Shown piece after piece: positions 1 to 54,163 of a stretch of DNA of 54,163 bases. Below the pieces are notes generated by a model. It ran no database searches and was not told the origin of the DNA. It saw only the letters and a list, made by a program, of their open reading frames with translations. Every line of letters starts with the position of its first letter. Within the stretch, counting starts at the first letter, position 1. The position numbers and the translations under genes were made by a program. Origin of the DNA: a virus (Duplodnaviria; Caudoviricetes); the IMG/VR virus record IMGVR_UViG_3300047457_001050, positions 1 to 54,163 of that record. One strand, 5' to 3'.

Positions 1-758
1 TCATTTGGTCACTATGTCCAATTAAAATTCTAGGAGGTGGAAACCTCTATGTCAAGTTAAACGGACTTGATGAATTTTGCCAACGTGTTCTAGGATGGAA
101 AAATGCAGGGCCACACGCAGGAAGGTTAACAGAAAAGGATTATAATTTTGTAGCTCCTCTACTAGAAGCACAAGATTATCTAGATAAAGTAGAAATATGG
201 AACGGTCAGCAAGACGATTGGCCTATTTTGCTAGATCACTGGAAATTTCATATAGGGGAAAAGTGGCAGGGCAATCAAACAGAATGTTATGCGCTGGCTC
301 TGGGATGGGATATCAATGATCCGGAAATCAGCAAAAAGCTTAATCACGAATCATGGTTAACTCCAGTTGAGCCTTTGCATGTTCCAGGAAGATATATAGC
401 AGTTCACAGAGCCGAAAGATACAACTATAATGGTCAACCCAGCGAAGATTGGTATTCATATATAGATAGAGGTCTAGGTGATTTAGGATTTTTCTTAGGG
501 ACAGAACGTGAACATCAAGAATTTGAAAACATGTTTAAGATCAAAATCCATCATCAGAAAGTCACTGATCTATTAGAAATGGCGAGATATATTCAAGGAG
601 CCGAGCTAATGATCGCTAACCAAAGCGTTCATGTTTCTATTGCGATTGGTTTGGGTAAATCTTATAGATTGGAAATTAGAAAAGACTATGAACACACAGA
701 AACCAGAAAAGGTTACGGAGATAACTGGTTTCCTAGAATCAACGGTTACTATTTTTAA
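1..758 (+). CDS. 5'-truncated glycosyltransferase, GT-B fold (GT9/heptosyltransferase-like)
   Basis: The frame is open from position 3 (IWSLCPIKILGGG...), so the gene starts before the window rather than at 228. C-terminal DLLEMARYIQGAELMIANQS..SIAIGLGK resembles the GT9 C-terminal motif. Confidence 0.55.
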   Translation, partial: IWSLCPIKILGGGNLYVKLNGLDEFCQRVLGWKNAGPHAGRLTEKDYNFVAPLLEAQDYLDKVEIWNGQQDDWPILLDHWKFHIGEKWQGNQTECYALALGWDINDPEISKKLNHESWLTPVEPLHVPGRYIAVHRAERYNYNGQPSEDWYSYIDRGLGDLGFFLGTEREHQEFENMFKIKIHHQKVTDLLEMARYIQGAELMIANQSVHVSIAIGLGKSYRLEIRKDYEHTETRKGYGDNWFPRINGYYF

Positions 759-766
759 GGAAAAAA

Positions 767-1453
767 ATGTTTGCACTTTTTACCATGCATGACGAGAATT
801 ATGAGGCATTGGCCAAATATACTTGGGATCAAAATAAAGTAATTTACGCTAACCTACATGGTTACGGACATTTCAAAAAACCATTCACAGGGGCATTTGA
901 TAAAATTAGATTTACTAAAGAGCTCCTAGAAACTCATCCAGAGTATGAATGGTTTTGGTGGACAGGATGTGATTCTATGATCACTAATATGAGTATCAGG
1001 ATTGAAGACAGAGTTCTCAGTCAATATCATTTTATTATCTCAGTAGATGTTAATGGTATTAACAGTGATAGTTTCCTAATCAGAAATACTCCACAAGGTC
1101 GAGCCATTATTGATGATGTGCTTTCATATGAAGAAGAAGCAATGAAACATTGGGATCAAGACCAGCGAGGAATATGCCTGGCACTAGAACTGCCTTGGAC
1201 TGCTGATCCAACTTGGCCTCCACCTGGACCAATTGAGCTCAGTGACAAATATAAAGATATTGTCAAAATCGTTGCTCAAAAATACATGAACTCTTATAAT
1301 TATGACTTTTATAGGCAATATGCAGATCGCCGTGACAAGTCAGGTGTAAACGGAAATTGGAGTTACGGTGATTGGGTAATTCATTGGCCTGCTCTAACCT
1401 TAGAACAGCGTATTCAATGTTTTAATGCCTATCAACAATTTGTAATTAGATAA
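767..1453 (+). CDS. GT34 (GMA12/MNN10-like) glycosyltransferase
   Basis: YANLHGY, WFWWTGCDSMITN, NSDSFLIRNT, DQ and GDWVIHWP motifs of GT34-like enzymes. Confidence 0.65.
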   Translation: MFALFTMHDENYEALAKYTWDQNKVIYANLHGYGHFKKPFTGAFDKIRFTKELLETHPEYEWFWWTGCDSMITNMSIRIEDRVLSQYHFIISVDVNGINSDSFLIRNTPQGRAIIDDVLSYEEEAMKHWDQDQRGICLALELPWTADPTWPPPGPIELSDKYKDIVKIVAQKYMNSYNYDFYRQYADRRDKSGVNGNWSYGDWVIHWPALTLEQRIQCFNAYQQFVIR

Positions 1454-1456
1454 ATC

Positions 1457-2776
1457 ATGGAACATATTTTAAATCAAATTAAAACTTTTATTACAGATAA
1501 ACACGCCAATAAGGAGTGGGTAGCCGGGCGTGATTTTGTAAACTATGCAGGCCCTTATTTTGACCATAATGAATTTGTAGCAGCGGCTGAAAGTTTGCTC
1601 AATGGATGGTTGGTAATGGGCACGAAGTGTCTAAGTTTCGAACGTAAGTTTCCTAAACAATTTGGCAAACAATATGGTATAGTTACCAATTCTGGATCCA
1701 GCAGCAATTTGCTGATGATGGCCAGTTTGACCAGTAAACGTGGGTATAATCTACCCAAAGGAACAAAAGTTCTTATGCCCATTGCAGGGTTTCCAACTAC
1801 ATTAAATCCAACTCTACAGGTAGGTTTCCAGCCAGTCTTTGTAGACATTGAGCTTGATACTTTAAATTTAAATGTATCACAAGTTGAAGAAGTCTTGTTC
1901 AACAACCCAGACATTCGTGTTATTACATTTGCTCATGTATTAGGTAATCCTCCTAACATGGATAAATTAATGGAATTAGTTAAAAAATACGATCTATTAT
2001 TGTTAGAGGATTGCTGTGATGCACTCGGCTCAACTTACAAAGAAAAACCTCTTGGCTCATTTGGTATTATGGCTTCTTGTAGTTTCTATCCTGCTCATCA
2101 CATGACAATGGGTGAAGGAGGATATGTTGCCTGTAACACCTATGAGCAGGAAGTTATTCTTAGGTCACTTAGAGAATGGGGAAGAGGATGCTATTGTGTA
2201 GGTCCAGAAGCCAATAAACTCAAATGCGGAACTTGTGGGAAAAGATTCGACGAATGGATTCCGACCATGCCTGGAGAAATATTTGATCATAAGTATGTCT
2301 ATGATGAGATCGGCTACAACCTAAAACCGATTGAAGTTCAAGGTGCCATGGGCTTAGAGCAGTTAAAGAAACTAGATACTATTCATTCTCTACGTCGTCG
2401 TAATTATAGCTTGTTATTTGACATCTACAAAGATTATGAAGAATTCTTTATCTTACCTAAGGCTACAGAAGGTAGTGATCCTAGTTGGTTTGCTTTTCCA
2501 TTGACTATTAAACAAGGTGCTCCGTTTAGCCGTAATGATATTGTAGATTACCTAGAAGAAAATCTCATTCAAACCAGACCTTACTTTGCAGGTAATATCA
2601 TGCTTCAACCTGCTTATAGTCATATCATGGATCCGGAAATAGCTAAAAAGAATTATCCGATGGCGACTCTGGCCATGACTAACACCTTTTTCCATGGAAC
2701 TAGTCCAGTGATTACACCTGAGCAAATTAGTTATATCGGTGATAAGGTGAGAAGTTTTTTAAGTTTATATATCTAA
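1457..2776 (+). CDS. rfbH: CDP-4-keto-6-deoxy-D-glucose 3-dehydrase (DegT/DnrJ family, RfbH/DdhC type)
   Basis: NSGSSSNL, EDCCDALG, SFYPAHHMTMGEGG (His in place of the PLP Lys), WGRGCYC..CGTC Fe-S motif, DHKYVYDEIGYNLK. Confidence 0.9.
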   Translation: MEHILNQIKTFITDKHANKEWVAGRDFVNYAGPYFDHNEFVAAAESLLNGWLVMGTKCLSFERKFPKQFGKQYGIVTNSGSSSNLLMMASLTSKRGYNLPKGTKVLMPIAGFPTTLNPTLQVGFQPVFVDIELDTLNLNVSQVEEVLFNNPDIRVITFAHVLGNPPNMDKLMELVKKYDLLLLEDCCDALGSTYKEKPLGSFGIMASCSFYPAHHMTMGEGGYVACNTYEQEVILRSLREWGRGCYCVGPEANKLKCGTCGKRFDEWIPTMPGEIFDHKYVYDEIGYNLKPIEVQGAMGLEQLKKLDTIHSLRRRNYSLLFDIYKDYEEFFILPKATEGSDPSWFAFPLTIKQGAPFSRNDIVDYLEENLIQTRPYFAGNIMLQPAYSHIMDPEIAKKNYPMATLAMTNTFFHGTSPVITPEQISYIGDKVRSFLSLYI

Positions 2777-2786
2777 AAGGAATTTT

Positions 2787-3431
2787 ATGAAAGATCTTGT
2801 GTATCTAAATGAACACGGTTGGTATTGGCCAAAAGAAGATGCTCGTGGACAAGGAGGAGCATGGTTTGACCTAGCAGGTGAATTTGCAGAAACACCTGAA
2901 AAGATTGCAGCAGTTGTTAATCAGCATAGAGTAATTGTTCAGGCAGGAGCAAATTGCGGACTTTATGTAAAAAGATTTGCTAGATTGTTTAAACATGTTT
3001 ATACGTTTGAGCCAGATCCTGTTAACTTTTATTGTCTTAACCTCAATGTAACAGAGCCGAATGTTTACAAATATCAGGCAGCATTGGGTTTTCATAGAGA
3101 AAGGATCGCAGTGGGTAATCATATGCCATTCAATGTAGGAGCCAAACATGTAGAGCCAGGTGGAACTATTCCCACACTTAGGATAGATGATCTAGGATTA
3201 AATGAGTGTGATGTAATTCAGTTAGATGTTGAAGGATTTGAACTTCATGCTTTACATGGTGCTGAACAGACAATACGTGAATGTCGTCCTACTATAATAT
3301 TAGAATTTGGATGGGAGCACAGATATGGAGTTACTAAAGAAGACGTAGAGCTTTATTTGAAAGCATTAGATTATCACTTAGAAGGTCCACTGAAGGGTGC
3401 CCAAGCAGATTTAATCTATAGGCCAAATTAA
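2787..3431 (+). CDS. FkbM-family methyltransferase
   Basis: VIVQAGANCG, YTFEPDP and IQLDVEGFELHALHGA motifs. Confidence 0.85.
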   Translation: MKDLVYLNEHGWYWPKEDARGQGGAWFDLAGEFAETPEKIAAVVNQHRVIVQAGANCGLYVKRFARLFKHVYTFEPDPVNFYCLNLNVTEPNVYKYQAALGFHRERIAVGNHMPFNVGAKHVEPGGTIPTLRIDDLGLNECDVIQLDVEGFELHALHGAEQTIRECRPTIILEFGWEHRYGVTKEDVELYLKALDYHLEGPLKGAQADLIYRPN

Positions 3432-3432
3432 T

Positions 3433-4119
3433 ATGAATAATCATAATACTGTTATTGTTCGTAAGCCTTGGGGATATGAATATCTAGCCTATAAAAATGA
3501 TGTAATGAGTTTATGGCTATTGCATATTAACAAGGGTGAAAAGACTAGTATGCACTGCCATCCAACTAAAACTACTGGACTAATTATTGCAGGTGGTTGT
3601 GCAGAAATTAACTTTATATCAGATAGTAAGATACTTCGTGCTCCAAGTAAGCAAATGATAAGACGTGGATTATTTCATCAAACCTGCGCTCTTACTGATG
3701 TAGTGTTATTAGAAGCAGAAACACCGGTAGATAAAAATGACCTGGTAAGATTACAGGACAACTATGGGAGAACAAATCAAGGCTATGAAAGTCTAGAGTT
3801 TGAACTACCAAAAACTGAAAGTTGTATTTGGATCACTGATCCGGAAAATGATAATGTTGATAGATACGAAGTCGGTGACAGTATCTTATATGTGTTAAAC
3901 GCTACTGACGATGTGCTTGATGAATTCAACGACGATGATCTTGTTATGGTCCTAAAAGGTGGACTGATGAAAGATGTGAACAAGAGAGAGCATGATGTGG
4001 TCATTCCTGGAGATGTTGGGCTAGTAAAGGTAGTAAAAAGAGTAGCTAAGGAAATGGATGGTTTCAGACCGGAAACTGTCTTGATGTTTGTAAAAGAAAT
4101 CAAATATAATCAATGTTAA
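3433..4119 (+). CDS. Cupin-domain protein (mannose-6-phosphate isomerase type II-like)
   Basis: KPWGYE, TSMHCHPTK and DLVRLQDNYGR motifs. Confidence 0.75.
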   Translation: MNNHNTVIVRKPWGYEYLAYKNDVMSLWLLHINKGEKTSMHCHPTKTTGLIIAGGCAEINFISDSKILRAPSKQMIRRGLFHQTCALTDVVLLEAETPVDKNDLVRLQDNYGRTNQGYESLEFELPKTESCIWITDPENDNVDRYEVGDSILYVLNATDDVLDEFNDDDLVMVLKGGLMKDVNKREHDVVIPGDVGLVKVVKRVAKEMDGFRPETVLMFVKEIKYNQC

Positions 4120-4120
4120 T

Positions 4121-5914
4121 ATGAGAATATCAGACTATATTGCACAATTTTTTAAAGACAAAGGTGTTGATCTAGCCTTTGCTATAACAGGATCAGGAAG
4201 CATACGCTTGATTGAAAGTTTTGAACAAGCTGGCGTGTCTTATGTTTGCCCACATCAAGAGCAAGCAGGAATTATGTCTTCGTTAGTAAGAATGAGAGCT
4301 TCAGGTAACCCGGCGGTAATGATGGTAACAGGTGGCCCGGGAGCAAGTAATACTCTAATCGGTCTAGCAGATGCACACCTAGATAGTATGCCATTGTTTA
4401 TTCTAGCAGGTCAAGAAAACCTTGAATATGTTCATCCGGCCAACGAGATGCGTGGTAAAGGTGTTCAAGGACTCAACATGGTAGATATTACTAAAACTGT
4501 GACTAAATTCGGTTATTGTTTAACTGATCCTAAAGACATTAAATGGATGTTAGAAAAGGCATACCATCTTGCCTATTCAGGAAGACCAGGTCCTGTTTGG
4601 CTTGAGATTCCTCAAAATCTTCAACATGCTCAAATTAATCTAGATGAGTTAGTAGGGTTCACTCCAGATGCTGAACCTGATGTCGACTTATCAACTGTAG
4701 TTAATTCAGTTATTGATCTAATTAAACAAGCTGAAAGACCTTTACTTTGGATCGGACACGGTGTTAGAATTGCTAATGGAATTGAAGCATTAGAGCGTGT
4801 TCAGACTAAGATTAATATGCCTTCGTTAGTTTCATGGCAGGCAGCAGACATATTATGCGATGATGACTCGAACTTTGTAGGTCGTGCTGGAACATATGGT
4901 CAGAGATTTGCTAATCTAGCTCTACAAAATTGTGATCTTCTAATCACTGTAGGAACAAGATTGGCCTTGCCTCAACGAGGATTTAACGATCTTGCTTTTA
5001 GCAGGGCAAGTAAAAAAGTTATTGTTGATATTGATCCTATCGAGTTAAACAAATATAAGTTTAATGTGGATATTCCAGTATTAGCAGATGCAAGGAAATT
5101 TTTAGAAGCCTTGGATACAGCACTAACTGGAACTATAGACACTAGCTGGACAGCTTGGAGATCTAAAATATCTCATTGGCAGCAAAAGTATCCTATGGCA
5201 GTTGAACCAAAAAATTTGGATGAAGAAGGCATTAATAGCTATTGGTTTATTGAGCTACTAAGTAGATCGTTAGGCACAAATTGTAATATTATAACAGACA
5301 TGGGAACCGCTTTAACATGCACTCATGCTGCTATAAAATTGAAAAAGGGACAAAGATTAATTACTAGCACAGGCCTAGGCGAAATGGGATTCGGTCTTCC
5401 TGGTGCTATTGGTTCTGCACTTTGCTCTGATAAGACTAGACAAACAATTCTTATAGCAGGGGAGGGGAGTTTTATGATGAACCTTCAAGAGCTGCAAACC
5501 ATGATTGAGAACAATTTAAACATTAAAATATTCTTATTGAATAATAATGGATATCTTACAATCAAACACACACATAATGCAATCTATCAGAGTGCAGGTT
5601 CAGCAGGAGCATGTGGTCCTAAATCTGGAGTAACATTCCCTGATTTTAAAAAAATAGCCTCTGCATTTGGTCTTCAACATAGGATAAAAACAAATTCTAG
5701 GAACCTTGAATTCTTTATTAATCAAATTTTGAATACAGATGGACCTATATTTGCAGAAATTAAAATGCCAGAATTTCAAGAGCTAATTCCTAAGAGTGCA
5801 GTTAAGACCAGACCAGACGGCACAATGTATAGTAGTCCTCTAGAAGATCTATATCCTTTCTTAACTAAAGAAGAGCTTGAATCCGAAATGATAATTCCAC
5901 TAATGGAGAACTAG
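4121..5914 (+). CDS. Thiamine-diphosphate-dependent enzyme (acetolactate-synthase fold, YerE-like by context)
   Basis: HQEQ, TGGPGASN, SGRPGPVWLEIP, MGFGLPGAIG and GEGSFMMN..NNNGY ThDP motif; lies inside a sugar cluster. Confidence 0.85.
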   Translation: MRISDYIAQFFKDKGVDLAFAITGSGSIRLIESFEQAGVSYVCPHQEQAGIMSSLVRMRASGNPAVMMVTGGPGASNTLIGLADAHLDSMPLFILAGQENLEYVHPANEMRGKGVQGLNMVDITKTVTKFGYCLTDPKDIKWMLEKAYHLAYSGRPGPVWLEIPQNLQHAQINLDELVGFTPDAEPDVDLSTVVNSVIDLIKQAERPLLWIGHGVRIANGIEALERVQTKINMPSLVSWQAADILCDDDSNFVGRAGTYGQRFANLALQNCDLLITVGTRLALPQRGFNDLAFSRASKKVIVDIDPIELNKYKFNVDIPVLADARKFLEALDTALTGTIDTSWTAWRSKISHWQQKYPMAVEPKNLDEEGINSYWFIELLSRSLGTNCNIITDMGTALTCTHAAIKLKKGQRLITSTGLGEMGFGLPGAIGSALCSDKTRQTILIAGEGSFMMNLQELQTMIENNLNIKIFLLNNNGYLTIKHTHNAIYQSAGSAGACGPKSGVTFPDFKKIASAFGLQHRIKTNSRNLEFFINQILNTDGPIFAEIKMPEFQELIPKSAVKTRPDGTMYSSPLEDLYPFLTKEELESEMIIPLMEN

Positions 5915-5915
5915 G

Positions 5916-6662
5916 ATGACAAAAACAAAATTTGGGTTTTTTGTAAAATGCCCGTCTATGGAAATGATTGAAGCTATGGGCATAGCAGGTTGTGATTTTG
6001 CAGTAGTAGATATGGAGCATACACCTCTTAGTCCTAGAGACTTATATCCTTTACTATTAGCAGCAGAACGTAGAAATTTAGAAATGATTGTACGGATACC
6101 ACAAGGCAGTGAGCCGTACTTTAAATGGTGCAGAGACTTAAATGTCTCTGCAATTCAAGTGCCACATATTCAATCAGCTGCTGATGTTAATGCAGCCGTT
6201 AACTCTACAATGTTTGCACCTGTAGGTAATAGAGGTTTATGCAGATTTGTTCGAGCTAGTAACTTTTCTAGACTCAATAAAGATCAGTATCTCGAATATG
6301 CTAACTCGCATAATAAATTGATCTTGCAGTTAGAAGGAACTGAAGCTGTTAAAAATATCGATGAAATCATTTCGGCTATTCCTAGCAATGTTAGTTTATT
6401 TGTAGGTCCGTATGATCTAAGTCAAAGTATGGGTAAACCTGGTGAAATATGGGATCCAGAAGTTCAAAATGCAATGAATATGATTATAGATAAATGTCAA
6501 ACTGCTAGCATTCCTATCGGAACATTTACTGATACTATAGAAGGCCTACAAAAATGGCGTCAGCGAGGAATAGATTTTATTCAATATGCCTCCGATCTTA
6601 ATTTGTTTATAAATGCAGCAAGATCTTTAATATCATCATCCGGATATCCTATAGGTTACTAA
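5916..6662 (+). CDS. HpcH/HpaI-family aldolase
   Basis: VDMEHT, IQVPHI, LQLE and FVGPYDLSQSMG motifs. Confidence 0.85.
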   Translation: MTKTKFGFFVKCPSMEMIEAMGIAGCDFAVVDMEHTPLSPRDLYPLLLAAERRNLEMIVRIPQGSEPYFKWCRDLNVSAIQVPHIQSAADVNAAVNSTMFAPVGNRGLCRFVRASNFSRLNKDQYLEYANSHNKLILQLEGTEAVKNIDEIISAIPSNVSLFVGPYDLSQSMGKPGEIWDPEVQNAMNMIIDKCQTASIPIGTFTDTIEGLQKWRQRGIDFIQYASDLNLFINAARSLISSSGYPIGY

Positions 6663-7613
6663 ATGAGCAAAGTTTTAATTACAGGCGCCAATGGATTCAT
6701 TGGACACTATCTTGTTGACGAATTTATCAAAGATCATCAAGTGGTATGTTTGCTTAGACCGAATACAAAAAATTTGATAAGGCTTGATCCTTATCAAGAT
6801 CGAATAAAAATAATCTATCACGACATAAGAGAGCCAGCAACTCATCTGGCTGATCAGTTGTTTGATACAGAGTTAATACTACATGCAGCAGGCAATGCTA
6901 GTGCTGAAAGCTCCATAAAAGATCCTTTAAGTGTTATCACTGATAATGTTATTGGAACTACAAATCTTTTAAATTTAGCTAGGTTGTTACCTCTAAAGCG
7001 ATTCTTTTATTATAGTGCAGGTGAGGTTTTTGGCCCAGTTAGCCCTAATTACGATTCAAAGGAAACTGACAGATATAATTCAGTCAGTCCTTATGCCGCC
7101 TCAAAAGCCAGCGGGGAGGAAATTTGTATTGCTTATTCAAGCACGTTCCATGTGCCTATTAGCATAACACACATAACGAATACATTTGGTCAACGATCGC
7201 AAAGTAATCGGTTTCCTGTTAGCACAATTAGAAAAGTCTTAGCCGGTGAACCACTGGTTATACATAAAGGACAAGATGGATCTATCAGTGGAAGACGGTG
7301 GTTCCATGCTCAGGATGTTGCTCTACATACACGTTTTATTTTAGATCATCAAAAAACACTTTGTGAAAAATGGAATAGTTCAGGATTAACTTACTACACA
7401 AATTTAGAATTCGCTAATCTTATTGCACTAGCACTAGATAAAGAATTAGTTTATAATTTTGACACTAATATTAGAGTTGGGAATGAACCCAAGTTTTCCC
7501 CAAGTCCTGCCAAATTAGTTGAACACGGCTGGCAGGAGCCGTTAAATATGTTTCAAAGAATACAAGAAACTGTTCATTGGTATACCGAAAATACCGAATG
7601 GTTAGCTTGTTAG
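6663..7613 (+). CDS. NAD-dependent sugar epimerase/dehydratase/reductase (extended SDR)
   Basis: VLITGANGFIG and YAASK motifs; has SAGEVFG where 4,6-dehydratases have STDEVYG. Confidence 0.85.
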   Translation: MSKVLITGANGFIGHYLVDEFIKDHQVVCLLRPNTKNLIRLDPYQDRIKIIYHDIREPATHLADQLFDTELILHAAGNASAESSIKDPLSVITDNVIGTTNLLNLARLLPLKRFFYYSAGEVFGPVSPNYDSKETDRYNSVSPYAASKASGEEICIAYSSTFHVPISITHITNTFGQRSQSNRFPVSTIRKVLAGEPLVIHKGQDGSISGRRWFHAQDVALHTRFILDHQKTLCEKWNSSGLTYYTNLEFANLIALALDKELVYNFDTNIRVGNEPKFSPSPAKLVEHGWQEPLNMFQRIQETVHWYTENTEWLAC

Positions 7614-7621
7614 GAGATAAA

Positions 7622-8518
7622 ATGACTGTTTATGATTGCACACAATTTTTTCAAGAAAATGATGTATATGAAATTCGATTGAATCAGCATTGGGATTTTG
7701 TCGATAAATTTATTGTTGTAGAAGCTGGAGAAACACACACAGGTAGACCTAAGCCATTAAGATTTGATCATGAAAGATTTGCTCCATATAAAGAGAAATT
7801 ACATTATGTAAGCTTTGACAATTTTCAAGATGCTATTTACAAATATCCTTGGTTATTAGACAGTCATGCAACTCGTAATAGAGATAACACTGATACTGAT
7901 GATTGGATAAGAGATCTGTTTCAATTTAATTGGATTTATAAAACTCTTTTAGAATTAGATGCTAAAGACGACGATGTTGTAATTTTTAGCCCATGTGATG
8001 AAATTCTTAAAAAAGAAACAGTTGACACAGCTATCAGCTACTTCAATGATCCGAACTTTACCCATCCACAAGGCCTTCGACCTATTGTTTTTTGTGATAC
8101 ATTTCTTTATATCTACAAAATAAATCTACAACACAAATTAGACAATGGTGAATATGCTTGTAGCAGTATTACCCAATTTGCTAATTTTAAGAAATACTTA
8201 CCAGGAACATTAAGAGAATTGTATTTTCAAATAAGAACACATCCTAACATTAAAAATGCAGGATGGCACTTTAGTTCAATTGATAATACTAACGGTTATA
8301 TGTTGTTAGAGAAATATCGTAGTTGGGCACATTCTAAAGATGTGTTACCTAATCGTGATAAGACAAAATGGGAATTAGAAACTCCAGAAGAAGCTATAGA
8401 AAGAACGATGCAAGATTTTGGATTTATCTTCAATCCAATTCCAATCACATATGATACTCATCCTAAGTGGGTTGTAGATAATCAAGACAAATTACAAAGT
8501 ATTATCTACAAGGGATAA
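7622..8518 (+). CDS. GT17-family glycosyltransferase-like protein
   Basis: VYDCTQFFQE..EIRL..VDKFIVVE..THTGRPK, DE and AGWHFS motifs; ATG at 7622 follows a GGAG SD. Confidence 0.75.
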   Translation: MTVYDCTQFFQENDVYEIRLNQHWDFVDKFIVVEAGETHTGRPKPLRFDHERFAPYKEKLHYVSFDNFQDAIYKYPWLLDSHATRNRDNTDTDDWIRDLFQFNWIYKTLLELDAKDDDVVIFSPCDEILKKETVDTAISYFNDPNFTHPQGLRPIVFCDTFLYIYKINLQHKLDNGEYACSSITQFANFKKYLPGTLRELYFQIRTHPNIKNAGWHFSSIDNTNGYMLLEKYRSWAHSKDVLPNRDKTKWELETPEEAIERTMQDFGFIFNPIPITYDTHPKWVVDNQDKLQSIIYKG

Positions 8519-8521
8519 TCT

Positions 8522-9463
8522 ATGAAGAAAATTGTCTATGTAACAGGATGTTTAGGGTTTATTGGATATCATGTTACTAAAAAATGTTTAGAAAAAGGTT
8601 GGTATGTTATTGGTGTAGATAAAATGACCTATGCCAGTAATCCCCAATTTTTACCAGAATTAGAATCATCTGATAATTTTAAATTTATTAAGAGCGACAT
8701 AAATGATCTCGATAGACTACTTGACTGTGACTATATTATTAACACTGCTGCCGAGACACATGTTGATAACAGTATTATGTCAAGTGATATCTTCCTTAAA
8801 AGTAACGTAAACGGTGTTCATCATTTACTAAGTTTGATTCAGCAAAAACGTAGATTCATAATGCCGACGTTATTACACTTTAGCACAGACGAAGTTTACG
8901 GTGATATAGAACAAGGGTTTCATGCAGAATCTGATTTATTGAAACCTAGCAATCCTTACAGTGCTACAAAGGCTGCTGCTGATATGTTAGTATTAGCTTG
9001 GGCAAGAACTTTTGACATTCCTTATGTTATCGTAAGACCTACAAACAATTACGGGATAGGGCAATATGTTGAAAAACTTATTCCTAAGAGCATTAAGCAT
9101 CTTACCATAGGTCGTAAAATTGATCTTCATGATAAAGGAACTCCTAGAAGAACATGGCTCCATGTTGACGATACAGCTCGTGCAGTTTTAACCATTATCG
9201 AATCTGGTGTAAAAAATGAAATTTATAATATATCAGGTAACTATGAAGAGTCAAATCTTACTGTAGTTAAGAAGATTTTGAAATTGTATGGAAATATAGG
9301 AAGCTATGAGCAGTATGTTCAAGATCTTAAAAGACCTGGGCAAGATGTTAGATATGCTATTTCCGATGAAAAATTAAAACAGCTAGGTTGGCAACCTCAT
9401 GCTGACTTTGATATTGAATTAGAACGTATAGTAGACTATTACAAAAATAATTTTATTTGGTAA
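8522..9463 (+). CDS. rfbB: dTDP-glucose 4,6-dehydratase-like SDR
   Basis: TGCLGFIG, DKMTYAS, AAETHVDNSI, STDEVYG, YSATKA, NNYG and RPGQDVRYA motifs. Confidence 0.85.
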   Translation: MKKIVYVTGCLGFIGYHVTKKCLEKGWYVIGVDKMTYASNPQFLPELESSDNFKFIKSDINDLDRLLDCDYIINTAAETHVDNSIMSSDIFLKSNVNGVHHLLSLIQQKRRFIMPTLLHFSTDEVYGDIEQGFHAESDLLKPSNPYSATKAAADMLVLAWARTFDIPYVIVRPTNNYGIGQYVEKLIPKSIKHLTIGRKIDLHDKGTPRRTWLHVDDTARAVLTIIESGVKNEIYNISGNYEESNLTVVKKILKLYGNIGSYEQYVQDLKRPGQDVRYAISDEKLKQLGWQPHADFDIELERIVDYYKNNFIW

Positions 9464-9476
9464 TTAACCATGTAGA

Positions 9477-9526
9477 TTACACTGTTCCCAATTAACACTA
9501 AATATAATTGTTATTGGGAGCGGTAA
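9477..9526 (+). promoter_or_regulatory. Late-type TAAATA promoter in the loop of an SD-masking hairpin
   Basis: ACTGTTCCCAATTAACA pairs imperfectly with TGTTATTGGGAGCGGT; CTAAATA is in the loop and the GGAG SD is in the 3' arm. Confidence 0.6.
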
Positions 9527-9527
9527 C

Positions 9528-9803
9528 ATGGATTTCTTTAAATTAGTAGCAGATGTTGGATTTCCTATAGCGGCTGCACTAGCTGCGGGCTACTTTGTTT
9601 TCCTTACACTAAAATTTATTCTAGATGGCGTCACATCTAGTGTCAATGGTATGGCTGGAATAATTAAAGGCCTTGATGCTAGAGTATCTACAATGAACCA
9701 TGATGTTCAACGTATTGATGTAAAGATCAGTCATGCGCTAGGCCTACAGCCTGATTATAATCGAATCAGTCGTGCTGAGCAGAGTGATCAAAGGAGAGAC
9801 TGA
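9528..9803 (+). CDS. Small membrane protein (YvrJ-like/holin-like), paralog 1
   Basis: GFPI motif, one TM helix, then a coiled coil. Confidence 0.55.
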   Translation: MDFFKLVADVGFPIAAALAAGYFVFLTLKFILDGVTSSVNGMAGIIKGLDARVSTMNHDVQRIDVKISHALGLQPDYNRISRAEQSDQRRD

Positions 9804-9910
9804 TGACTCCGTTGGAACTTATACATGCCGCAGGAATAGGCATAGATGAAAACAAACACCCCGAACTATTTCGATATCTTATGGAATTACTGTATCAATG
9901 GAAAATATAG
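9803..9910 (+). CDS. Unannotated 35-aa ORF (MTPLELIHAAG...LYQWKI)
   Basis: ATG overlaps the upstream stop (TGATG), AGGAG lies upstream, and the ORF fills the gap between the two paralogs. Confidence 0.4.
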   Translation: MTPLELIHAAGIGIDENKHPELFRYLMELLYQWKI

Positions 9911-10308
9911 CAGAACTTATAAACAAATATGGCTTTCCTATTGTCAGCGCCGCAGGTATGGGTTACTTTATTTTCTTTGTATGGAAATGGGTGACTACGG
10001 TTGTTAAGCCTGTGATTGGTCAAGCAAATGGAACGCTGATTGCTCTAATTGATCGTATTCGCATGTTGGATAATGACCTAATAAGATTGAATCAAAAAGT
10101 AGAAACAGTATTACAACTACGTGGAAAAACCATTGATAAAGAACGTATCATCGCCGAACAAGAAATTAACGTTGATCCATTTAAGAAGAAAAAAGAAGAA
10201 GATGCTGCTGCCAAGAAAGCCGCCGAAGAAGCAGACAAGCCCATAGGTGGTCCTAAAGGTCGTAAAGCCACAGCGCAGGAAATTAAAGACGCAGCCGGCG
10301 ATGAATAA
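9898..10308 (+). CDS. Small membrane protein (YvrJ-like/holin-like), paralog 2
   Basis: YGFPIVSAAGMGYFIFF and RIRMLDNDLIRLN align with VGFPIAAALAAGYFVFL and RVSTMNHDVQRID of paralog 1. Confidence 0.55.
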   Translation: MENIAELINKYGFPIVSAAGMGYFIFFVWKWVTTVVKPVIGQANGTLIALIDRIRMLDNDLIRLNQKVETVLQLRGKTIDKERIIAEQEINVDPFKKKKEEDAAAKKAAEEADKPIGGPKGRKATAQEIKDAAGDE

Positions 10309-10675
10309 GTTATTCTTAGGTCTAATATTTTTTTTAATAACAGGTTGCTCTACAATTCAATCAGGTGTTGACACTGTTAAGAAATATTGGCCTAGAGACC
10401 ATGATCCTGTGATGTTTGACAAGGTAGTTGAAATACATATAGCCATAGAAAACCTTAATTGTGAGCAACCTGATTATTCTGAACTTGTGCCAAAGGCAAT
10501 TAGACTGAGCAGATATGCTGAATTGCGCAATGATCCGCAGGCAGAAAATCTTAAAGGACTAGAGGCTCACATATTAAAACTTAGATCTAGCACAAACAAA
10601 ATCTTTTGTGAACTAGGTAAAAAGACAGCATTACAGAGACTTGACGTAGCAATTAACGCATGGAGAAAGCGATGA
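10301..10675 (+). CDS. Predicted lipoprotein
   Basis: Start at ATG 10301 gives MNKLFLGLIFFLITGC, a signal peptide II with lipobox. Confidence 0.65.
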   Translation: MNKLFLGLIFFLITGCSTIQSGVDTVKKYWPRDHDPVMFDKVVEIHIAIENLNCEQPDYSELVPKAIRLSRYAELRNDPQAENLKGLEAHILKLRSSTNKIFCELGKKTALQRLDVAINAWRKR

Positions 10676-10869
10676 CAATGGGACACCCTTTAATACAAGA
10701 AATCAGCAATATAGAAGCAGCCTATCGTGGTGGGCAACTCAGTCTCGAAGAGCGTAATTATCTTTTACAGGAAATAAAAGAAGTTCGTGCTGCTCAAGAG
10801 TGTGCAGGCAATGAAGAAATGTTCAGGTATATAGTGCAAGCCGTACATATTGCGGCTAGCGTAGTTTGA
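10660..10869 (+). CDS. Hypothetical protein
   Basis: Overlaps both neighbours in the operon; start codon uncertain. Confidence 0.5.
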   Translation: MEKAMTMGHPLIQEISNIEAAYRGGQLSLEERNYLLQEIKEVRAAQECAGNEEMFRYIVQAVHIAASVV

Positions 10870-11576
10870 TGTGGATGATCGTATGGACACTGATAGCCAC
10901 ACACATAACAATAATTTGCGTGACGCTATATCTACACAGGGGCATGGCACACCGTGGTATCGTGTTTCATCCCCTATTAAGCCACTTTATGAGGTTGTGG
11001 TTATGGCTGACTACTGGTATGGTTACAAAAGAGTGGATGGCAGTTCATCGTGCGCATCATAGATATAGCGACCAGCCAGGCGATCCGCATAGTCCTGTTG
11101 TTTTTGGCCGTTACAATATTCTCTTACGTGGCGTTAGATATTATCGTATGGCTCTTGAGGGAGGGATACTGGCCAAGACCTACGCTCCCGATGCGCCCTC
11201 TGATTGGATAGAACGAAAAATTTATTCCGAACTTCCATGGTTAGGAATTACTCTACTGCTAATTATAAATGTTTTATGTTTTTCATTGTGGGGAGTTTTA
11301 ATATGGTTAGTTCAAATGGCTTGGATACCATTTTGGGCAGCAGGCGTAATCAACGGTGTAGGACACTGGTTAGGATATAGAAATGGACGCACGGAAGATA
11401 ATAGTAGGAACATTTGTCCTTGGGGTATTGTTATTGGTGGAGAGGAGTTGCACAACAACCACCATCTTAACCCAGCGAGTGTTAAATTATCACGCAAATG
11501 GTTTGAAATAGACATAGGCTATATATACTTAAAGATGTTTGAGTTTTTACATTTGGCTAAGATTAGGGAGATATAA
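10869..11576 (+). CDS. Membrane fatty acid (acyl-CoA, delta-9 type) desaturase
   Basis: Three His boxes HRGMAH, HRAHH and HNNHH; WFEIDIG; TM helices. Confidence 0.92.
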   Translation: MWMIVWTLIATHITIICVTLYLHRGMAHRGIVFHPLLSHFMRLWLWLTTGMVTKEWMAVHRAHHRYSDQPGDPHSPVVFGRYNILLRGVRYYRMALEGGILAKTYAPDAPSDWIERKIYSELPWLGITLLLIINVLCFSLWGVLIWLVQMAWIPFWAAGVINGVGHWLGYRNGRTEDNSRNICPWGIVIGGEELHNNHHLNPASVKLSRKWFEIDIGYIYLKMFEFLHLAKIREI

Positions 11577-11577
11577 G

Positions 11578-12585
11578 GTGGCAATAAGAAGAATTGTTAG
11601 TGTTCATTTTAATGAAGATTATGACCAACTCAAAGATGAAATGTTTTATGATTCTGATACTAACACAATCATTATACCAGATGAAGGTGGTCTTAGAAAA
11701 ATCATTTCAGCGCCGTTAGAAGAAACAGTATCAGAGGCTGTTCCTGGTCCTAAAGGTGATCAAGGAGAACCAGGTCCTGCTGGTAGAGATGGAGTTGATG
11801 GACCTCAGGGACCTCAGGGAGAAAAAGGAGAACCTGGTAGAGATGGTATAGATGGAGCACCTGGACCTAAAGGTGATCAAGGAGAACCAGGTCCTGCTGG
11901 TAGAGATGGAGCACCTGGTCCTAAAGGTGAAAAGGGAGACCAAGGTATACAGGGCGTACAAGGTCCTGCTGGTCGAGATGGACTACAAGGACCAAAGGGA
12001 GATTCAGGACAAGATGGAACTCCTGGTCGAGATGGTGTAGGTATCTCTACCGCAACTATTACCAATGGTTTCCTTATTATTACTAAAACAGATGGAACTA
12101 CTGTTAATGCTGGAAGTGTTGCTACCACATCTACAAGTTCAACAACACGATCAAGTGGTCCTGTAATGGTAGGAGGTGCTCCTAATCCATTCGCTCCCGT
12201 TATAGTCTCAGCACCCCCAGGTTACAAGGCGGCTAACATTGATGACGGTGTTGAATTATCATTGGACACATTGGCTGTTCAGTTAGCCCCTAGTGGTAGT
12301 CGTAGTTTACAATTTAGAACAACTAGCGGAACCTTATCAGTAAACATCACAGGACAGATCTACTGGGCCAAAGGTGACTATACAGGAAATTGGAGTGCTA
12401 ATTATTGGAATGGAAACACATTAACTACAGCATGGCTACAACCATTTACATGGAGTTTTCCATGGCAGGGCGACATGGCCATATACAATGTTCAAGATAT
12501 GACCAATCGTAGATTTTATAGAATCACACTAAGTATAGGTGGTGGTTACAAAAAGAATACAATTATTATAGAGAGAATGGTCTAG
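11578..12585 (+). CDS. Collagen triple-helix repeat protein (probable virion fibre)
   Basis: Long uninterrupted Gly-X-Y run followed by a beta-rich C-terminal domain; GTG start after GGAG. Confidence 0.8.
   Translation: MAIRRIVSVHFNEDYDQLKDEMFYDSDTNTIIIPDEGGLRKIISAPLEETVSEAVPGPKGDQGEPGPAGRDGVDGPQGPQGEKGEPGRDGIDGAPGPKGDQGEPGPAGRDGAPGPKGEKGDQGIQGVQGPAGRDGLQGPKGDSGQDGTPGRDGVGISTATITNGFLIITKTDGTTVNAGSVATTSTSSTTRSSGPVMVGGAPNPFAPVIVSAPPGYKAANIDDGVELSLDTLAVQLAPSGSRSLQFRTTSGTLSVNITGQIYWAKGDYTGNWSANYWNGNTLTTAWLQPFTWSFPWQGDMAIYNVQDMTNRRFYRITLSIGGGYKKNTIIIERMV
11743..11910 (+). repeat. 51-bp direct repeat within the collagen coding region
   Basis: 11743-11793 and 11860-11910 differ at one base; both encode PGPKGDQGEPGPAGRDG. 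Confidence 0.85.
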
Positions 12586-13814
12586 TAACCATAGTTCCCA
12601 GGGTCGTTCTTAAATTTAATTTCATCTAATAACGACTCTCCTTCTATCTTCCAATTGGTAAAATCAGTCTTGTTAATTGTATTCATTAACAGTTGAAGTT
12701 TGTTCTGCGCTGAAGGTTCAAACAGTCCTCTCAATACCCACAACCATAAAAACTGTTGATGTTTTTCACCAATCTTATTATAGTAGTCGCATAATTTTAA
12801 CATAGCAGGCTGACTCTTTCTACGAGCCATAGTGACTAACTGTTCTACAGCATCTGTGATTTCATTCTGACTACTATGAGGATCTTCCATAATTGTAGAA
12901 CTGTATTCCATTTGTGCTTCTGGATTGGTCTTTGCGGCCTGTTTTAAAAATTGTAATCCAAGGCTACGATGAACACCCAACGGTCCTTGTAGCAGTTTAT
13001 ATATTGTCATAGCACGATCGCTGTCTATGCCCTTACAGTATTCACTTAATATAGCAACTACCACATGACGAAGTTCTACAGGCACTAATTCCTTGCCGGA
13101 CATGTCTAATAGTTCATTAAGGCTTGGTCCACATTTTTTTGTTATACGCCACATCAACACACGAGTAGCAGGACCAAATTGTCGATCACGTTTGAGATTT
13201 TGTGCGTCCTGTAGAGATTTACCTACAGCAGGTTTATCATTAACCACACTCTTTATCAGTTCTTCTTTACTGTATTTTACACTTTCTTTATGAACTACAT
13301 TGGGATTCTTTTGAGCACCTTTGATCTTAACAGCATAAATTTTAATAGGGTCTTTGATATTTTTAAATGACTGTGGACCACGCCATTCTATTTCTAAATT
13401 AGATATTTTACCACTTACAGCATCGAAAACTTGGCTGCTAAAGCAAACACCACCGAGGTCAGCAGTGCTTTCTATACGAGCAGCAATGTTTACAGTGTCG
13501 CCCATGAGATTATCACCGTAGGCAAAAACCTCTCCCAGATGTAGTCCAATCCGCCAGCGCATGTCTATGTTTAATGACTGTATTTTATTTTGAATTTCGT
13601 AGGCACATTTTACAGCATCTGTGGCACTGGGAAATTCAGCGAGAACAGCATCTCCTGCTGTGTTAAAAATACGACCATTATATGTTTTAATAGAAGGGTC
13701 AATAATAGACCTACATTGATCTAATTTGCGCAGTGTTCCTTCTTCATCTGCGCCCATCATACGACTATAACCAATTACATCACTACATAATATTGTGGTT
13801 AGTTTTTTGTCCAT
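12582..13814 (-). CDS. Soluble class III nucleotide cyclase with helical (Sel1/TPR-like) C-terminus
   Basis: SDVIGYS, AGDAV, RIGLHLG, GDTVNIAAR and FKNI motifs. Confidence 0.85.
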   Translation of the reverse strand: MDKKLTTILCSDVIGYSRMMGADEEGTLRKLDQCRSIIDPSIKTYNGRIFNTAGDAVLAEFPSATDAVKCAYEIQNKIQSLNIDMRWRIGLHLGEVFAYGDNLMGDTVNIAARIESTADLGGVCFSSQVFDAVSGKISNLEIEWRGPQSFKNIKDPIKIYAVKIKGAQKNPNVVHKESVKYSKEELIKSVVNDKPAVGKSLQDAQNLKRDRQFGPATRVLMWRITKKCGPSLNELLDMSGKELVPVELRHVVVAILSEYCKGIDSDRAMTIYKLLQGPLGVHRSLGLQFLKQAAKTNPEAQMEYSSTIMEDPHSSQNEITDAVEQLVTMARRKSQPAMLKLCDYYNKIGEKHQQFLWLWVLRGLFEPSAQNKLQLLMNTINKTDFTNWKIEGESLLDEIKFKNDPGNYGY

Positions 13815-13941
13815 TTAACACCTTATGGGTTTGACTCCGTTTAAAGTTATACCTAGTTTCTGCCATTCGTCTGCGTTTCCTATCACAAAGTAGGGCCAGA
13901 ACCAATGTGTTACAAATATCTTTACATACGAATCTATAAGG

Positions 13942-15996
13942 CTACTTGCTAGTTGCTCTGAATACGCCGTCCCAATCTGATGGTAATCCTGCACTGGCCA
14001 TTTCATGAATGCGTTCGGTCCATAGTTCATAGTAGTGATCCATTTGTCCATCAAATTTTCCTTTAAGATTTTCTACTGCTTTCAGCGCCTTATTCCATTG
14101 TTGAGCACGATAGTAGGCCAACATTTCATCATGGCGTTCTTTATCTGCTAGCCATTGACTGATCTTACCTTCTTCTGGATTATAGAACACCGTATGAATG
14201 GTTACGCCTTCTTTTTTACCCTTCACTGCTATACAATCTAGTTCTAATGTAAAATATTGATTGTCTAGTCTTTGAGCAGTTTCTGGACCTAGCACAATTA
14301 GCACGCCATAGTTCTTGCTTTGTCCTTCTAAGCGGCTGGCCAAATTAACTGCGTCACCCAAACAAGTATAGTCAAAACGTTGCTCACTGCCCATATTGCC
14401 GACGACAACAACCCCAGTGTTAATACCAATACCCATACCAAAAGCAGGTGTTCCTTCCTTTGCGATTTCATCGTTAAACTCCTTGAGATTGCCTAACATT
14501 TCAAGGGCTGCTTTGACACTTTGACGACAATGCCAATTATCATCAATAGGGCTGTTCCAAAATGCCATTTGAGCATCACCGATATATTTGTCTAGTGTGC
14601 CGTGGTTTTCAAGAATACGCTTGGTCATGGCTGTCATATAACGGTTCATTATCTTAGTTAACCCTTGAACATCTTTGCCATAGTGTTCTGATATTGATGT
14701 AAAGCCACGCACATCTGTAAACATAATTGACAGTTCTTTTTCTTCACCGCCCAGTTTAAGTAGGCTAGGATCTTTGATCAGTTTGGCCACAAGATCCGGT
14801 GATAGGTAACTTTGAAATTGTTTGCGTATCTGTTGTTTCTGGAGGAATTCGCTTATAAATTTAACCGTATAAGCATGTAGTGCTACAAGAAGAATACTAA
14901 GGGTAGGCAAAGTAGCATCAATAAGCCACCTATAATTACTATACCCGTACATACTGCCTGCCACACATGAACCAGCAAGAATAATATAAAATCCGATACC
15001 GACATAGACCCACCTTGATAAAAAGATTAAAACGATGCCAAATACAGCAATGGCGCCTAATTCGGCGGCATCTGCCCAGTCGGGTCTCTGTATGTGACTC
15101 TGTGTAGTTAGTGTTCCTAGCACTGTGCCCTGTAAAAAGTGAGGCCATACCTCTCCTTTAGCAGTTGCCACAGGATTAGACAAGCCTGCTGCTGATAATC
15201 CCACAATAACAATCTCACCATTAAATGAATCCGGTAAAGTCATTAAACTATGTTCCTTAGGCGTTGCTGCCCAATCGATCCATATACGACCTAGAGGATC
15301 AGTAGGAATTTTTCCTATTTTTGGAACTCTTAATGCCTCTACACCTATGTCACCTATCTTTACTTGAACTTTAGGATCTTGTGCGGCTACTCTTAGAGTT
15401 TCTAATGCTAGAGCAGGGTGTAATTTACCTTGGCTGGCAATAACTAGAGGCATACGACGGACCACCCCGTCTATCTCAGGAAAGGTGTTTACAACGCCAT
15501 ATCCTGCGGCCTGTCCTGTTATTATGGCCACTGAACTGATTACGCCTGGATACTCTACAACTTTTCCCTGGGGATCTTGGCCAACGACCTGAGTATTAGG
15601 TGGTTGTGTGGCATTACGTTCTTTTGTATGTCCTAATACTGGAAGAACCACAGGGTGCGTTTTAAGATATTGTGCTAGTTCTTTATCTTCTTTAAACCTA
15701 TCTTGCTCAGGCATTAACACGTTAAAGACTACCAAACCTGCGTTTCTTTTGTAAAGTTCTTCAATTATTTCCTTATAGTCTCCTCTAGGAAAAGGCCATT
15801 GACCCATTTTCTCTAGAGTAGCCTCATCAATGTTTACTGTATGAACAGGAACATCTACTCGAGGTTGACTGGTTATAAGTTGATCAAAATACCGTAGTCT
15901 AACAGATTCTACAAAACTTGGATCAAAGAATCTTAATGCTATAACTGCTATAAGTGTGAGCAAGGCCCACCAAGGGTTAAGTATAATCTTTCTCAT
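13942..15996 (-). CDS. CHASE2-domain membrane adenylate/guanylate cyclase
   Basis: N-terminal TM; CHASE2 motifs IDEATL..GQWPFPR and DGVVRR; three TMs; FTDVRGFT, DKYIGDA, GNMGSEQRFDYTCLGDAVNLASRLE. Confidence 0.93.
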   Translation of the reverse strand: MRKIILNPWWALLTLIAVIALRFFDPSFVESVRLRYFDQLITSQPRVDVPVHTVNIDEATLEKMGQWPFPRGDYKEIIEELYKRNAGLVVFNVLMPEQDRFKEDKELAQYLKTHPVVLPVLGHTKERNATQPPNTQVVGQDPQGKVVEYPGVISSVAIITGQAAGYGVVNTFPEIDGVVRRMPLVIASQGKLHPALALETLRVAAQDPKVQVKIGDIGVEALRVPKIGKIPTDPLGRIWIDWAATPKEHSLMTLPDSFNGEIVIVGLSAAGLSNPVATAKGEVWPHFLQGTVLGTLTTQSHIQRPDWADAAELGAIAVFGIVLIFLSRWVYVGIGFYIILAGSCVAGSMYGYSNYRWLIDATLPTLSILLVALHAYTVKFISEFLQKQQIRKQFQSYLSPDLVAKLIKDPSLLKLGGEEKELSIMFTDVRGFTSISEHYGKDVQGLTKIMNRYMTAMTKRILENHGTLDKYIGDAQMAFWNSPIDDNWHCRQSVKAALEMLGNLKEFNDEIAKEGTPAFGMGIGINTGVVVVGNMGSEQRFDYTCLGDAVNLASRLEGQSKNYGVLIVLGPETAQRLDNQYFTLELDCIAVKGKKEGVTIHTVFYNPEEGKISQWLADKERHDEMLAYYRAQQWNKALKAVENLKGKFDGQMDHYYELWTERIHEMASAGLPSDWDGVFRATSK

Positions 15997-16026
15997 GATA
16001 CTTTATTTATTTGGTAAAAAAAGATC

Positions 16027-16055
16027 TTGACCTTGTATAATCGAGGTGCTATACT
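16027..16055 (+). promoter_or_regulatory. Sigma70-type early promoter
   Basis: TTGACC, 17-nt spacer, TATACT with an extended TG. Confidence 0.8.
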
Positions 16056-16101
16056 TATTCTAACTGCTGAGAAGCAGTGTAAAAATCTAAGAGGAAATAA
16101 A

Positions 16102-16371
16102 ATGTTATATTCTATCAATGAAGGCACCAAAACTCACAAACTTTTCACCGCACTTAAGTCAGGTGAGAAACTAACTCCTGCGCAAGCAGAGAAGCGTTTT
16201 GGTATTAAGAACATTTCAGCAGAAGCAAGCCGCATCCGTCAGGCTGGATATGCTGTATATGCTAACAGCCGTAAAGCAGGCAATGGTGTTCAGGTCACTG
16301 AATATGTAATGAGCCAGCCCAGCCGTCGTTTGATTGCTGCCGGTTATCGTGCTCTACAACTTGGTCTGTAA
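16102..16371 (+). CDS. Small basic winged-HTH-like DNA-binding protein
   Basis: GAGG SD before ATG 16102; LTPAQAEKRFGIKNISAEASRIRQAGY helix-turn-helix pattern; own promoter and terminator. Confidence 0.6.
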   Translation: MLYSINEGTKTHKLFTALKSGEKLTPAQAEKRFGIKNISAEASRIRQAGYAVYANSRKAGNGVQVTEYVMSQPSRRLIAAGYRALQLGL

Positions 16372-16390
16372 TTAGATCCAGTCCAAACTA

Positions 16391-16414
16391 AAAGGCCCTT
16401 AGGGGCCTTTTTTT
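16391..16414 (+). terminator. Intrinsic terminator
   Basis: AAAGGCCC-TTAG-GGGCCTTT followed by a T run. Confidence 0.85.
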
Positions 16415-16446
16415 ATTAAATAAAAAGATTTTGTATAGGACAATTT

Positions 16447-17163
16447 ATGGAAATACTATCATTTGAATTCTTATGGGCTTTACTAGCCATCATCTTAATA
16501 GACGTCGTATTAGGTGGTGAAAATGCCCTAGTCATTGCCATGGCTGCTAATAAGTTACCCGAAAATCTAAGAAAGCGAGCCATGATATGGGGAACATTTG
16601 GTGCTGTGGCAGTGAGGTTCGCCTGTGTGGCAGCACTTACATATTTGTTGATGATTCCCGGTCTTAGGTTTGTAGGTGGTCTTATGCTTATATGGATCGC
16701 ATGGCGTCTTACTACAGGCAATGATGATCACAGCGATGTTAAGGCTAGTGATACATTCTGGGGAGCAATGGCAACTATTGTTCTAGCAGATGCTGTGATG
16801 GGACTAGATAATGCGCTAGCCATTGCTGGTGCTGCTAATGGAAACTGGATCCTGATTATATTTGGACTTCTTGTCAGTGTTCCTATTATCTTGTTTGGTA
16901 GCACAATAGTAGCACGTATTATGGAACGTCATCCTGACACAATCTTTATCGGCGCATTCGTGTTATATGCTGTGGCCTTTAAGATGATCGTAGCAGAACC
17001 CTTTGTTGACCAGTTTATTGATCCATTACATGATTGGTCCGAAATGGGACTCCCTTGGGTTCTAGCAGTTGTTTTAACCTGTAAGCAATATTATAGAACA
17101 CGCATAAGGAAATCGAAAAATGAAACCAGTTCTACTTCAGACACTGATAGCAGCACGGAATAA
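16447..17163 (+). CDS. TerC/YjbE-family integral membrane protein
   Basis: IDVVLGGENALVIAMA and LADAVMGLDNALAIAGAA motifs; multiple TMs. Confidence 0.9.
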   Translation: MEILSFEFLWALLAIILIDVVLGGENALVIAMAANKLPENLRKRAMIWGTFGAVAVRFACVAALTYLLMIPGLRFVGGLMLIWIAWRLTTGNDDHSDVKASDTFWGAMATIVLADAVMGLDNALAIAGAANGNWILIIFGLLVSVPIILFGSTIVARIMERHPDTIFIGAFVLYAVAFKMIVAEPFVDQFIDPLHDWSEMGLPWVLAVVLTCKQYYRTRIRKSKNETSSTSDTDSSTE

Positions 17164-17287
17164 AAATACAACCAAGCCTGACTTTAAAGATATAGATCCT
17201 GTCCATGGTGGTCACAAGGACAGGTCAGGGTTTATTGTATTTTTAATATTGGTTGTTTCTGTTATCTTAGCATTAGGAATGAGTTAG
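17120..17287 (+). CDS. Unannotated 55-aa ORF with C-terminal TM helix
   Basis: AAGGA SD; MKPVLLQ...SGFIVFLILVVSVILALGMS. Confidence 0.4.
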   Translation: MKPVLLQTLIAARNKNTTKPDFKDIDPVHGGHKDRSGFIVFLILVVSVILALGMS

Positions 17288-17385
17288 TCTTTTCGCCTAC
17301 GCCGCCATACAATTATGTTAGGCACTACTATGGCGGCGGTAATGGCAAATACTGCTAAGACAAATAACCATAATTCTGTAGTCAT
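17284..17385 (-). CDS. Unannotated 33-aa single-TM peptide (MTTELWLFVLAVFAITAAIVVPNIIVWRRRRKD)
   Basis: ATGA overlap with the upstream stop, GGAG SD, TM helix with a positively charged tail. Confidence 0.5.
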   Translation of the reverse strand: MTTELWLFVLAVFAITAAIVVPNIIVWRRRRKD

Positions 17386-17597
17386 TCTAACTTCTCCCCA
17401 CAATGCGGACAGCGTTTAGTGTCCTTACGATGTTGATGTAGAACATCTTCCCATTCTTTTATTTCTTTTATAATCTTTTTCAGTGTTCTACGGCAACGGA
17501 TGGGTTTGTCTTTGTCTAATTCATCTTTAAGACGTTTTCTAAGTTGTCCTACTCGTTGTTCAAACACACCTAAAAATCCACCGGTTGATTCACTCAT
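17382..17597 (-). CDS. Small protein with C-terminal CPHC zinc-knuckle motif
   Basis: RCPHCGEKL; translationally coupled to neighbours. Confidence 0.55.
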   Translation of the reverse strand: MSESTGGFLGVFEQRVGQLRKRLKDELDKDKPIRCRRTLKKIIKEIKEWEDVLHQHRKDTKRCPHCGEKLE

Positions 17598-18595
17598 TAT
17601 ATGCCTCTATTAGATTGTCACGAAATATCGTCCAGGCAGCATCCCATGACCACCTTTGACTACCAAGTATAACATCGTTTCTATCTAATATCAAGCATTC
17701 TGTTATAGCCTGTTTGAGATTATCTCTCAAATATCCTGTCCGTCCATGATCAACAACATCTTGCGGTCCCTGGACAGGATATGCTGCCACTGGTGTGCCA
17801 CAGGCCATGGCTTCTATCATGACAATGCCAAATGTTTCCCAGCGTGAGGGAAATACAAATACATCAGCATTGGCATAGTAAGTGGCCAATTCATCACCAC
17901 GCTTAAATCCCACAAACTCTACATTGGGATACTTTTCTTCTAATTCTGCCCTATAAGGACCATCTCCCACCATGATTTTACGAGCACCGAAATAGTCCAA
18001 GGAACAAAAATCATCCAAGTTCTTTTCCTTGCTGACACGACTGACACAGACCAATACAACTTCTCCTGCTCGTTTTGTTCGTAGTTCAGGACGAAACACG
18101 GATCTATCTACACCACGAGTCCATGGTATGATATTACCACGTAGTCCTTTGCTCTCTAATTGACGGACCATTGATTCTGTGGTTGTCAATACTCGACCTG
18201 TATGTTTATGAAACCACTTTATGTAACGCCAAGTTATTGATTCAGGAATGCCAAGAAGGGTATATAGTCCTTCAGGGAACTTAGTGTGATAAGCAGTATT
18301 ATACCTAATATGATGTTTTGTAAGATATTTTCGAGCCCACAGACCCACAGGACCCTCCGTGGCGATATGGTAATAATCCGCACCGATCTCCTCAATCTTC
18401 TCGCCCATCTTCCTCGGAAGGGCAAGTTTGACTTCGTTATAGATAGGGCAATCAACATGGGCTGAAGTCCCCGGGAGTAATATAAACAAACTGATAACTG
18501 TCACGAAGCGCACACGCCTCAATATTCGAATATGTTGTAACGACGCCATTAATTTGATTTGGTAGGTTGTCTGTTATGATCAATATTTTTTTCAC
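17590..18595 (-). pseudogene. GT4 glycosyltransferase (Agt-like glycolipid synthase) interrupted by a 1-nt frameshift near 18459-18461
   Basis: GTG at 18595 gives VKKILIITDNLPNQINGVVTT...ITPGDFS in one frame; HVDCPIYNEVKL..HIATEGPVG..VSRVSKEKN..ETFGIVMIEAMACG continues in another frame. Confidence 0.8.
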
Positions 18596-18755
18596 ATCTG
18601 CCCTCCACTCGAAACCAGGGAAACTTGACCCAGTAGTTCATGTTTTTAAGTGCCTGTTCGCAACTGGCCTGATCACGAAATTCTAATTGTATACGCCCAG
18701 GTATATCTGTAGCGTCATAGATATTAACCACTATGAGGAATAAGATCCACGTCAT
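18549..18755 (-). CDS. Small hypothetical protein with N-terminal hydrophobic segment
   Basis: MTWILFLIVV...F.DQASC..A...C pattern; overlaps both flanking genes. Confidence 0.5.
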   Translation of the reverse strand: MTWILFLIVVNIYDATDIPGRIQLEFRDQASCEQALKNMNYWVKFPWFRVEGRCEKNIDHNRQPTKSN

Positions 18756-19497
18756 CTCGGTCTCGAGTCCAGTAGATGATCTCCCAACGGCCATCTAAAT
18801 GCTCAACTAAGGCGGAACATGATTCCACCCAGTCACCATCATTCATATATACAACACCATTTATTTCTTTGATTTCTGCTTTGTGTATGTGTCCGCAGAT
18901 GACTCCGTCAAAACCACGCTTACGGCAATAGTCACTGAGATTACGCTCAAAATGAAAAACAAAATCCACAGCCCGTTTGACACGTTGTTTAAGATATTGA
19001 CTAAGACTCCAGTAACCGAATCCAAATCTATGCCTCCAGCGATTGAAGGCTGTATTGAATATGAGTAGTAGGTCATAGGCCTTGTCCCCTAAAAAACTGA
19101 TCCAAGGTGTCAGTCTTGCTATACCATCAAAAAGGTCACCATGGACCACTAAGTATTTACGCCCATCTATGCCCATATGATCTGCTTGGTTACAGATATG
19201 GATACGACCAAAGGCAATATTGTAGGGCATCATTGGTCTTAGAAATTCATCATGATTACCTGCCACATAGACCACTTCAGTGCCTCGTTTGGCATGTCCT
19301 AATATTCTACGCACTACATTTGAGTGACTTTGACGCCAGTGCCATTTGTTTTGTTGTATTTTCCATCCATCTATAATGTCACCAACCAGATATAATTTTT
19401 TGGCAGAATTATGCTTGAGAAAATTATTGAGCACATCGGCCTTACAGCCTTTTGACCCAAGGTGTATGTCTGAAATGAATATGGTTTGGTATTCCAT
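18724..19497 (-). CDS. LpxH-like metallophosphoesterase, PlcP-type phospholipase C by context
   Basis: ISDIHLG, LVGDIIDGW, GNHDE, HGDLFD, CGHIH and NDGDWVESCSAL motifs; adjacent to GT4 and pstS. Confidence 0.85.
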   Translation of the reverse strand: MEYQTIFISDIHLGSKGCKADVLNNFLKHNSAKKLYLVGDIIDGWKIQQNKWHWRQSHSNVVRRILGHAKRGTEVVYVAGNHDEFLRPMMPYNIAFGRIHICNQADHMGIDGRKYLVVHGDLFDGIARLTPWISFLGDKAYDLLLIFNTAFNRWRHRFGFGYWSLSQYLKQRVKRAVDFVFHFERNLSDYCRKRGFDGVICGHIHKAEIKEINGVVYMNDGDWVESCSALVEHLDGRWEIIYWTRDRDDVDLIPHSG

Positions 19498-19518
19498 AAT
19501 ATTATTTACGGAATAAAT

Positions 19519-19547
19519 GTTAAAAAATTATTACATTTTAGTTAAAG
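19519..19547 (-). promoter_or_regulatory. Degenerate Pho-box-like repeat upstream of the plcP-like gene
   Basis: CTTTAAC-TAAA-ATGTAAT-AATT-TTTTAAC, heptamers at 11-bp period. Confidence 0.45.
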
Positions 19548-19573
19548 TTTAGTCCAGGACAATATGATAGAAA

Positions 19574-19592
19574 TAGGGCCTCTTGGGCCCTA
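19574..19592 (-). terminator. Hairpin, probable terminator
   Basis: TAGGGCC..GGCCCTA stem followed by TTTC on the minus strand. Confidence 0.55.
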
Positions 19593-19636
19593 CTGCTGGT
19601 TACGAGCATCCAGCACCACTCTATCGTGTGGTCGTT

Positions 19637-19867
19637 TTAGGCTGCGAAACGATAATCTGCTTTTTCTTCTACTGATAATTCTTTATGATCATCGTCACTA
19701 TTATTTTCTTCACTGATTTGTTCAATACGAACATTGACTTTTTCGTAGTTACTTAAAACATCTAATAGGTCCCTTACATGTGTAAGAACCTGTAATTGAT
19801 CTAGGCTATCATCATCTTCTAATTCAATACGGACATCTAGGTCCCAGGCACGCATCTCAAGTTTCAT
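19637..19867 (-). CDS. Small acidic protein ending in DYRFAA
   Basis: AAGGAG SD; 5' hairpin at about 19888-19914. Confidence 0.65.
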   Translation of the reverse strand: MKLEMRAWDLDVRIELEDDDSLDQLQVLTHVRDLLDVLSNYEKVNVRIEQISEENNSDDDHKELSVEEKADYRFAA

Positions 19868-19942
19868 TTTGTGGCTCCTTATGCTATGAGAGGAAGGCTT
19901 ATGACCTTCCTCTCATATTTACAATTATCTGAGTATTTTATT

Positions 19943-19960
19943 TTTACAGATTTATTACAT
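19943..19960 (-). promoter_or_regulatory. Pho-box-like site
   Basis: ATGTAAT-AAAT-CTGTAAA versus consensus CTGTCAT-AWAW-CTGTMAY. Confidence 0.6.
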
Positions 19961-20970
19961 TAATGTTTGATCTGACTCCAAACACGACTGCGGATATCGG
20001 CCTGTAACTTGTCAGGTAAATGAACATAGTCAAGTTCTGCGCTTAACTTAGCACCGTTCTTAAATGCCCAATCAAAGAATTTAATAACTTCTTGGCTGGC
20101 CTTTTTATCAGCAGGTTCTTTATACATTATAATAAAACTTGCTGTGGTAACAGGCCAAGTATCCTTGCCGCCCTGATTTACAATACTCAAGCCCATTCCT
20201 GGAACTGAGAACCAATCTGCTCCCGCTGCGGCTGCTGCGAAAGTTGCGTCATCAGGGGCAACAAAGTTACCAGCCCGGTTTTGTAGCAACATGTAATTCA
20301 TTAAATTCTTCTTAACATAAGCATATTCAACATAACCTATGCTGCCTTTAATCCTATTTACATTGGCAGCAACACCTTCATTGCCTTTGCCGCCAACTGA
20401 ACTAGTAGCAGGCCATTTTACAGCAGCACCACGGCCCACACGCTTTTCCCACTCTGGGCTAACCACAGTCAAGTAGTCTGTCCAGTTGAATGTGGTTCCT
20501 GATCCATCAGCACGATGAACCACGGTGATATTCATGTCTGGTAACTTTTTACCTGGATTTAATGCTTGTAGTTTAGCATCATTCCATTTGGTAATGTTTC
20601 CCATAAACACTTCTGCCATAACAGGTCCTGTTATGCGAAGTTCACCTGGCTTGAACCCTTCAAGATTAACCACAGGCACTGTGCCACCTATGATAGCAGG
20701 GAATTGAACTTGACCCAATTTGTCAAGGTCTTCTCCTTTTACCGGAGCATCACTTGCTCCAAAGGCTACAGTTTTATTGTTGATTTGACGGATACCACCC
20801 GAACTACCAATGCTTTGATAGTTTAAGGTATTGCCTGTGGCTTTGTTATATGCTTCGGCCCATTTGGCATAGATAGGATATGGAAAAGTAGCACCAGCGC
20901 CGGTTATTTCTGCTGCTTGAACAGCCACAGAGAATAAAGCGGCCGCAGCAGCCATTAAAAATCGTTTCAT
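19960..20970 (-). CDS. pstS: Phosphate ABC transporter substrate-binding protein
   Basis: Signal peptide; GAGATFPYP, YQSIGSSGGI, FGASD, HRADGSGTT, GKGNEGV and IGYVE motifs. Confidence 0.97.
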   Translation of the reverse strand: MKRFLMAAAAALFSVAVQAAEITGAGATFPYPIYAKWAEAYNKATGNTLNYQSIGSSGGIRQINNKTVAFGASDAPVKGEDLDKLGQVQFPAIIGGTVPVVNLEGFKPGELRITGPVMAEVFMGNITKWNDAKLQALNPGKKLPDMNITVVHRADGSGTTFNWTDYLTVVSPEWEKRVGRGAAVKWPATSSVGGKGNEGVAANVNRIKGSIGYVEYAYVKKNLMNYMLLQNRAGNFVAPDDATFAAAAAGADWFSVPGMGLSIVNQGGKDTWPVTTASFIIMYKEPADKKASQEVIKFFDWAFKNGAKLSAELDYVHLPDKLQADIRSRVWSQIKH

Positions 20971-21000
20971 TTAAGTTTTCCTTTTTAGTTTAATTAGATT

Positions 21001-21101
21001 GAGATCAACAACGACAAGTAGTTTTACATTCGCAATAACACATACGAAGTTTTTCACATACCCAACACCAACATTGTTTTAGTTTTGTCATTGTTGATCT
21101 C
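21001..21101. repeat. 17-bp inverted repeat bracketing the Cys-rich ORF
   Basis: GAGATCAACAACGACAA (21001-21017) and TTGTCATTGTTGATCTC (21085-21101); the single mismatch is a G-U pair on the minus-strand RNA. Confidence 0.85.
21005..21091 (-). CDS. Unannotated 28-aa Cys-rich peptide MTKLKQCWCWVCEKLRMCYCECKTTCRC
   Basis: Strong AAAGGAG SD 7 nt before ATG; 8 Cys in 28 aa; fills the phoX-pstS gap. Confidence 0.65.
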   Translation of the reverse strand: MTKLKQCWCWVCEKLRMCYCECKTTCRC

Positions 21102-21113
21102 CTTTGCGTTATT

Positions 21114-23321
21114 TTACACGCCTATTAGTCCGCCGTCAACTCTGGTGATTACCAAAGTTGCTGAACGAGGACGACCTGAGACACCATAGCCTTGATTAGC
21201 GGGCCATTGACTTTGTGGTGCAGATCCTTTCCAAAAATCAGTAGTAGTGTCTTCACCTGGATGTTGAACATTGACAAATATAGTTCTACCATCTGCGGAT
21301 TCGGCGATACCGGTGATTTCACAACCAGCAGGGCCAGTTAAAAATCTACGCAATTTGGTTTCCCCTAGTTCGGCACCCACGAATGTGGCCTGATCTTTAG
21401 TAGCACCGCTTAGACTATTTGTAATGGTACGAGCACCACCATCCCCAACTCGACCTGGGATAGCCACTAGCAGTTGATTATGAACTTCATCTGTATAAGC
21501 ACCGTCATCTGTCTGTATCCAGCACAGACCAGTAGCCTTGCTGAACCATAAACCATCTGGGCTACTAAACGAGTTCTTAGCAGTGAGTTTTGAAATGTTG
21601 CTGGCAGCATTGTCCTCTTCTGAACCAAATAAGAAGATGTCCCATTGAAATCCTGTAGCAGTCTCACGCCAACGAATAATATGTCCATTGGGATTGCCTG
21701 TGCGCTTGATGCCATCTGGATCAGCATAACTTCTCGGGTTAGCACCATCTGTGGTCATTGGAGTGCGATTGCTGGCTGAGTTGTTGGTTAAAGCAAAGTA
21801 GATTTCACCATTGGCAGGATTTACAGCACCCCACTCTGGACGATCCATCTTGGTAGCACCTACAGCATCAGCGGCTATGCGAGTGAATACAAATATTTCT
21901 GCTTGATTATTAAACTTGAATGTGGCATAGTTGGCAATAGCAGGATTTGTAATACTTAACTCAATCCATGTGCCGGTGCCATCAGCAGCAAACTTGGCCA
22001 CATACAATTTACCTTCATTGAGATATTTGTCGCCAGCGGCAATGCCACCGCCTTGATCAGCAGGATTCCAGGGTTGAGCGCTGACAAACTTGTAGATATA
22101 CTCATTGCGACTATCGCAGCCCATATAAAACACCACAGGCTTACCTGCTTCCAATTTGCCATATACCGCGGCTTCATGAGCGAAACGACCCATGGCCACA
22201 CGCTTGACAGGTTGTGCTCCGGGGTTTAGTGGATCAATCTCTACATTAAAACCAAATGTATGAGGTTCGTTGCGGAAGTCTTCCTGGGCGGTGCTACCAC
22301 GAGCACTGGTATCCCAACGACTAAAACGCATGCCAGTGTCGGGTAAATCAGTGGGGGTATGCCATCCTTGACTGGTGCTGGCTGTAGCACTAGCAGACAA
22401 TGGTTCTGCTGCTACGCCATAACGCTTGCGAGTTTGGATGAGTCTAGCATCTACTGGATTACTGCCTTTGGGCATATGAGTATATACCGCCCAGTTTTCT
22501 TCGCAGGTTAACATGGTTCCCCATGGTGTTATGCCTGTTCCACAGTTGTTTAGTGTGCCACGAGCGGTAGCACCAGTTGGATCAAACTTGGTAGACATTA
22601 AACCTTTAATGTTAGCCATTTCTGCGGCCGGTCCGCTGATTCGCACGGGAGTTTGTGCTGTAACCCTTCTATTTAATCCGCTATCTACCTTGTATGTCCA
22701 ACCTGTGCTACCCTTGTTGATCTCCACGAGACTGACACCGTGGTGATTGATTTCTTTCAAAACTTCTAGCCCGGGACGAACACCTAAATCCCACTGACCA
22801 AACTGATCAAACTTTTTCCCGTTTTGACCGTTGCTGGTCTGCCCGTTGGGATGAAAAAAGTGTGCGTCTGCTGAACTTTCGTGATTCATTGCTAATACAG
22901 CACGATTGGTCATTTGTGTAGTATATTTCCCATTGGCATCGATATGGAATAATTCCACACCATCGTGGTGATCGCCTACACGCTGACTCCAGTCATCGGT
23001 CTCTGTGCCTTTGTTTGAATAAGCAGGAATACTACTTACTAGTCTATCTCCTGTGCCATGTAGCACTGTGAATTGATAACCCGGGGGTAGTGTGACACGG
23101 TCTAGAGTATTCTTTGGAACTGCTTCGAAACTCAATGTGCTAGGCGTAGGTAATAGATCTTCATCGCTACTGGCACAACCTGCCAGTGTGGCTGCTGTAG
23201 CAGCCGTAAAAAAAGCCGAACTTCCTTTAAGGAAACTTCGGCGATTTGGGTTGCCTAACATCTCTTTAATCACATCACTGATATGTGGATTGTGAGATGT
23301 ATTCTCAGTCTCTGTAATCAT
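21114..23321 (-). CDS. phoX: PhoX-family alkaline phosphatase, Tat-exported lipoprotein
   Basis: RRSFLK Tat motif, LAGC lipobox; HHDG, NHE, GTLNNC..TPWGT.LTCEEN, GRFAHEAA, MDRPE, SPDGL, EITG and NVQHPG motifs. Confidence 0.95.
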   Translation of the reverse strand: MITETENTSHNPHISDVIKEMLGNPNRRSFLKGSSAFFTAATAATLAGCASSDEDLLPTPSTLSFEAVPKNTLDRVTLPPGYQFTVLHGTGDRLVSSIPAYSNKGTETDDWSQRVGDHHDGVELFHIDANGKYTTQMTNRAVLAMNHESSADAHFFHPNGQTSNGQNGKKFDQFGQWDLGVRPGLEVLKEINHHGVSLVEINKGSTGWTYKVDSGLNRRVTAQTPVRISGPAAEMANIKGLMSTKFDPTGATARGTLNNCGTGITPWGTMLTCEENWAVYTHMPKGSNPVDARLIQTRKRYGVAAEPLSASATASTSQGWHTPTDLPDTGMRFSRWDTSARGSTAQEDFRNEPHTFGFNVEIDPLNPGAQPVKRVAMGRFAHEAAVYGKLEAGKPVVFYMGCDSRNEYIYKFVSAQPWNPADQGGGIAAGDKYLNEGKLYVAKFAADGTGTWIELSITNPAIANYATFKFNNQAEIFVFTRIAADAVGATKMDRPEWGAVNPANGEIYFALTNNSASNRTPMTTDGANPRSYADPDGIKRTGNPNGHIIRWRETATGFQWDIFLFGSEEDNAASNISKLTAKNSFSSPDGLWFSKATGLCWIQTDDGAYTDEVHNQLLVAIPGRVGDGGARTITNSLSGATKDQATFVGAELGETKLRRFLTGPAGCEITGIAESADGRTIFVNVQHPGEDTTTDFWKGSAPQSQWPANQGYGVSGRPRSATLVITRVDGGLIGV

Positions 23322-23380
23322 CTGCTTTCTCCTATGTAAATGATTGTTGCTAATATTTACATTTATATTAGCATTTAATG

Positions 23381-23398
23381 ATTACAGAATTATTACAA
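23381..23398 (-). promoter_or_regulatory. Pho box upstream of phoX
   Basis: TTGTAAT-AATT-CTGTAAT, about 60 nt before the phoX start. Confidence 0.75.
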
Positions 23399-23686
23399 CT
23401 ATTTGTTTAATAAGGAATTTTTAAGATCAAGATACTCAGAAATAAAATTCATCTTGTCTGCTGTAGAAGGCATGTCCTGCCATTCTGCTTCTTTGACATT
23501 CTTAGTAACAAAGATTTCATAGTCGTGTCCGTTGCCCTTGTATAAGTTTACAGTTTGAAAACCTGCGGGGCTGTCTGCTGCTTGAATTAAGGCCTGTGCT
23601 AGTTCTTTTAATGCGGCACGTTCTCCCACTATGTAAGCGGGGTCTTTGACATCCTTACCTGTGTATATTTGTAGTCGTGATCTCAT
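23399..23686 (-). CDS. Hypothetical protein
   Basis: ATGA overlap with the dnaE-like stop. Confidence 0.55.
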   Translation of the reverse strand: MRSRLQIYTGKDVKDPAYIVGERAALKELAQALIQAADSPAGFQTVNLYKGNGHDYEIFVTKNVKEAEWQDMPSTADKMNFISEYLDLKNSLLNK

Positions 23687-25347
23687 ACTAATTCTTGTAG
23701 TTTGATTCTTTTATGTTTGTATACTGTAACATACTCTGTGTTATTTTTATACCCCAATTTGCCCGTTCCCCATATGATAGGATGATCGTGTAGGCTAACG
23801 GCATGAGGTAAGACCACATCTAGATAACGACCATTGCCTGTGCCCAGTGTGACAAATGTTATATACTCTTTGGGCTTTGATTTAAACACACGATAGTTTG
23901 CTACCAGACCACAGAACTCTACCTGCCCTGGCTTGCGAATTTCCTGGCACACAGGTATAAAACTCTTTGAACGCCAACGACCCATTTTCATTAGATCCTC
24001 AATCTCGCCACCTTGACCTATGGAAGGCACAGCACCTGCTAACTTTGCTTCTTGCCAATAGACCCAGCGAGCATATGATCCTTGACAGTGTTTTAGAGCA
24101 GCACGCCAGAACGCTTCTGGATTGTGTGCTTTCTGATAGGCCAGAGCCCAGATCAACCTTCCCAAGTTTATAGCATGAGCACGACACAGGCCAAAATGGC
24201 TAAGTTCTTTCAGTGCCATGAACACATCGTCCTTGCGTGGATGATCTCCTACTAGTTGTAGGAACTCGAACATCTTTTCTTCATTCTTCTTAGCAAAGGC
24301 ACGTCGCCACATGTCTGCGGTATAACTATCACAGCCCAGGATTTCTGATATAAGTTCTATAGCATCATCTTCAAACACTATGGTATCCTGAAAACCATCC
24401 TTTGACCAATCTTGAAAGAAACTAGCCTTACGACGACCTTGTGTGGCCACCGGACGAATTAGAGCAGTGGCCAAGGTGCAGTCACTCTTGCTCTTGGGAC
24501 GAATAGCACGAAACAGACGTTTCATAGCAGGGCTTTCACCCTGTGTTACACCCAGTATATCACCACGACATAGTAGTTCGCTGGTAGCCTCATCATGTTC
24601 GGGATAGTCGGACAATGAACGCTGTTCTATTTCCCATAGTTGACTCAATCCTCTGTTAGCAAGTATATCTATTTTAAAGTGTTCTAGGTCCTCAATTTCA
24701 TATTTGTCCAGTAGAATTTGATTCTCAGCATTGATTAGGCTTTTAGGCACTGAGCGATCGAATATTAAGATACCTCCACAGTGTTTAGAAATACAGCGTT
24801 TCTTACCTAGTAGTTTTTTAACTAACCTTTTAGCATCTTCGGCAAACTCGGGCACGACCTTATCAAGGTCAATATTACGAGGTAGTCTACCCTTAGCACC
24901 ATATCTCTTAGCGGCTTCACGTATGGCAGACTTTTCTTTATAGGTCACATAGTTTGACACACGAGCACTCTGTCCTGGCCATCTTTTGTATATCCTGTTC
25001 ATAACAGTTTCTTGTTGCCAATGAGGAAAGTCAAGATCTATGTCAGGTAAGTCATCACGTTTAGGATTCATAAAACGTGCTAGTGGTATTCGTTCCTTCA
25101 CAGGATCTACATCTGATATAGCCATTAGATAGCAGATCAGGCTTGAGCCTGCTGAACCTCTGGTTATGTGTGGAATGTCACGAGTTAGGTCCAGTATTTC
25201 CCTAACTCTGAGAAAGTGTTTGGCAAAACCTAGTTGTGCTATGAGTTCTAATTCTTCTGCTAGTCTTGTGTTATATTCTTCAGTATCGGGTATTTGCCTA
25301 GTAAATTTGGTGATGAGGTGTTCTAGTTCCCTGTATCTTGATTCCAT
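23683..25347 (-). CDS. Miniature family C DNA polymerase (DnaE-like) without PHP domain
   Basis: RLAEEL.LI..LGF, RGSAGSSL, RFMNPKR..LPDIDLD, HCGG, KIDIL, AHA and a C-terminal OB-fold-like segment. Confidence 0.85.
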   Translation of the reverse strand: MESRYRELEHLITKFTRQIPDTEEYNTRLAEELELIAQLGFAKHFLRVREILDLTRDIPHITRGSAGSSLICYLMAISDVDPVKERIPLARFMNPKRDDLPDIDLDFPHWQQETVMNRIYKRWPGQSARVSNYVTYKEKSAIREAAKRYGAKGRLPRNIDLDKVVPEFAEDAKRLVKKLLGKKRCISKHCGGILIFDRSVPKSLINAENQILLDKYEIEDLEHFKIDILANRGLSQLWEIEQRSLSDYPEHDEATSELLCRGDILGVTQGESPAMKRLFRAIRPKSKSDCTLATALIRPVATQGRRKASFFQDWSKDGFQDTIVFEDDAIELISEILGCDSYTADMWRRAFAKKNEEKMFEFLQLVGDHPRKDDVFMALKELSHFGLCRAHAINLGRLIWALAYQKAHNPEAFWRAALKHCQGSYARWVYWQEAKLAGAVPSIGQGGEIEDLMKMGRWRSKSFIPVCQEIRKPGQVEFCGLVANYRVFKSKPKEYITFVTLGTGNGRYLDVVLPHAVSLHDHPIIWGTGKLGYKNNTEYVTVYKHKRIKLQELV

Positions 25348-25407
25348 GTTGTGCCTTTATAGTTGCCATAATATGGAATATTTAATACCAAGATACAGGG
25401 ATTTGGT

Positions 25408-25782
25408 TTAATTTTGAAAACTTGCTTTCTGTGCGGCCTGTAGTCTCTCTTCATCAGTTAGTTCGTAACACTTGGGCAAGCGGTTAGGATCACGTAGTAG
25501 ATCGTATTCTGATCGTTTAGTATAAGTTTTTCTAAAGTGACGGAATACTAACCAAGTAGCAAATGCCATGCTAACTACTGCCACATGCCCAATTACATTA
25601 TATCCAATGAGATAAAGTTCTCCTGCCCACAAACTAAATGCCACTGCCCAAAAACTGGCCAGTAACACACTGGTGATATATTTGATCTGTGGTGGAGCAT
25701 CTTTTAGAGCATTACGATTGGGATCAAGTAGTGCTACAAAGGCACGATATACAGCGATGAGAAATTTAATAAGTCCAAACAT
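25408..25782 (-). CDS. Hypothetical membrane protein
   Basis: GGAG SD; two TM helices. Confidence 0.6.
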   Translation of the reverse strand: MFGLIKFLIAVYRAFVALLDPNRNALKDAPPQIKYITSVLLASFWAVAFSLWAGELYLIGYNVIGHVAVVSMAFATWLVFRHFRKTYTKRSEYDLLRDPNRLPKCYELTDEERLQAAQKASFQN

Positions 25783-25804
25783 GGTCTGTGTCTCCTGTTA
25801 AAAA

Positions 25805-25993
25805 TTAAGATTCTTTGTCAGTCTTTTTACCGCAGAGATCTGGGTAAAATTGTTCATTACAGACATTGGTTACAGCATAGTGCTGGTCTTTGATAGCATA
25901 TAAACCAACGCCGATTAGAATAGGTAGCCCAAAGGCTACGAATGTAGCAATCACGAATTTCATAGTGTGTCCTTGTGTATTTGTCCTATACAA
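25805..25993 (-). CDS. Small membrane protein
   Basis: One hydrophobic helix; internal start MKFVIA is likely. Confidence 0.45.
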   Translation of the reverse strand: MYRTNTQGHTMKFVIATFVAFGLPILIGVGLYAIKDQHYAVTNVCNEQFYPDLCGKKTDKES

Positions 25994-26039
25994 ACATAAT
26001 ACAATATTTATGAAATGAAATCAATGCTGAATGGAAAAT

Positions 26040-26339
26040 TTAATTATTTTTCCGTAAGAGGTCCTGGCTCAGTTGACTTTCTTCACCAGCGCCCAATATA
26101 CAGGCAGTCTTACCTTTAAATTCAATTATGGTCCAGCCTGTGGTTTCTTTATTATAAAAGATTGAGAATGTGTGATCCTTTTGATCAACGCCCATCCAAA
26201 AAGGTTTTTCCTTATAGTCCTTTCCAGTGAGAGCACCAATAACCTTTTCAGTATCAGCACACATAACTGCTTTATAGGCAGTTTGTTGCGCAAGGGCAGT
26301 GATTGGAAATGACAATAGTAGAAATAAAATTTTTTTCAT
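26040..26339 (-). CDS. Small secreted protein
   Basis: Signal peptide MKKILFLLLSFPITALA; Cys pair. Confidence 0.6.
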   Translation of the reverse strand: MKKILFLLLSFPITALAQQTAYKAVMCADTEKVIGALTGKDYKEKPFWMGVDQKDHTFSIFYNKETTGWTIIEFKGKTACILGAGEESQLSQDLLRKNN

Positions 26340-26352
26340 TTGGAAACTTAGT

Positions 26353-26435
26353 AAACAGGATCCGTTTTGGGAGATCTACACGCTACACGTAGCGATTAAG
26401 AAGGCCAAATAGTTTGCTGTAAGGATCCTATGTTT
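26353..26435 (-). ncRNA. Candidate structured RNA (nested stems)
   Basis: AAACAGGATCC/GGATCCTATGTTT outer stem, TTTGG/CCAAA middle stem and CGCTAC..GTAGCG inner hairpin in a non-coding gap. Confidence 0.35.
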
Positions 26436-26439
26436 GTAT

Positions 26440-26703
26440 TTAATGTTTTGTAGAGAAGTTGGCCAATAAAAGGTCACGGATCATTTCTAGTTCTTCATCC
26501 GAAGATACTATTATTTTTTCATCTAAATCAGTATCACCTTCCCAAATGTGTTTAGGAAGTCTTAGAAACAAGTAGATATCTTTCCAGGTTGTTGTAACAC
26601 CTTGACTATAGCATAATTCTATCACACGAAAGATCTGTAGACAAATTTCTTTGTGTAATTGATTGACGTTCATGGTGACCCCTGTGTTACTGTAACAGAG
26701 CAA
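26440..26703 (-). CDS. Hypothetical protein
   Basis: Probable start MNVNQ coupled to the upstream stop. Confidence 0.5.
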   Translation of the reverse strand: MLCYSNTGVTMNVNQLHKEICLQIFRVIELCYSQGVTTTWKDIYLFLRLPKHIWEGDTDLDEKIIVSSDEELEMIRDLLLANFSTKH

Positions 26704-28517
26704 CCACTTAGGTTAGCGCAGGCCTGTGTTATGTTATATTGTTGATTTATTGATCCTTGCTGTGTAAGATTCAATGTGCTTGCTCCACCAGCATTGGTCA
26801 AACTAATTGTAGCCTTATGACTGCCATTACCTGTCTGTGTAGCAGTAACAGTATGTCCACTACCTGCCAATACTAAATCCATATATTGCCCACCTGCTGC
26901 GGCCTGATTAACATTTACATTATTACTATTGCCTGTGATCGTAGCGTAGAAAGAATGATAGGTATTTTGTCCAAATCCTTGATTTACTGTAATAGTATTT
27001 GTATTACCAGTAACCTCAGTCTTATTATAGTGTCCAGAATTGACGCCACCTGCGTTGGCCTGTTTGAGTGTTATGGTATTTGTATTTCCTGTAACTTTGA
27101 GGTCAATAAAATGCCCGCCGCTTTCAATGCCATCTTTGCTGACTGTGGGCCAAGTTCCATTCCAGCCCTGCTGTAGAGTTATAGTATTGGCAGAACCATT
27201 GACATCAAATTCAATTAGATTCTTTCCACTACCCAGTCCATCACCTTGACGTATTCTAAGAGTATTATAATCGCCTATTAATTGAGCATCACCAATACCA
27301 CCACGACCCTGTATATAATTTGTAGTTCCTTCCTGTATAACGTCAACTTCTGCGTAACTACCACTTTGAGTAATATATAATTTGTTGCCTTGTGCCAATG
27401 CGGCCACACGAGCACGATCGGAATTTTTTTGATTAAGTTGTGAGGCAGTCTCTGTGCTTGAATACCAACTTGACCCACCGCCTGCTTCTTGACCTATGCT
27501 TTCACCGCCCAAGACCTGATAGGTTCCGTCGCCTTGTGGATCCCAGGCTATTTCAAAACTGGTAGGGCCACCTCCACTGTTATCTGTATAAAATTGAACA
27601 TAGAGTATTTCACCAGGTTTGGCTGTATATGAACCATAAGAGTAGGAACAGCAATCACCGTTAGTCACCTGTGTGCCATTGATATATAGCCTGTGTTTAT
27701 CATCCCATCCTGTTCTAAACCATATGGTCTTGCTGACACCATTCATAGCACCAGGCCAACGAATATATCCTGTAACCCAGGCATAAAATCCAGGACCAGT
27801 TCCTCCCTGACTCCAACTAGCATTTGATTGACTCCAACTGCCACTATTACAGCAGTCATACCACTGTATAAACCATCCACGATTTGATGTGCCTCTGGTA
27901 TAGGGATATAGGCTTGAGCCACTGGTCTGTGCTACATTATTAGTGGGCAAGGCTGGTGGTGCCGGACTGGTGACCATGGCCTGTGTGAGTGCTTGATACT
28001 GTGCTGTAGTAGCAGTGCCGCCGTGTGTCCAAGTTGAACTGGTAGTTGAGGTTGATGCCTGTAGATTGATGTAGTATCCATACCACGTGGTGTTATCCAC
28101 AAACATATACTGACGACCTTCGTTAGCACCATTTTCAAAGGCGATAAATCTACCATAAGGTATCATTACAGTATTAAGAGTATTGTTACTATTCCACAGT
28201 TCTAATTGTATAGGATTGCCTGGCATACTGCCGTTATTATAACTAAAACGCACAGTCATACCAGATGTAAAACTAACAAAGCCTGTGCCAGGTTTATACA
28301 ATTGGCTTGAGATTAGACCACTGACGGTGCAGGTTCCGCTTGATTGGGTGCAGGCTCCTACATTCCATTGACTGTCGAATACCTTGCCCACTGGCAGTTG
28401 TAGGTCAGTGACATCAGCACGAGCCGGAGTAGGCGTGAGTGCTACAAAAATTAAACCCAGGCACAATATAAGAACAAATATGCCAAATCCTGTTACCCAT
28501 TTATATCCGTATTTCAT
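26670..28517 (-). CDS. Secreted protein with PA14-like domain and C-terminal curlin-like repeats
   Basis: Signal peptide; TGYIRWP..FRTGWDD..RLYING PA14 pattern; repeated N-x5-Q-x-G units (NKLYITQSG, NTITLQQG, NTITVNQG, HTVTATQTG). Confidence 0.75.
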   Translation of the reverse strand: MKYGYKWVTGFGIFVLILCLGLIFVALTPTPARADVTDLQLPVGKVFDSQWNVGACTQSSGTCTVSGLISSQLYKPGTGFVSFTSGMTVRFSYNNGSMPGNPIQLELWNSNNTLNTVMIPYGRFIAFENGANEGRQYMFVDNTTWYGYYINLQASTSTTSSTWTHGGTATTAQYQALTQAMVTSPAPPALPTNNVAQTSGSSLYPYTRGTSNRGWFIQWYDCCNSGSWSQSNASWSQGGTGPGFYAWVTGYIRWPGAMNGVSKTIWFRTGWDDKHRLYINGTQVTNGDCCSYSYGSYTAKPGEILYVQFYTDNSGGGPTSFEIAWDPQGDGTYQVLGGESIGQEAGGGSSWYSSTETASQLNQKNSDRARVAALAQGNKLYITQSGSYAEVDVIQEGTTNYIQGRGGIGDAQLIGDYNTLRIRQGDGLGSGKNLIEFDVNGSANTITLQQGWNGTWPTVSKDGIESGGHFIDLKVTGNTNTITLKQANAGGVNSGHYNKTEVTGNTNTITVNQGFGQNTYHSFYATITGNSNNVNVNQAAAGGQYMDLVLAGSGHTVTATQTGNGSHKATISLTNAGGASTLNLTQQGSINQQYNITQACANLSGCSVTVTQGSP

Positions 28518-29668
28518 CTGTATGTTTGATTGATAACAATCTGTCCTTGTGCTCGGCCACTGCTAAAGTTGTTGCTAATACTCATCATATCTTGTGTAAC
28601 GCTGACCTGAACCTGAGTATTCATTTGTAGTGAAACTTGTGCTACATTGCGGCCGTTCTGACTAACACTTTCTATGGCCCAACCTACCTGTTTAGTTTCT
28701 GATTTGTCTTTCCATATTTTACGAAGATATTCTGGATCTTCTGATTTTGTTTCTTCCTTGGCAGTTGATGCAGGAATTTCTTCTTTGACTTCAACTTGTG
28801 CTACTGTGGTTTTGGTGTCTGAAGCAGGGGCTTCTTGAGTCTTTTTAGCGTCTGCCGCCTGGTTACTTGCGACTTGTTCTGAGTTATCACCACCATCTTT
28901 GCTCTCTTCTTTGCTCTCTTTCTTTGAGTCATCTTTCTTCACTCCTGGAACACCTGCTTGTGCTGCTGCTGCTCTTGCTGCTGCTACTAGCGGAGCCCCA
29001 CTCATTGTGGGCGGCGGGCTTACTAATAGATTAGTGCCTACTGGCATGGCAAACAAATTCACTGTTAATGGCGGTGTAGGCGGTGCGCCTGCTGTTTCTA
29101 CCATGGTAGCCTGAAAGGGTCTATTCATACTGACCAAATTAGGTCCACTTTCTACATCAATGGCGCCACTGCCGCATATAGCACCTTTTACATTGGGTCC
29201 TGTATTATCCTCACAACTGGGCATTAAGATCACTGTAGATGCGCCAGTTTCATTTACTGCCATGACAAAGTCAGTGCCACGCACAGCGATTGCCGCAGTA
29301 GGTGTATTGATCTTAACAGCATTGGGATTAGCACCGGCTATGGCACCACTGACATAGCGCACAGCACCACTGGTGGCCTTTAGACCAAGTTTTCCTCCCT
29401 GAGCATTTTTAGGATCATAAACAAAATCATCAATAACCAAACTACTGTGTTCCGTGACTGATACTGTAGTATTGTCCTTAAAAGTAATTTTAACCTTGCC
29501 ATTCTTTGTTTCAATCTTATCATTAGTTTGAATCACCGTTCCCTTGGCTATTGTCACAGAATCTTTACCACGTTTTATTGTGCCACTGCCTGTGACCTCT
29601 GTAACTGAACCTATGTCTGCCCAGGCCGTGGTGGCGCAAAATAATAAACTTAAACAGAAATAACGCAC
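28514..29668 (-). CDS. Secreted FecR-domain protein
   Basis: Signal peptide; IGSVTEVTG, D.I.T, ITFKDNT, IDDFVYDP and INTPTAAIAVRGTDF motifs. Confidence 0.88.
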   Translation of the reverse strand: MRYFCLSLLFCATTAWADIGSVTEVTGSGTIKRGKDSVTIAKGTVIQTNDKIETKNGKVKITFKDNTTVSVTEHSSLVIDDFVYDPKNAQGGKLGLKATSGAVRYVSGAIAGANPNAVKINTPTAAIAVRGTDFVMAVNETGASTVILMPSCEDNTGPNVKGAICGSGAIDVESGPNLVSMNRPFQATMVETAGAPPTPPLTVNLFAMPVGTNLLVSPPPTMSGAPLVAAARAAAAQAGVPGVKKDDSKKESKEESKDGGDNSEQVASNQAADAKKTQEAPASDTKTTVAQVEVKEEIPASTAKEETKSEDPEYLRKIWKDKSETKQVGWAIESVSQNGRNVAQVSLQMNTQVQVSVTQDMMSISNNFSSGRAQGQIVINQTYR

Positions 29669-29677
29669 GGCAACTCC

Positions 29678-30544
29678 TTATGGTGTTGTTCGTTGAATTA
29701 TATTCCAAACTCCACTGCTGCCCACTGTAGTGACCTTGACCACATTATCCTGTGTGCCTGATTGAGCAATATAGAATCTGTTGCTGGCTCCATTTACATC
29801 CAACCATATGCTGCTACCATAAGCACTGTTGCCTGTCTGGCTCAGGTTGAACACGTTGAAGTTACCTGCCACTGTGATAGTTTGGTTATGATTGTTGCCC
29901 ACTGCGTCAATATTGAACTCATTGCTATTACCACTGGTCACAGTGATTTGACTGTTTAGGTCATCACCTGTGCCACGAAACTGTATGGCATTGCTGTTAC
30001 CTGTAAATTTCCAATTTAGAACAGCATCCTTACAGCCTGTTAGAGCAGCACCTGCTGAACTTGATCCACTACCGCATAACACATCAGCAAAGTTACTGTT
30101 GCCCAACTGCTGAATAGTAACATCTACTCCCTGTGCTGCCACATCTGGGCTTATTGCCTTCATAGCAATAGTATTGTTATTGCCTACCTGATTTAATATA
30201 ATGTTATGATCGTCACCACGCAGATAGATAGCACTGTTTACTGTATATTGACGAACACCACCTGGGTTCAAACGATCTACAATACCTGTTATAATTTTGC
30301 TATAGGTAGAATCACTGCCAGCAGTGTTACCACTGCCTGTTTGTGTGATGCTGACGTTTGGACGTTCACCATCTTGGTCAATGAACACACGATTGGTAGC
30401 ACTCTGTGTCAGTGCTGTGGCAGTGCCTGCCATTACTCCAACTGTGGGATCAACGGGAGTTGTTGGGCTTGGTGCTGTTACTGTAGTCTGTGCTAGCACC
30501 GGAAATGCTGAGATCATCAACAGTGTTATTAGTGTTTTTTTCAT
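29678..30544 (-). CDS. Curlin-repeat secreted protein (CsgA/CsgB-like)
   Basis: Signal peptide MKKTLITLL..VLA; repeats NVSITQTGSGN, NIILNQVGNNN, VTIQQLGNSN, NLSQTG. Confidence 0.75.
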   Translation of the reverse strand: MKKTLITLLMISAFPVLAQTTVTAPSPTTPVDPTVGVMAGTATALTQSATNRVFIDQDGERPNVSITQTGSGNTAGSDSTYSKIITGIVDRLNPGGVRQYTVNSAIYLRGDDHNIILNQVGNNNTIAMKAISPDVAAQGVDVTIQQLGNSNFADVLCGSGSSSAGAALTGCKDAVLNWKFTGNSNAIQFRGTGDDLNSQITVTSGNSNEFNIDAVGNNHNQTITVAGNFNVFNLSQTGNSAYGSSIWLDVNGASNRFYIAQSGTQDNVVKVTTVGSSGVWNIIQRTTP

Positions 30545-30561
30545 GTTCGCTCCGTCCTTCA

Positions 30562-31473
30562 TTAGTTTGTTTTAACTGGTTGTCCACTGGAGTCGACCAG
30601 TCCTTGATTGGGGGCTGATTCAGTAGACTGGGGGGTAGTTTTGGGCTTCGGTGTCTGAACCACGTCATGTTTGGCTTGCTCCTTGTATTTCCACAGTCCT
30701 TGGCGCTCACCTTGATTTATCAGTTCTATGACACCTGCTTCAATTGCTGAACGCATGGCATAATTGCCTGGCTCATTGAATGTTTGCCCTGTATCCAGTT
30801 CAAACGCACGAGTAGCGGTATTAAAGAATTTCAGTGCTGTGAGGCCTTCTGATGTGCTTAATAGGTTCTTTTCTATGGTCACACTGGTTAAGACTTCGCC
30901 AGTTTGAACACTGACTAATCTTAGACTGATAACCACTAGGTCTTGTGTGTATTGAGTATATGGTCCTATGCCCAACCAACGAGCACCTGTGCCCCCTGTT
31001 AGAGTATTTGAATTATAATCAATAATACCACCTTCTATGATCACACCTGCTAGAGTTAATGGTGGCAGCATTTTGGCCTTTTCACCATCGTAGATTTCTC
31101 TAGTCTGTTTGATCATTTGTCTTTCTTTAAGTAAGTTATCTAGGCCCACACGCTCGACCACTGTGAACCATTGACGATTGCCAACTTCACTTAGAGTTTT
31201 AATTAGATAATTTTCAGCGCCTTGAGTAACTGCTGATGAAAATAAACTCAATGTGTTACTGGGCTTACGTTGGCCTGTTAGATCTCTAAAGTTGTATACA
31301 GCCACAGTGATTGGAGGACCTGCTGGGGCTGGCACTTGATTTAACTCTTTCAGTATGTTTTGACTTACTTTGGGTTCGCTCGCTGCCTGCGCATCAACGA
31401 TTGGTCGTATAGCATTACAACCTCCTAATGCTATACTTGCTGCGATTATGCTTAATTTCAGTATGTTCTTCAT
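30562..31473 (-). CDS. csgG: Curli secretion channel lipoprotein
   Basis: LGGC lipobox; VAVYNFRDLTGQRKP, FSSAVTQGA, WFTVVER.GL.NLLKERQ, IEGGIIDY and TGGTGARWLGIG motifs. Confidence 0.93.
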   Translation of the reverse strand: MKNILKLSIIAASIALGGCNAIRPIVDAQAASEPKVSQNILKELNQVPAPAGPPITVAVYNFRDLTGQRKPSNTLSLFSSAVTQGAENYLIKTLSEVGNRQWFTVVERVGLDNLLKERQMIKQTREIYDGEKAKMLPPLTLAGVIIEGGIIDYNSNTLTGGTGARWLGIGPYTQYTQDLVVISLRLVSVQTGEVLTSVTIEKNLLSTSEGLTALKFFNTATRAFELDTGQTFNEPGNYAMRSAIEAGVIELINQGERQGLWKYKEQAKHDVVQTPKPKTTPQSTESAPNQGLVDSSGQPVKTN

Positions 31474-31474
31474 A

Positions 31475-31948
31475 TTAGAATCCAAAACTTGCTATTGGCA
31501 CACGCACAGTGGTCACGGTTCCTGCTTTATCTACCACTGTCAATGTTACATCTTTGTCTGTTTTTACCCAGGTAATGGTATTGCCATCTAATGAAAATAC
31601 ACCTGAGGTAGGATTGATACATCCTGCTATAGGCAAGCCGTCTGCACCATTACATTTATTTTGGAATAGATTGGTGCTGAGTTGACTGGCTAATTGAGCA
31701 TATACTTGACTGGTAAACAGGCTCATAAAGCGAGCCAATGGTGTATTCTGCGATTCTGCCAGCAATCTGGCCTCTTCAGATTTTTTCTGACTTTCTATGT
31801 TATCTTTACGTGCTTTCTCTATACTGTCAATAGTAAGAACATGGCTGCTCCAGTTTTGTCCGTTAAAACTAGGACTCTTAAACTGTTGGACTAGTTCAGC
31901 ATGAACGAGTGTTGGAATGAGAAGCAATACCAACGCAATTTTCTTCAT
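31475..31948 (-). CDS. csgF: Curli assembly component
   Basis: Signal peptide followed by ELVQQFKSPSFNG; directly upstream of csgG. Confidence 0.85.
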   Translation of the reverse strand: MKKIALVLLLIPTLVHAELVQQFKSPSFNGQNWSSHVLTIDSIEKARKDNIESQKKSEEARLLAESQNTPLARFMSLFTSQVYAQLASQLSTNLFQNKCNGADGLPIAGCINPTSGVFSLDGNTITWVKTDKDVTLTVVDKAGTVTTVRVPIASFGF

Positions 31949-31951
31949 AGT

Positions 31952-31983
31952 CGCTCCTTAGTTATATATTATTTATCGGAGCG
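31952..31983 (-). promoter_or_regulatory. Late-type TAAATA promoter inside an SD-masking stem
   Basis: Minus strand CGCTCC-GATAAATA...TAA-GGAGCG. Confidence 0.55.
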
Positions 31984-31992
31984 TTTAAGAAT

Positions 31993-32370
31993 TTAACTGC
32001 TTCTAACCATTATATACCAAATTATGAACAAGTAGCAAATATGATGTGCCATTTGATCTGCACCAAACTCTCGCCAGAATCTAGGTTTAGTCATGTCCTT
32101 AATACCATACTTTACTTTAACCCAATCTATGTGGTAGTGTGCTATACCTTCTAATATACTAATAGCAAGTATTTCAACTGGGGTAAGATAATGAAAGAAA
32201 CTAAAAATTACAAGAGCCACTATGCTCCATAGAATATGATCTAATGAGTGGCTTAAACCTATAGGATCACCATAAATTCCCTTTTTTACAGTTTGATCAT
32301 ATGTTTGAATAAAAAAGTCTGCATACCAGTGCTTGGCCTGTAGCAGAAACATTAATAGTAATATCTCCAT
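31993..32370 (-). CDS. DUF3307-like membrane protein
   Basis: HWYADFFIQT, HSLDH, HYHIDWVK and DQMAH motifs. Confidence 0.75.
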   Translation of the reverse strand: MEILLLMFLLQAKHWYADFFIQTYDQTVKKGIYGDPIGLSHSLDHILWSIVALVIFSFFHYLTPVEILAISILEGIAHYHIDWVKVKYGIKDMTKPRFWREFGADQMAHHICYLFIIWYIMVRSS

Positions 32371-32394
32371 ATAACTATTTAGTATCTACTATAC

Positions 32395-33450
32395 TTAAGT
32401 GCTTATATTATTTTGTTGTGGTTCTTGACCCATAGGAATTTTACTACCTATCGGTTTATTGATATTTTGTATGCTTTTTGGTTCTTGAATTGGTTGTGTA
32501 GCCTGTTGGGATTGTTGTTTAATAACTGTCTCATACGCTTCATCTATAGATTTCCAAGCCCTACCGCCATTTGGGTAGGCTGTTACCCGAGCGAAACGTA
32601 TACCAAAATCATTTCGATCTTGACTAAACCGTACAGTCATAACTGGATCATATTGATCGCCGGGCGTATCACCATTACTCCAAGCATGAGATCCTTTTAT
32701 TGTGTAGCCTCCGCCCTCGGTTTTTTCTAATACAGGATGTCCCTGTAGCACTAGGTCTACATTACTGGGACCATTTTGACCACTCTGAAAATTCTTACCA
32801 AATACCACAGCATTTTTTAAATTTATACTGGTTATCATTTTACCATAAGTGGGCCCTCTTTGCATTTCTTGTCCTACAATGGTTTTAAGTTTTTGAACAA
32901 AATCTGCCACTTCTGGATCTCTTGCAAGATGACTTACTCCGCCCCACTGCCCAAAACCTTTAGGACTACTACCATCTTTTAGGCTGATCCATGCTACTTC
33001 AGTTCCGGATGGGTCTACTATGGCCGCATCTGCTTTAACTGTGCCCGGAACTTTTACAAGACCGGCTGCTTCTACTGTCCGCTTGCCAACTGTTAGCGGT
33101 ATGCTGGGTTGACCTTTTAGGCGTTCTTTTATAGCAGAGTCCAACGCTAAGATCTGACCTTCTTCTTTTTCAAGACGTCCACCCTGCGCTTCAGAAGGTT
33201 TAACCTGTATGGTAGCACCATCATACTTAATCATTTTACCATCGTCTGATATTTCAGCATCAGGAAATATCTGTTTTATATCTTGTATAACATTATATCT
33301 TTGATTGGCGGGAACTACTACCTTAGATGTAAAATTAGTTTTTTTAATGACATCATAACCTAAAGGTTCTAAGTATTGTATAATTTCATCAGAGTTCGTT
33401 TTTTCTGAAATAATAGTAATTGTTTCATAAATGAACTCATTTGATCTCAT
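32395..33450 (-). CDS. Hypothetical phage protein, possible PD-(D/E)XK-variant nuclease fold
   Basis: KADAAIV..WISLK pattern; TAAATA promoter upstream. Confidence 0.45.
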   Translation of the reverse strand: MRSNEFIYETITIISEKTNSDEIIQYLEPLGYDVIKKTNFTSKVVVPANQRYNVIQDIKQIFPDAEISDDGKMIKYDGATIQVKPSEAQGGRLEKEEGQILALDSAIKERLKGQPSIPLTVGKRTVEAAGLVKVPGTVKADAAIVDPSGTEVAWISLKDGSSPKGFGQWGGVSHLARDPEVADFVQKLKTIVGQEMQRGPTYGKMITSINLKNAVVFGKNFQSGQNGPSNVDLVLQGHPVLEKTEGGGYTIKGSHAWSNGDTPGDQYDPVMTVRFSQDRNDFGIRFARVTAYPNGGRAWKSIDEAYETVIKQQSQQATQPIQEPKSIQNINKPIGSKIPMGQEPQQNNIST

Positions 33451-33460
33451 AATTAGATAT

Positions 33461-34129
33461 TTATACAGTCTCAGGAAACAAAACTTCTTCTACAAATTTA
33501 TTGATAGTAGGTTCAGGAACCCCCATAGCGACCATGCTTTTTACCACTTGTGGATTTTGCTTTTGATAATGACAATAACGATTTTGTGCCATATGGAAAT
33601 CAGCACCACATGTTTGTGTAAGGCCTACATTTTCTAAATAGTATTTCAGTGAAACTTTGGCAAGATGGCAAAGCAAATCAATTTCGTTTTCTTCTCTTAT
33701 GTTGCCTGCTGCTACCATATTTGGACTGAATATTTGTTTCGCCCATTCAGGAAGATTTCTAGGTTTCGACCATGACAATGTTTCACTTGTTTCTTTAAAC
33801 CATTTTATCATCTCGTGGTTAGGATCACCTGCACTACTGAAATCGTGAAACGCACCTGTAATCTTATTCTTACCGCAGACTGCATCAAACCCCCAGATTG
33901 GGCTAGGATCATTGTAGTGAGGGAAAACAGTAGAATGAAGTATATAAATGCCGTGCGACTCTCTATTGTCTACTATTTCTATATGTGCTCTGCGAAATCT
34001 CAAACTTGAATAAAGAGCATTATACCAGGAATATTCATGTTCCTTATCAGTATACTTATCTCCAACCTGGTTAAATGCCTGTTCTATTTCTTGAGCTAGA
34101 TTAGCTATTTTGTTCCAAGTCTCTGTCAT
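33461..34129 (-). CDS. Ferredoxin-dependent bilin reductase (PcyA/PcyX type)
   Basis: FRRAHIE, LHSTVFP, PIWGFD, DFS, RNLPEW..IFS and QNRYC..QKQN motifs; coupled to heme oxygenase. Confidence 0.88.
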   Translation of the reverse strand: MTETWNKIANLAQEIEQAFNQVGDKYTDKEHEYSWYNALYSSLRFRRAHIEIVDNRESHGIYILHSTVFPHYNDPSPIWGFDAVCGKNKITGAFHDFSSAGDPNHEMIKWFKETSETLSWSKPRNLPEWAKQIFSPNMVAAGNIREENEIDLLCHLAKVSLKYYLENVGLTQTCGADFHMAQNRYCHYQKQNPQVVKSMVAMGVPEPTINKFVEEVLFPETV

Positions 34130-34658
34130 AAACTTTTAAGATTTTAATAGCGTAATCAAACGCTAAATTTGCTTCGTCTGCCATTTCATCTTTTAATAAT
34201 GATCTAATTTCAGACTTAAGAACGTCTGGATTTTCAAACTCTAAACCCGAGTTAGGTCCTGGCATAAGATTTTTAATAGCTTGTCCTCCATATAGGTCTC
34301 CTAAATGCCAAGTGTAGATATGAGCAATAAGCCTGTCTTTATTTTCAGGTGTCCCTAAATTTATATTAATATAGTCTACATATTCCCCTACTACTTCATT
34401 CATCATATCTTTAGGTTTATTACTACCTATACGTTTTCTATAATCCATCCTTATACGTTCATGGCAAAGAAAATCTGTATTATCTAAAAAAAGACCAAGC
34501 CTAAATGCCTGTGCCTCTAATGTATTATAAACAATCATTTTCTGGTAAAGAAAACTTGCATAAATTGCGGGGTCTAAAGTTCCCGCAAATATAGCCTTCA
34601 TGAATAAGGTATTTTCGGCTTCAGTGTGCTTGTCTGCTGTTAGTTCTTTTAATCCCAT
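34101..34658 (-). CDS. Heme oxygenase
   Basis: LKELT..KH..AE proximal His; AHIYTWHLGDLYGGQ; EANLAF. Confidence 0.9.
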   Translation of the reverse strand: MGLKELTADKHTEAENTLFMKAIFAGTLDPAIYASFLYQKMIVYNTLEAQAFRLGLFLDNTDFLCHERIRMDYRKRIGSNKPKDMMNEVVGEYVDYININLGTPENKDRLIAHIYTWHLGDLYGGQAIKNLMPGPNSGLEFENPDVLKSEIRSLLKDEMADEANLAFDYAIKILKVYDRDLEQNS

Positions 34659-34659
34659 A

Positions 34660-34965
34660 TTATTCCGCTTCTAGTTTTATTACTAATGGATATCCACTTG
34701 CTCGAGATACACTAGTCGATTCAATAAGCTTTTGTTCAGCAATTTCGTAAGTATAGATTCCTGCCACACCACTTCCTTCATTGTGTATTTTTAAAGTTAT
34801 TTCTGTGGCTACATTTTGAGGATGTCTAAAGATAGACATCAATAGGCTTATTACGAATTCAACCGGCGTTACATCATCATTTAGAAAAATGATTTTGTAT
34901 TTTTTCGGTAGCTTTACCTTGTCGTTGGTTTTCGTTGACTTTTCAACAACTACATCAGTGGTCAT
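34660..34965 (-). CDS. clpS: Clp protease adaptor
   Basis: YKIIFLNDDVTPVEFV, IHNEG and YEIAEQK motifs. Confidence 0.93.
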   Translation of the reverse strand: MTTDVVVEKSTKTNDKVKLPKKYKIIFLNDDVTPVEFVISLLMSIFRHPQNVATEITLKIHNEGSGVAGIYTYEIAEQKLIESTSVSRASGYPLVIKLEAE

Positions 34966-34981
34966 AATTATATTTATAGTT

Positions 34982-35005
34982 AAAGGGGGAGGTCCCCCTT
35001 TTTTT
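34982..35005. terminator. Intrinsic terminator hairpin after hsp20
   Basis: AAAGGGGG-AGGT-CCCCCTTT with flanking T and A runs. Confidence 0.75.
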
Positions 35006-35007
35006 AA

Positions 35008-35442
35008 CTATTCACCTTTAATGTTTACAGTTCTTGGTTTAAGTGTATCAGGAACAATGCGCTCTAAATAGATGGTCAATACACCATTTTTAATAGAAGC
35101 ATCACCTACTTCAATGTGTTCAGCTAGTGGCCATACACGAGTAAAATCTCTGGATGCCAGGCCTTTATGCAGATAAGATTCGCCCGGCCAGTCCATAGCC
35201 TCACGCTGACCTTTAACAATTAATTGATCGTTATCTACTTCTACTGTAATTTCCTTCTTCTCAAATCCTGTGACTGCTACTTCTAATTGATAAGTATTGT
35301 CACCTGTTTTTACAATATTATATGGAGGATAGTTGTTGTTTATTTGATTTTGAAAACGACGCTCAAAGTCATTAAACAATGTATCAAATCCTAAAAGGGC
35401 TCTATTAAGAGCATTAGTATCAAATCTAACAATTTGTGTCAT
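35008..35442 (-). CDS. Small heat-shock protein (Hsp20/IbpA family)
   Basis: YPPYNI, AVTGF, YLHKGLASRDF and NGVLTI motifs. Confidence 0.95.
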   Translation of the reverse strand: MTQIVRFDTNALNRALLGFDTLFNDFERRFQNQINNNYPPYNIVKTGDNTYQLEVAVTGFEKKEITVEVDNDQLIVKGQREAMDWPGESYLHKGLASRDFTRVWPLAEHIEVGDASIKNGVLTIYLERIVPDTLKPRTVNIKGE

Positions 35443-35507
35443 TTTATTTCTCCTTTAAAAAGTAAGATTTTTAGGGGCCCGAGTTAGGTACCCCTTGTTT
35501 ACCAAAA

Positions 35508-37409
35508 TTAGTTTTTAACTTCAGTAAATTCTGCATCAACAACAGTGTCATCCTTTTTGGCTTCTGATTTAGTTTCAGTTTCTTTCTTGGACTTTTCTTT
35601 TTCGTGCTTAAGATTAATAGCAGGCATAGCCGCAGTAACCAAATTCATAGTTTGTTCTTTGATTTTATCTGCATCATCCTGTGTCATTGCTTCTTCAAGT
35701 TTAGTAATTGCCTCTTTGATTTTATCACTATCTTCTTGTTTGAGTTCATCCTTAACTTCTTCAAGATCTTTTCGAACATTATGAATTTGTGATTCTGCAC
35801 CGTTCCTAGCATCAATCAAAGAACGTTGTTTTTTATCAGATTCAGCATTTTCCTCTGCTTCTTTAATCATTCGTTTTATTTCAGCATCAGAAAGTCCACT
35901 ACTAGATTTAATGGTAATATTACTCTCTTTATTTGTTTTCTTATCTTTAGCACTAACCTTGAGAATACCATTAGCATCAAGATCGAACGTGACTTCAATT
36001 TGAGGCATTCCTCGTGGTTGAGGATCGATTCCTGTAAGATTAAACTCTCCTAACAGCTTATTATAAGCAACTAATTCTCTTTCACCTTGGTATACCTTAA
36101 TAGTAACAGCAGGTTGATTATCTTCAGCTGTGCTAAAAGTTTCACTGGCCTTAGTAGGAATAGTTGTATTCTTTTGAATAACTTTAGCCATTACCCCTCC
36201 TTGTGTCTCAATTCCGAGACTTAACGGAGTGACATCTAATAGCAACACATCTTTTCTGTCACCTGCTAACACTGCGCCTTGAATAGCTGCACCAACCGCT
36301 ACTGCTTCGTCCGGATTAACATCACGTCGTGGTGCTTTGCCGAATAACTGCTCTACTGCTTGCTGAACCTTAGGCATACGTGTCATACCGCCTACAAGGA
36401 TCACCTCATCAATATCTGCTGCGGTTACACCTGCATCTTTCATTGCGGTGCGGCATGGTTCTATACTTCTTTTAATAAGCTCTTCTACTAGACTTTCTAA
36501 TTTTGCTCTAGTAATATTAATGTTTAAATGCTTTGGACCGGTCGCATCAGCAGTTACATAGGGAAGATTAACAGTAGTTTGACTGCTGTTACTCAACTCA
36601 ATCTTAGCTTTTTCAGCGGCTTCCTTTAAACGCTGAAGTGCCAAAACATCCTTAGTAAGATCTACACCTTGTTCTTTTTTGAACTCAGATACTAGATAGT
36701 CCATAATTCGTTGATCAAAATCCTCACCGCCTAAAAATGTATCACCGTTAGTGCTAAGAACTTCAATTTGTTTATCTCCATCAATATTAGCAATTTCAAT
36801 AATACTAACATCAAATGTTCCACCGCCTAGGTCGTATACTGCTACCTTACGATCTTTTTTATCTGCCTTATCTACTCCATATGCTAGAGCAGCCGCAGTA
36901 GGTTCGTTGATAATACGAAGAACTTCAAGTCCTGCGATACGACCTGCATCTTTGGTAGCCTGTCTCTGGCTATCATTAAAATAAGCTGGAACTGTTATAA
37001 CTGCCTGCGTAACTTCATGCCCGAGATAATCTTCTGCGGTCTTTTTCATTTTACGCAAAACTTCAGCTGAAATCTGCGGGGGAGCTAATTTTTCGTTATT
37101 TGCTTCGATCCAAGCATCACCATTATCAGCCTCCACAATTTTATAAGGCATAAGATCAATATCTTTTTGAACTGCTTCTTCTTTAAACTTACGACCAATC
37201 AGGCGTTTAGCAGCATAGATTGTGTTTTTTGGGTTAGTAACTGCTTGGCGTTTTGCTGATGCTCCGACAAGGATTTCTTCGCCGTAGGCAATGATACTAG
37301 GCGTAGTGCGAGCACCTTCTGAATTTTCAATTACTTTGGGATTTCCGTTTTCGATGACTGCAACGCAGCTATTGGTAGTACCGAGATCGATACCGATGAC
37401 TTTACTCAT
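35508..37409 (-). CDS. dnaK: Hsp70 chaperone
   Basis: [40 protein letters not shown] and VVDAEFTEV motifs. Confidence 0.98.
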
Positions 37410-37512
37410 AATCTGTTCTCCTTAAAAAGTGAGTAATTTGGCTTATGCCTATATATCAGCCATTAGGTCTGATATAAATTTATTTATCTCTATTATATAC
37501 AACTTTTAAAAA

Positions 37513-37791
37513 TTAGTCATTAGCAACGTGGTCAGCTCTAGGTCCAACTTTATCCAAATATAATCGTTTGTATTCTTCTCTAGATTTAACAGGGTCATAA
37601 TCATTAACAATTTCTTCTTTGGCTATATCAAATAAAGGATGCATCATTTTAGATAGCAAACGTCTAGTCATGTCTTCTAAAACTATATCAACTTTTTCAC
37701 CTTGTGCTATTCTCTGCATGGCTACTCCATGTTCAAACATCCGAGCACGGTAGCACCATTCTTCATATAATTCTCCATTAGTAGGGTTCAT
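37513..37791 (-). CDS. Protein resembling the glutamyl-tRNA reductase dimerisation domain
   Basis: E...AMQRIAQGEKVDIVLEDMTRRLLSKMMHP resembles the HemA C-terminal helices. Confidence 0.5.
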   Translation of the reverse strand: MNPTNGELYEEWCYRARMFEHGVAMQRIAQGEKVDIVLEDMTRRLLSKMMHPLFDIAKEEIVNDYDPVKSREEYKRLYLDKVGPRADHVAND

Positions 37792-37997
37792 TTATACCTC
37801 AAAGCAAAATAAGTAGCAAGTTTTTCATTGTAGAATATAAAGTTAGTATAGCGTCTTTCTTCACCTTCTAGTGAGATTTTAGCCTGGAAATGGGCAAAAT
37901 CAAAATCGATAGCCTGTTTATATCCCTTAGCTCGAAGTTCACGAACTATTTCTAAAGCTTCATCTGGCTTGATATCCCACAACCGTATAGCTATCAT
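37788..37997 (-). CDS. Hypothetical phage protein
   Basis: Translationally coupled ORF. Confidence 0.55.
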   Translation of the reverse strand: MIAIRLWDIKPDEALEIVRELRAKGYKQAIDFDFAHFQAKISLEGEERRYTNFIFYNEKLATYFALRYK

Positions 37998-38848
37998 ACA
38001 TCAATAGTAAAATTTGGATCCCATCCGCTATCCGGTTCATAACCTTCATATCCACGTGGATTACAAACAACTCTAGTAGAACCGATTACATAATCAAAAG
38101 TATCGTGTGTATGCCCATGTGTCCAAAGTTTAATTTGAGGATGGTCTAAAATAAATTCACTCAGATCACTGCGATACGCACCGTTAAGGTGCCAATCTTT
38201 TTCATACCTTGGTTTGGTGCTTAATAGACTAGGAGCATGATGTCCTACCACCACATATTTTTTATTTGGATCATTTTCTACAACTTGTTTGATATAGACT
38301 AAATTCTCACGATGACGTCCTAGTAATGTCAATGGTTTAAGTTTGCTATAGCCTTGACTGCTATCTCTGATCATTCTATAGTCATTCATACTTTGTTGAC
38401 AGATTTGAATGGTAAGGGGATCTCCCTTATTCATATTAGTCCAAAGAGTGCTTCCTACAAAGGTAACGTCTTCAATCTCTTTAGATTCCATTTCTAGGAA
38501 ATAAACATTAGGGTATACTGATGTTTCTTCTCTAAGCCAGGTGTAGGCATCAGGAAATTTGCCGTGATAGAATTCATGATTACCTGCAATGTAGATAACA
38601 TGTGGGAATTGAAAACTAACTCTTTTTAGAAAGTCTCTAAATTGTTGAGCTTTTTCTTGCCTACGTCCTAATCCCTGACCATGAGCAATCATTGATCGCT
38701 CAACGGCATTGGCAGGTTCGGGATGGTCGTGCAGGTCCTGTGCCACCATAATATCGCCACCAAGGATTAGAACATCAGCACCTTGTTCGTTAGTAATGTT
38801 GACGTCACTAAACTCAAGGTGTAGATCGCTAACCAACTGAATTTTCAT
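37994..38848 (-). CDS. Calcineurin-like metallophosphoesterase
   Basis: SDLHLE, GGDI, GNHE, HHAP, HGHTH and NPRGY motifs. Confidence 0.9.
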   Translation of the reverse strand: MKIQLVSDLHLEFSDVNITNEQGADVLILGGDIMVAQDLHDHPEPANAVERSMIAHGQGLGRRQEKAQQFRDFLKRVSFQFPHVIYIAGNHEFYHGKFPDAYTWLREETSVYPNVYFLEMESKEIEDVTFVGSTLWTNMNKGDPLTIQICQQSMNDYRMIRDSSQGYSKLKPLTLLGRHRENLVYIKQVVENDPNKKYVVVGHHAPSLLSTKPRYEKDWHLNGAYRSDLSEFILDHPQIKLWTHGHTHDTFDYVIGSTRVVCNPRGYEGYEPDSGWDPNFTIDV

Positions 38849-38849
38849 C

Positions 38850-39116
38850 TTACTTCCATTTTAAAACAAACCATTGATATTCCACATCTGTTGCCAAATA
38901 TATTTTTACATTGTATTGATCACAGATCCAAGCCCATTTAAGATCCTTACCGTGTTCCAAATATCGTATTGTATCTAACTCCGCACTAGGTCCCCAGGTT
39001 TTCCAACACCAATTTCTTACTTCAAAAAACTGATCCATTGAGATAGTCAAAAATCGAACATAATACTTAAATTGTATATGACCATTATGGCGACGATCTA
39101 ATTTACCTATTTTCAT
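38850..39116 (-). CDS. Hypothetical phage protein
   Basis: Likely start MKIGKLD; WCWKTWGPS motif. Confidence 0.55.
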   Translation of the reverse strand: MKIGKLDRRHNGHIQFKYYVRFLTISMDQFFEVRNWCWKTWGPSAELDTIRYLEHGKDLKWAWICDQYNVKIYLATDVEYQWFVLKWK

Positions 39117-39630
39117 GTAGTTTTCTATAAATGTTTTGAACACCCACGCTTTGTCTAATGGCATCTTGTAGAGCATCATGCTTGTTGCCTTTAGGCATCT
39201 CTGGGTCCCATCCTAGATCAAACAGAGTTCTTGTATCACGTAGTTGCCAATAATTCCAAGGAAGTGTTTTATTTAATTGCTTGTAGATGCTTTCTATAAT
39301 AACAAGATCAAAAGTAGCACCATGGCTCCAAAATGCTTGGCAACCCCAAGCAAATTTATGAAATTGATTTATAGCATCTATGAGTGGAATCCGATTTTCT
39401 GGACTAAATGCCTCCTCCATAATTTTAGGATCTTGTTTGGCCCACCAATCAATAGTGTTTGGGTCAATTTCTCTATTCAATTTATCTTGATCGTCAAGAT
39501 CGATTTTAAAATAAATTGAATCAGTATAACCTGTTTGATGAGGATCAAAATGCACAGCACCAAGACTTAATACTACAGCGTTCGGTGTTACTGCTAAGGT
39601 CTCCATATCAACCATTAAGTGTTTGGCCAT
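39103..39630 (-). CDS. DEDDh 3'-5' exonuclease
   Basis: MVDMETL, HGATFD, RDTRT and HDALQDA motifs. Confidence 0.88.
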   Translation of the reverse strand: MAKHLMVDMETLAVTPNAVVLSLGAVHFDPHQTGYTDSIYFKIDLDDQDKLNREIDPNTIDWWAKQDPKIMEEAFSPENRIPLIDAINQFHKFAWGCQAFWSHGATFDLVIIESIYKQLNKTLPWNYWQLRDTRTLFDLGWDPEMPKGNKHDALQDAIRQSVGVQNIYRKLHENR

Positions 39631-39881
39631 TAGTTGAGTTTCCGTTTATAAGTTTCAATATCTTCCGATTCAAGCTTTTCGAACATTTCGGTTAAAATTT
39701 GAGCCAATTCGGGGTCCTCTTCCGCCATACTTTCAAGATCAATTGGTCTACTATTTTCTAGTATCTCACCAGATTCTACACCTTTTTCGATTTCTTTGAT
39801 AAGGGCATCGAGTTCTTCTTGTGTGCCTTCGAAGCTATCAAAGGCACCTGGCATATAAGTGATTTTAAGTTTCTTGTTCAT
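39630..39881 (-). CDS. Acidic hypothetical protein
   Basis: ORF directly behind a sigma70 promoter. Confidence 0.6.
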   Translation of the reverse strand: MNKKLKITYMPGAFDSFEGTQEELDALIKEIEKGVESGEILENSRPIDLESMAEEDPELAQILTEMFEKLESEDIETYKRKLN

Positions 39882-39887
39882 AGCCTA

Positions 39888-39916
39888 ATTATAGCACGAA
39901 CAATGAAACAAGTCAA
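39888..39916 (-). promoter_or_regulatory. Sigma70-type promoter, leaderless geometry
   Basis: TTGACT, 17-nt spacer, TATAAT, then 6 nt to ATG. Confidence 0.8.
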
Positions 39917-40149
39917 TACATTTTCTTTGGAAGTTCTTGATTGCGTAGCTTTTTCAACCAACGAGCACGAGCGGCGCCTTTTTTTCGTTTTCGTTCAGTG
40001 GTTGGTTTTTCATAAAACATACGACTTCGAATTTCTTCAAGAACGCCCGAATCATCTACTCGTTGTTTGAATTTTTTCAGGGCTGTGTTAAAAGGCATGT
40101 CGCCACAAATGATTTTATTTCCTTGTATAGGAGATTTTGGTTTGCTCAT
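39913..40149 (-). CDS. rpsU: Ribosomal protein bS21
   Basis: ALKKFK..V..SG.L.E.R.R.FYEKPTTERKRKK.AA..R. Confidence 0.93.
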   Translation of the reverse strand: MSKPKSPIQGNKIICGDMPFNTALKKFKQRVDDSGVLEEIRSRMFYEKPTTERKRKKGAARARWLKKLRNQELPKKMY

Positions 40150-40164
40150 ATTTCGTTCAAATGA

Positions 40165-40554
40165 TTATTTATTGAAAACTTCTTCTAAAAAGAAGTCAAT
40201 ATCTGGAACCTGATTGGCATTAATATATGAAAATATTCTAGCTGTTTGCTCATTATGAGTTTGTATATAAACATTTGGTCTTGAGGCTATGTATCCAGAA
40301 ATAGACTTTATAATGTAGCTGTCTGTATCTAGGTCTATAAAAGTATGATTTGCTCTTGCTACAGACCAAAGCAGCCACTCCATTTGATCTTCACCTGAAT
40401 AGAAGTAGACATTAAGGTCTTGGTCATAGGAAGAGTTAGAAAACCATTTGGTTATTTTTTCTTGGTCTTGTTCATTAACGCATATAAACAAAATACTTCT
40501 ATTATAATTTTCGTAATAGTCTGGAGGGGTAATTAAGGTAATTTTATTTTTCAT
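40165..40554 (-). CDS. Hypothetical phage protein
   Basis: Overlapping ORF in the operon. Confidence 0.6.
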   Translation of the reverse strand: MKNKITLITPPDYYENYNRSILFICVNEQDQEKITKWFSNSSYDQDLNVYFYSGEDQMEWLLWSVARANHTFIDLDTDSYIIKSISGYIASRPNVYIQTHNEQTARIFSYINANQVPDIDFFLEEVFNK

Positions 40555-41641
40555 TCAATCTCTTTTGAACATCATCTTTTACATCTTCTGGAACTTCTTT
40601 TATTGTAAGTTGACTACCCTTTATCATATTAGCATAATACTCTACTAGCATATCACCACCTTGCCTGAATTCACCTAAATTTACATTTGAACGTCTTTTA
40701 GATCTAGGATTAGCAGGGGCAGACCACGGGTCAACTGCTTCAAAATTACTTACCGGTTCTAAATCCTTTACCACTGGATTTTTGAGTTCTTCTCTTTCTG
40801 CATGTTGGAACGACTTTTCACTAGGAGTATCTTCTGATCTCTTAGTTAGAGTTTGTTCAATCTGTGTTTGATTTTTAAAATTTTGAAAACTTATCTGGCT
40901 GGCCAATAACAAGATTATGGCCAACGGATCGAACACTACAATTAAAACAATAATAACCCAGGTAACAGATTTTTCTAATACGGTTTGATCAGTTTCACCA
41001 TAGAAGAAGGCTGCTATATACTTAAGAGGACCTACCTCAGCCTCAACTTGCCTAACTTGCGCACGTATTGGTGCGGCCTCGTTAGTAAGTTCACTAAGTC
41101 TTTTCTGTTCGGTTTCAATTTCTTGGGAAATACGAGTGCGATCCCTTTGTTGACTTTTACGTAGAGCAATGGATTTATCCGCACCTTTTTCGTCCTGCGA
41201 TCGTGCCATAACTTGGTCCACTGCATCGTCCATTTGTTTAAGTTCGCGGCGCTTGGTTTCAATACTCTCTTTGGTAGTTTTAATTTTTTCATCATATATA
41301 GCTAACTGACTTAGAACTTCTCCGCCCACTAGGCTTTGGTCACTATGGGCTTTAGACAAAAATCCAAATATGCCCATACTGGTAATGACCATCAATAGTA
41401 TGATAGCAGAAATTAAGTATATTTTAACAGGTTTAGGACATATAGACCAATTCTGCTTTAGCCAAACTGTAGCAACTAGTTTACCTATTTCTAAAGCCAC
41501 ACCCATAATGATAATGGGAATAGCCGCGGCAGCAAAAATGGCAGTTAATCCAACAACCGAATAATAAACAGCAACAGCGGAAATTGCCAGTCCGCTTAAC
41601 AAGGCCAAGTAGGCTAATAGTATCTCATTGAATTTACTCAT
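40544..41641 (-). CDS. Membrane protein with long coiled coil
   Basis: Three N-terminal TMs, TSMGIFGFLSKAH, coiled coil, VFDPLA TM. Confidence 0.7.
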   Translation of the reverse strand: MSKFNEILLAYLALLSGLAISAVAVYYSVVGLTAIFAAAAIPIIIMGVALEIGKLVATVWLKQNWSICPKPVKIYLISAIILLMVITSMGIFGFLSKAHSDQSLVGGEVLSQLAIYDEKIKTTKESIETKRRELKQMDDAVDQVMARSQDEKGADKSIALRKSQQRDRTRISQEIETEQKRLSELTNEAAPIRAQVRQVEAEVGPLKYIAAFFYGETDQTVLEKSVTWVIIVLIVVFDPLAIILLLASQISFQNFKNQTQIEQTLTKRSEDTPSEKSFQHAEREELKNPVVKDLEPVSNFEAVDPWSAPANPRSKRRSNVNLGEFRQGGDMLVEYYANMIKGSQLTIKEVPEDVKDDVQKRLNEK

Positions 41642-41671
41642 AGAGATATTTATTAGCCTAGTTTGAGCAGA

Positions 41672-42064
41672 TTATCTACGCATAGTAGAGATTTCTTTAG
41701 CCTGTGCGTCACTAAATATAGGCACCGCATTGCTCTTATGCATAGTTCCTATGCCTACAATTTTGTCACCTGTATATACAGGAGGTGCTTTTTTCGAAGC
41801 ATTACCTAATCCACTATCTAAGCTTCTAATATGATCAGTAGTTGCTCTACCAGGGGGAGGCTTCAACGAATAAACAAAAGAAGCAGACTGGAGACCTTTT
41901 TTACGCTTAGACTCTTCGTGCTCAATTTGATAACGACTTTTTAAGTCTTGCCAATCTTTTTCAAGATCATCGTGTCTACGTTTATCTTCTGCTGAACGCC
42001 ATTTAAACTTACCTTTACGACGACCAGTAGTAGATAGCCACGGCCCTTCTAGGTGCATTGACAT
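41672..42064 (-). CDS. Hypothetical basic phage protein
   Basis: YTG..I.GIGTMHKSNAVP C-terminal motif; intact ORF. Confidence 0.65.
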   Translation of the reverse strand: MSMHLEGPWLSTTGRRKGKFKWRSAEDKRRHDDLEKDWQDLKSRYQIEHEESKRKKGLQSASFVYSLKPPPGRATTDHIRSLDSGLGNASKKAPPVYTGDKIVGIGTMHKSNAVPIFSDAQAKEISTMRR

Positions 42065-42082
42065 GGTAAATCCTAAAAAAGG

Positions 42083-42232
42083 TTATTCAGAAACTTGAGA
42101 ATAATTTAACACATTGCCTACACCAAATTGTGCTTCAGCAATCATTTTAGCTTCATAGTCATTGTTAGCCCAAACAAATGTGTTCACAGTTTGGAAAGCA
42201 TTAATACGAGCCCAAATCGCATACTTATACAT
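42083..42232 (-). CDS. Unannotated 49-aa early protein (MYKYAIWARINAF...YSQVSE)
   Basis: GGAG SD and a strong sigma70 promoter directly upstream. Confidence 0.65.
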   Translation of the reverse strand: MYKYAIWARINAFQTVNTFVWANNDYEAKMIAEAQFGVGNVLNYSQVSE

Positions 42233-42262
42233 AGCATCTCCTAGTTAATTTACAATACTTGT

Positions 42263-42291
42263 AGTATACTAAATCTCTACGGTTGTGTCAA
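42263..42291 (-). promoter_or_regulatory. Sigma70-type early promoter
   Basis: TTGACA, 17-nt spacer, TATACT. Confidence 0.85.
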
Positions 42292-42312
42292 TGCTGTAGC
42301 TTAGATGCCACA

Positions 42313-43179
42313 TTATTTTAAGTTTTGAATTCGATAACATCCTACCCATGTAGGAGTGCTAGCAGGGGCTCCATTTGGATAACTTTTAGTAACATCACCG
42401 TCGTTTGGATTATTAGTTTTGGTAGCTGGACTTTGATTGCCACCTACGAAAGTATACTTACCATTATTAGCTGTGTAAACAAAGTTTACATGCCTATAAC
42501 TCCAAAAAGCAATATCCCCAGGTTGTGCCTGATCTTTAGGAACACTTACCGCCCCCCAGGCTGCAGGATTTTGAGTAATAGCGGCAGCTGAAGCAGTTTT
42601 TACAAATTTATTTCCAGATGACATAAGACAAAAATTAACAAAGCCCATACACCAAGCAGTTTGATCTGTATTCCAGGGACTTGCTGTTCCAAATCCTAAC
42701 TTTGACCATATTCCTGTTATGTTTGGATTACTAGCTGCACCGCCTTGCCCTGTTTCTCTCCAAAGACCACGATTAGCTTCTCCTAACACATTGGTTAGCA
42801 ATTGCACTAGTCCAGATGCTCCTATTGTGCTAGTAGATGTGCTAATGGTGCCTGTTGTTCCAGTTCCCGGGGTTACATCAACACCGTCCTCAGCAGGGCT
42901 ATAGTTTCCTTTCACCCCATCAGCTGATGCATTACCATTGTAAAAACTATTTGGTCCCGAGGGGTTACTTTGTTGTTGGGCAAGTAAACTATCTGTATTA
43001 CCTTTGGTAACAGTAACAACAGCAGGGTCAACTAAGGCACTAGCGCCATCTACATCTAGATTGGCAAATCCTGAGCTAGTTCCTGCTTTCAACCATAATG
43101 CGACTGGCACATTATTGATATAGACATCATTACTCTTAAAAACATCTTGTATTCTACCGTTACCTGGAATATAGGGCAT
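42313..43179 (-). CDS. NlpC/P60-CHAP-like (TIGR02594-type) peptidoglycan hydrolase, probably virion-associated
   Basis: AWCMGFVN, PGDIAFW..HVNFV and GGNQS motifs. Confidence 0.75.
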   Translation of the reverse strand: MPYIPGNGRIQDVFKSNDVYINNVPVALWLKAGTSSGFANLDVDGASALVDPAVVTVTKGNTDSLLAQQQSNPSGPNSFYNGNASADGVKGNYSPAEDGVDVTPGTGTTGTISTSTSTIGASGLVQLLTNVLGEANRGLWRETGQGGAASNPNITGIWSKLGFGTASPWNTDQTAWCMGFVNFCLMSSGNKFVKTASAAAITQNPAAWGAVSVPKDQAQPGDIAFWSYRHVNFVYTANNGKYTFVGGNQSPATKTNNPNDGDVTKSYPNGAPASTPTWVGCYRIQNLK

Positions 43180-43183
43180 ATTG

Positions 43184-43471
43184 TTATCCTAATGCAATCC
43201 CTGTTGTTCCTTGCATATATTGCTTGGCTGCTTCAGGCTTAGTAGGAACCATAACAAAGTAATGATTCTTTTTTAATGTGTATTCTTGTTTATTACTTAA
43301 GAACATCCAAGGAATCATTCCCAAACTACCTCCGCCCATTGTTAGGGCCAGTGGTCTATTAATTACTACTTCTTCTGCATTTTCACTTTCATACCTAGCA
43401 ATAATTTCATCGCCATTAATCAGTTTTATGCTTACAACATCACCTGGATTGAATGATTTATTAATTAACAT
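43184..43471 (-). CDS. Small beta-barrel (Sm-like) hypothetical protein
   Basis: VVSIKLINGDEIIA motif. Confidence 0.55.
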   Translation of the reverse strand: MLINKSFNPGDVVSIKLINGDEIIARYESENAEEVVINRPLALTMGGGSLGMIPWMFLSNKQEYTLKKNHYFVMVPTKPEAAKQYMQGTTGIALG

Positions 43472-43473
43472 AA

Positions 43474-43959
43474 TTATTCTTCACCTATGAGCCTTTCTAA
43501 AGTTTTGTAATGATCGTAGGCTTTTTTCAAGGCTGCGAATTTTTCAAGTTTTTCTGGAGTCGGTTCTTGTAGTACCGCCAATCTATCTTCAATTTTTTTA
43601 AGCAGGTGTAGAATACTGTGTCCTTGAATTTTTACATCACCGTCAAACTCTGCATTACCTTTTACTGACAGTGAATTGTCTATTGTAGATCCACCACTTG
43701 TGATTGATGGCCAATTAAGACTATTCCAGGCAGGATTAGTTCCGTTAGTGCTGAGGACATAATTACCAGCAGCCGCATATTGACCTGCTCCCGATAAACC
43801 AGTTCCATAATTGTTTATAGATGTATCTATGCTGATAGTATCTAGGTTGAGATCGGCAAGATCCTTAATTTCTAATGTAGAAATTTGTTCAGTATCTAAT
43901 GCGGAAATCTGACTAGCCATATGATCACTATCCGCTGAAATAGAAAACTCTTTATCCAT
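43474..43959 (-). CDS. Hypothetical phage protein
   Basis: Intact coupled ORF. Confidence 0.6.
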   Translation of the reverse strand: MDKEFSISADSDHMASQISALDTEQISTLEIKDLADLNLDTISIDTSINNYGTGLSGAGQYAAAGNYVLSTNGTNPAWNSLNWPSITSGGSTIDNSLSVKGNAEFDGDVKIQGHSILHLLKKIEDRLAVLQEPTPEKLEKFAALKKAYDHYKTLERLIGEE

Positions 43960-44188
43960 TCGCTACCTCTTTTAGATAGTCCTTCAATTCAGTAAATCCA
44001 CCTATTAATTGATCATCCAGAAAAATTTGTGGAACTGTTCTCGCCGTAGGAACTGCTTCTAGTAATTCTTCCTTGGTCCATCCATCACCGATTTTTCTTT
44101 CTTCGAATTGGATTCCTTTTTGTTTGAGTAAAGATTTGGCCTGATCACAATACGGACAGTGATATTTGCTCCAAACTATGGCTTTCAT
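43952..44188 (-). CDS. Glutaredoxin
   Basis: CPYC, TVPQIF and IGG motifs. Confidence 0.95.
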   Translation of the reverse strand: MKAIVWSKYHCPYCDQAKSLLKQKGIQFEERKIGDGWTKEELLEAVPTARTVPQIFLDDQLIGGFTELKDYLKEVANG

Positions 44189-44358
44189 TTTTCTTTCCTT
44201 TCAATTTCCACTAAGATAGATTCTCCTACTAATTCTTGCACAATATCTTCTAGATTAGCGTTAAAATCTTTGTTTAGAAAAGAGGTAGTGTCCTCTTCGT
44301 CATTTTTTATTAATTTACTTAATCTTAATATCACAATTTCCTCATGTATTTTGGCCAT
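44185..44358 (-). CDS. Unannotated 57-aa protein (MAKIHEEIVILRLSKLIK...)
   Basis: Fills the nrdB-glutaredoxin gap; AGGA SD; ATGA overlap with the glutaredoxin start. Confidence 0.6.
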   Translation of the reverse strand: MAKIHEEIVILRLSKLIKNDEEDTTSFLNKDFNANLEDIVQELVGESILVEIERKEK

Positions 44359-44366
44359 ATAATATC

Positions 44367-45470
44367 CTATATCTCTGGCAATAGTTCATGCTCAACATGA
44401 TCACTCATTACACCAATGACATAATTAGTGCTTTCATTTTCCTGTAAAGCAGTCTGCTTTTTATTGATGTTAACGTGTTTGTTAAACCAAGGAATAGGAT
44501 TGGATTTAGGATGATCCTCTTTATATCTGATACCTATTTCTTTTAATCTTTCAAATGCAGTATAGTCTACGAAATCTTTTAATATTTGTGGATTAAGGCC
44601 AATAACCACTCCTTTGCTGAACAAATAGTCTGCCCATGTCTTTTCTTCTTTTATTACTGACACATACATACTATAGACTTCTTCTCTGGTAGAATCTACG
44701 ATTTCTGCAAATCGTGAGTCTTCTTTCTGAACTTGGTTAATGATCCACGCAGTCCACTCTGCATGTAGCAACTCATCTTGGAGAATTAGGCTAATAATAT
44801 TCCCATTACCAATAAAGATTCTATTTTCGACCATGGCCAGGCTAGTGGCAAAACTGACCATGAACCTTAGTGCTTCTAGTGCATAACTGGCATGCAGCGC
44901 CAACCAAATTGCCTTAACATGTTCTTTCTCGCTAACAAGCTCGGGGTTAACTTCTTTGATACTGTTTAGGCTGTGCAGTTTGTCATAGTATTCACCTACA
45001 CTAGATGCCATGTCTACAATTTCTTTAGTATCATGTATTGTGTTAAACGCATCTTTAGGAACACCGTATACATTTCGTATAATATGACTGTAGCTTTTAC
45101 TATGAATATTAGTTTCAAAGAAACTCCAATTATTAATAAGTGCTTCTAATTCAGGAATACTAACTACTGGAGCAAAAATTTGACTAGGAGCACGACCCTG
45201 GATGCTATCTAAAGCAGTTTGACGTAGAAGATTACTTGTAAAAATATGTCTAACAGCATCACTAGCCTCTTTAAAGTCAATTTTATCTTTTGTAAGAGTA
45301 ATTTCTTCAGGAACCCAAAAGAATCCTCGAGCCAGCTCTTCGAATTTTTGAATTTTTTGATATTTGACTTCTTCAAATCTCTGCACTGTAACAGGTCCTT
45401 CTGGATCTAAAAACATTTTTCTTTTTAGATAATTTGTCTGTTTCGAAATATCATATTGCAATTTACTCAT
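44367..45470 (-). CDS. nrdB: Ribonucleotide reductase class Ia beta subunit
   Basis: FFWVPEE, QTALDSIQGR, ETNIHSKSY, EALRF, DELLH and QENESTNY motifs. Confidence 0.95.
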   Translation of the reverse strand: MSKLQYDISKQTNYLKRKMFLDPEGPVTVQRFEEVKYQKIQKFEELARGFFWVPEEITLTKDKIDFKEASDAVRHIFTSNLLRQTALDSIQGRAPSQIFAPVVSIPELEALINNWSFFETNIHSKSYSHIIRNVYGVPKDAFNTIHDTKEIVDMASSVGEYYDKLHSLNSIKEVNPELVSEKEHVKAIWLALHASYALEALRFMVSFATSLAMVENRIFIGNGNIISLILQDELLHAEWTAWIINQVQKEDSRFAEIVDSTREEVYSMYVSVIKEEKTWADYLFSKGVVIGLNPQILKDFVDYTAFERLKEIGIRYKEDHPKSNPIPWFNKHVNINKKQTALQENESTNYVIGVMSDHVEHELLPEI

Positions 45471-45669
45471 AATCTGTCTCTCCATATTGGTCATCATCAA
45501 ATTCAATCACTAGACCACCTTCGCTATCAATCCTTACTCTAGAAACATCAGGTTGCATTAGCTGTCCTAAAAGAAAAGGAACAGCTTCATCTTCAATTTC
45601 TATGTAATCATGAACACCGTAGTAGGCTAACCATTTTACTACTTGATCTTTTTTACTAGTGTCACTCAT
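45463..45669 (-). CDS. Small acidic hypothetical protein
   Basis: Lies between nrdA and nrdB and overlaps both. Confidence 0.5.
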   Translation of the reverse strand: MSDTSKKDQVVKWLAYYGVHDYIEIEDEAVPFLLGQLMQPDVSRVRIDSEGGLVIEFDDDQYGETDYE

Positions 45670-47978
45670 AAAACACAAGCCTCGCAGTCGGCTTCATCTA
45701 ATTCAATATTTTCAATAGTCTTAATTGTCGCTGTAGTAACTTCAGACTTTGCACCGATTTTGTTGATCAAGCTATAGTAAATGGTTTTAATACCCCATTT
45801 ATAAGCTAGCATTAGATTCTTAGCAATTAAGGTTCCAGGAACCTTGCCACCTTGAAAATAAGCAGGATTATAAAATGTATTGGTGCTAAGGCTTTGGTCG
45901 ATGTAGGCAGCTAGAACAGCGGCAGTTTTAAGATATCCTACACAATCTTTTTGATCCCACATTAACTCGTATTTGTTTTTTAATCGTTTGTATTCCGGAA
46001 CGACCTGAACAAACGATCCTGCTTTAGATTCTTTAACACTAATCAGTTCCATTGGCATTTCAATACCGTTGGTAGAATTTAAAACCACTGAGCTTGATTC
46101 TACAGGGGCTACAGCCATTAGTGTGCCGTTTCTAATACCATACTTTTTCATACGTTCACGTAGAGGTTCCCAATCTAGACTTGGAGTAAAATCAGTTAAT
46201 GTATCAACACCGCTGTTTCTTCTCTCCCAAGGAAATACACCTTTACCATAGTAGGTAAAAGACGAACGATTACATGCGCCACGTTCTTGTGCTAGTTCAA
46301 CACTGGTTTCTGTAAGATAAAAGGCCTGATGTTCCATCCAACGTTTTACTTCGGCAAGACTTTCCTTTTCCCCATATTTTAATCCTTTACGAGCATGCCA
46401 ATACGCAAGATTAGTAATACCTACTCCTAATGGTTCAAAATCATTGTTAGCTAATTTGCTTTGAACAGATAAAAAGTCTTGATAATTAAGTAGGTTACTC
46501 AATGAGCGAACCAATACCCTACAGGCCTTTCGCATATCTTGCGGATTGCGGAACGCACCCCAGTTAATCGACCCAAGTGTGCAAAGAGCAATTCGTCCTT
46601 CAGGATCTTCAATTCTCTGGAAAGGCTTCGTGGGTAGAAGTATCTCTTGGCATAGATTTGATTGATAAATGGGATCAGTGCTTGTATCAAAGGAACCTTG
46701 TTGGATGACGTTGTCAATATTGACAAGGTATATTCTACCAGTGTCAGTTCTCTCTTTAAGAATGCCATTTTTGAATATTTCATCCGCTGACAATACTTTT
46801 TTCTTTTTTGTTTTATCTTGCTCATAGCGTAGATAAAGCCTTTCAAACTCTTTAGTATTACGATAGAATGCTTCGTATAGATCAGGAACTTCATGAGGAT
46901 CGAACAAAGTGATCATTTCTTTGTTTTTATACCTACGCCAAAACATAGCACCTATAACCACGCTATAGTCCATTTGGCGAACACGAGTTTCTTCTGTTCC
47001 TTGATTATTCTTTAATACAATAAGATCTTCAAACTGATAATGCCAGATTGGAAATGTCACGGTGCAACTTGCATTACGAATACCACCTTGGCTGCAAGAC
47101 CTAAGATCTGAATACCATTTTTTCAAAAAAGGAATCATTCCTGTGTGTTTGATTTCACCATTGCGAATGGGGGCACCGAGTGGTCTGATACGACCAATCT
47201 CCAAACCAATGCCAGCACGTTTACTGGCATACTTGGCCATCATTTCTCCAGCAGCAAATATGCTATCAAGGGTATCGTCACTACTGATAAGAACGCAACT
47301 ACTAAACTGTTTAGTAGTAGTGCCAAGACCAGCAAGCACAGGAGTGGCAAGAGTAAAATGGCCATCTGATGCGCACTCATAGTAGTCCTTTACATACTTT
47401 AACCTTTTATCTTTTGGTTCTGCATGAAATGCTGTTGCAGCGGCCACAGCATATCTTACTTGAGGTGTTTCATATATTTGTCCGGTAGCACGATTTTGAA
47501 CTAGATACTTCTCGGATAATTGTGCAATAGCAGCATAGGTATAGTTTTCATCTTTGTCGTGATCGATGAAATATTCTATGGTATTCCAGTCTTCTTCACT
47601 ATACCAATCAAGTAGTTCGGGCGTATACATCCCTAATTCTACATTTTTCTTAATTATAGAATATAGCTTAGGAGGGTGATAATCACCGTAAACTTCTTTT
47701 CTCAGCATTGAAGTTTTTTGTCTACCTGCAACGTATTGATAATTTACGTTATTAATCTCAGGATTTTCTGTTTCGTCAATCAAGTTAACCATAGCCTTGA
47801 GCAATAGCTCGTCGATGGTTTTAGTAGTCATACCGTCATGGAGTTCTATTTGGGCCTTAATTTCAATCATGCTAGGGCTAACCCCATCAATTCCCCTACA
47901 TGCGTTCGCTACTTGTCTCTGTATTTTACTAATATCTAAGGGAACACGATTCCCATTCCTTTTGACCACTGTGATCAT
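45666..47978 (-). CDS. nrdA: Ribonucleotide reductase class Ia alpha subunit with ATP cone
   Basis: VVKRNG, ETPQ, QFSSC, SQGGIR, SNLCQE, CTL, KTIYY and C-terminal CEAC motifs. Confidence 0.97.
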   Translation of the reverse strand: MITVVKRNGNRVPLDISKIQRQVANACRGIDGVSPSMIEIKAQIELHDGMTTKTIDELLLKAMVNLIDETENPEINNVNYQYVAGRQKTSMLRKEVYGDYHPPKLYSIIKKNVELGMYTPELLDWYSEEDWNTIEYFIDHDKDENYTYAAIAQLSEKYLVQNRATGQIYETPQVRYAVAAATAFHAEPKDKRLKYVKDYYECASDGHFTLATPVLAGLGTTTKQFSSCVLISSDDTLDSIFAAGEMMAKYASKRAGIGLEIGRIRPLGAPIRNGEIKHTGMIPFLKKWYSDLRSCSQGGIRNASCTVTFPIWHYQFEDLIVLKNNQGTEETRVRQMDYSVVIGAMFWRRYKNKEMITLFDPHEVPDLYEAFYRNTKEFERLYLRYEQDKTKKKKVLSADEIFKNGILKERTDTGRIYLVNIDNVIQQGSFDTSTDPIYQSNLCQEILLPTKPFQRIEDPEGRIALCTLGSINWGAFRNPQDMRKACRVLVRSLSNLLNYQDFLSVQSKLANNDFEPLGVGITNLAYWHARKGLKYGEKESLAEVKRWMEHQAFYLTETSVELAQERGACNRSSFTYYGKGVFPWERRNSGVDTLTDFTPSLDWEPLRERMKKYGIRNGTLMAVAPVESSSVVLNSTNGIEMPMELISVKESKAGSFVQVVPEYKRLKNKYELMWDQKDCVGYLKTAAVLAAYIDQSLSTNTFYNPAYFQGGKVPGTLIAKNLMLAYKWGIKTIYYSLINKIGAKSEVTTATIKTIENIELDEADCEACVL

Positions 47979-48011
47979 AGGACTTCACCTCATTTTATTT
48001 GGATGAGATAT

Positions 48012-48449
48012 TTACCTCGGTGTGGTCAACTCTATTAAGTTTTCAACCTTAAACGAATCAGGCAGATTTTTTATGTCTACAGGCCCATTATCGCTATAGT
48101 TTATGACCCAGGAATTATCTACATATACTAGATTATACTCTCTTTGACTGCTAATGTCTACAGCAGTTTGAAGGAAAATATCAGATTCATTAAACCGTTT
48201 TGTAATTTTCAGTGTCCAACCTATCATTAAGGCCTTGGTAAAATCGTCATATTTGTTTTTGGCGATGATTTCCCAGGGACTAGGCCATGCATTTTGGTAG
48301 TAATGATCTATATACTGGTTATAGGGTATAAATGGAGCTTGATTCCAAAAATCCCACACTTCCTGTAATGGATTTGAGGATTTTTCTAATTTTCTTCTAA
48401 ATTCTAACCAAGTTTCTAATCTTTTTTCTACGGTTTCTTCAAACATCAA
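48012..48449 (-). CDS. Hypothetical phage protein
   Basis: WPSPWEII motif; coupled ORF. Confidence 0.6.
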   Translation of the reverse strand: MMFEETVEKRLETWLEFRRKLEKSSNPLQEVWDFWNQAPFIPYNQYIDHYYQNAWPSPWEIIAKNKYDDFTKALMIGWTLKITKRFNESDIFLQTAVDISSQREYNLVYVDNSWVINYSDNGPVDIKNLPDSFKVENLIELTTPR

Positions 48450-50440
48450 GTTAACATTATATTGGATTGGTATTCAACATATACTGGGGCACCAAATCCC
48501 CCAACCCTATTGATTGTAGTGCTAGTGCTTATACTGAAACTAGTTGCTGTAACAATATTTGTAGCCGCAGATGCTTGTAATGAAAGCCCTGTAATTCCAC
48601 CGCCGCCGTCAATACCTGTAACTGTTAGACTAACATTATTAGCTGGGCTAGTTGCAGTAAAAATTCCGGTGGTAAACCAATAACCCTCAATTCTAATATT
48701 ATCACCTACTTTATAATTTGATCCAGCTGTTGCTATTGAAACTGTATAAGTTCCTGCTGTTGCTACACCTGAATAGGCAGGAAAAGGATTATTATTTACA
48801 TTAAAGACAGCTCCTGTTCCTGTTGGATCTGGATTAGTAACTTTAAATTTTATATTTTTATTTGCACTGCTAATTTCAGGAACCCAATCAATTTCTCCAT
48901 CATTAGTCAGAAAATTGTAGTTATCGGACACTTGAGCAGTAGGATAAACTCCGCTGGGCACATAGATGTCTAAGTTACCTCTTCTATCTATATTAGTAGT
49001 TCCACCAACATTATAAACATGATATTTTACAGTTATATACTGTGCATTACCTGTAATAGGATAGATCAACACCGTTGAAGTAGTTCCTTGTGGAACAATT
49101 TTTGTTTTTACATTAGAATCTTGAATAACTGTGTGACCTGTGACATATGGTTCATATAAGTTATCTGCTATATCTGCAACTGCTAATTCATATTCAGTTC
49201 TATGAAAATAATCATTTTGGCTGATATTTCTTAAGGTTCCGAAATTGATAATAGCTGTGCTGCTTGCAGTGGTATTAAACCCAGTTCTATAATTACCTAC
49301 ATTCCAAAATTTATTATTCTGACTCACATGATTTGTTACAGTATTTGCAGTGTCAGAATAGGCGTAGATACCTTCACGATCGATTAGATCAAAATAGCTG
49401 TTTGAAATGGTTGCAAATAATGGTTCAGCACCTAATTCTTCAGATTTAAGAACTACACCTCTGTTTAATTGAATATAATGATTATTATTTAAAACAGTCG
49501 ATCTAGCATAAGATCCAACTTTTACTCCGTAATATAACCCATCAAATTGGCAGTTTTCTACGGTAACATGATCACTTCCTACTAACCCAACCCCTTTAAT
49601 TTCAACGCCAACGTAGCTTGATGTAGTTGTGGCTGTATTTCCTTCAAATCTTACATCTTTAACTGTAGAATGACTTGAGCAATCCAGCGCTATAAAACTC
49701 AATGTTGATGTGCCCGTATGAACTAGGCTCATCCTTTCTATAATTATATTATTTGATCCTGGACTAGTAATGTTAGGAAATTGGGCATAATCGTTAGTAG
49801 TTGATGTAGAACCTACTGTTTGAAAAAAGTGTTGATTTGATGAGCTTTGAATGAGCCTTGTGTTACCTATACCTTCACCTGCTATTTTAGCATAAGGAGG
49901 AAGATATAAAGTTTGGCTAATTTTATAATCTCCTGCTGGGATTACTAGTATTTTTTGAGAACCTGTAGTGGCTATGTTAAAATCAATATGCCTATCTCTT
50001 AAAAATAAGCTCAAAATTGCAGTTTGAATAGGTCCGGTATCGTCGTTTATTCCATCACCGGCTGCTCCGAAATCTCTTACGTTTACACTATCATCTAGTT
50101 TATTTTGAACAGATCTTTCCCATTCATCAGCGATAGCAGATGCAACATCTGGATAATTTGTTGAGCTAGTTGCTATACCAGTTCCATCTCTATAGGTATA
50201 AACCGAGGATGTATTTAGGCCTGTGAGATTAGAGCTTGATGAAAAGAAATTCCTAAGATCGTTCTCAGTTAATACTCTTATGTTGGCATCTCTTGCACCA
50301 CCGTCAACACGACGAAGACCGATATACAAACGTTCAGTATCAGATGCCCAACCGAACTCACCACTCTCAAGAATAGGAACGCCTGTTTGATTTTCCTGCC
50401 CGCGGCGAACTTGAATTCGACTAATCTCAACTACAGCCAT
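48446..50440 (-). CDS. Virion tailspike-like protein with N-terminal attachment domain and pectate-lyase-like beta-helix
   Basis: IQVRRG..LESGEFGW..T.RLYIG N-terminus; VNVRDFGAAGDGINDDT..IQ.A and IPAGDYKI motifs. Confidence 0.8.
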   Translation of the reverse strand: MAVVEISRIQVRRGQENQTGVPILESGEFGWASDTERLYIGLRRVDGGARDANIRVLTENDLRNFFSSSSNLTGLNTSSVYTYRDGTGIATSSTNYPDVASAIADEWERSVQNKLDDSVNVRDFGAAGDGINDDTGPIQTAILSLFLRDRHIDFNIATTGSQKILVIPAGDYKISQTLYLPPYAKIAGEGIGNTRLIQSSSNQHFFQTVGSTSTTNDYAQFPNITSPGSNNIIIERMSLVHTGTSTLSFIALDCSSHSTVKDVRFEGNTATTTSSYVGVEIKGVGLVGSDHVTVENCQFDGLYYGVKVGSYARSTVLNNNHYIQLNRGVVLKSEELGAEPLFATISNSYFDLIDREGIYAYSDTANTVTNHVSQNNKFWNVGNYRTGFNTTASSTAIINFGTLRNISQNDYFHRTEYELAVADIADNLYEPYVTGHTVIQDSNVKTKIVPQGTTSTVLIYPITGNAQYITVKYHVYNVGGTTNIDRRGNLDIYVPSGVYPTAQVSDNYNFLTNDGEIDWVPEISSANKNIKFKVTNPDPTGTGAVFNVNNNPFPAYSGVATAGTYTVSIATAGSNYKVGDNIRIEGYWFTTGIFTATSPANNVSLTVTGIDGGGGITGLSLQASAATNIVTATSFSISTSTTINRVGGFGAPVYVEYQSNIMLT

Positions 50441-50443
50441 AGA

Positions 50444-50468
50444 AAATATCCCCTTATGGGATATTTAT
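50444..50468 (-). promoter_or_regulatory. Late-type TAAATA promoter overlapping an SD-masking hairpin
   Basis: Minus strand AT-AAATATCCC-ATAAG-GGGATATTT, 3 nt before ATG. Confidence 0.7.
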
Positions 50469-50483
50469 CCAGCTAGTGGTTGT

Positions 50484-51173
50484 TTAAGTCCTGTAGTATT
50501 CTTCTACCTTATCAATCCAGCGTTTTTCCCAATAAAGGTATTCATCTGGCCACAGATCAAACTGTTGATATTGTAGATCTCTAGAACACATGAATACATG
50601 TCCTTCTTTAATATCGGTTCCATAAACTGCATTATGAGCCATAATATAAGCTACTAGTTGAATTTTATAATCATCTATCCAAGCTTCTTTTTTTAGTTTA
50701 TTTGTCTGTTTATGATCCATTACAGCAGGACTACCTTTAAAAACACCTACTAAATCTGTAGTTCCGCTATATAACCCGGGATAGTATAAGCTCTGCTCCA
50801 TAGCCCAAACTTCATCTACATGTTTTAGACCGTTTTCAATAATGACATCAGCCATCTTATTAGCTTGAACATGCACAGGGTTATTGCCTGGCTGTCTTTG
50901 AATTCCTGCAATAAATCTTTCCAAATTGCCATGCATGGCTGTGCCAATTCCAGCAGCCTCAGTAGTTATTTGCTGAGCCTTTTCGTGCCCTATTCTGTCA
51001 CGCCATTCATTTAGGGCTGTCATGTCCTTTGTTGAACTTAAGATAGTAGTAACACTGGGCAAGCGTTCGCCGTCTGGTGTAAGGTAAACTCTTTTACGAG
51101 TTACTGGATCATTAATTTGTTTACAGTTTTTATATTGAAATCGATCAACAAATGGTGGTGGAGTATAATTCAT
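50484..51173 (-). CDS. PD-(D/E)XK exonuclease (RecB/Cas4-like phage exonuclease)
   Basis: LPSVTTIL, GTAMH, E, GTTD, DHKQT and QLVAY motifs. Confidence 0.85.
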   Translation of the reverse strand: MNYTPPPFVDRFQYKNCKQINDPVTRKRVYLTPDGERLPSVTTILSSTKDMTALNEWRDRIGHEKAQQITTEAAGIGTAMHGNLERFIAGIQRQPGNNPVHVQANKMADVIIENGLKHVDEVWAMEQSLYYPGLYSGTTDLVGVFKGSPAVMDHKQTNKLKKEAWIDDYKIQLVAYIMAHNAVYGTDIKEGHVFMCSRDLQYQQFDLWPDEYLYWEKRWIDKVEEYYRT

Positions 51174-51179
51174 CTAGTA

Positions 51180-51207
51180 ATTATACTATTAAATTCTAAT
51201 TTGTCAA
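51180..51207 (-). promoter_or_regulatory. Sigma70-type promoter, leaderless geometry
   Basis: TTGACA, 16-nt spacer, TATAAT, then 6 nt to ATG. Confidence 0.8.
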
Positions 51208-51563
51208 ATTTTTGAGCCGTGAGCTGGACTTAAAGTTTTAGCATTACTACTAGCCATAGCATCTACACTAGGACCTCCAGATTTGGTCATGGCTTTTAGC
51301 TTTTCTGGATTTTTTAATAATACACCTCCACTATCGGAAATATCAAAGACATCTCCAGTGGGGTCAATCTTATCTTTAAACAATTTTAAAGTGTCAACAT
51401 CAGTGATGCTAAAGCCTAGATCACGAGCTATATCTTTTACCACAGCAAATGGTAATTCTTTTCCTGATCCAGACTTTTTAGATTGTCCTTGTCTTACTGA
51501 CAAAGCACTTCTTAAGGATCCTATGTCATAGCTAGGATCCTCTAAAAGCTCAACGATTTTCAT
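51204..51563 (-). CDS. Hypothetical phage protein
   Basis: Coupled ORF. Confidence 0.55.
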   Translation of the reverse strand: MKIVELLEDPSYDIGSLRSALSVRQGQSKKSGSGKELPFAVVKDIARDLGFSITDVDTLKLFKDKIDPTGDVFDISDSGGVLLKNPEKLKAMTKSGGPSVDAMASSNAKTLSPAHGSKI

Positions 51564-52999
51564 CTTGCTAGTTTGCTAATAATACTATGACTTTCTGCTA
51601 GCTTGCGAGCAAATTTACTTTCACGCATTTCACGTCCAGATGCTTCAGGACCTCCCGCAGCAGCATCACTGGCAGCAAACTCATCGCCAGGTTCGTTCAT
51701 CATGTCGGGTTCAGCTGCATCTAAACCCGGCTCAGGAGCAGTGTCCATTCCCATTGGTTCTGTGGGCATTTGCTCTCCTGCTAGAGCCGCTACAGCATTA
51801 CTAATGGCTTCACGCTGTTGTGTTAACATTTCTAATGTTTGACTTAGAGCAGGACCTACAGCATTTTTAAATGCTTCTGCCTCTGCTGGACCAAAATCAC
51901 TACGAATTTTATCTGCAAGTTCAATCATAGACTTTGTCTGATACTGCCCAACACGTTGCATCCATGATGTGTAATCATTTACAATATCACCAGCCGCTGT
52001 AATACTCTTGGCTTTTTCTTCTTCATTTTCACTGAGTAAGTATGCTAGGCTTTCATTTACCAAACGGACATTCTGCTTAAATTGGCTTTCTTTTAAACGT
52101 CCATCTTTTTCTGCTGATCTTAACATTGCGGCACGATCTGCGTAACTACTACGCTTGACATCTTTAGCAGCCTTCTTTTCACCTGGTGTAGGATCTTTTA
52201 CGTGCTTTAGTGGATCAAACTTTTTTCCATCATCCTTTCCTTCCATTGTGCCACACTCTTTTAAGCCATGTACTGGGCACTTTTTACCTTTAGGTGTATG
52301 GTTACACTTGTCCTCTGCGGCTTCTTTTACACCAGGCTCGTCCTGCTTGGCGCTCTGCGCTTTGCCTTTAACCAATTTGCCTTTAACCTGTGTAGCATGT
52401 AGTCTTGCTGCTTGATCACCTTGTTTGCCTTGATGGAAGCTGGTAAAAGGAACTTTACCCTCTGGTGGTTTAGCATCGTGTTCAGGATTGTCATAACCTT
52501 TGCCTTTTACACGAGCTTCTGCTGTTGCTTGATCTTTCTTCTTTCCACCCTTTTGATCTTTTCCAGTAGCACCGGCGATTACATCGCCTCTAGTAACTTT
52601 ATCAAAAGGGGGATAATTGTTGGCTAAGTTGCCATCATCGGTTCCTTTAGTTTTTTTAGTATGTTTAGGTGCTCTGACACCTTTTTTAGCTTCTGATAAT
52701 GCATCCAAAGCATCTAATTTATCTCTTAGTTTTTTGATGTCTTCACCTAACATTTCTTTAATCCTTGTGTTGAGCAATTGCAACATAGCTTTATCTTTTT
52801 GATATGATTCGTCTGTTAGCAATGCATTGATACCGGCCGACCCTTCTTTCTGAAAAACCCTTGTTCTTAATTTATTTCTAAAATCTTCAAGCTGTTCTCT
52901 ATTATAATCTTCAAGATTAATACTTAAGCCAAATGACTTTGATAAATTTTCCTGTAGAGTCTTACTGGTTAGTCTCTTATTAAATTCAGCAGTTTTCAT
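51560..52999 (-). CDS. Highly charged phage protein (possible head-internal/scaffold protein)
   Basis: Lys/Glu-rich low-complexity centre, repeated (L/V)xE sites, TAAATA upstream. Confidence 0.5.
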   Translation of the reverse strand: MKTAEFNKRLTSKTLQENLSKSFGLSINLEDYNREQLEDFRNKLRTRVFQKEGSAGINALLTDESYQKDKAMLQLLNTRIKEMLGEDIKKLRDKLDALDALSEAKKGVRAPKHTKKTKGTDDGNLANNYPPFDKVTRGDVIAGATGKDQKGGKKKDQATAEARVKGKGYDNPEHDAKPPEGKVPFTSFHQGKQGDQAARLHATQVKGKLVKGKAQSAKQDEPGVKEAAEDKCNHTPKGKKCPVHGLKECGTMEGKDDGKKFDPLKHVKDPTPGEKKAAKDVKRSSYADRAAMLRSAEKDGRLKESQFKQNVRLVNESLAYLLSENEEEKAKSITAAGDIVNDYTSWMQRVGQYQTKSMIELADKIRSDFGPAEAEAFKNAVGPALSQTLEMLTQQREAISNAVAALAGEQMPTEPMGMDTAPEPGLDAAEPDMMNEPGDEFAASDAAAGGPEASGREMRESKFARKLAESHSIISKLAR

Positions 53000-53026
53000 A
53001 TTAAATCCAAAGAATTGATGTTTTAT

Positions 53027-53500
53027 TTATTCAATTTTTAATAGTTTTTCAAAACCTTGAACAATTTGTGTATGTAGTAGTTGCTTTCGAAGCCTTGCAG
53101 TATTAAACTTTTCTATAAAAATTTCTGCTTGATCGTAAAGTTTCTTTTTTCGATATTTCAAATATCTTTGTTTATATAATGTTTCATCAAAGCATAAATG
53201 ACCGTATTTACGATCTGCATTTAACACATCACGATCAGACCATAATCCCAGTGCCAACTTGTTAGCTAATATAGCCGCAGTATGTGGTAGATTGATGTTT
53301 TTTTCTATAGTAGTTTTATTACTATCTATAATTGAATAAAAACCCGAAGAATCTTTCACAATACTGAAATTCCCTACTCGCACTGATCCGTCAGTGTTAA
53401 GACTAGCAGGAACTAGTCCTTTCTTTCTTAGATCTTTTTTAACAGTTTTAGTTAGATCAGAAAAATCCTTAAAAATTTCATCTGAGGTTTTTCTAATCAT
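53027..53500 (-). CDS. Hypothetical phage protein
   Basis: Coupled ORF. Confidence 0.55.
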   Translation of the reverse strand: MIRKTSDEIFKDFSDLTKTVKKDLRKKGLVPASLNTDGSVRVGNFSIVKDSSGFYSIIDSNKTTIEKNINLPHTAAILANKLALGLWSDRDVLNADRKYGHLCFDETLYKQRYLKYRKKKLYDQAEIFIEKFNTARLRKQLLHTQIVQGFEKLLKIE

Positions 53501-53733
53501 GGCGCCTTATTGAGAATCGTTACTATCAATCCAATAATACCTACTAGCACTGTGCCAGCAGTTCCTATCATAACTTTAATAGTATCGCCATGACTTTTTT
53601 CAATTGTAGATTGAAGTTTTCCAACCTTGTCCTCGATTGCACTAAGGCGTTTATCTAGAGCATCATATCTTTGAGCGCATAACTCAACATGTGCTTCAAG
53701 GTTCTCTTTTTCTATATCTGTTGCAACAGCCAC
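53497..53733 (-). CDS. Small coiled-coil protein with C-terminal TM (XhlA-like)
   Basis: LEAHVELCAQRY coiled coil then TM; GGAG SD. Confidence 0.6.
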   Translation of the reverse strand: MAVATDIEKENLEAHVELCAQRYDALDKRLSAIEDKVGKLQSTIEKSHGDTIKVMIGTAGTVLVGIIGLIVTILNKAP

Positions 53734-53768
53734 TTGAGGTCTCCTGGTATAGAACTGCTTGATTGTGC

Positions 53769-54163
53769 CTAAATGGTGCCTTTGATTGCCTTGACGGTGG
53801 TATTTTTATTTTCTGGATCTTTTAAGTCAAAGATCGATTTAGAAATATTTATCGATTCAGTTAAATTTTGAATGATAGGAACTTCATGTAGATCATTAAC
53901 TAAACATCCTATCTCACTGATTCCGTCTGAATAAACTCCTGATCTATCAGGAGCAAATCTGAATGTCCACACGTTTTGTTTGCCCTTAAATTTAGTTCCA
54001 AAATTCATACCCTTAATGTCTTTAGTTTCCATAACAGGGTCAGTGTCATAGTTAATGATAGACCGTAATTCTATACACTGCTTTAATGTAACAAAATTAC
54101 GATACTGGTCATGCTCCTTAAGTTGACCGGATCTAGGTTTGGTTATTTTAGTATCAGTGATAT
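53769..54163 (-). CDS. Hypothetical phage protein, 5'-truncated by the window edge
   Basis: The reading frame stays open from 54161. Confidence 0.6.
   Translation of the reverse strand, partial: ITDTKITKPRSGQLKEHDQYRNFVTLKQCIELRSIINYDTDPVMETKDIKGMNFGTKFKGKQNVWTFRFAPDRSGVYSDGISEIGCLVNDLHEVPIIQNLTESINISKSIFDLKDPENKNTTVKAIKGTI

Follow-up and report, generated by a model that had tools for sequence, protein, structure and literature searches.

The stretch of viral DNA analysed here (the window), a 54-kb piece making up ~16% of the genome of a ~350 kb freshwater phage, encodes what we read, with an even chance of being right, as a split version of the known viral T8SS (curli)-FecR-adenylate cyclase module, in which signals would run from an outer-membrane pore or its fibre to cAMP; both the direction and the contact involved are what we infer. 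A gene order conserved in hundreds of viral contigs and two cultured phages strongly supports a link between the csg-FecR operon and the CHASE2 cyclase, and it lends weight to the central guess of an earlier note on this DNA, namely that the two form a functional unit. The combination itself is not new, as a CsgF-CsgG-CsgA/B-FecR-CsgA/B-adenylate cyclase cassette has been published for pelagiphages (Wittmers et al. 2022; PMC9599517), following partial reports of the viral T8SS region (PMC7029224, PMC9004378). What the present analysis adds is the split arrangement, its occurrence in a phage of ~350 kb and the fold predicted for the FecR protein.

A tight csg-FecR operon and a distant CHASE2 cyclase

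The operon occupies positions 26670-31948 of the minus strand and consists of csgF, csgG, a curlin-repeat gene, a FecR-fold gene and a gene for a 615-aa beta-helix protein. It is tightly packed, because its successive junctions are an 11-nt overlap, a 1-nt overlap, a 9-nt gap and a 4-nt overlap; these junctions, together with the Pfam matches, bear out the tight csgF-csgG-curlin-FecR operon described in the earlier note and place csgF and csgG next to each other and ahead of the curlin-repeat gene, as in the viral T8SS module. The first gene, csgF (31475-31948, minus strand), encodes a secreted CsgF-family protein with a signal peptide (Pfam CsgF, E 3.1e-9; phrog_35372, E 2.4e-32), for which a PDB sequence search at E<=1 returned chance matches only. 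The csgG product (30562-31485, minus strand; Pfam CsgG, E 1.2e-48) is an outer-membrane lipoprotein pore that matches the PDB CsgG entries 6lqh, 4uv3 and 6l7a at E 6e-48 to 1e-45 and has the lipobox LGGC, whose Cys23 is invariant in an alignment of 22 viral homologues. It is followed by a CsgA/B-like curlin-repeat protein of 294 aa with a signal peptide (29678-30562, minus strand; Pfam Curlin_rpt, E 4.8e-5, with three stretches at E<=10), whose NCBIfam matches to CsgB (3.7e-7) and CsgA (1.3e-5) are weak and both below the cut-off. Upstream of csgF lie a gene assigned to phrog_13937 and one for a 125-aa membrane protein (31993-32370, minus strand; phrog_2470, E 4.9e-17), the latter a conserved neighbour in the nearer relatives, most of the loci L002-L021 having a homologue immediately before csgF.

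The sixth gene (13942-15996), 10,673 nt downstream of the operon end on the same strand, encodes a CHASE2 receptor adenylate cyclase of 684 aa (Pfam CHASE2, E 1e-37, residues 14-322; Guanylate_cyc, E 1.4e-21) that matches phrog_35576 over its full length (E 1.2e-232). Its layout comprises a first TM helix, a periplasmic CHASE2 domain (~25-325), three further TM helices and a class III cyclase domain (420-598), the TM helices being hydrophobic stretches read from the sequence. The cyclase also matches adenylate cyclases in the PDB, e.g. Pseudomonas aeruginosa CyaB (3r5g, E 5e-27), with which the Thr of its DYT motif and the Asn and Arg of VNLASR align; D428, K470 and D474 do not vary among 23 homologues. 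We take these residues to be the two metal-binding Asp, the substrate-contacting Lys470 and class IIIb Thr, and the transition-state Asn and Arg. Judged by these residues, the protein appears to be a class III (IIIb) adenylate cyclase with its catalytic residues kept, and the earlier claim of a CHASE2 cyclase with intact catalytic motifs some 11 kb away on the same strand agrees with both the Pfam matches and the alignment. All six genes are intact, and they are shown to be under purifying selection by dN/dS values of 0.05-0.13 between the window and its relative on contig L002/L080.

Gene order across viral loci and the split in the window

Among 78 viral CsgG loci, FecR is found in 68 and the cyclase in 51, and where at least 8 kb of downstream sequence is available, FecR is present in 40/40 and the cyclase in 37/40. 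Approached from the cyclase, CsgG and FecR occur together in 62 of the best 80 viral loci and, among these, in 52 of the 55 whose upstream sequence reaches 6 kb or more. A comparison of co-occurrence and synteny, as the earlier note had suggested, thus comes out in favour of the link. All 22 loci that were examined at the level of single genes have an identical order, with the FecR gene abutting the cyclase in eight of them (seven with a 4-nt overlap, one with no gap), and almost all relatives carry a single contiguous cassette, csgF-csgG-curlin-FecR-(second curlin-like gene)-CHASE2 cyclase. The same six genes follow in the same order in the cultured phages Melnitz (genes 99-104) and HTVC008M (gp014-019).

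This conservation bears on the thought that the CsgG/CsgF channel functions as a pore by itself, serving lysis timing as a pinholin- or secretin-like device or else uptake, with neighbours that are accessory or unrelated. A lysis role has been proposed for Melnitz (PMC9004378) and uptake elsewhere (PMC7029224, PMC9599517), and the CsgE gate is absent from the window; we nevertheless consider the idea very unlikely, as it does not account for the retention of curlin-type substrates, FecR and cyclase alongside the pore in almost every locus.

Compared with the pelagiphage module (PMC9599517), the window holds the same six families in the same order, and both lack CsgE; CsgG is 44% identical to that of Melnitz. 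The window differs in belonging to a ~350 kb freshwater phage rather than a T4-like or podovirus pelagiphage, in the length (615 aa) and variable N-terminal half of its second curlin-like protein, in an additional, soluble cyclase gene downstream, and in the position of the CHASE2 cyclase, which is not adjacent but 10.7 kb away behind inserted genes. The podovirus form features an upstream histidine kinase; no kinase domain was found among the scanned window ORFs, and the myovirus examples Melnitz and HTVC008M are likewise devoid of an upstream kinase. With 66-70% identity to the cassette cyclases of L005-L008 and 39% to that of Melnitz, the window cyclase is orthologous to the cassette cyclase of its relatives.

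The separating block (15997-26669) contains small ORFs, a PolIII-alpha piece closest to that of a 484 kb uncultured phage, and, by Pfam, PhoX, PstS, a metallophosphoesterase, a GT4 glycosyltransferase and, on the plus strand, TerC and a winged-helix gene. The insertion that splits the set is shared by the window with its three nearest relatives: between the 615-aa-like gene and the cyclase, the block is present in L002-L004/L080-L081 and absent in L005, L006, L008, L010 and L020. A strong two-way hairpin terminator is predicted upstream of the cyclase unit (16390-16411; a 9-bp stem with five GC pairs and T/A runs on each side), so that the cyclase would not be read through from the genes above, and it probably forms a separate transcription unit. 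The earlier note had assigned TAAATA late promoters to both units; ATAAATA words do occur on the minus strand, 28 nt ahead of the csgF start (31970-31976) and 14 nt ahead of that of the cyclase (16004-16010), but the canonical TATAAATA is absent from both sites and the word precedes 7 of 55 window genes.

Does the cyclase, once separated, work alone? It could be a host-takeover enzyme that raises cAMP, e.g. to drive starvation or phosphate responses, leaving the csg-FecR operon only to build a surface structure. The 10.7 kb separation, the terminator and the cyclase's own upstream ATAAATA word fit such a view, as do the phosphorus-acquisition genes (PstS, PhoX) of the inserted block and the second soluble cyclase-domain gene added just downstream in this lineage only (12582-13814, minus strand; 410 aa; Pfam Guanylate_cyc, E 1.9e-7, residues 7-162), which has copies of 90-91% identity in L080/L081, the closest kin of the window, and nowhere else. 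We regard it as distinctly improbable, however, given that the CHASE2 domain is kept and the gene constrained (dN/dS 0.097), that the whole set still lies on one strand within 20 kb and that the link between operon and cyclase outlasts many rearrangements in other lineages. In these rearrangements FecR follows the csg genes rather than the cyclase: in the window it remains part of the csg operon, as it does in 11 loci that have operon and cyclase in opposite orientations, and L108 alone keeps it with the cyclase. In the published survey (PMC9599517), too, FecR is always present, whereas the cyclase is only frequent and rarer in podoviruses. Because FecR stays with csg when the cyclase is moved or inverted, and because podovirus versions often lack the cyclase, FecR has a role independent of the phage cyclase.

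The exported FecR-fold protein and the curlin-like proteins

The FecR-fold gene (28514-29668, minus strand), 9 nt after the curlin gene, encodes an exported protein of 384 aa (Pfam FecR, E 1.1e-10; phrog_37870). In the AF2 model (pLDDT 72.9), a signal peptide is followed by a confidently folded N-domain (~20-240), a disordered linker (243-310) and a C-terminal beta domain (311-384; pLDDT 76-88) of ~70 residues in six strands; the last residue is a Gln that is invariant in an alignment of 23 viral homologues. The model matches the PupR cell-surface signalling domain (6ovk_R) with a VIA Z of 15.0, and it is this periplasmic domain alone that the protein shares with FecR/PupR-type anti-sigma factors, as their cytoplasmic anti-sigma domain and TM helix are missing and the signal peptide leads directly to the FecR-fold domain. 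Residues 16-111 superpose on the plug of an RTX adhesin, MpIBP RIN (5ix9; Z 10.8, rmsd 2.1, 73/76 residues, 25% identity), the rest of the N-domain being FecR/PupR-like. RIN, a retention module of the LapA type, is a periplasmic domain too large for the outer-membrane channel that the remaining protein threads; secretion there, however, is by a TolC-type T1SS, unlike the CsgG of the phage set, and threading through CsgG is only what we infer. The C-terminus bears a weak likeness to curlin repeats (hhalign E 0.0017, probability 15%). This architecture, in which a plug-like domain in the periplasm is joined by a disordered linker to a small beta domain at the C-terminus, is among what is new here.

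The last operon gene (26670-28517, minus strand) encodes the 615-aa protein (p615), with an N-terminal signal or TM segment, a variable N-terminal half and a C-terminal beta-helix (~352-615) with curlin-like repeats; in relatives, only the C-terminal half is conserved. No Pfam family matched p615 at E<=0.01, Curlin_rpt appearing only at E 2.5, and the AF2 model has a pLDDT of 55.2 overall and 70-93 in the C-terminal half, where residues 352-590 match the SufD-type beta-helix 5awg_B (VIA Z 18.1). In a low-confidence part of the model (pLDDT 53-74), residues ~216-350 may form a lectin/PA14-like beta-sandwich, with Z 8.6 for 216-346 to 6qe7_C/6qdi, which we take to be PA14 domains, and with Z about 7 to sugar-binding sandwiches. 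Of the 'PA14-curlin protein' in the earlier note, the curlin-like half is therefore retained as a modelled beta-helix, and PA14, which has no Pfam match even at E<=10, is represented by this low-confidence sandwich as a candidate. The operon thus encodes two curlin-type beta-solenoid proteins, which makes fibre export the simplest job of the pore; the earlier suggestion that the parts serve signalling 'rather than making biofilm amyloid' finds no support.

A possible route from the pore to cAMP and its bacterial parallels

In the reading that we prefer, CsgG and CsgF would build an outer-membrane channel in the infected Gram-negative cell and export the two curlin-type proteins, which may form beta-solenoid fibres or a surface cap. 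The folded periplasmic domain of the FecR-fold protein would be of the PupR-like kind that docks onto outer-membrane signalling partners, the first half of its N-domain resembling the periplasmic plug of pore-anchored RTX adhesins, and a disordered linker of ~70 residues, followed by a small beta domain whose C-terminal end is curlin-like, may let the protein reach into or through the pore. It would also be the likely partner of the cyclase's periplasmic CHASE2 domain, in which case cytoplasmic cAMP synthesis would be set by what state the pore or fibre is in, or by a ligand bound there. The cAMP would act on host receptors, because no phage cAMP receptor was found: none of five long related phage records, three of them at least 98% complete, has a cNMP-binding domain. 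No experiment on any cassette member was found in the cited literature.

The published interpretation runs from the inside out. FecR and adenylate cyclase have been proposed as putative regulators of the viral T8SS (PMC9599517), so that cAMP, via a host CRP-type factor, would switch on or tune fibre export, and the fibres would serve aggregation or phage exclusion, in line with the proposals of curli-driven aggregation or superinfection defence (PMC9599517) and of 'sibling capture' (PMC7029224). Two curlin-type substrates are indeed encoded. Yet CHASE2 is an extracytoplasmic sensor domain, and the input of the cyclase should therefore come from the periplasm; the FecR-fold protein has a signal peptide for export and lacks a cytoplasmic anti-sigma domain; Melnitz-infected cells showed no clumping (PMC9004378); and the five long phage records revealed no phage cAMP-responsive regulator. 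This direction hence strikes us as possible but unlikely.

Signalling from the pore inwards has parallels in bacteria, where several reports describe FecR-domain proteins working with CHASE2 receptors (PMC5192318, PMC9239204, PMC7529298, PMC13001267). The rhizobial tie between NsrA and CyaK, named in the earlier note, is indeed in print in PMC7529298 and PMC13001267, which pair NsrA with CyaK/CyaD. Such modules comprise Sinorhizobium meliloti NsrA with CyaK/CyaD1/D2, a Burkholderia LysM-FecR protein with a CHASE2 histidine kinase, and a Campylobacterota cluster of CHASE2 cyclase, phosphodiesterase, FecR outer-membrane protein and TPR protein, the FecR/CHASE2 cluster of PMC9239204 holding a cAMP phosphodiesterase. 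An exported FecR-domain protein encoded with a CHASE2 sensor is common to them and the phage set, and rhizobial CHASE2 cyclases need an outer-membrane partner to sense an external protein signal. NsrA has a beta-barrel at residues 600-1200 (PMC7529298); by contrast, the phage FecR protein has neither beta-barrel nor LysM, but a 70-residue C-terminal beta domain after the linker, and the outer-membrane element of the phage set would be the separate CsgG/CsgF pore.

With bacterial curli (Escherichia coli csgBAC/csgDEFG; alphaproteobacterial csg), the window shares the CsgG lipoprotein pore, CsgF and curlin-repeat substrates. It lacks CsgE, CsgC and CsgD, in agreement with what the earlier note had seen: six-frame searches of the window, only ~16% of the genome, gave no match to CsgE or CsgC at E<=0.1, and no LuxR/CsgD-type protein is among the 61 window ORFs scanned with Pfam. 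The phage set, in turn, adds FecR and the CHASE2 cyclase. Among the best 80 CsgG loci of the cellular genome collections, isolate genomes have neither FecR nor cyclase, and one or the other occurs in six short MAG contigs only, at least two of them flanked by phage genes. The nearest cellular CsgG proteins are 40-50% identical, mostly alphaproteobacterial, and encoded next to CsgF and curlin genes.

The curli-type operon and its distant cyclase

Five genes on the minus strand fill positions 26670-31948, namely csgF (31475-31948; Pfam CsgF, 3.1e-9), csgG (30562-31485; Pfam CsgG, 1.2e-48), a curlin-repeat gene (29678-30562; Pfam Curlin_rpt, 4.8e-5), a FecR-domain gene (28514-29668; Pfam FecR, 1.1e-10) and the gene for a 615-aa product, here called p615 (26670-28517). 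Three of the junctions between them are overlaps (11, 1 and 4 nt), the other is a 9-nt gap, and four of the genes have Pfam matches; together they make up the tightly coupled csg-FecR operon that an earlier note had described. In CsgG, which matches the E. coli pore of known structure (E 6e-48), the lipobox cysteine is present and does not vary across 22 viral homologues; a comparison of CsgF with PDB sequences gave no more than a chance match, and CsgE and CsgC, already noted as missing, were not found in a six-frame search of the window. The curlin protein, the FecR protein and p615 share the same C-terminal end, a beta-strand-Gln motif. The former description of p615 as a PA14-curlin protein survives in part: the PA14 label finds no Pfam match even at E<=10, and nothing below E 0.34 was obtained against PDB sequences, but a low-confidence model (pLDDT 55) predicts a sugar-binding-type sandwich at residues 216-350 (Z 8.6), followed at 352-615 by a confident beta-helix (Z 18.1 to SufD-type helices).

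The CHASE2 cyclase (13942-15996, minus strand; Pfam CHASE2 1e-37, cyclase domain 1.4e-21) lies 10,673 nt from the operon on the same strand. In an alignment with adenylate cyclases of known structure, P. aeruginosa CyaB among them, it keeps the Asp, Lys, Asp, Thr, Asn and Arg positions, whose roles we take to be catalytic, and the earlier reading of a cyclase with intact motifs about 11 kb away therefore stands. Metatranscriptome Logan contigs from four runs match csgF, csgG, the curlin, FecR and p615 genes and the cyclase with 0-3 differences; such RNA-library contigs are short and blind to strand and level, DNA carry-over is possible, and gaps in their coverage carry no meaning. Both units had also been credited with late-type promoters, a claim that stands on weaker ground. 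The word ATAAATA does occur 28 nt 5' of csgF and 14 nt 5' of the cyclase gene (11 copies on the minus strand of the window and none on the plus strand; at most 60 nt upstream in 7/55 genes), but the canonical T4-type late promoter TATAAATA is found only twice in the window (expected number 6.25), in neither case at the operon or the cyclase unit.

Two further genes adjoin the cyclase. A small winged-helix gene of the HTH_39 type (16027-16371, plus strand) is divergent from it, the two starts being ~30-100 nt apart, and 50 nt of this gene (16192-16241) are common to RNA-library contigs of other organisms. The other gene, at 12582-13814, encodes a second cyclase-domain protein, which is soluble and has, as read from its sequence, Asn at both substrate-specifying positions, and its C-terminal half is helical and of no known family; among the best 80 of at least 598 cyclase matches, it is present only in L080 and L081, the closest kin of the window.

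Linkage across viral and cellular sequences

A CsgG search of viral contigs yielded 78 loci, with FecR in 68 and the cyclase in 51; where at least 8 kb are available downstream of csgG (40 loci), FecR is present in 40/40 and the cyclase in 37/40. The three misses are L002, L003 and L017, and the first two, again among the closest kin of the window, carry their cyclase on the same contig at a distance of 15-18 kb. As a multi-gene accessory module, the cassette ranks with the most widespread in aquatic phages. With the cyclase as sole query, at least 598 stretches of viral sequence were matched. Among the best 80 of these, which were kept, CsgG and FecR accompany the cyclase in 62; with an upstream flank of at least 6 kb (55 loci), the count is 52 (misses: L080, L081 and L158). 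That operon and cyclase belong together, as had been proposed, is strongly supported by these co-occurrences and by synteny: all 22 loci read gene by gene have the constant order csgF-csgG-curlin-FecR-(0-1 curlin-like gene)-cyclase, sometimes with one small ORF, and FecR and cyclase genes meet directly in eight of them, seven times with a 4-nt overlap.

The cassette is contiguous in L005-L009 and L021, the nearest relatives outside the clade of the window (CsgG 69-77% identical), and the inserted block is present in the window and L002-L004; the split arrangement is therefore derived. Within the split clade all six genes are under purifying selection (dN/dS 0.05-0.13), and the window thus shows that selection on the module persists despite physical separation. 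In the cassette cyclases of L010, L022, L026, L046 and L078, Ser replaces the transition-state Asn (alignment A3) and there are further changes around the Lys-x-x-Gly-Asp motif; judged from these residues, they may be altered or inactive enzymes.

The cellular comparison covered the 80 best CsgG loci, with one genome per prokaryote species. Six contain FecR and four the cyclase, all of them on MAG contigs (8.9-46.6 kb) whose assigned phyla are unrelated. One of these, L206, is flanked by a T4-type sliding clamp, a clamp loader and RegA, with PHROGs matches for 9/10 flank ORFs; L165 has 10/13, and the two ambiguous cases, L166 and L229, have 5/11 and 1/7. A seventh contig, L162, ends short of the FecR position, and the remaining 73 loci, all isolate genomes included, have csgF, csgG and curlin genes only.

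The system as such is already known. According to the available portion of PMC9599517, pelagiphage podoviruses and myoviruses carry CsgF, CsgG, CsgA/B and FecR, often with a second CsgA/B and an adenylate cyclase, the podovirus form adding a histidine kinase; the extra genes are described there as absent from bacterial operons, genes of the viral region as present at 65/65 ocean stations with transcripts reported, and FecR and the cyclase as possible regulators. The available portions of PMC7029224 and PMC9004378 discuss csgFG alone, with FecR and the cyclase unmentioned. All six cassette genes are annotated in the GenBank records of Melnitz and HTVC008M. In the literature searched, we found no published statement of the CHASE2 identity of the phage cyclase or of the parallel between the phage cassette and bacterial FecR-CHASE2 pairs. 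The window adds no new kind of system; what is particular to it is that the module is split, that the phage is very large, that a second, soluble cyclase is encoded and that phosphate genes are inserted.

The FecR-fold protein and a possible route to cAMP

How might a surface structure be connected with a CHASE2 cyclase? Bacterial pairs offer a parallel: in the accessible text of PMC5192318, a LysM-FecR protein of Burkholderia is paired with a CHASE2 kinase, and in that of PMC7529298 and PMC13001267, the S. meliloti CHASE2 cyclases CyaK and CyaD require outer-membrane NsrA to sense an external protein signal (domain make-up of NsrA from the accessible parts of PMC7529298 and PMC9239204). By analogy, a relay from pore or fibre through FecR to the cyclase is plausible. 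On the reading we favour, curlin-type proteins would be exported by the pore, the FecR protein would connect the periplasmic CHASE2 domain with pore or fibre, and cAMP synthesis would therefore report the state of the surface structure. Five related long phage records encode no cNMP-binding protein, so the cAMP target would be host receptors. Three observations count against such a relay: the cyclase of the window forms a separate unit, preceded by a strong terminator, FecR remains with the csg genes where the cyclase is displaced (the window and 11 inverted loci), and the podovirus forms, as far as the available part of PMC9599517 describes them, are frequently without a cyclase. A complex prediction for the FecR N-domain (18-228) with CHASE2 (24-326), made with 23-row alignments, scored 0.00 and is uninformative for or against contact.

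The FecR protein is exported and has a three-part architecture kept in 23 homologues: a folded N-domain (~20-240; pLDDT about 90), a disordered linker of variable composition (243-310; pLDDT <50) and a C-domain of six strands (311-384; pLDDT 76-88) with an invariant Gln at its end. In the model, the cell-surface signalling domain of PupR can be superposed on residues 47-212 (Z 15.0), and the RIN domain of the MpIBP adhesin on residues 16-111 (Z 10.8, rmsd 2.1, 73/76 residues); RIN serves as a periplasmic plug keeping a pore-threaded adhesin on the cell (PMC5550230). When profiles of the C-domain and the curlin family were compared (hhalign), the result was weakly positive; since the probability was 15% despite an E of 0.0017, there is only a hint that the C-terminus may be a curlin repeat.

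This modelled architecture suggests a concrete topology, in which the FecR-fold protein would be a tether threaded through the CsgG/CsgF channel; we regard it as improbable that the protein acts in this way. The plug domain would be held beneath the pore, the disordered linker would lie inside the channel, the curlin-like C-terminal domain would be locked into the surface fibre, and fibre force or ligand binding would be handed on to the CHASE2 cyclase. Were this true, an infected cell could 'feel' superinfecting phages, contact or the products of neighbouring lysis and could adjust the infection programme via host cAMP. The phage would have built its own analogue of NsrA-CyaK, a pathway that senses free ribosomal protein uL2.

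Phage background and neighbouring genes

The window is an entire IMG/VR virus record of 54,163 bases, an estimated 16% of a genome. Cassette-bearing related records reach 343-372 kb and are then 98-100% complete (terminal repeats in one), and the best phage match of the PolIII-alpha piece is a 484-kb uncultured phage (38% identity); on these grounds the phage is taken to be very large (~350 kb), and the module is thus present also in phages of about this size. Metagenomes of freshwater, rivers and lakes from many studies contain near-identical DNA. A megablast of 26000-34200 and a tblastn of the 479-aa structural protein found no match in the phage collection. In the stretch 23399-25782, the PolIII-alpha homologue comprises 554 aa only, with NTPase and finger domains, between ORFs of 95 and 124 aa of no family; it may represent a replicative polymerase that is split or truncated.

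A GT4 glycosyltransferase and a calcineurin-type phosphoesterase form a pair at 17590-19497, which directly adjoins the cassette cyclase in many related loci (L093, L099, L100, L106, L139 and others). For the metallophosphoesterase (18724-19497), family searches give weak LpxH-like and generic phosphoesterase matches far below cut-offs; by analogy with a Campylobacterota cluster, it could be a cAMP phosphodiesterase.

Other genes of accessory type include sugar-nucleotide genes, glycosyltransferases, PhoX, PstS, TerC and ribonucleotide reductase, as well as heme oxygenase, bilin reductase, ClpS, Hsp20 and DnaK. Bilin reductase and heme oxygenase (33461-34658) adjoin the last three, and the window holds no sign of a cyanobacterial host. 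A plus-strand block at 1-9463, with a DegT aminotransferase, FkbM methyltransferase, TPP enzyme, HpcH aldolase, two epimerases/dehydratases and GT34- and GT17-like transferases, points to the production of an unusual sugar.

Follow-up and report, generated by a model that had tools for sequence, protein, structure and literature searches.

A cysteine-rich mini-ORF with start-to-stop pairing between phoX and pstS of a freshwater phage: a candidate self-throttling mini-gene

The spacer between phoX and pstS in a fragment of a freshwater virus genome holds an element of about 100 to 105 nt, in which an ORF encoding eight cysteines among 28 residues is closed by an RNA stem that joins the start of the ORF to its stop (Table 1). 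The fragment, hereafter "the window," is the whole stretch of 54,163 nt that was analyzed (CheckV completeness 16). Both the cysteine content of the ORF and the stem go beyond chance; the element is found in few of the related phages, sits where several of them carry a different hairpin, and keeps both ORF and stem in its known variants. Our preferred reading, to which we give a probability of roughly 0.4, is that of a mini-gene that throttles its own translation by start-to-stop pairing and doubles as an intercistronic hairpin. An earlier sequence-only reading had described the hidden peptide, its Shine-Dalgarno (SD) sequence, and the pairing; everything in that description is present, on the minus strand, which it had left unstated, and the names that it gave to the flanking genes, phoX and pstS, are confirmed by Pfam.

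Table 1. Features of the phoX-pstS region, in window coordinates
Feature	Position	Strand	Evidence or remark
Pho-box-like promoter (candidate)	23365..23398	-	two 11-nt direct repeats, 23398-23388 and 23387-23377
-10-like TAATAT of the Pho-box-like promoter	23370-23365	-	
phoX, alkaline phosphatase	21114..23321	-	Pfam PF05787, 1.2e-124
phoX stop TAA	21116-21114	-	read in sequence
Unpaired spacer, phoX stop to stem, 12 nt	21102..21113	-	read in sequence
Mini-ORF SD, AAAGGAG	21105-21099	-	7-nt spacing to ATG; last three bases inside stem
Stem 5' arm, GAGAUCAACAAUGACAA	21101-21085	-	holds three SD bases and the AUG
Mini-ORF ATG	21091-21089	-	within 5' arm
28-codon ORF with 8 Cys (coordinates include stop)	21091-21005	-	encodes MTKLKQCWCWVCEKLRMCYCECKTTCRC
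Stem 3' arm, UUGUCGUUGUUGAUCUC	21017-21001	-	holds last three and a half codons and UGA
Mini-ORF stop TGA	21007-21005	-	within 3' arm
pstS SD, AAGGAAAA	20976..20983	-	17 nt downstream of stem; outside any alternative pairing
pstS ATG	20970	-	
pstS, periplasmic phosphate-binding protein, signal peptide	19960..20970	-	PF12849 (PBP_like_2), 9.3e-34; phrog_5385, 1e-66

The two arms form 17 contiguous pairs, one of them U-G, with 67 nt between them, and the stem begins 13 nt past the phoX stop. The fold energy of the 126-nt RNA is -32.3 kcal/mol; 200 shuffles give -18.3 +/- 2.9 kcal/mol (z -4.78), and none of them is as stable; the duplex of the arms is worth -24.5 kcal/mol, and the mean pair probability of the stem is 0.97 in contexts ranging from 126 to 701 nt. 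Inverted repeats of at least 17 nt with at most one mismatch occur once in the whole window; first-order Markov simulation produced none in 40 runs, the longest repeat there being 16 nt. At equilibrium the fold computation leaves the AUG of the mini-ORF with an unpaired probability of 0.0 and its SD region (21098-21105) with a mean unpaired probability of 0.48, the ribosome-binding site (RBS) being paired with a distant segment, as in an SD-sequestering fold. Six of the 17 pairs are G-C or C-G, and the stem is followed by the tail AAUCUAAUUAAA; since this provides no U-tract, the stem is not an intrinsic terminator, and the terminator scan does not list it.

Among the local inverted repeats of the window, the stem ranks second of eight. 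The strongest (17161-17182 and 17224-17245; 22-nt arms, 86% complementary, 41 nt apart) lies between the ends of the convergent ORFs 16447-17163 (+) and 17590-18549 (-) and is possibly a two-way terminator.

With eight cysteine codons falling within 22 codons close upstream of pstS, the element invites comparison with a cysteine-sensing leader, in which stalling at those codons would alter the downstream structure and thereby set pstS expression, as the sequence-only reading had suggested. That idea fails at the pstS start: with either arm or the loop masked to mimic ribosome occupancy, the pstS SD remains unpaired with a probability of 0.76 to 0.78 and the AUG with a probability of 0.74 to 0.77, just as in the free fold. 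The terminator scan finds no terminator following the element, as an attenuator would have, and 12 of 13 relatives express pstS without the element. Hence, we disfavor a leader and regard it as highly improbable.

Turning to the ORF itself, the 240 ATG-initiated ORFs of 20 to 40 amino acids in the six frames of the window contain zero to four cysteines, this one alone having eight. These make up 29% of the peptide, against an average of 1.0% cysteine in the long ORFs of the phage, and lie at positions 7, 9, 12, 18, 20, 22, 26, and 28, forming C-x-C-x-x-C, C-x-C-x-C, and C-x-C motifs. Eight of the nine TGY triplets within the ORF are in frame, for which simple arithmetic gives a chance of about 0.003 for any one frame. 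AGGAG followed by ATG at a distance of 5 to 9 nt is found at 21 sites in the window, shuffles giving 6.5, and phoX itself starts from an AGGAG with the same 7-nt spacing as the mini-ORF. With fewer than 30 codons the mini-ORF lies below the floor of annotation pipelines, none of which calls it. Elsewhere in the window, two further short ORFs, at 9803 (+; 35 aa) and 42232 (-; 49 aa), each have a properly spaced AGGAG in front and apparently lie between long ORFs; they may be additional uncalled small genes.

The peptide carries a net charge of +4, two Trp, and one Tyr; it has neither a signal peptide nor a twin-arginine motif nor a lipobox. Its charged residues, at positions 3, 5, 13, 14, 16, 21, 23, and 27, leave no uncharged run longer than 7 residues, and this undoes the analogy, drawn by the sequence-only reading, to type I toxin mRNAs. 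On that analogy the peptide would be toxic and its mRNA silenced by 5'-3' fold-back. The start region does pair with the 3' end of the ORF. However, with charges every few positions the peptide has no membrane helix and is not the hydrophobic peptide expected of such a toxin; the ORF lies inside an operon rather than in a stand-alone locus; and a consensus promoter scan, of a kind that misses many promoters, lists no plus-strand site for an antisense RNA in 20695-21317. Of all the explanations considered, we find a toxin module the hardest to credit.

Searches for relatives of the peptide returned little. Comparison with Pfam and NCBIfam at E values up to 10 matched no family, and the same threshold against PDB gave a single match (E 0.31, a chain of a viral precursor membrane protein), which we take as chance; four Rfam matches at E 10, all far under the gathering scores, were likewise taken as chance. 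No match was found among 50,697 phage records, whether by tblastn with the peptide (E 10) or by blastn with 601 nt, and exact look-up of three peptide variants in a collection of 15 billion proteins found none. The peptide thus appears to be an orphan; at 28 residues it is too short for remote-homology methods, and "no relatives" is a weaker statement than usual. Limited literature searches turned up nothing on a Cys-rich mini-ORF at a phoX-pstS locus. A maturase of ribosomally made, modified peptides (e.g., radical SAM or cyclase) is absent from the 6 neighboring proteins compared with Pfam and the 24 compared with PHROGs in this window, which is a partial genome. As for the metallothionein-like character attributed to the peptide at the outset, its Cys composition fits, and no family or structure matches.

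The operon in which the element lies is one of phosphate acquisition. In the N terminus of the phage PhoX (23321-23180, -), a lipobox-like LAGC comes after a twin-arginine motif, RRSFLK, an arrangement that suggests a Tat-exported lipoprotein. Upstream of phoX are two direct repeats, which we presume from their resemblance to be a Pho box, that is, a putative PhoB site. Of 15 related loci, 12 have such a Pho-box-like promoter in front of phoX, and farther upstream the loci are unrelated in sequence; in a relative lacking phoX (L007) it stands directly upstream of pstS. PMC10976474 shows that phage pstS-type genes are under the control of the host PhoBR system and cautions against relying on Pho boxes predicted in phages. 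The phosphate genes appear to move between phages as a promoter-bearing cassette. In relatives the phoX-pstS gap is only 15 to 50 nt, so that pstS must be read through from the phoX promoter, and the relatives' junctions leave no room for a promoter between hairpin and pstS.

A promoter-like site, TTGACG-17-TAAAAT (21139-21111, -; 10 of 12 matches), overlaps the phoX stop, where a TAnnnT hexamer is kept in most relatives. As the source of a transcript starting at the stem, it was rejected as the main reading on two grounds: in relatives its predicted start would land in the 5' arms of the hairpins, and its -35 is ordinary conserved coding sequence. Elsewhere on the minus strand, a 554-aa ORF (23683-25347) has, of DNA polymerase III alpha, the NTPase and finger domains and no others; it is a short or split form.

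The element is rare. In a survey of PstS relatives, the ORF was found in only one of the best 80 of 303 loci examined, L001, whose PstS is 97% identical. The same contig was returned as L085, L110, L193, L208, and L300. Of 15 loci found through PhoX, 13 reach the junction, L200 and L206 being cut before it. One junction (L193, the L001 contig) has the element; seven (L195, L196, L199, L201, L202, L204, and L205) have a short GC-rich hairpin that begins at a homologous base; and five (L194, L197, L198, L203, and L207) have no structure. Among relatives that lack the element, the nearest is L194, with a PhoX 93% identical; it has no hairpin there either, which makes the element dispensable. In L202, whose flanks align with those of the window on both sides, a 13-nt hairpin stands where the window has the element. 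The relatives' hairpins resemble the element in starting 3 to 10 nt past the phoX stop, in ending 15 to 25 nt before the pstS SD, in belonging to the same operon, and in leaving the pstS RBS free. They differ in form: they fold at -10 to -18.5 kcal/mol with 6 to 10 bp and loops of 3 to 5 nt, contain no ORF, and in some cases precede a T-run, whereas the element has 17 bp, is AT-rich, encloses an ORF in a 67-nt loop, and lacks a T-run. A hairpin of the same GGGG...CCCC style is seen elsewhere in the window at 34985-34998 (GGGGGAGGTCCCCC), where it is flanked by A-runs and T-runs and resembles a two-way intrinsic terminator.

Pattern searches added few carriers. A scan for CWCWVCEK gave one locus in IMG/VR, the L001 contig, and five in metagenomes, of which L085 (the L001 contig again), L086, and L087 are carriers; L083 and L084 share only these eight residues, have unrelated surroundings and no comparable mini-ORF, and were taken as chance. 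A Cys/Trp pattern matched 105 IMG/VR loci (114 matches), all of them TGC/TGG low-complexity repeats except the L001 contig, and a Cys-only pattern with stop matched at least 120 loci, the L001 contig alone being real among the matches listed. A strict pattern had no match in 185,579 species genomes. The carriers are thus four distinct, near-identical contigs: the window, L001, L086, and L087. Sequencing runs extend the record. Roughly 14 DNA runs contain at least half of the locus, and contigs of four runs were compared with the window: X3, from another sample and year, has the element with no difference over 20851-21200, and DNA contigs of X9 and X11 carry an allele with 21088 T>C among the differences listed. 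In X16, an RNA library possibly containing DNA, two 144-nt contigs span 21088-21231 at a depth of 2.5 to 3.1; we read their shared end at the polymorphic position 21088 as an assembly branch point and not as an RNA end, so that they carry no message about RNase III cleavage, and the stretches of the element that X16 leaves uncovered have no significance.

Presence or absence of the unit among close relatives, together with near-perfect terminal inverted repeats (94% complementary as DNA) bounding about 100 bp, is also what a MITE-like mobile element would show, the 17-nt arms serving as its termini. Mobility of this kind is very improbable: the 54-kb window contains just one copy where a MITE would be multicopy, no target-site duplication is visible at the ends of the element, and when all IMG/VR contigs are scanned for the two arms around any interior of 50 to 80 nt, only the known carrier, the L001 contig, is recovered, at the same site.

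Variation was compared among four distinct sequences and one allele from contigs of the other runs, all near-identical. The ORF is intact with all eight cysteines in L001, L086, and L087. It has seven variable columns, of which four are synonymous third positions and three give T2A, R16H, and T25A, and no indels, whereas the pstS leader beside it has a 2-nt indel; the share of third positions, four of seven, has a chance of about 0.17 by simple arithmetic and is not significant. In the comparison of the window with L001, the spacer differs at 6 of 12 positions, the ORF at 5 of 87, and the flanking genes are 84 to 93% identical in nucleotides. Every carrier keeps 16 or 17 of the 17 stem pairs. 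Thirteen pairs are invariant; the variable ones include pairs 9, 10, and 14, two varying on one side yet remaining paired (C-G/U-G and A-U/G-U) and pair 14 showing the one two-sided change (A-U/G-U/G-C), with the G-U intermediate in L087, X9, and X11; the innermost, loop-proximal pair is lost in L001 and L086. Within the loop, a change in L087 breaks the inner hairpin, so the fold of the loop is not what is being conserved.

Every carrier therefore retains both the cysteine pattern and the pairing, the two features whose joint loss the sequence-only reading had named as evidence against itself. Support from conservation is thin, the carriers being near-identical and 12 of the 13 junctions lacking the element, and the covariation analysis proposed in that reading does not distinguish the stem from shuffles (248 of 500) among these few, very similar sequences. 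The stem is retained; selection on it is not proven. A 64-nt run of identity in the element, the third longest in 2.5 kb, was considered as a mark of extra constraint and set aside as unexceptional beside runs of 97 and 65 nt in the flanking genes.

One carrier has a composite history. Between L087 and the window (22523-20700), phoX is mostly 96 to 100% identical, with one 100-nt bin at 90%; identity is 83 to 87% over 21223-21024, 99% over 21023-20924, and 86 to 91% in pstS. L087 is a mosaic, with recombination joints on both sides of the element.

Such joints beside the element, the occurrence of the element in just four distinct contigs, the highly variable spacer among relatives, and a degree of conservation inside the element not above that of the flanking genes would all suit a neutral insertion, i.e., foreign, once-coding DNA with an inverted repeat that arrived by illegitimate recombination and persists because it is young. 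Nevertheless, in lineages whose flanks have diverged to 84 to 93% nucleotide identity the element has taken up nine substitutions, yet no stop or frameshift has arisen and no internal pair has been broken, and it recurs identically in X3 and as an allele in X9 and X11. We consider neutrality improbable, if less so than mobility.

The more serious alternative is that only the RNA matters, the stem stabilizing the phoX 3' end or forming an RNase III-type site while the ORF is never usefully translated. Of the three functions that the sequence-only reading had offered, a stem with a structural or processing role in the phoX-pstS spacer fits best; the leader and the toxin analogy fall away, and the metallothionein is left with its composition. 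The stem is far beyond chance, it occupies the place of the hairpin of 7 of 13 relatives, arm substitutions keep the pairing except at the loop-proximal pair, the AUG is fully buried, and the pstS RBS is left free as it is beside the relatives' hairpins. Yet a plain hairpin needs neither a 67-nt loop with a consensus SD and with start and stop placed in the arms nor such a concentration of TGY triplets (eight of nine) in a single frame; in L087 a change disrupts the hairpin inside the loop; and the stem, having no U-tract, does not act as an intrinsic terminator. On balance, we find an RNA-only element somewhat unlikely.

Taking these findings together, we propose the self-throttling mini-gene in the following form. 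A lineage-specific cassette would have replaced the short GC-rich hairpin of relatives in the phoX-pstS spacer, within a phage operon probably driven by the Pho-box-like promoter. Its product would be a cytoplasmic, cationic peptide of 28 to 29 residues with eight cysteines, probably metal or thiol active. The mRNA itself would gate the RBS of the mini-ORF through pairing of the last codons and the stop with the AUG and some bases of the SD, so that ribosomes might load only in the co-transcriptional interval of about 85 nt before the 3' arm exists. A ribosome reaching the UGA would melt the 3' arm and thereby free the start for the next one; once translation lapses, the 17-bp stem would close and silence the ORF. 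The closed stem might then take over the role of the relatives' hairpin between the two cistrons, shielding the 3' end of phoX or presenting a double-stranded site for processing, and it would leave the pstS RBS free. By its footprint, a ribosome that stops at the phoX UAA should halt about 9 nt before the stem begins, and coupling to phoX translation is therefore unlikely.

Against the mini-gene, whose translation is presumed, stands the AUG, fully paired at equilibrium; moreover, the variants are too alike to prove selection on a mini-gene. The loss of the innermost pair in L001 and L086, the ordinary degree of sequence conservation, the lack of matches to the peptide, and the dispensability seen in L194 also weigh against it. 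A bolder version would have a metallothionein-like micro-protein made in a Pho-regulated operon under start-stop self-gating, as a bistable switch that is on while translated; translation would begin on nascent RNA only and be sustained only by ribosomes melting the stem at termination, and the micro-protein would have a metal or thiol role in phosphate scavenging (e.g., as a supplier or buffer of the metal cofactor of Tat-exported PhoX). This extended version we consider unlikely.

If the peptide is made, a micro-protein would join the short list of phage auxiliary genes for phosphate acquisition, and if the gating is true, the element would be a compact natural case of a gene controlling its own translation by start-to-stop pairing. 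If there is only an RNA stem, the phoX-pstS junction would instead be a site where different hairpins swap in and out, which would point to selection acting on the uncoupling of phoX from pstS. The element being rare and dispensable, its ecological weight is small on either reading.

Several parallels are suggested by known systems. Folds that sequester the SD are familiar, and the start-to-stop pairing is one variant of them. Translation of the maturation gene of MS2 is reportedly confined to nascent RNA. As in the element, a distant complementary segment pairs with the RBS in that gene; PMC4615214 describes the SD of the MS2-type maturation gene as hidden by long-distance pairing and the equilibrated RNA as closed. 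In MS2, which has an RNA genome, the partner is an upstream segment of the 5' UTR, whereas that of the element is its own 3' end, including the stop; the element, unlike MS2, is an internal cistron in the operon of a DNA phage, and a translating ribosome is predicted to reopen its start. In hok-type type I toxin mRNAs, too, 5' and 3' parts pair and block translation, and the hok peptide is a membrane toxin accompanied by an antisense RNA and 3' processing. The element differs from hok in its charged Cys-rich peptide, in showing no antisense signal in the promoter scan, and in a pairing internal to a polycistronic RNA. The RNase III processing hairpins between genes of T7 and lambda, of about two helical turns with an internal loop, offer another likeness, as the element is likewise an intercistronic double-stranded stem, whose 17-bp perfect helix is near the accepted length; its stem is shorter than theirs and lacks the internal loop, and cleavage would destroy the start of the mini-ORF. 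Finally, short metallothioneins are Cys-rich metal binders of 25 to 60 residues with C-x-C and C-x-x-C motifs. The peptide is like them in its dense cluster of cysteines, small size, and lack of a signal peptide, and differs in matching no family in Pfam or NCBIfam and in its two Trp, one Tyr, and charge of +4.
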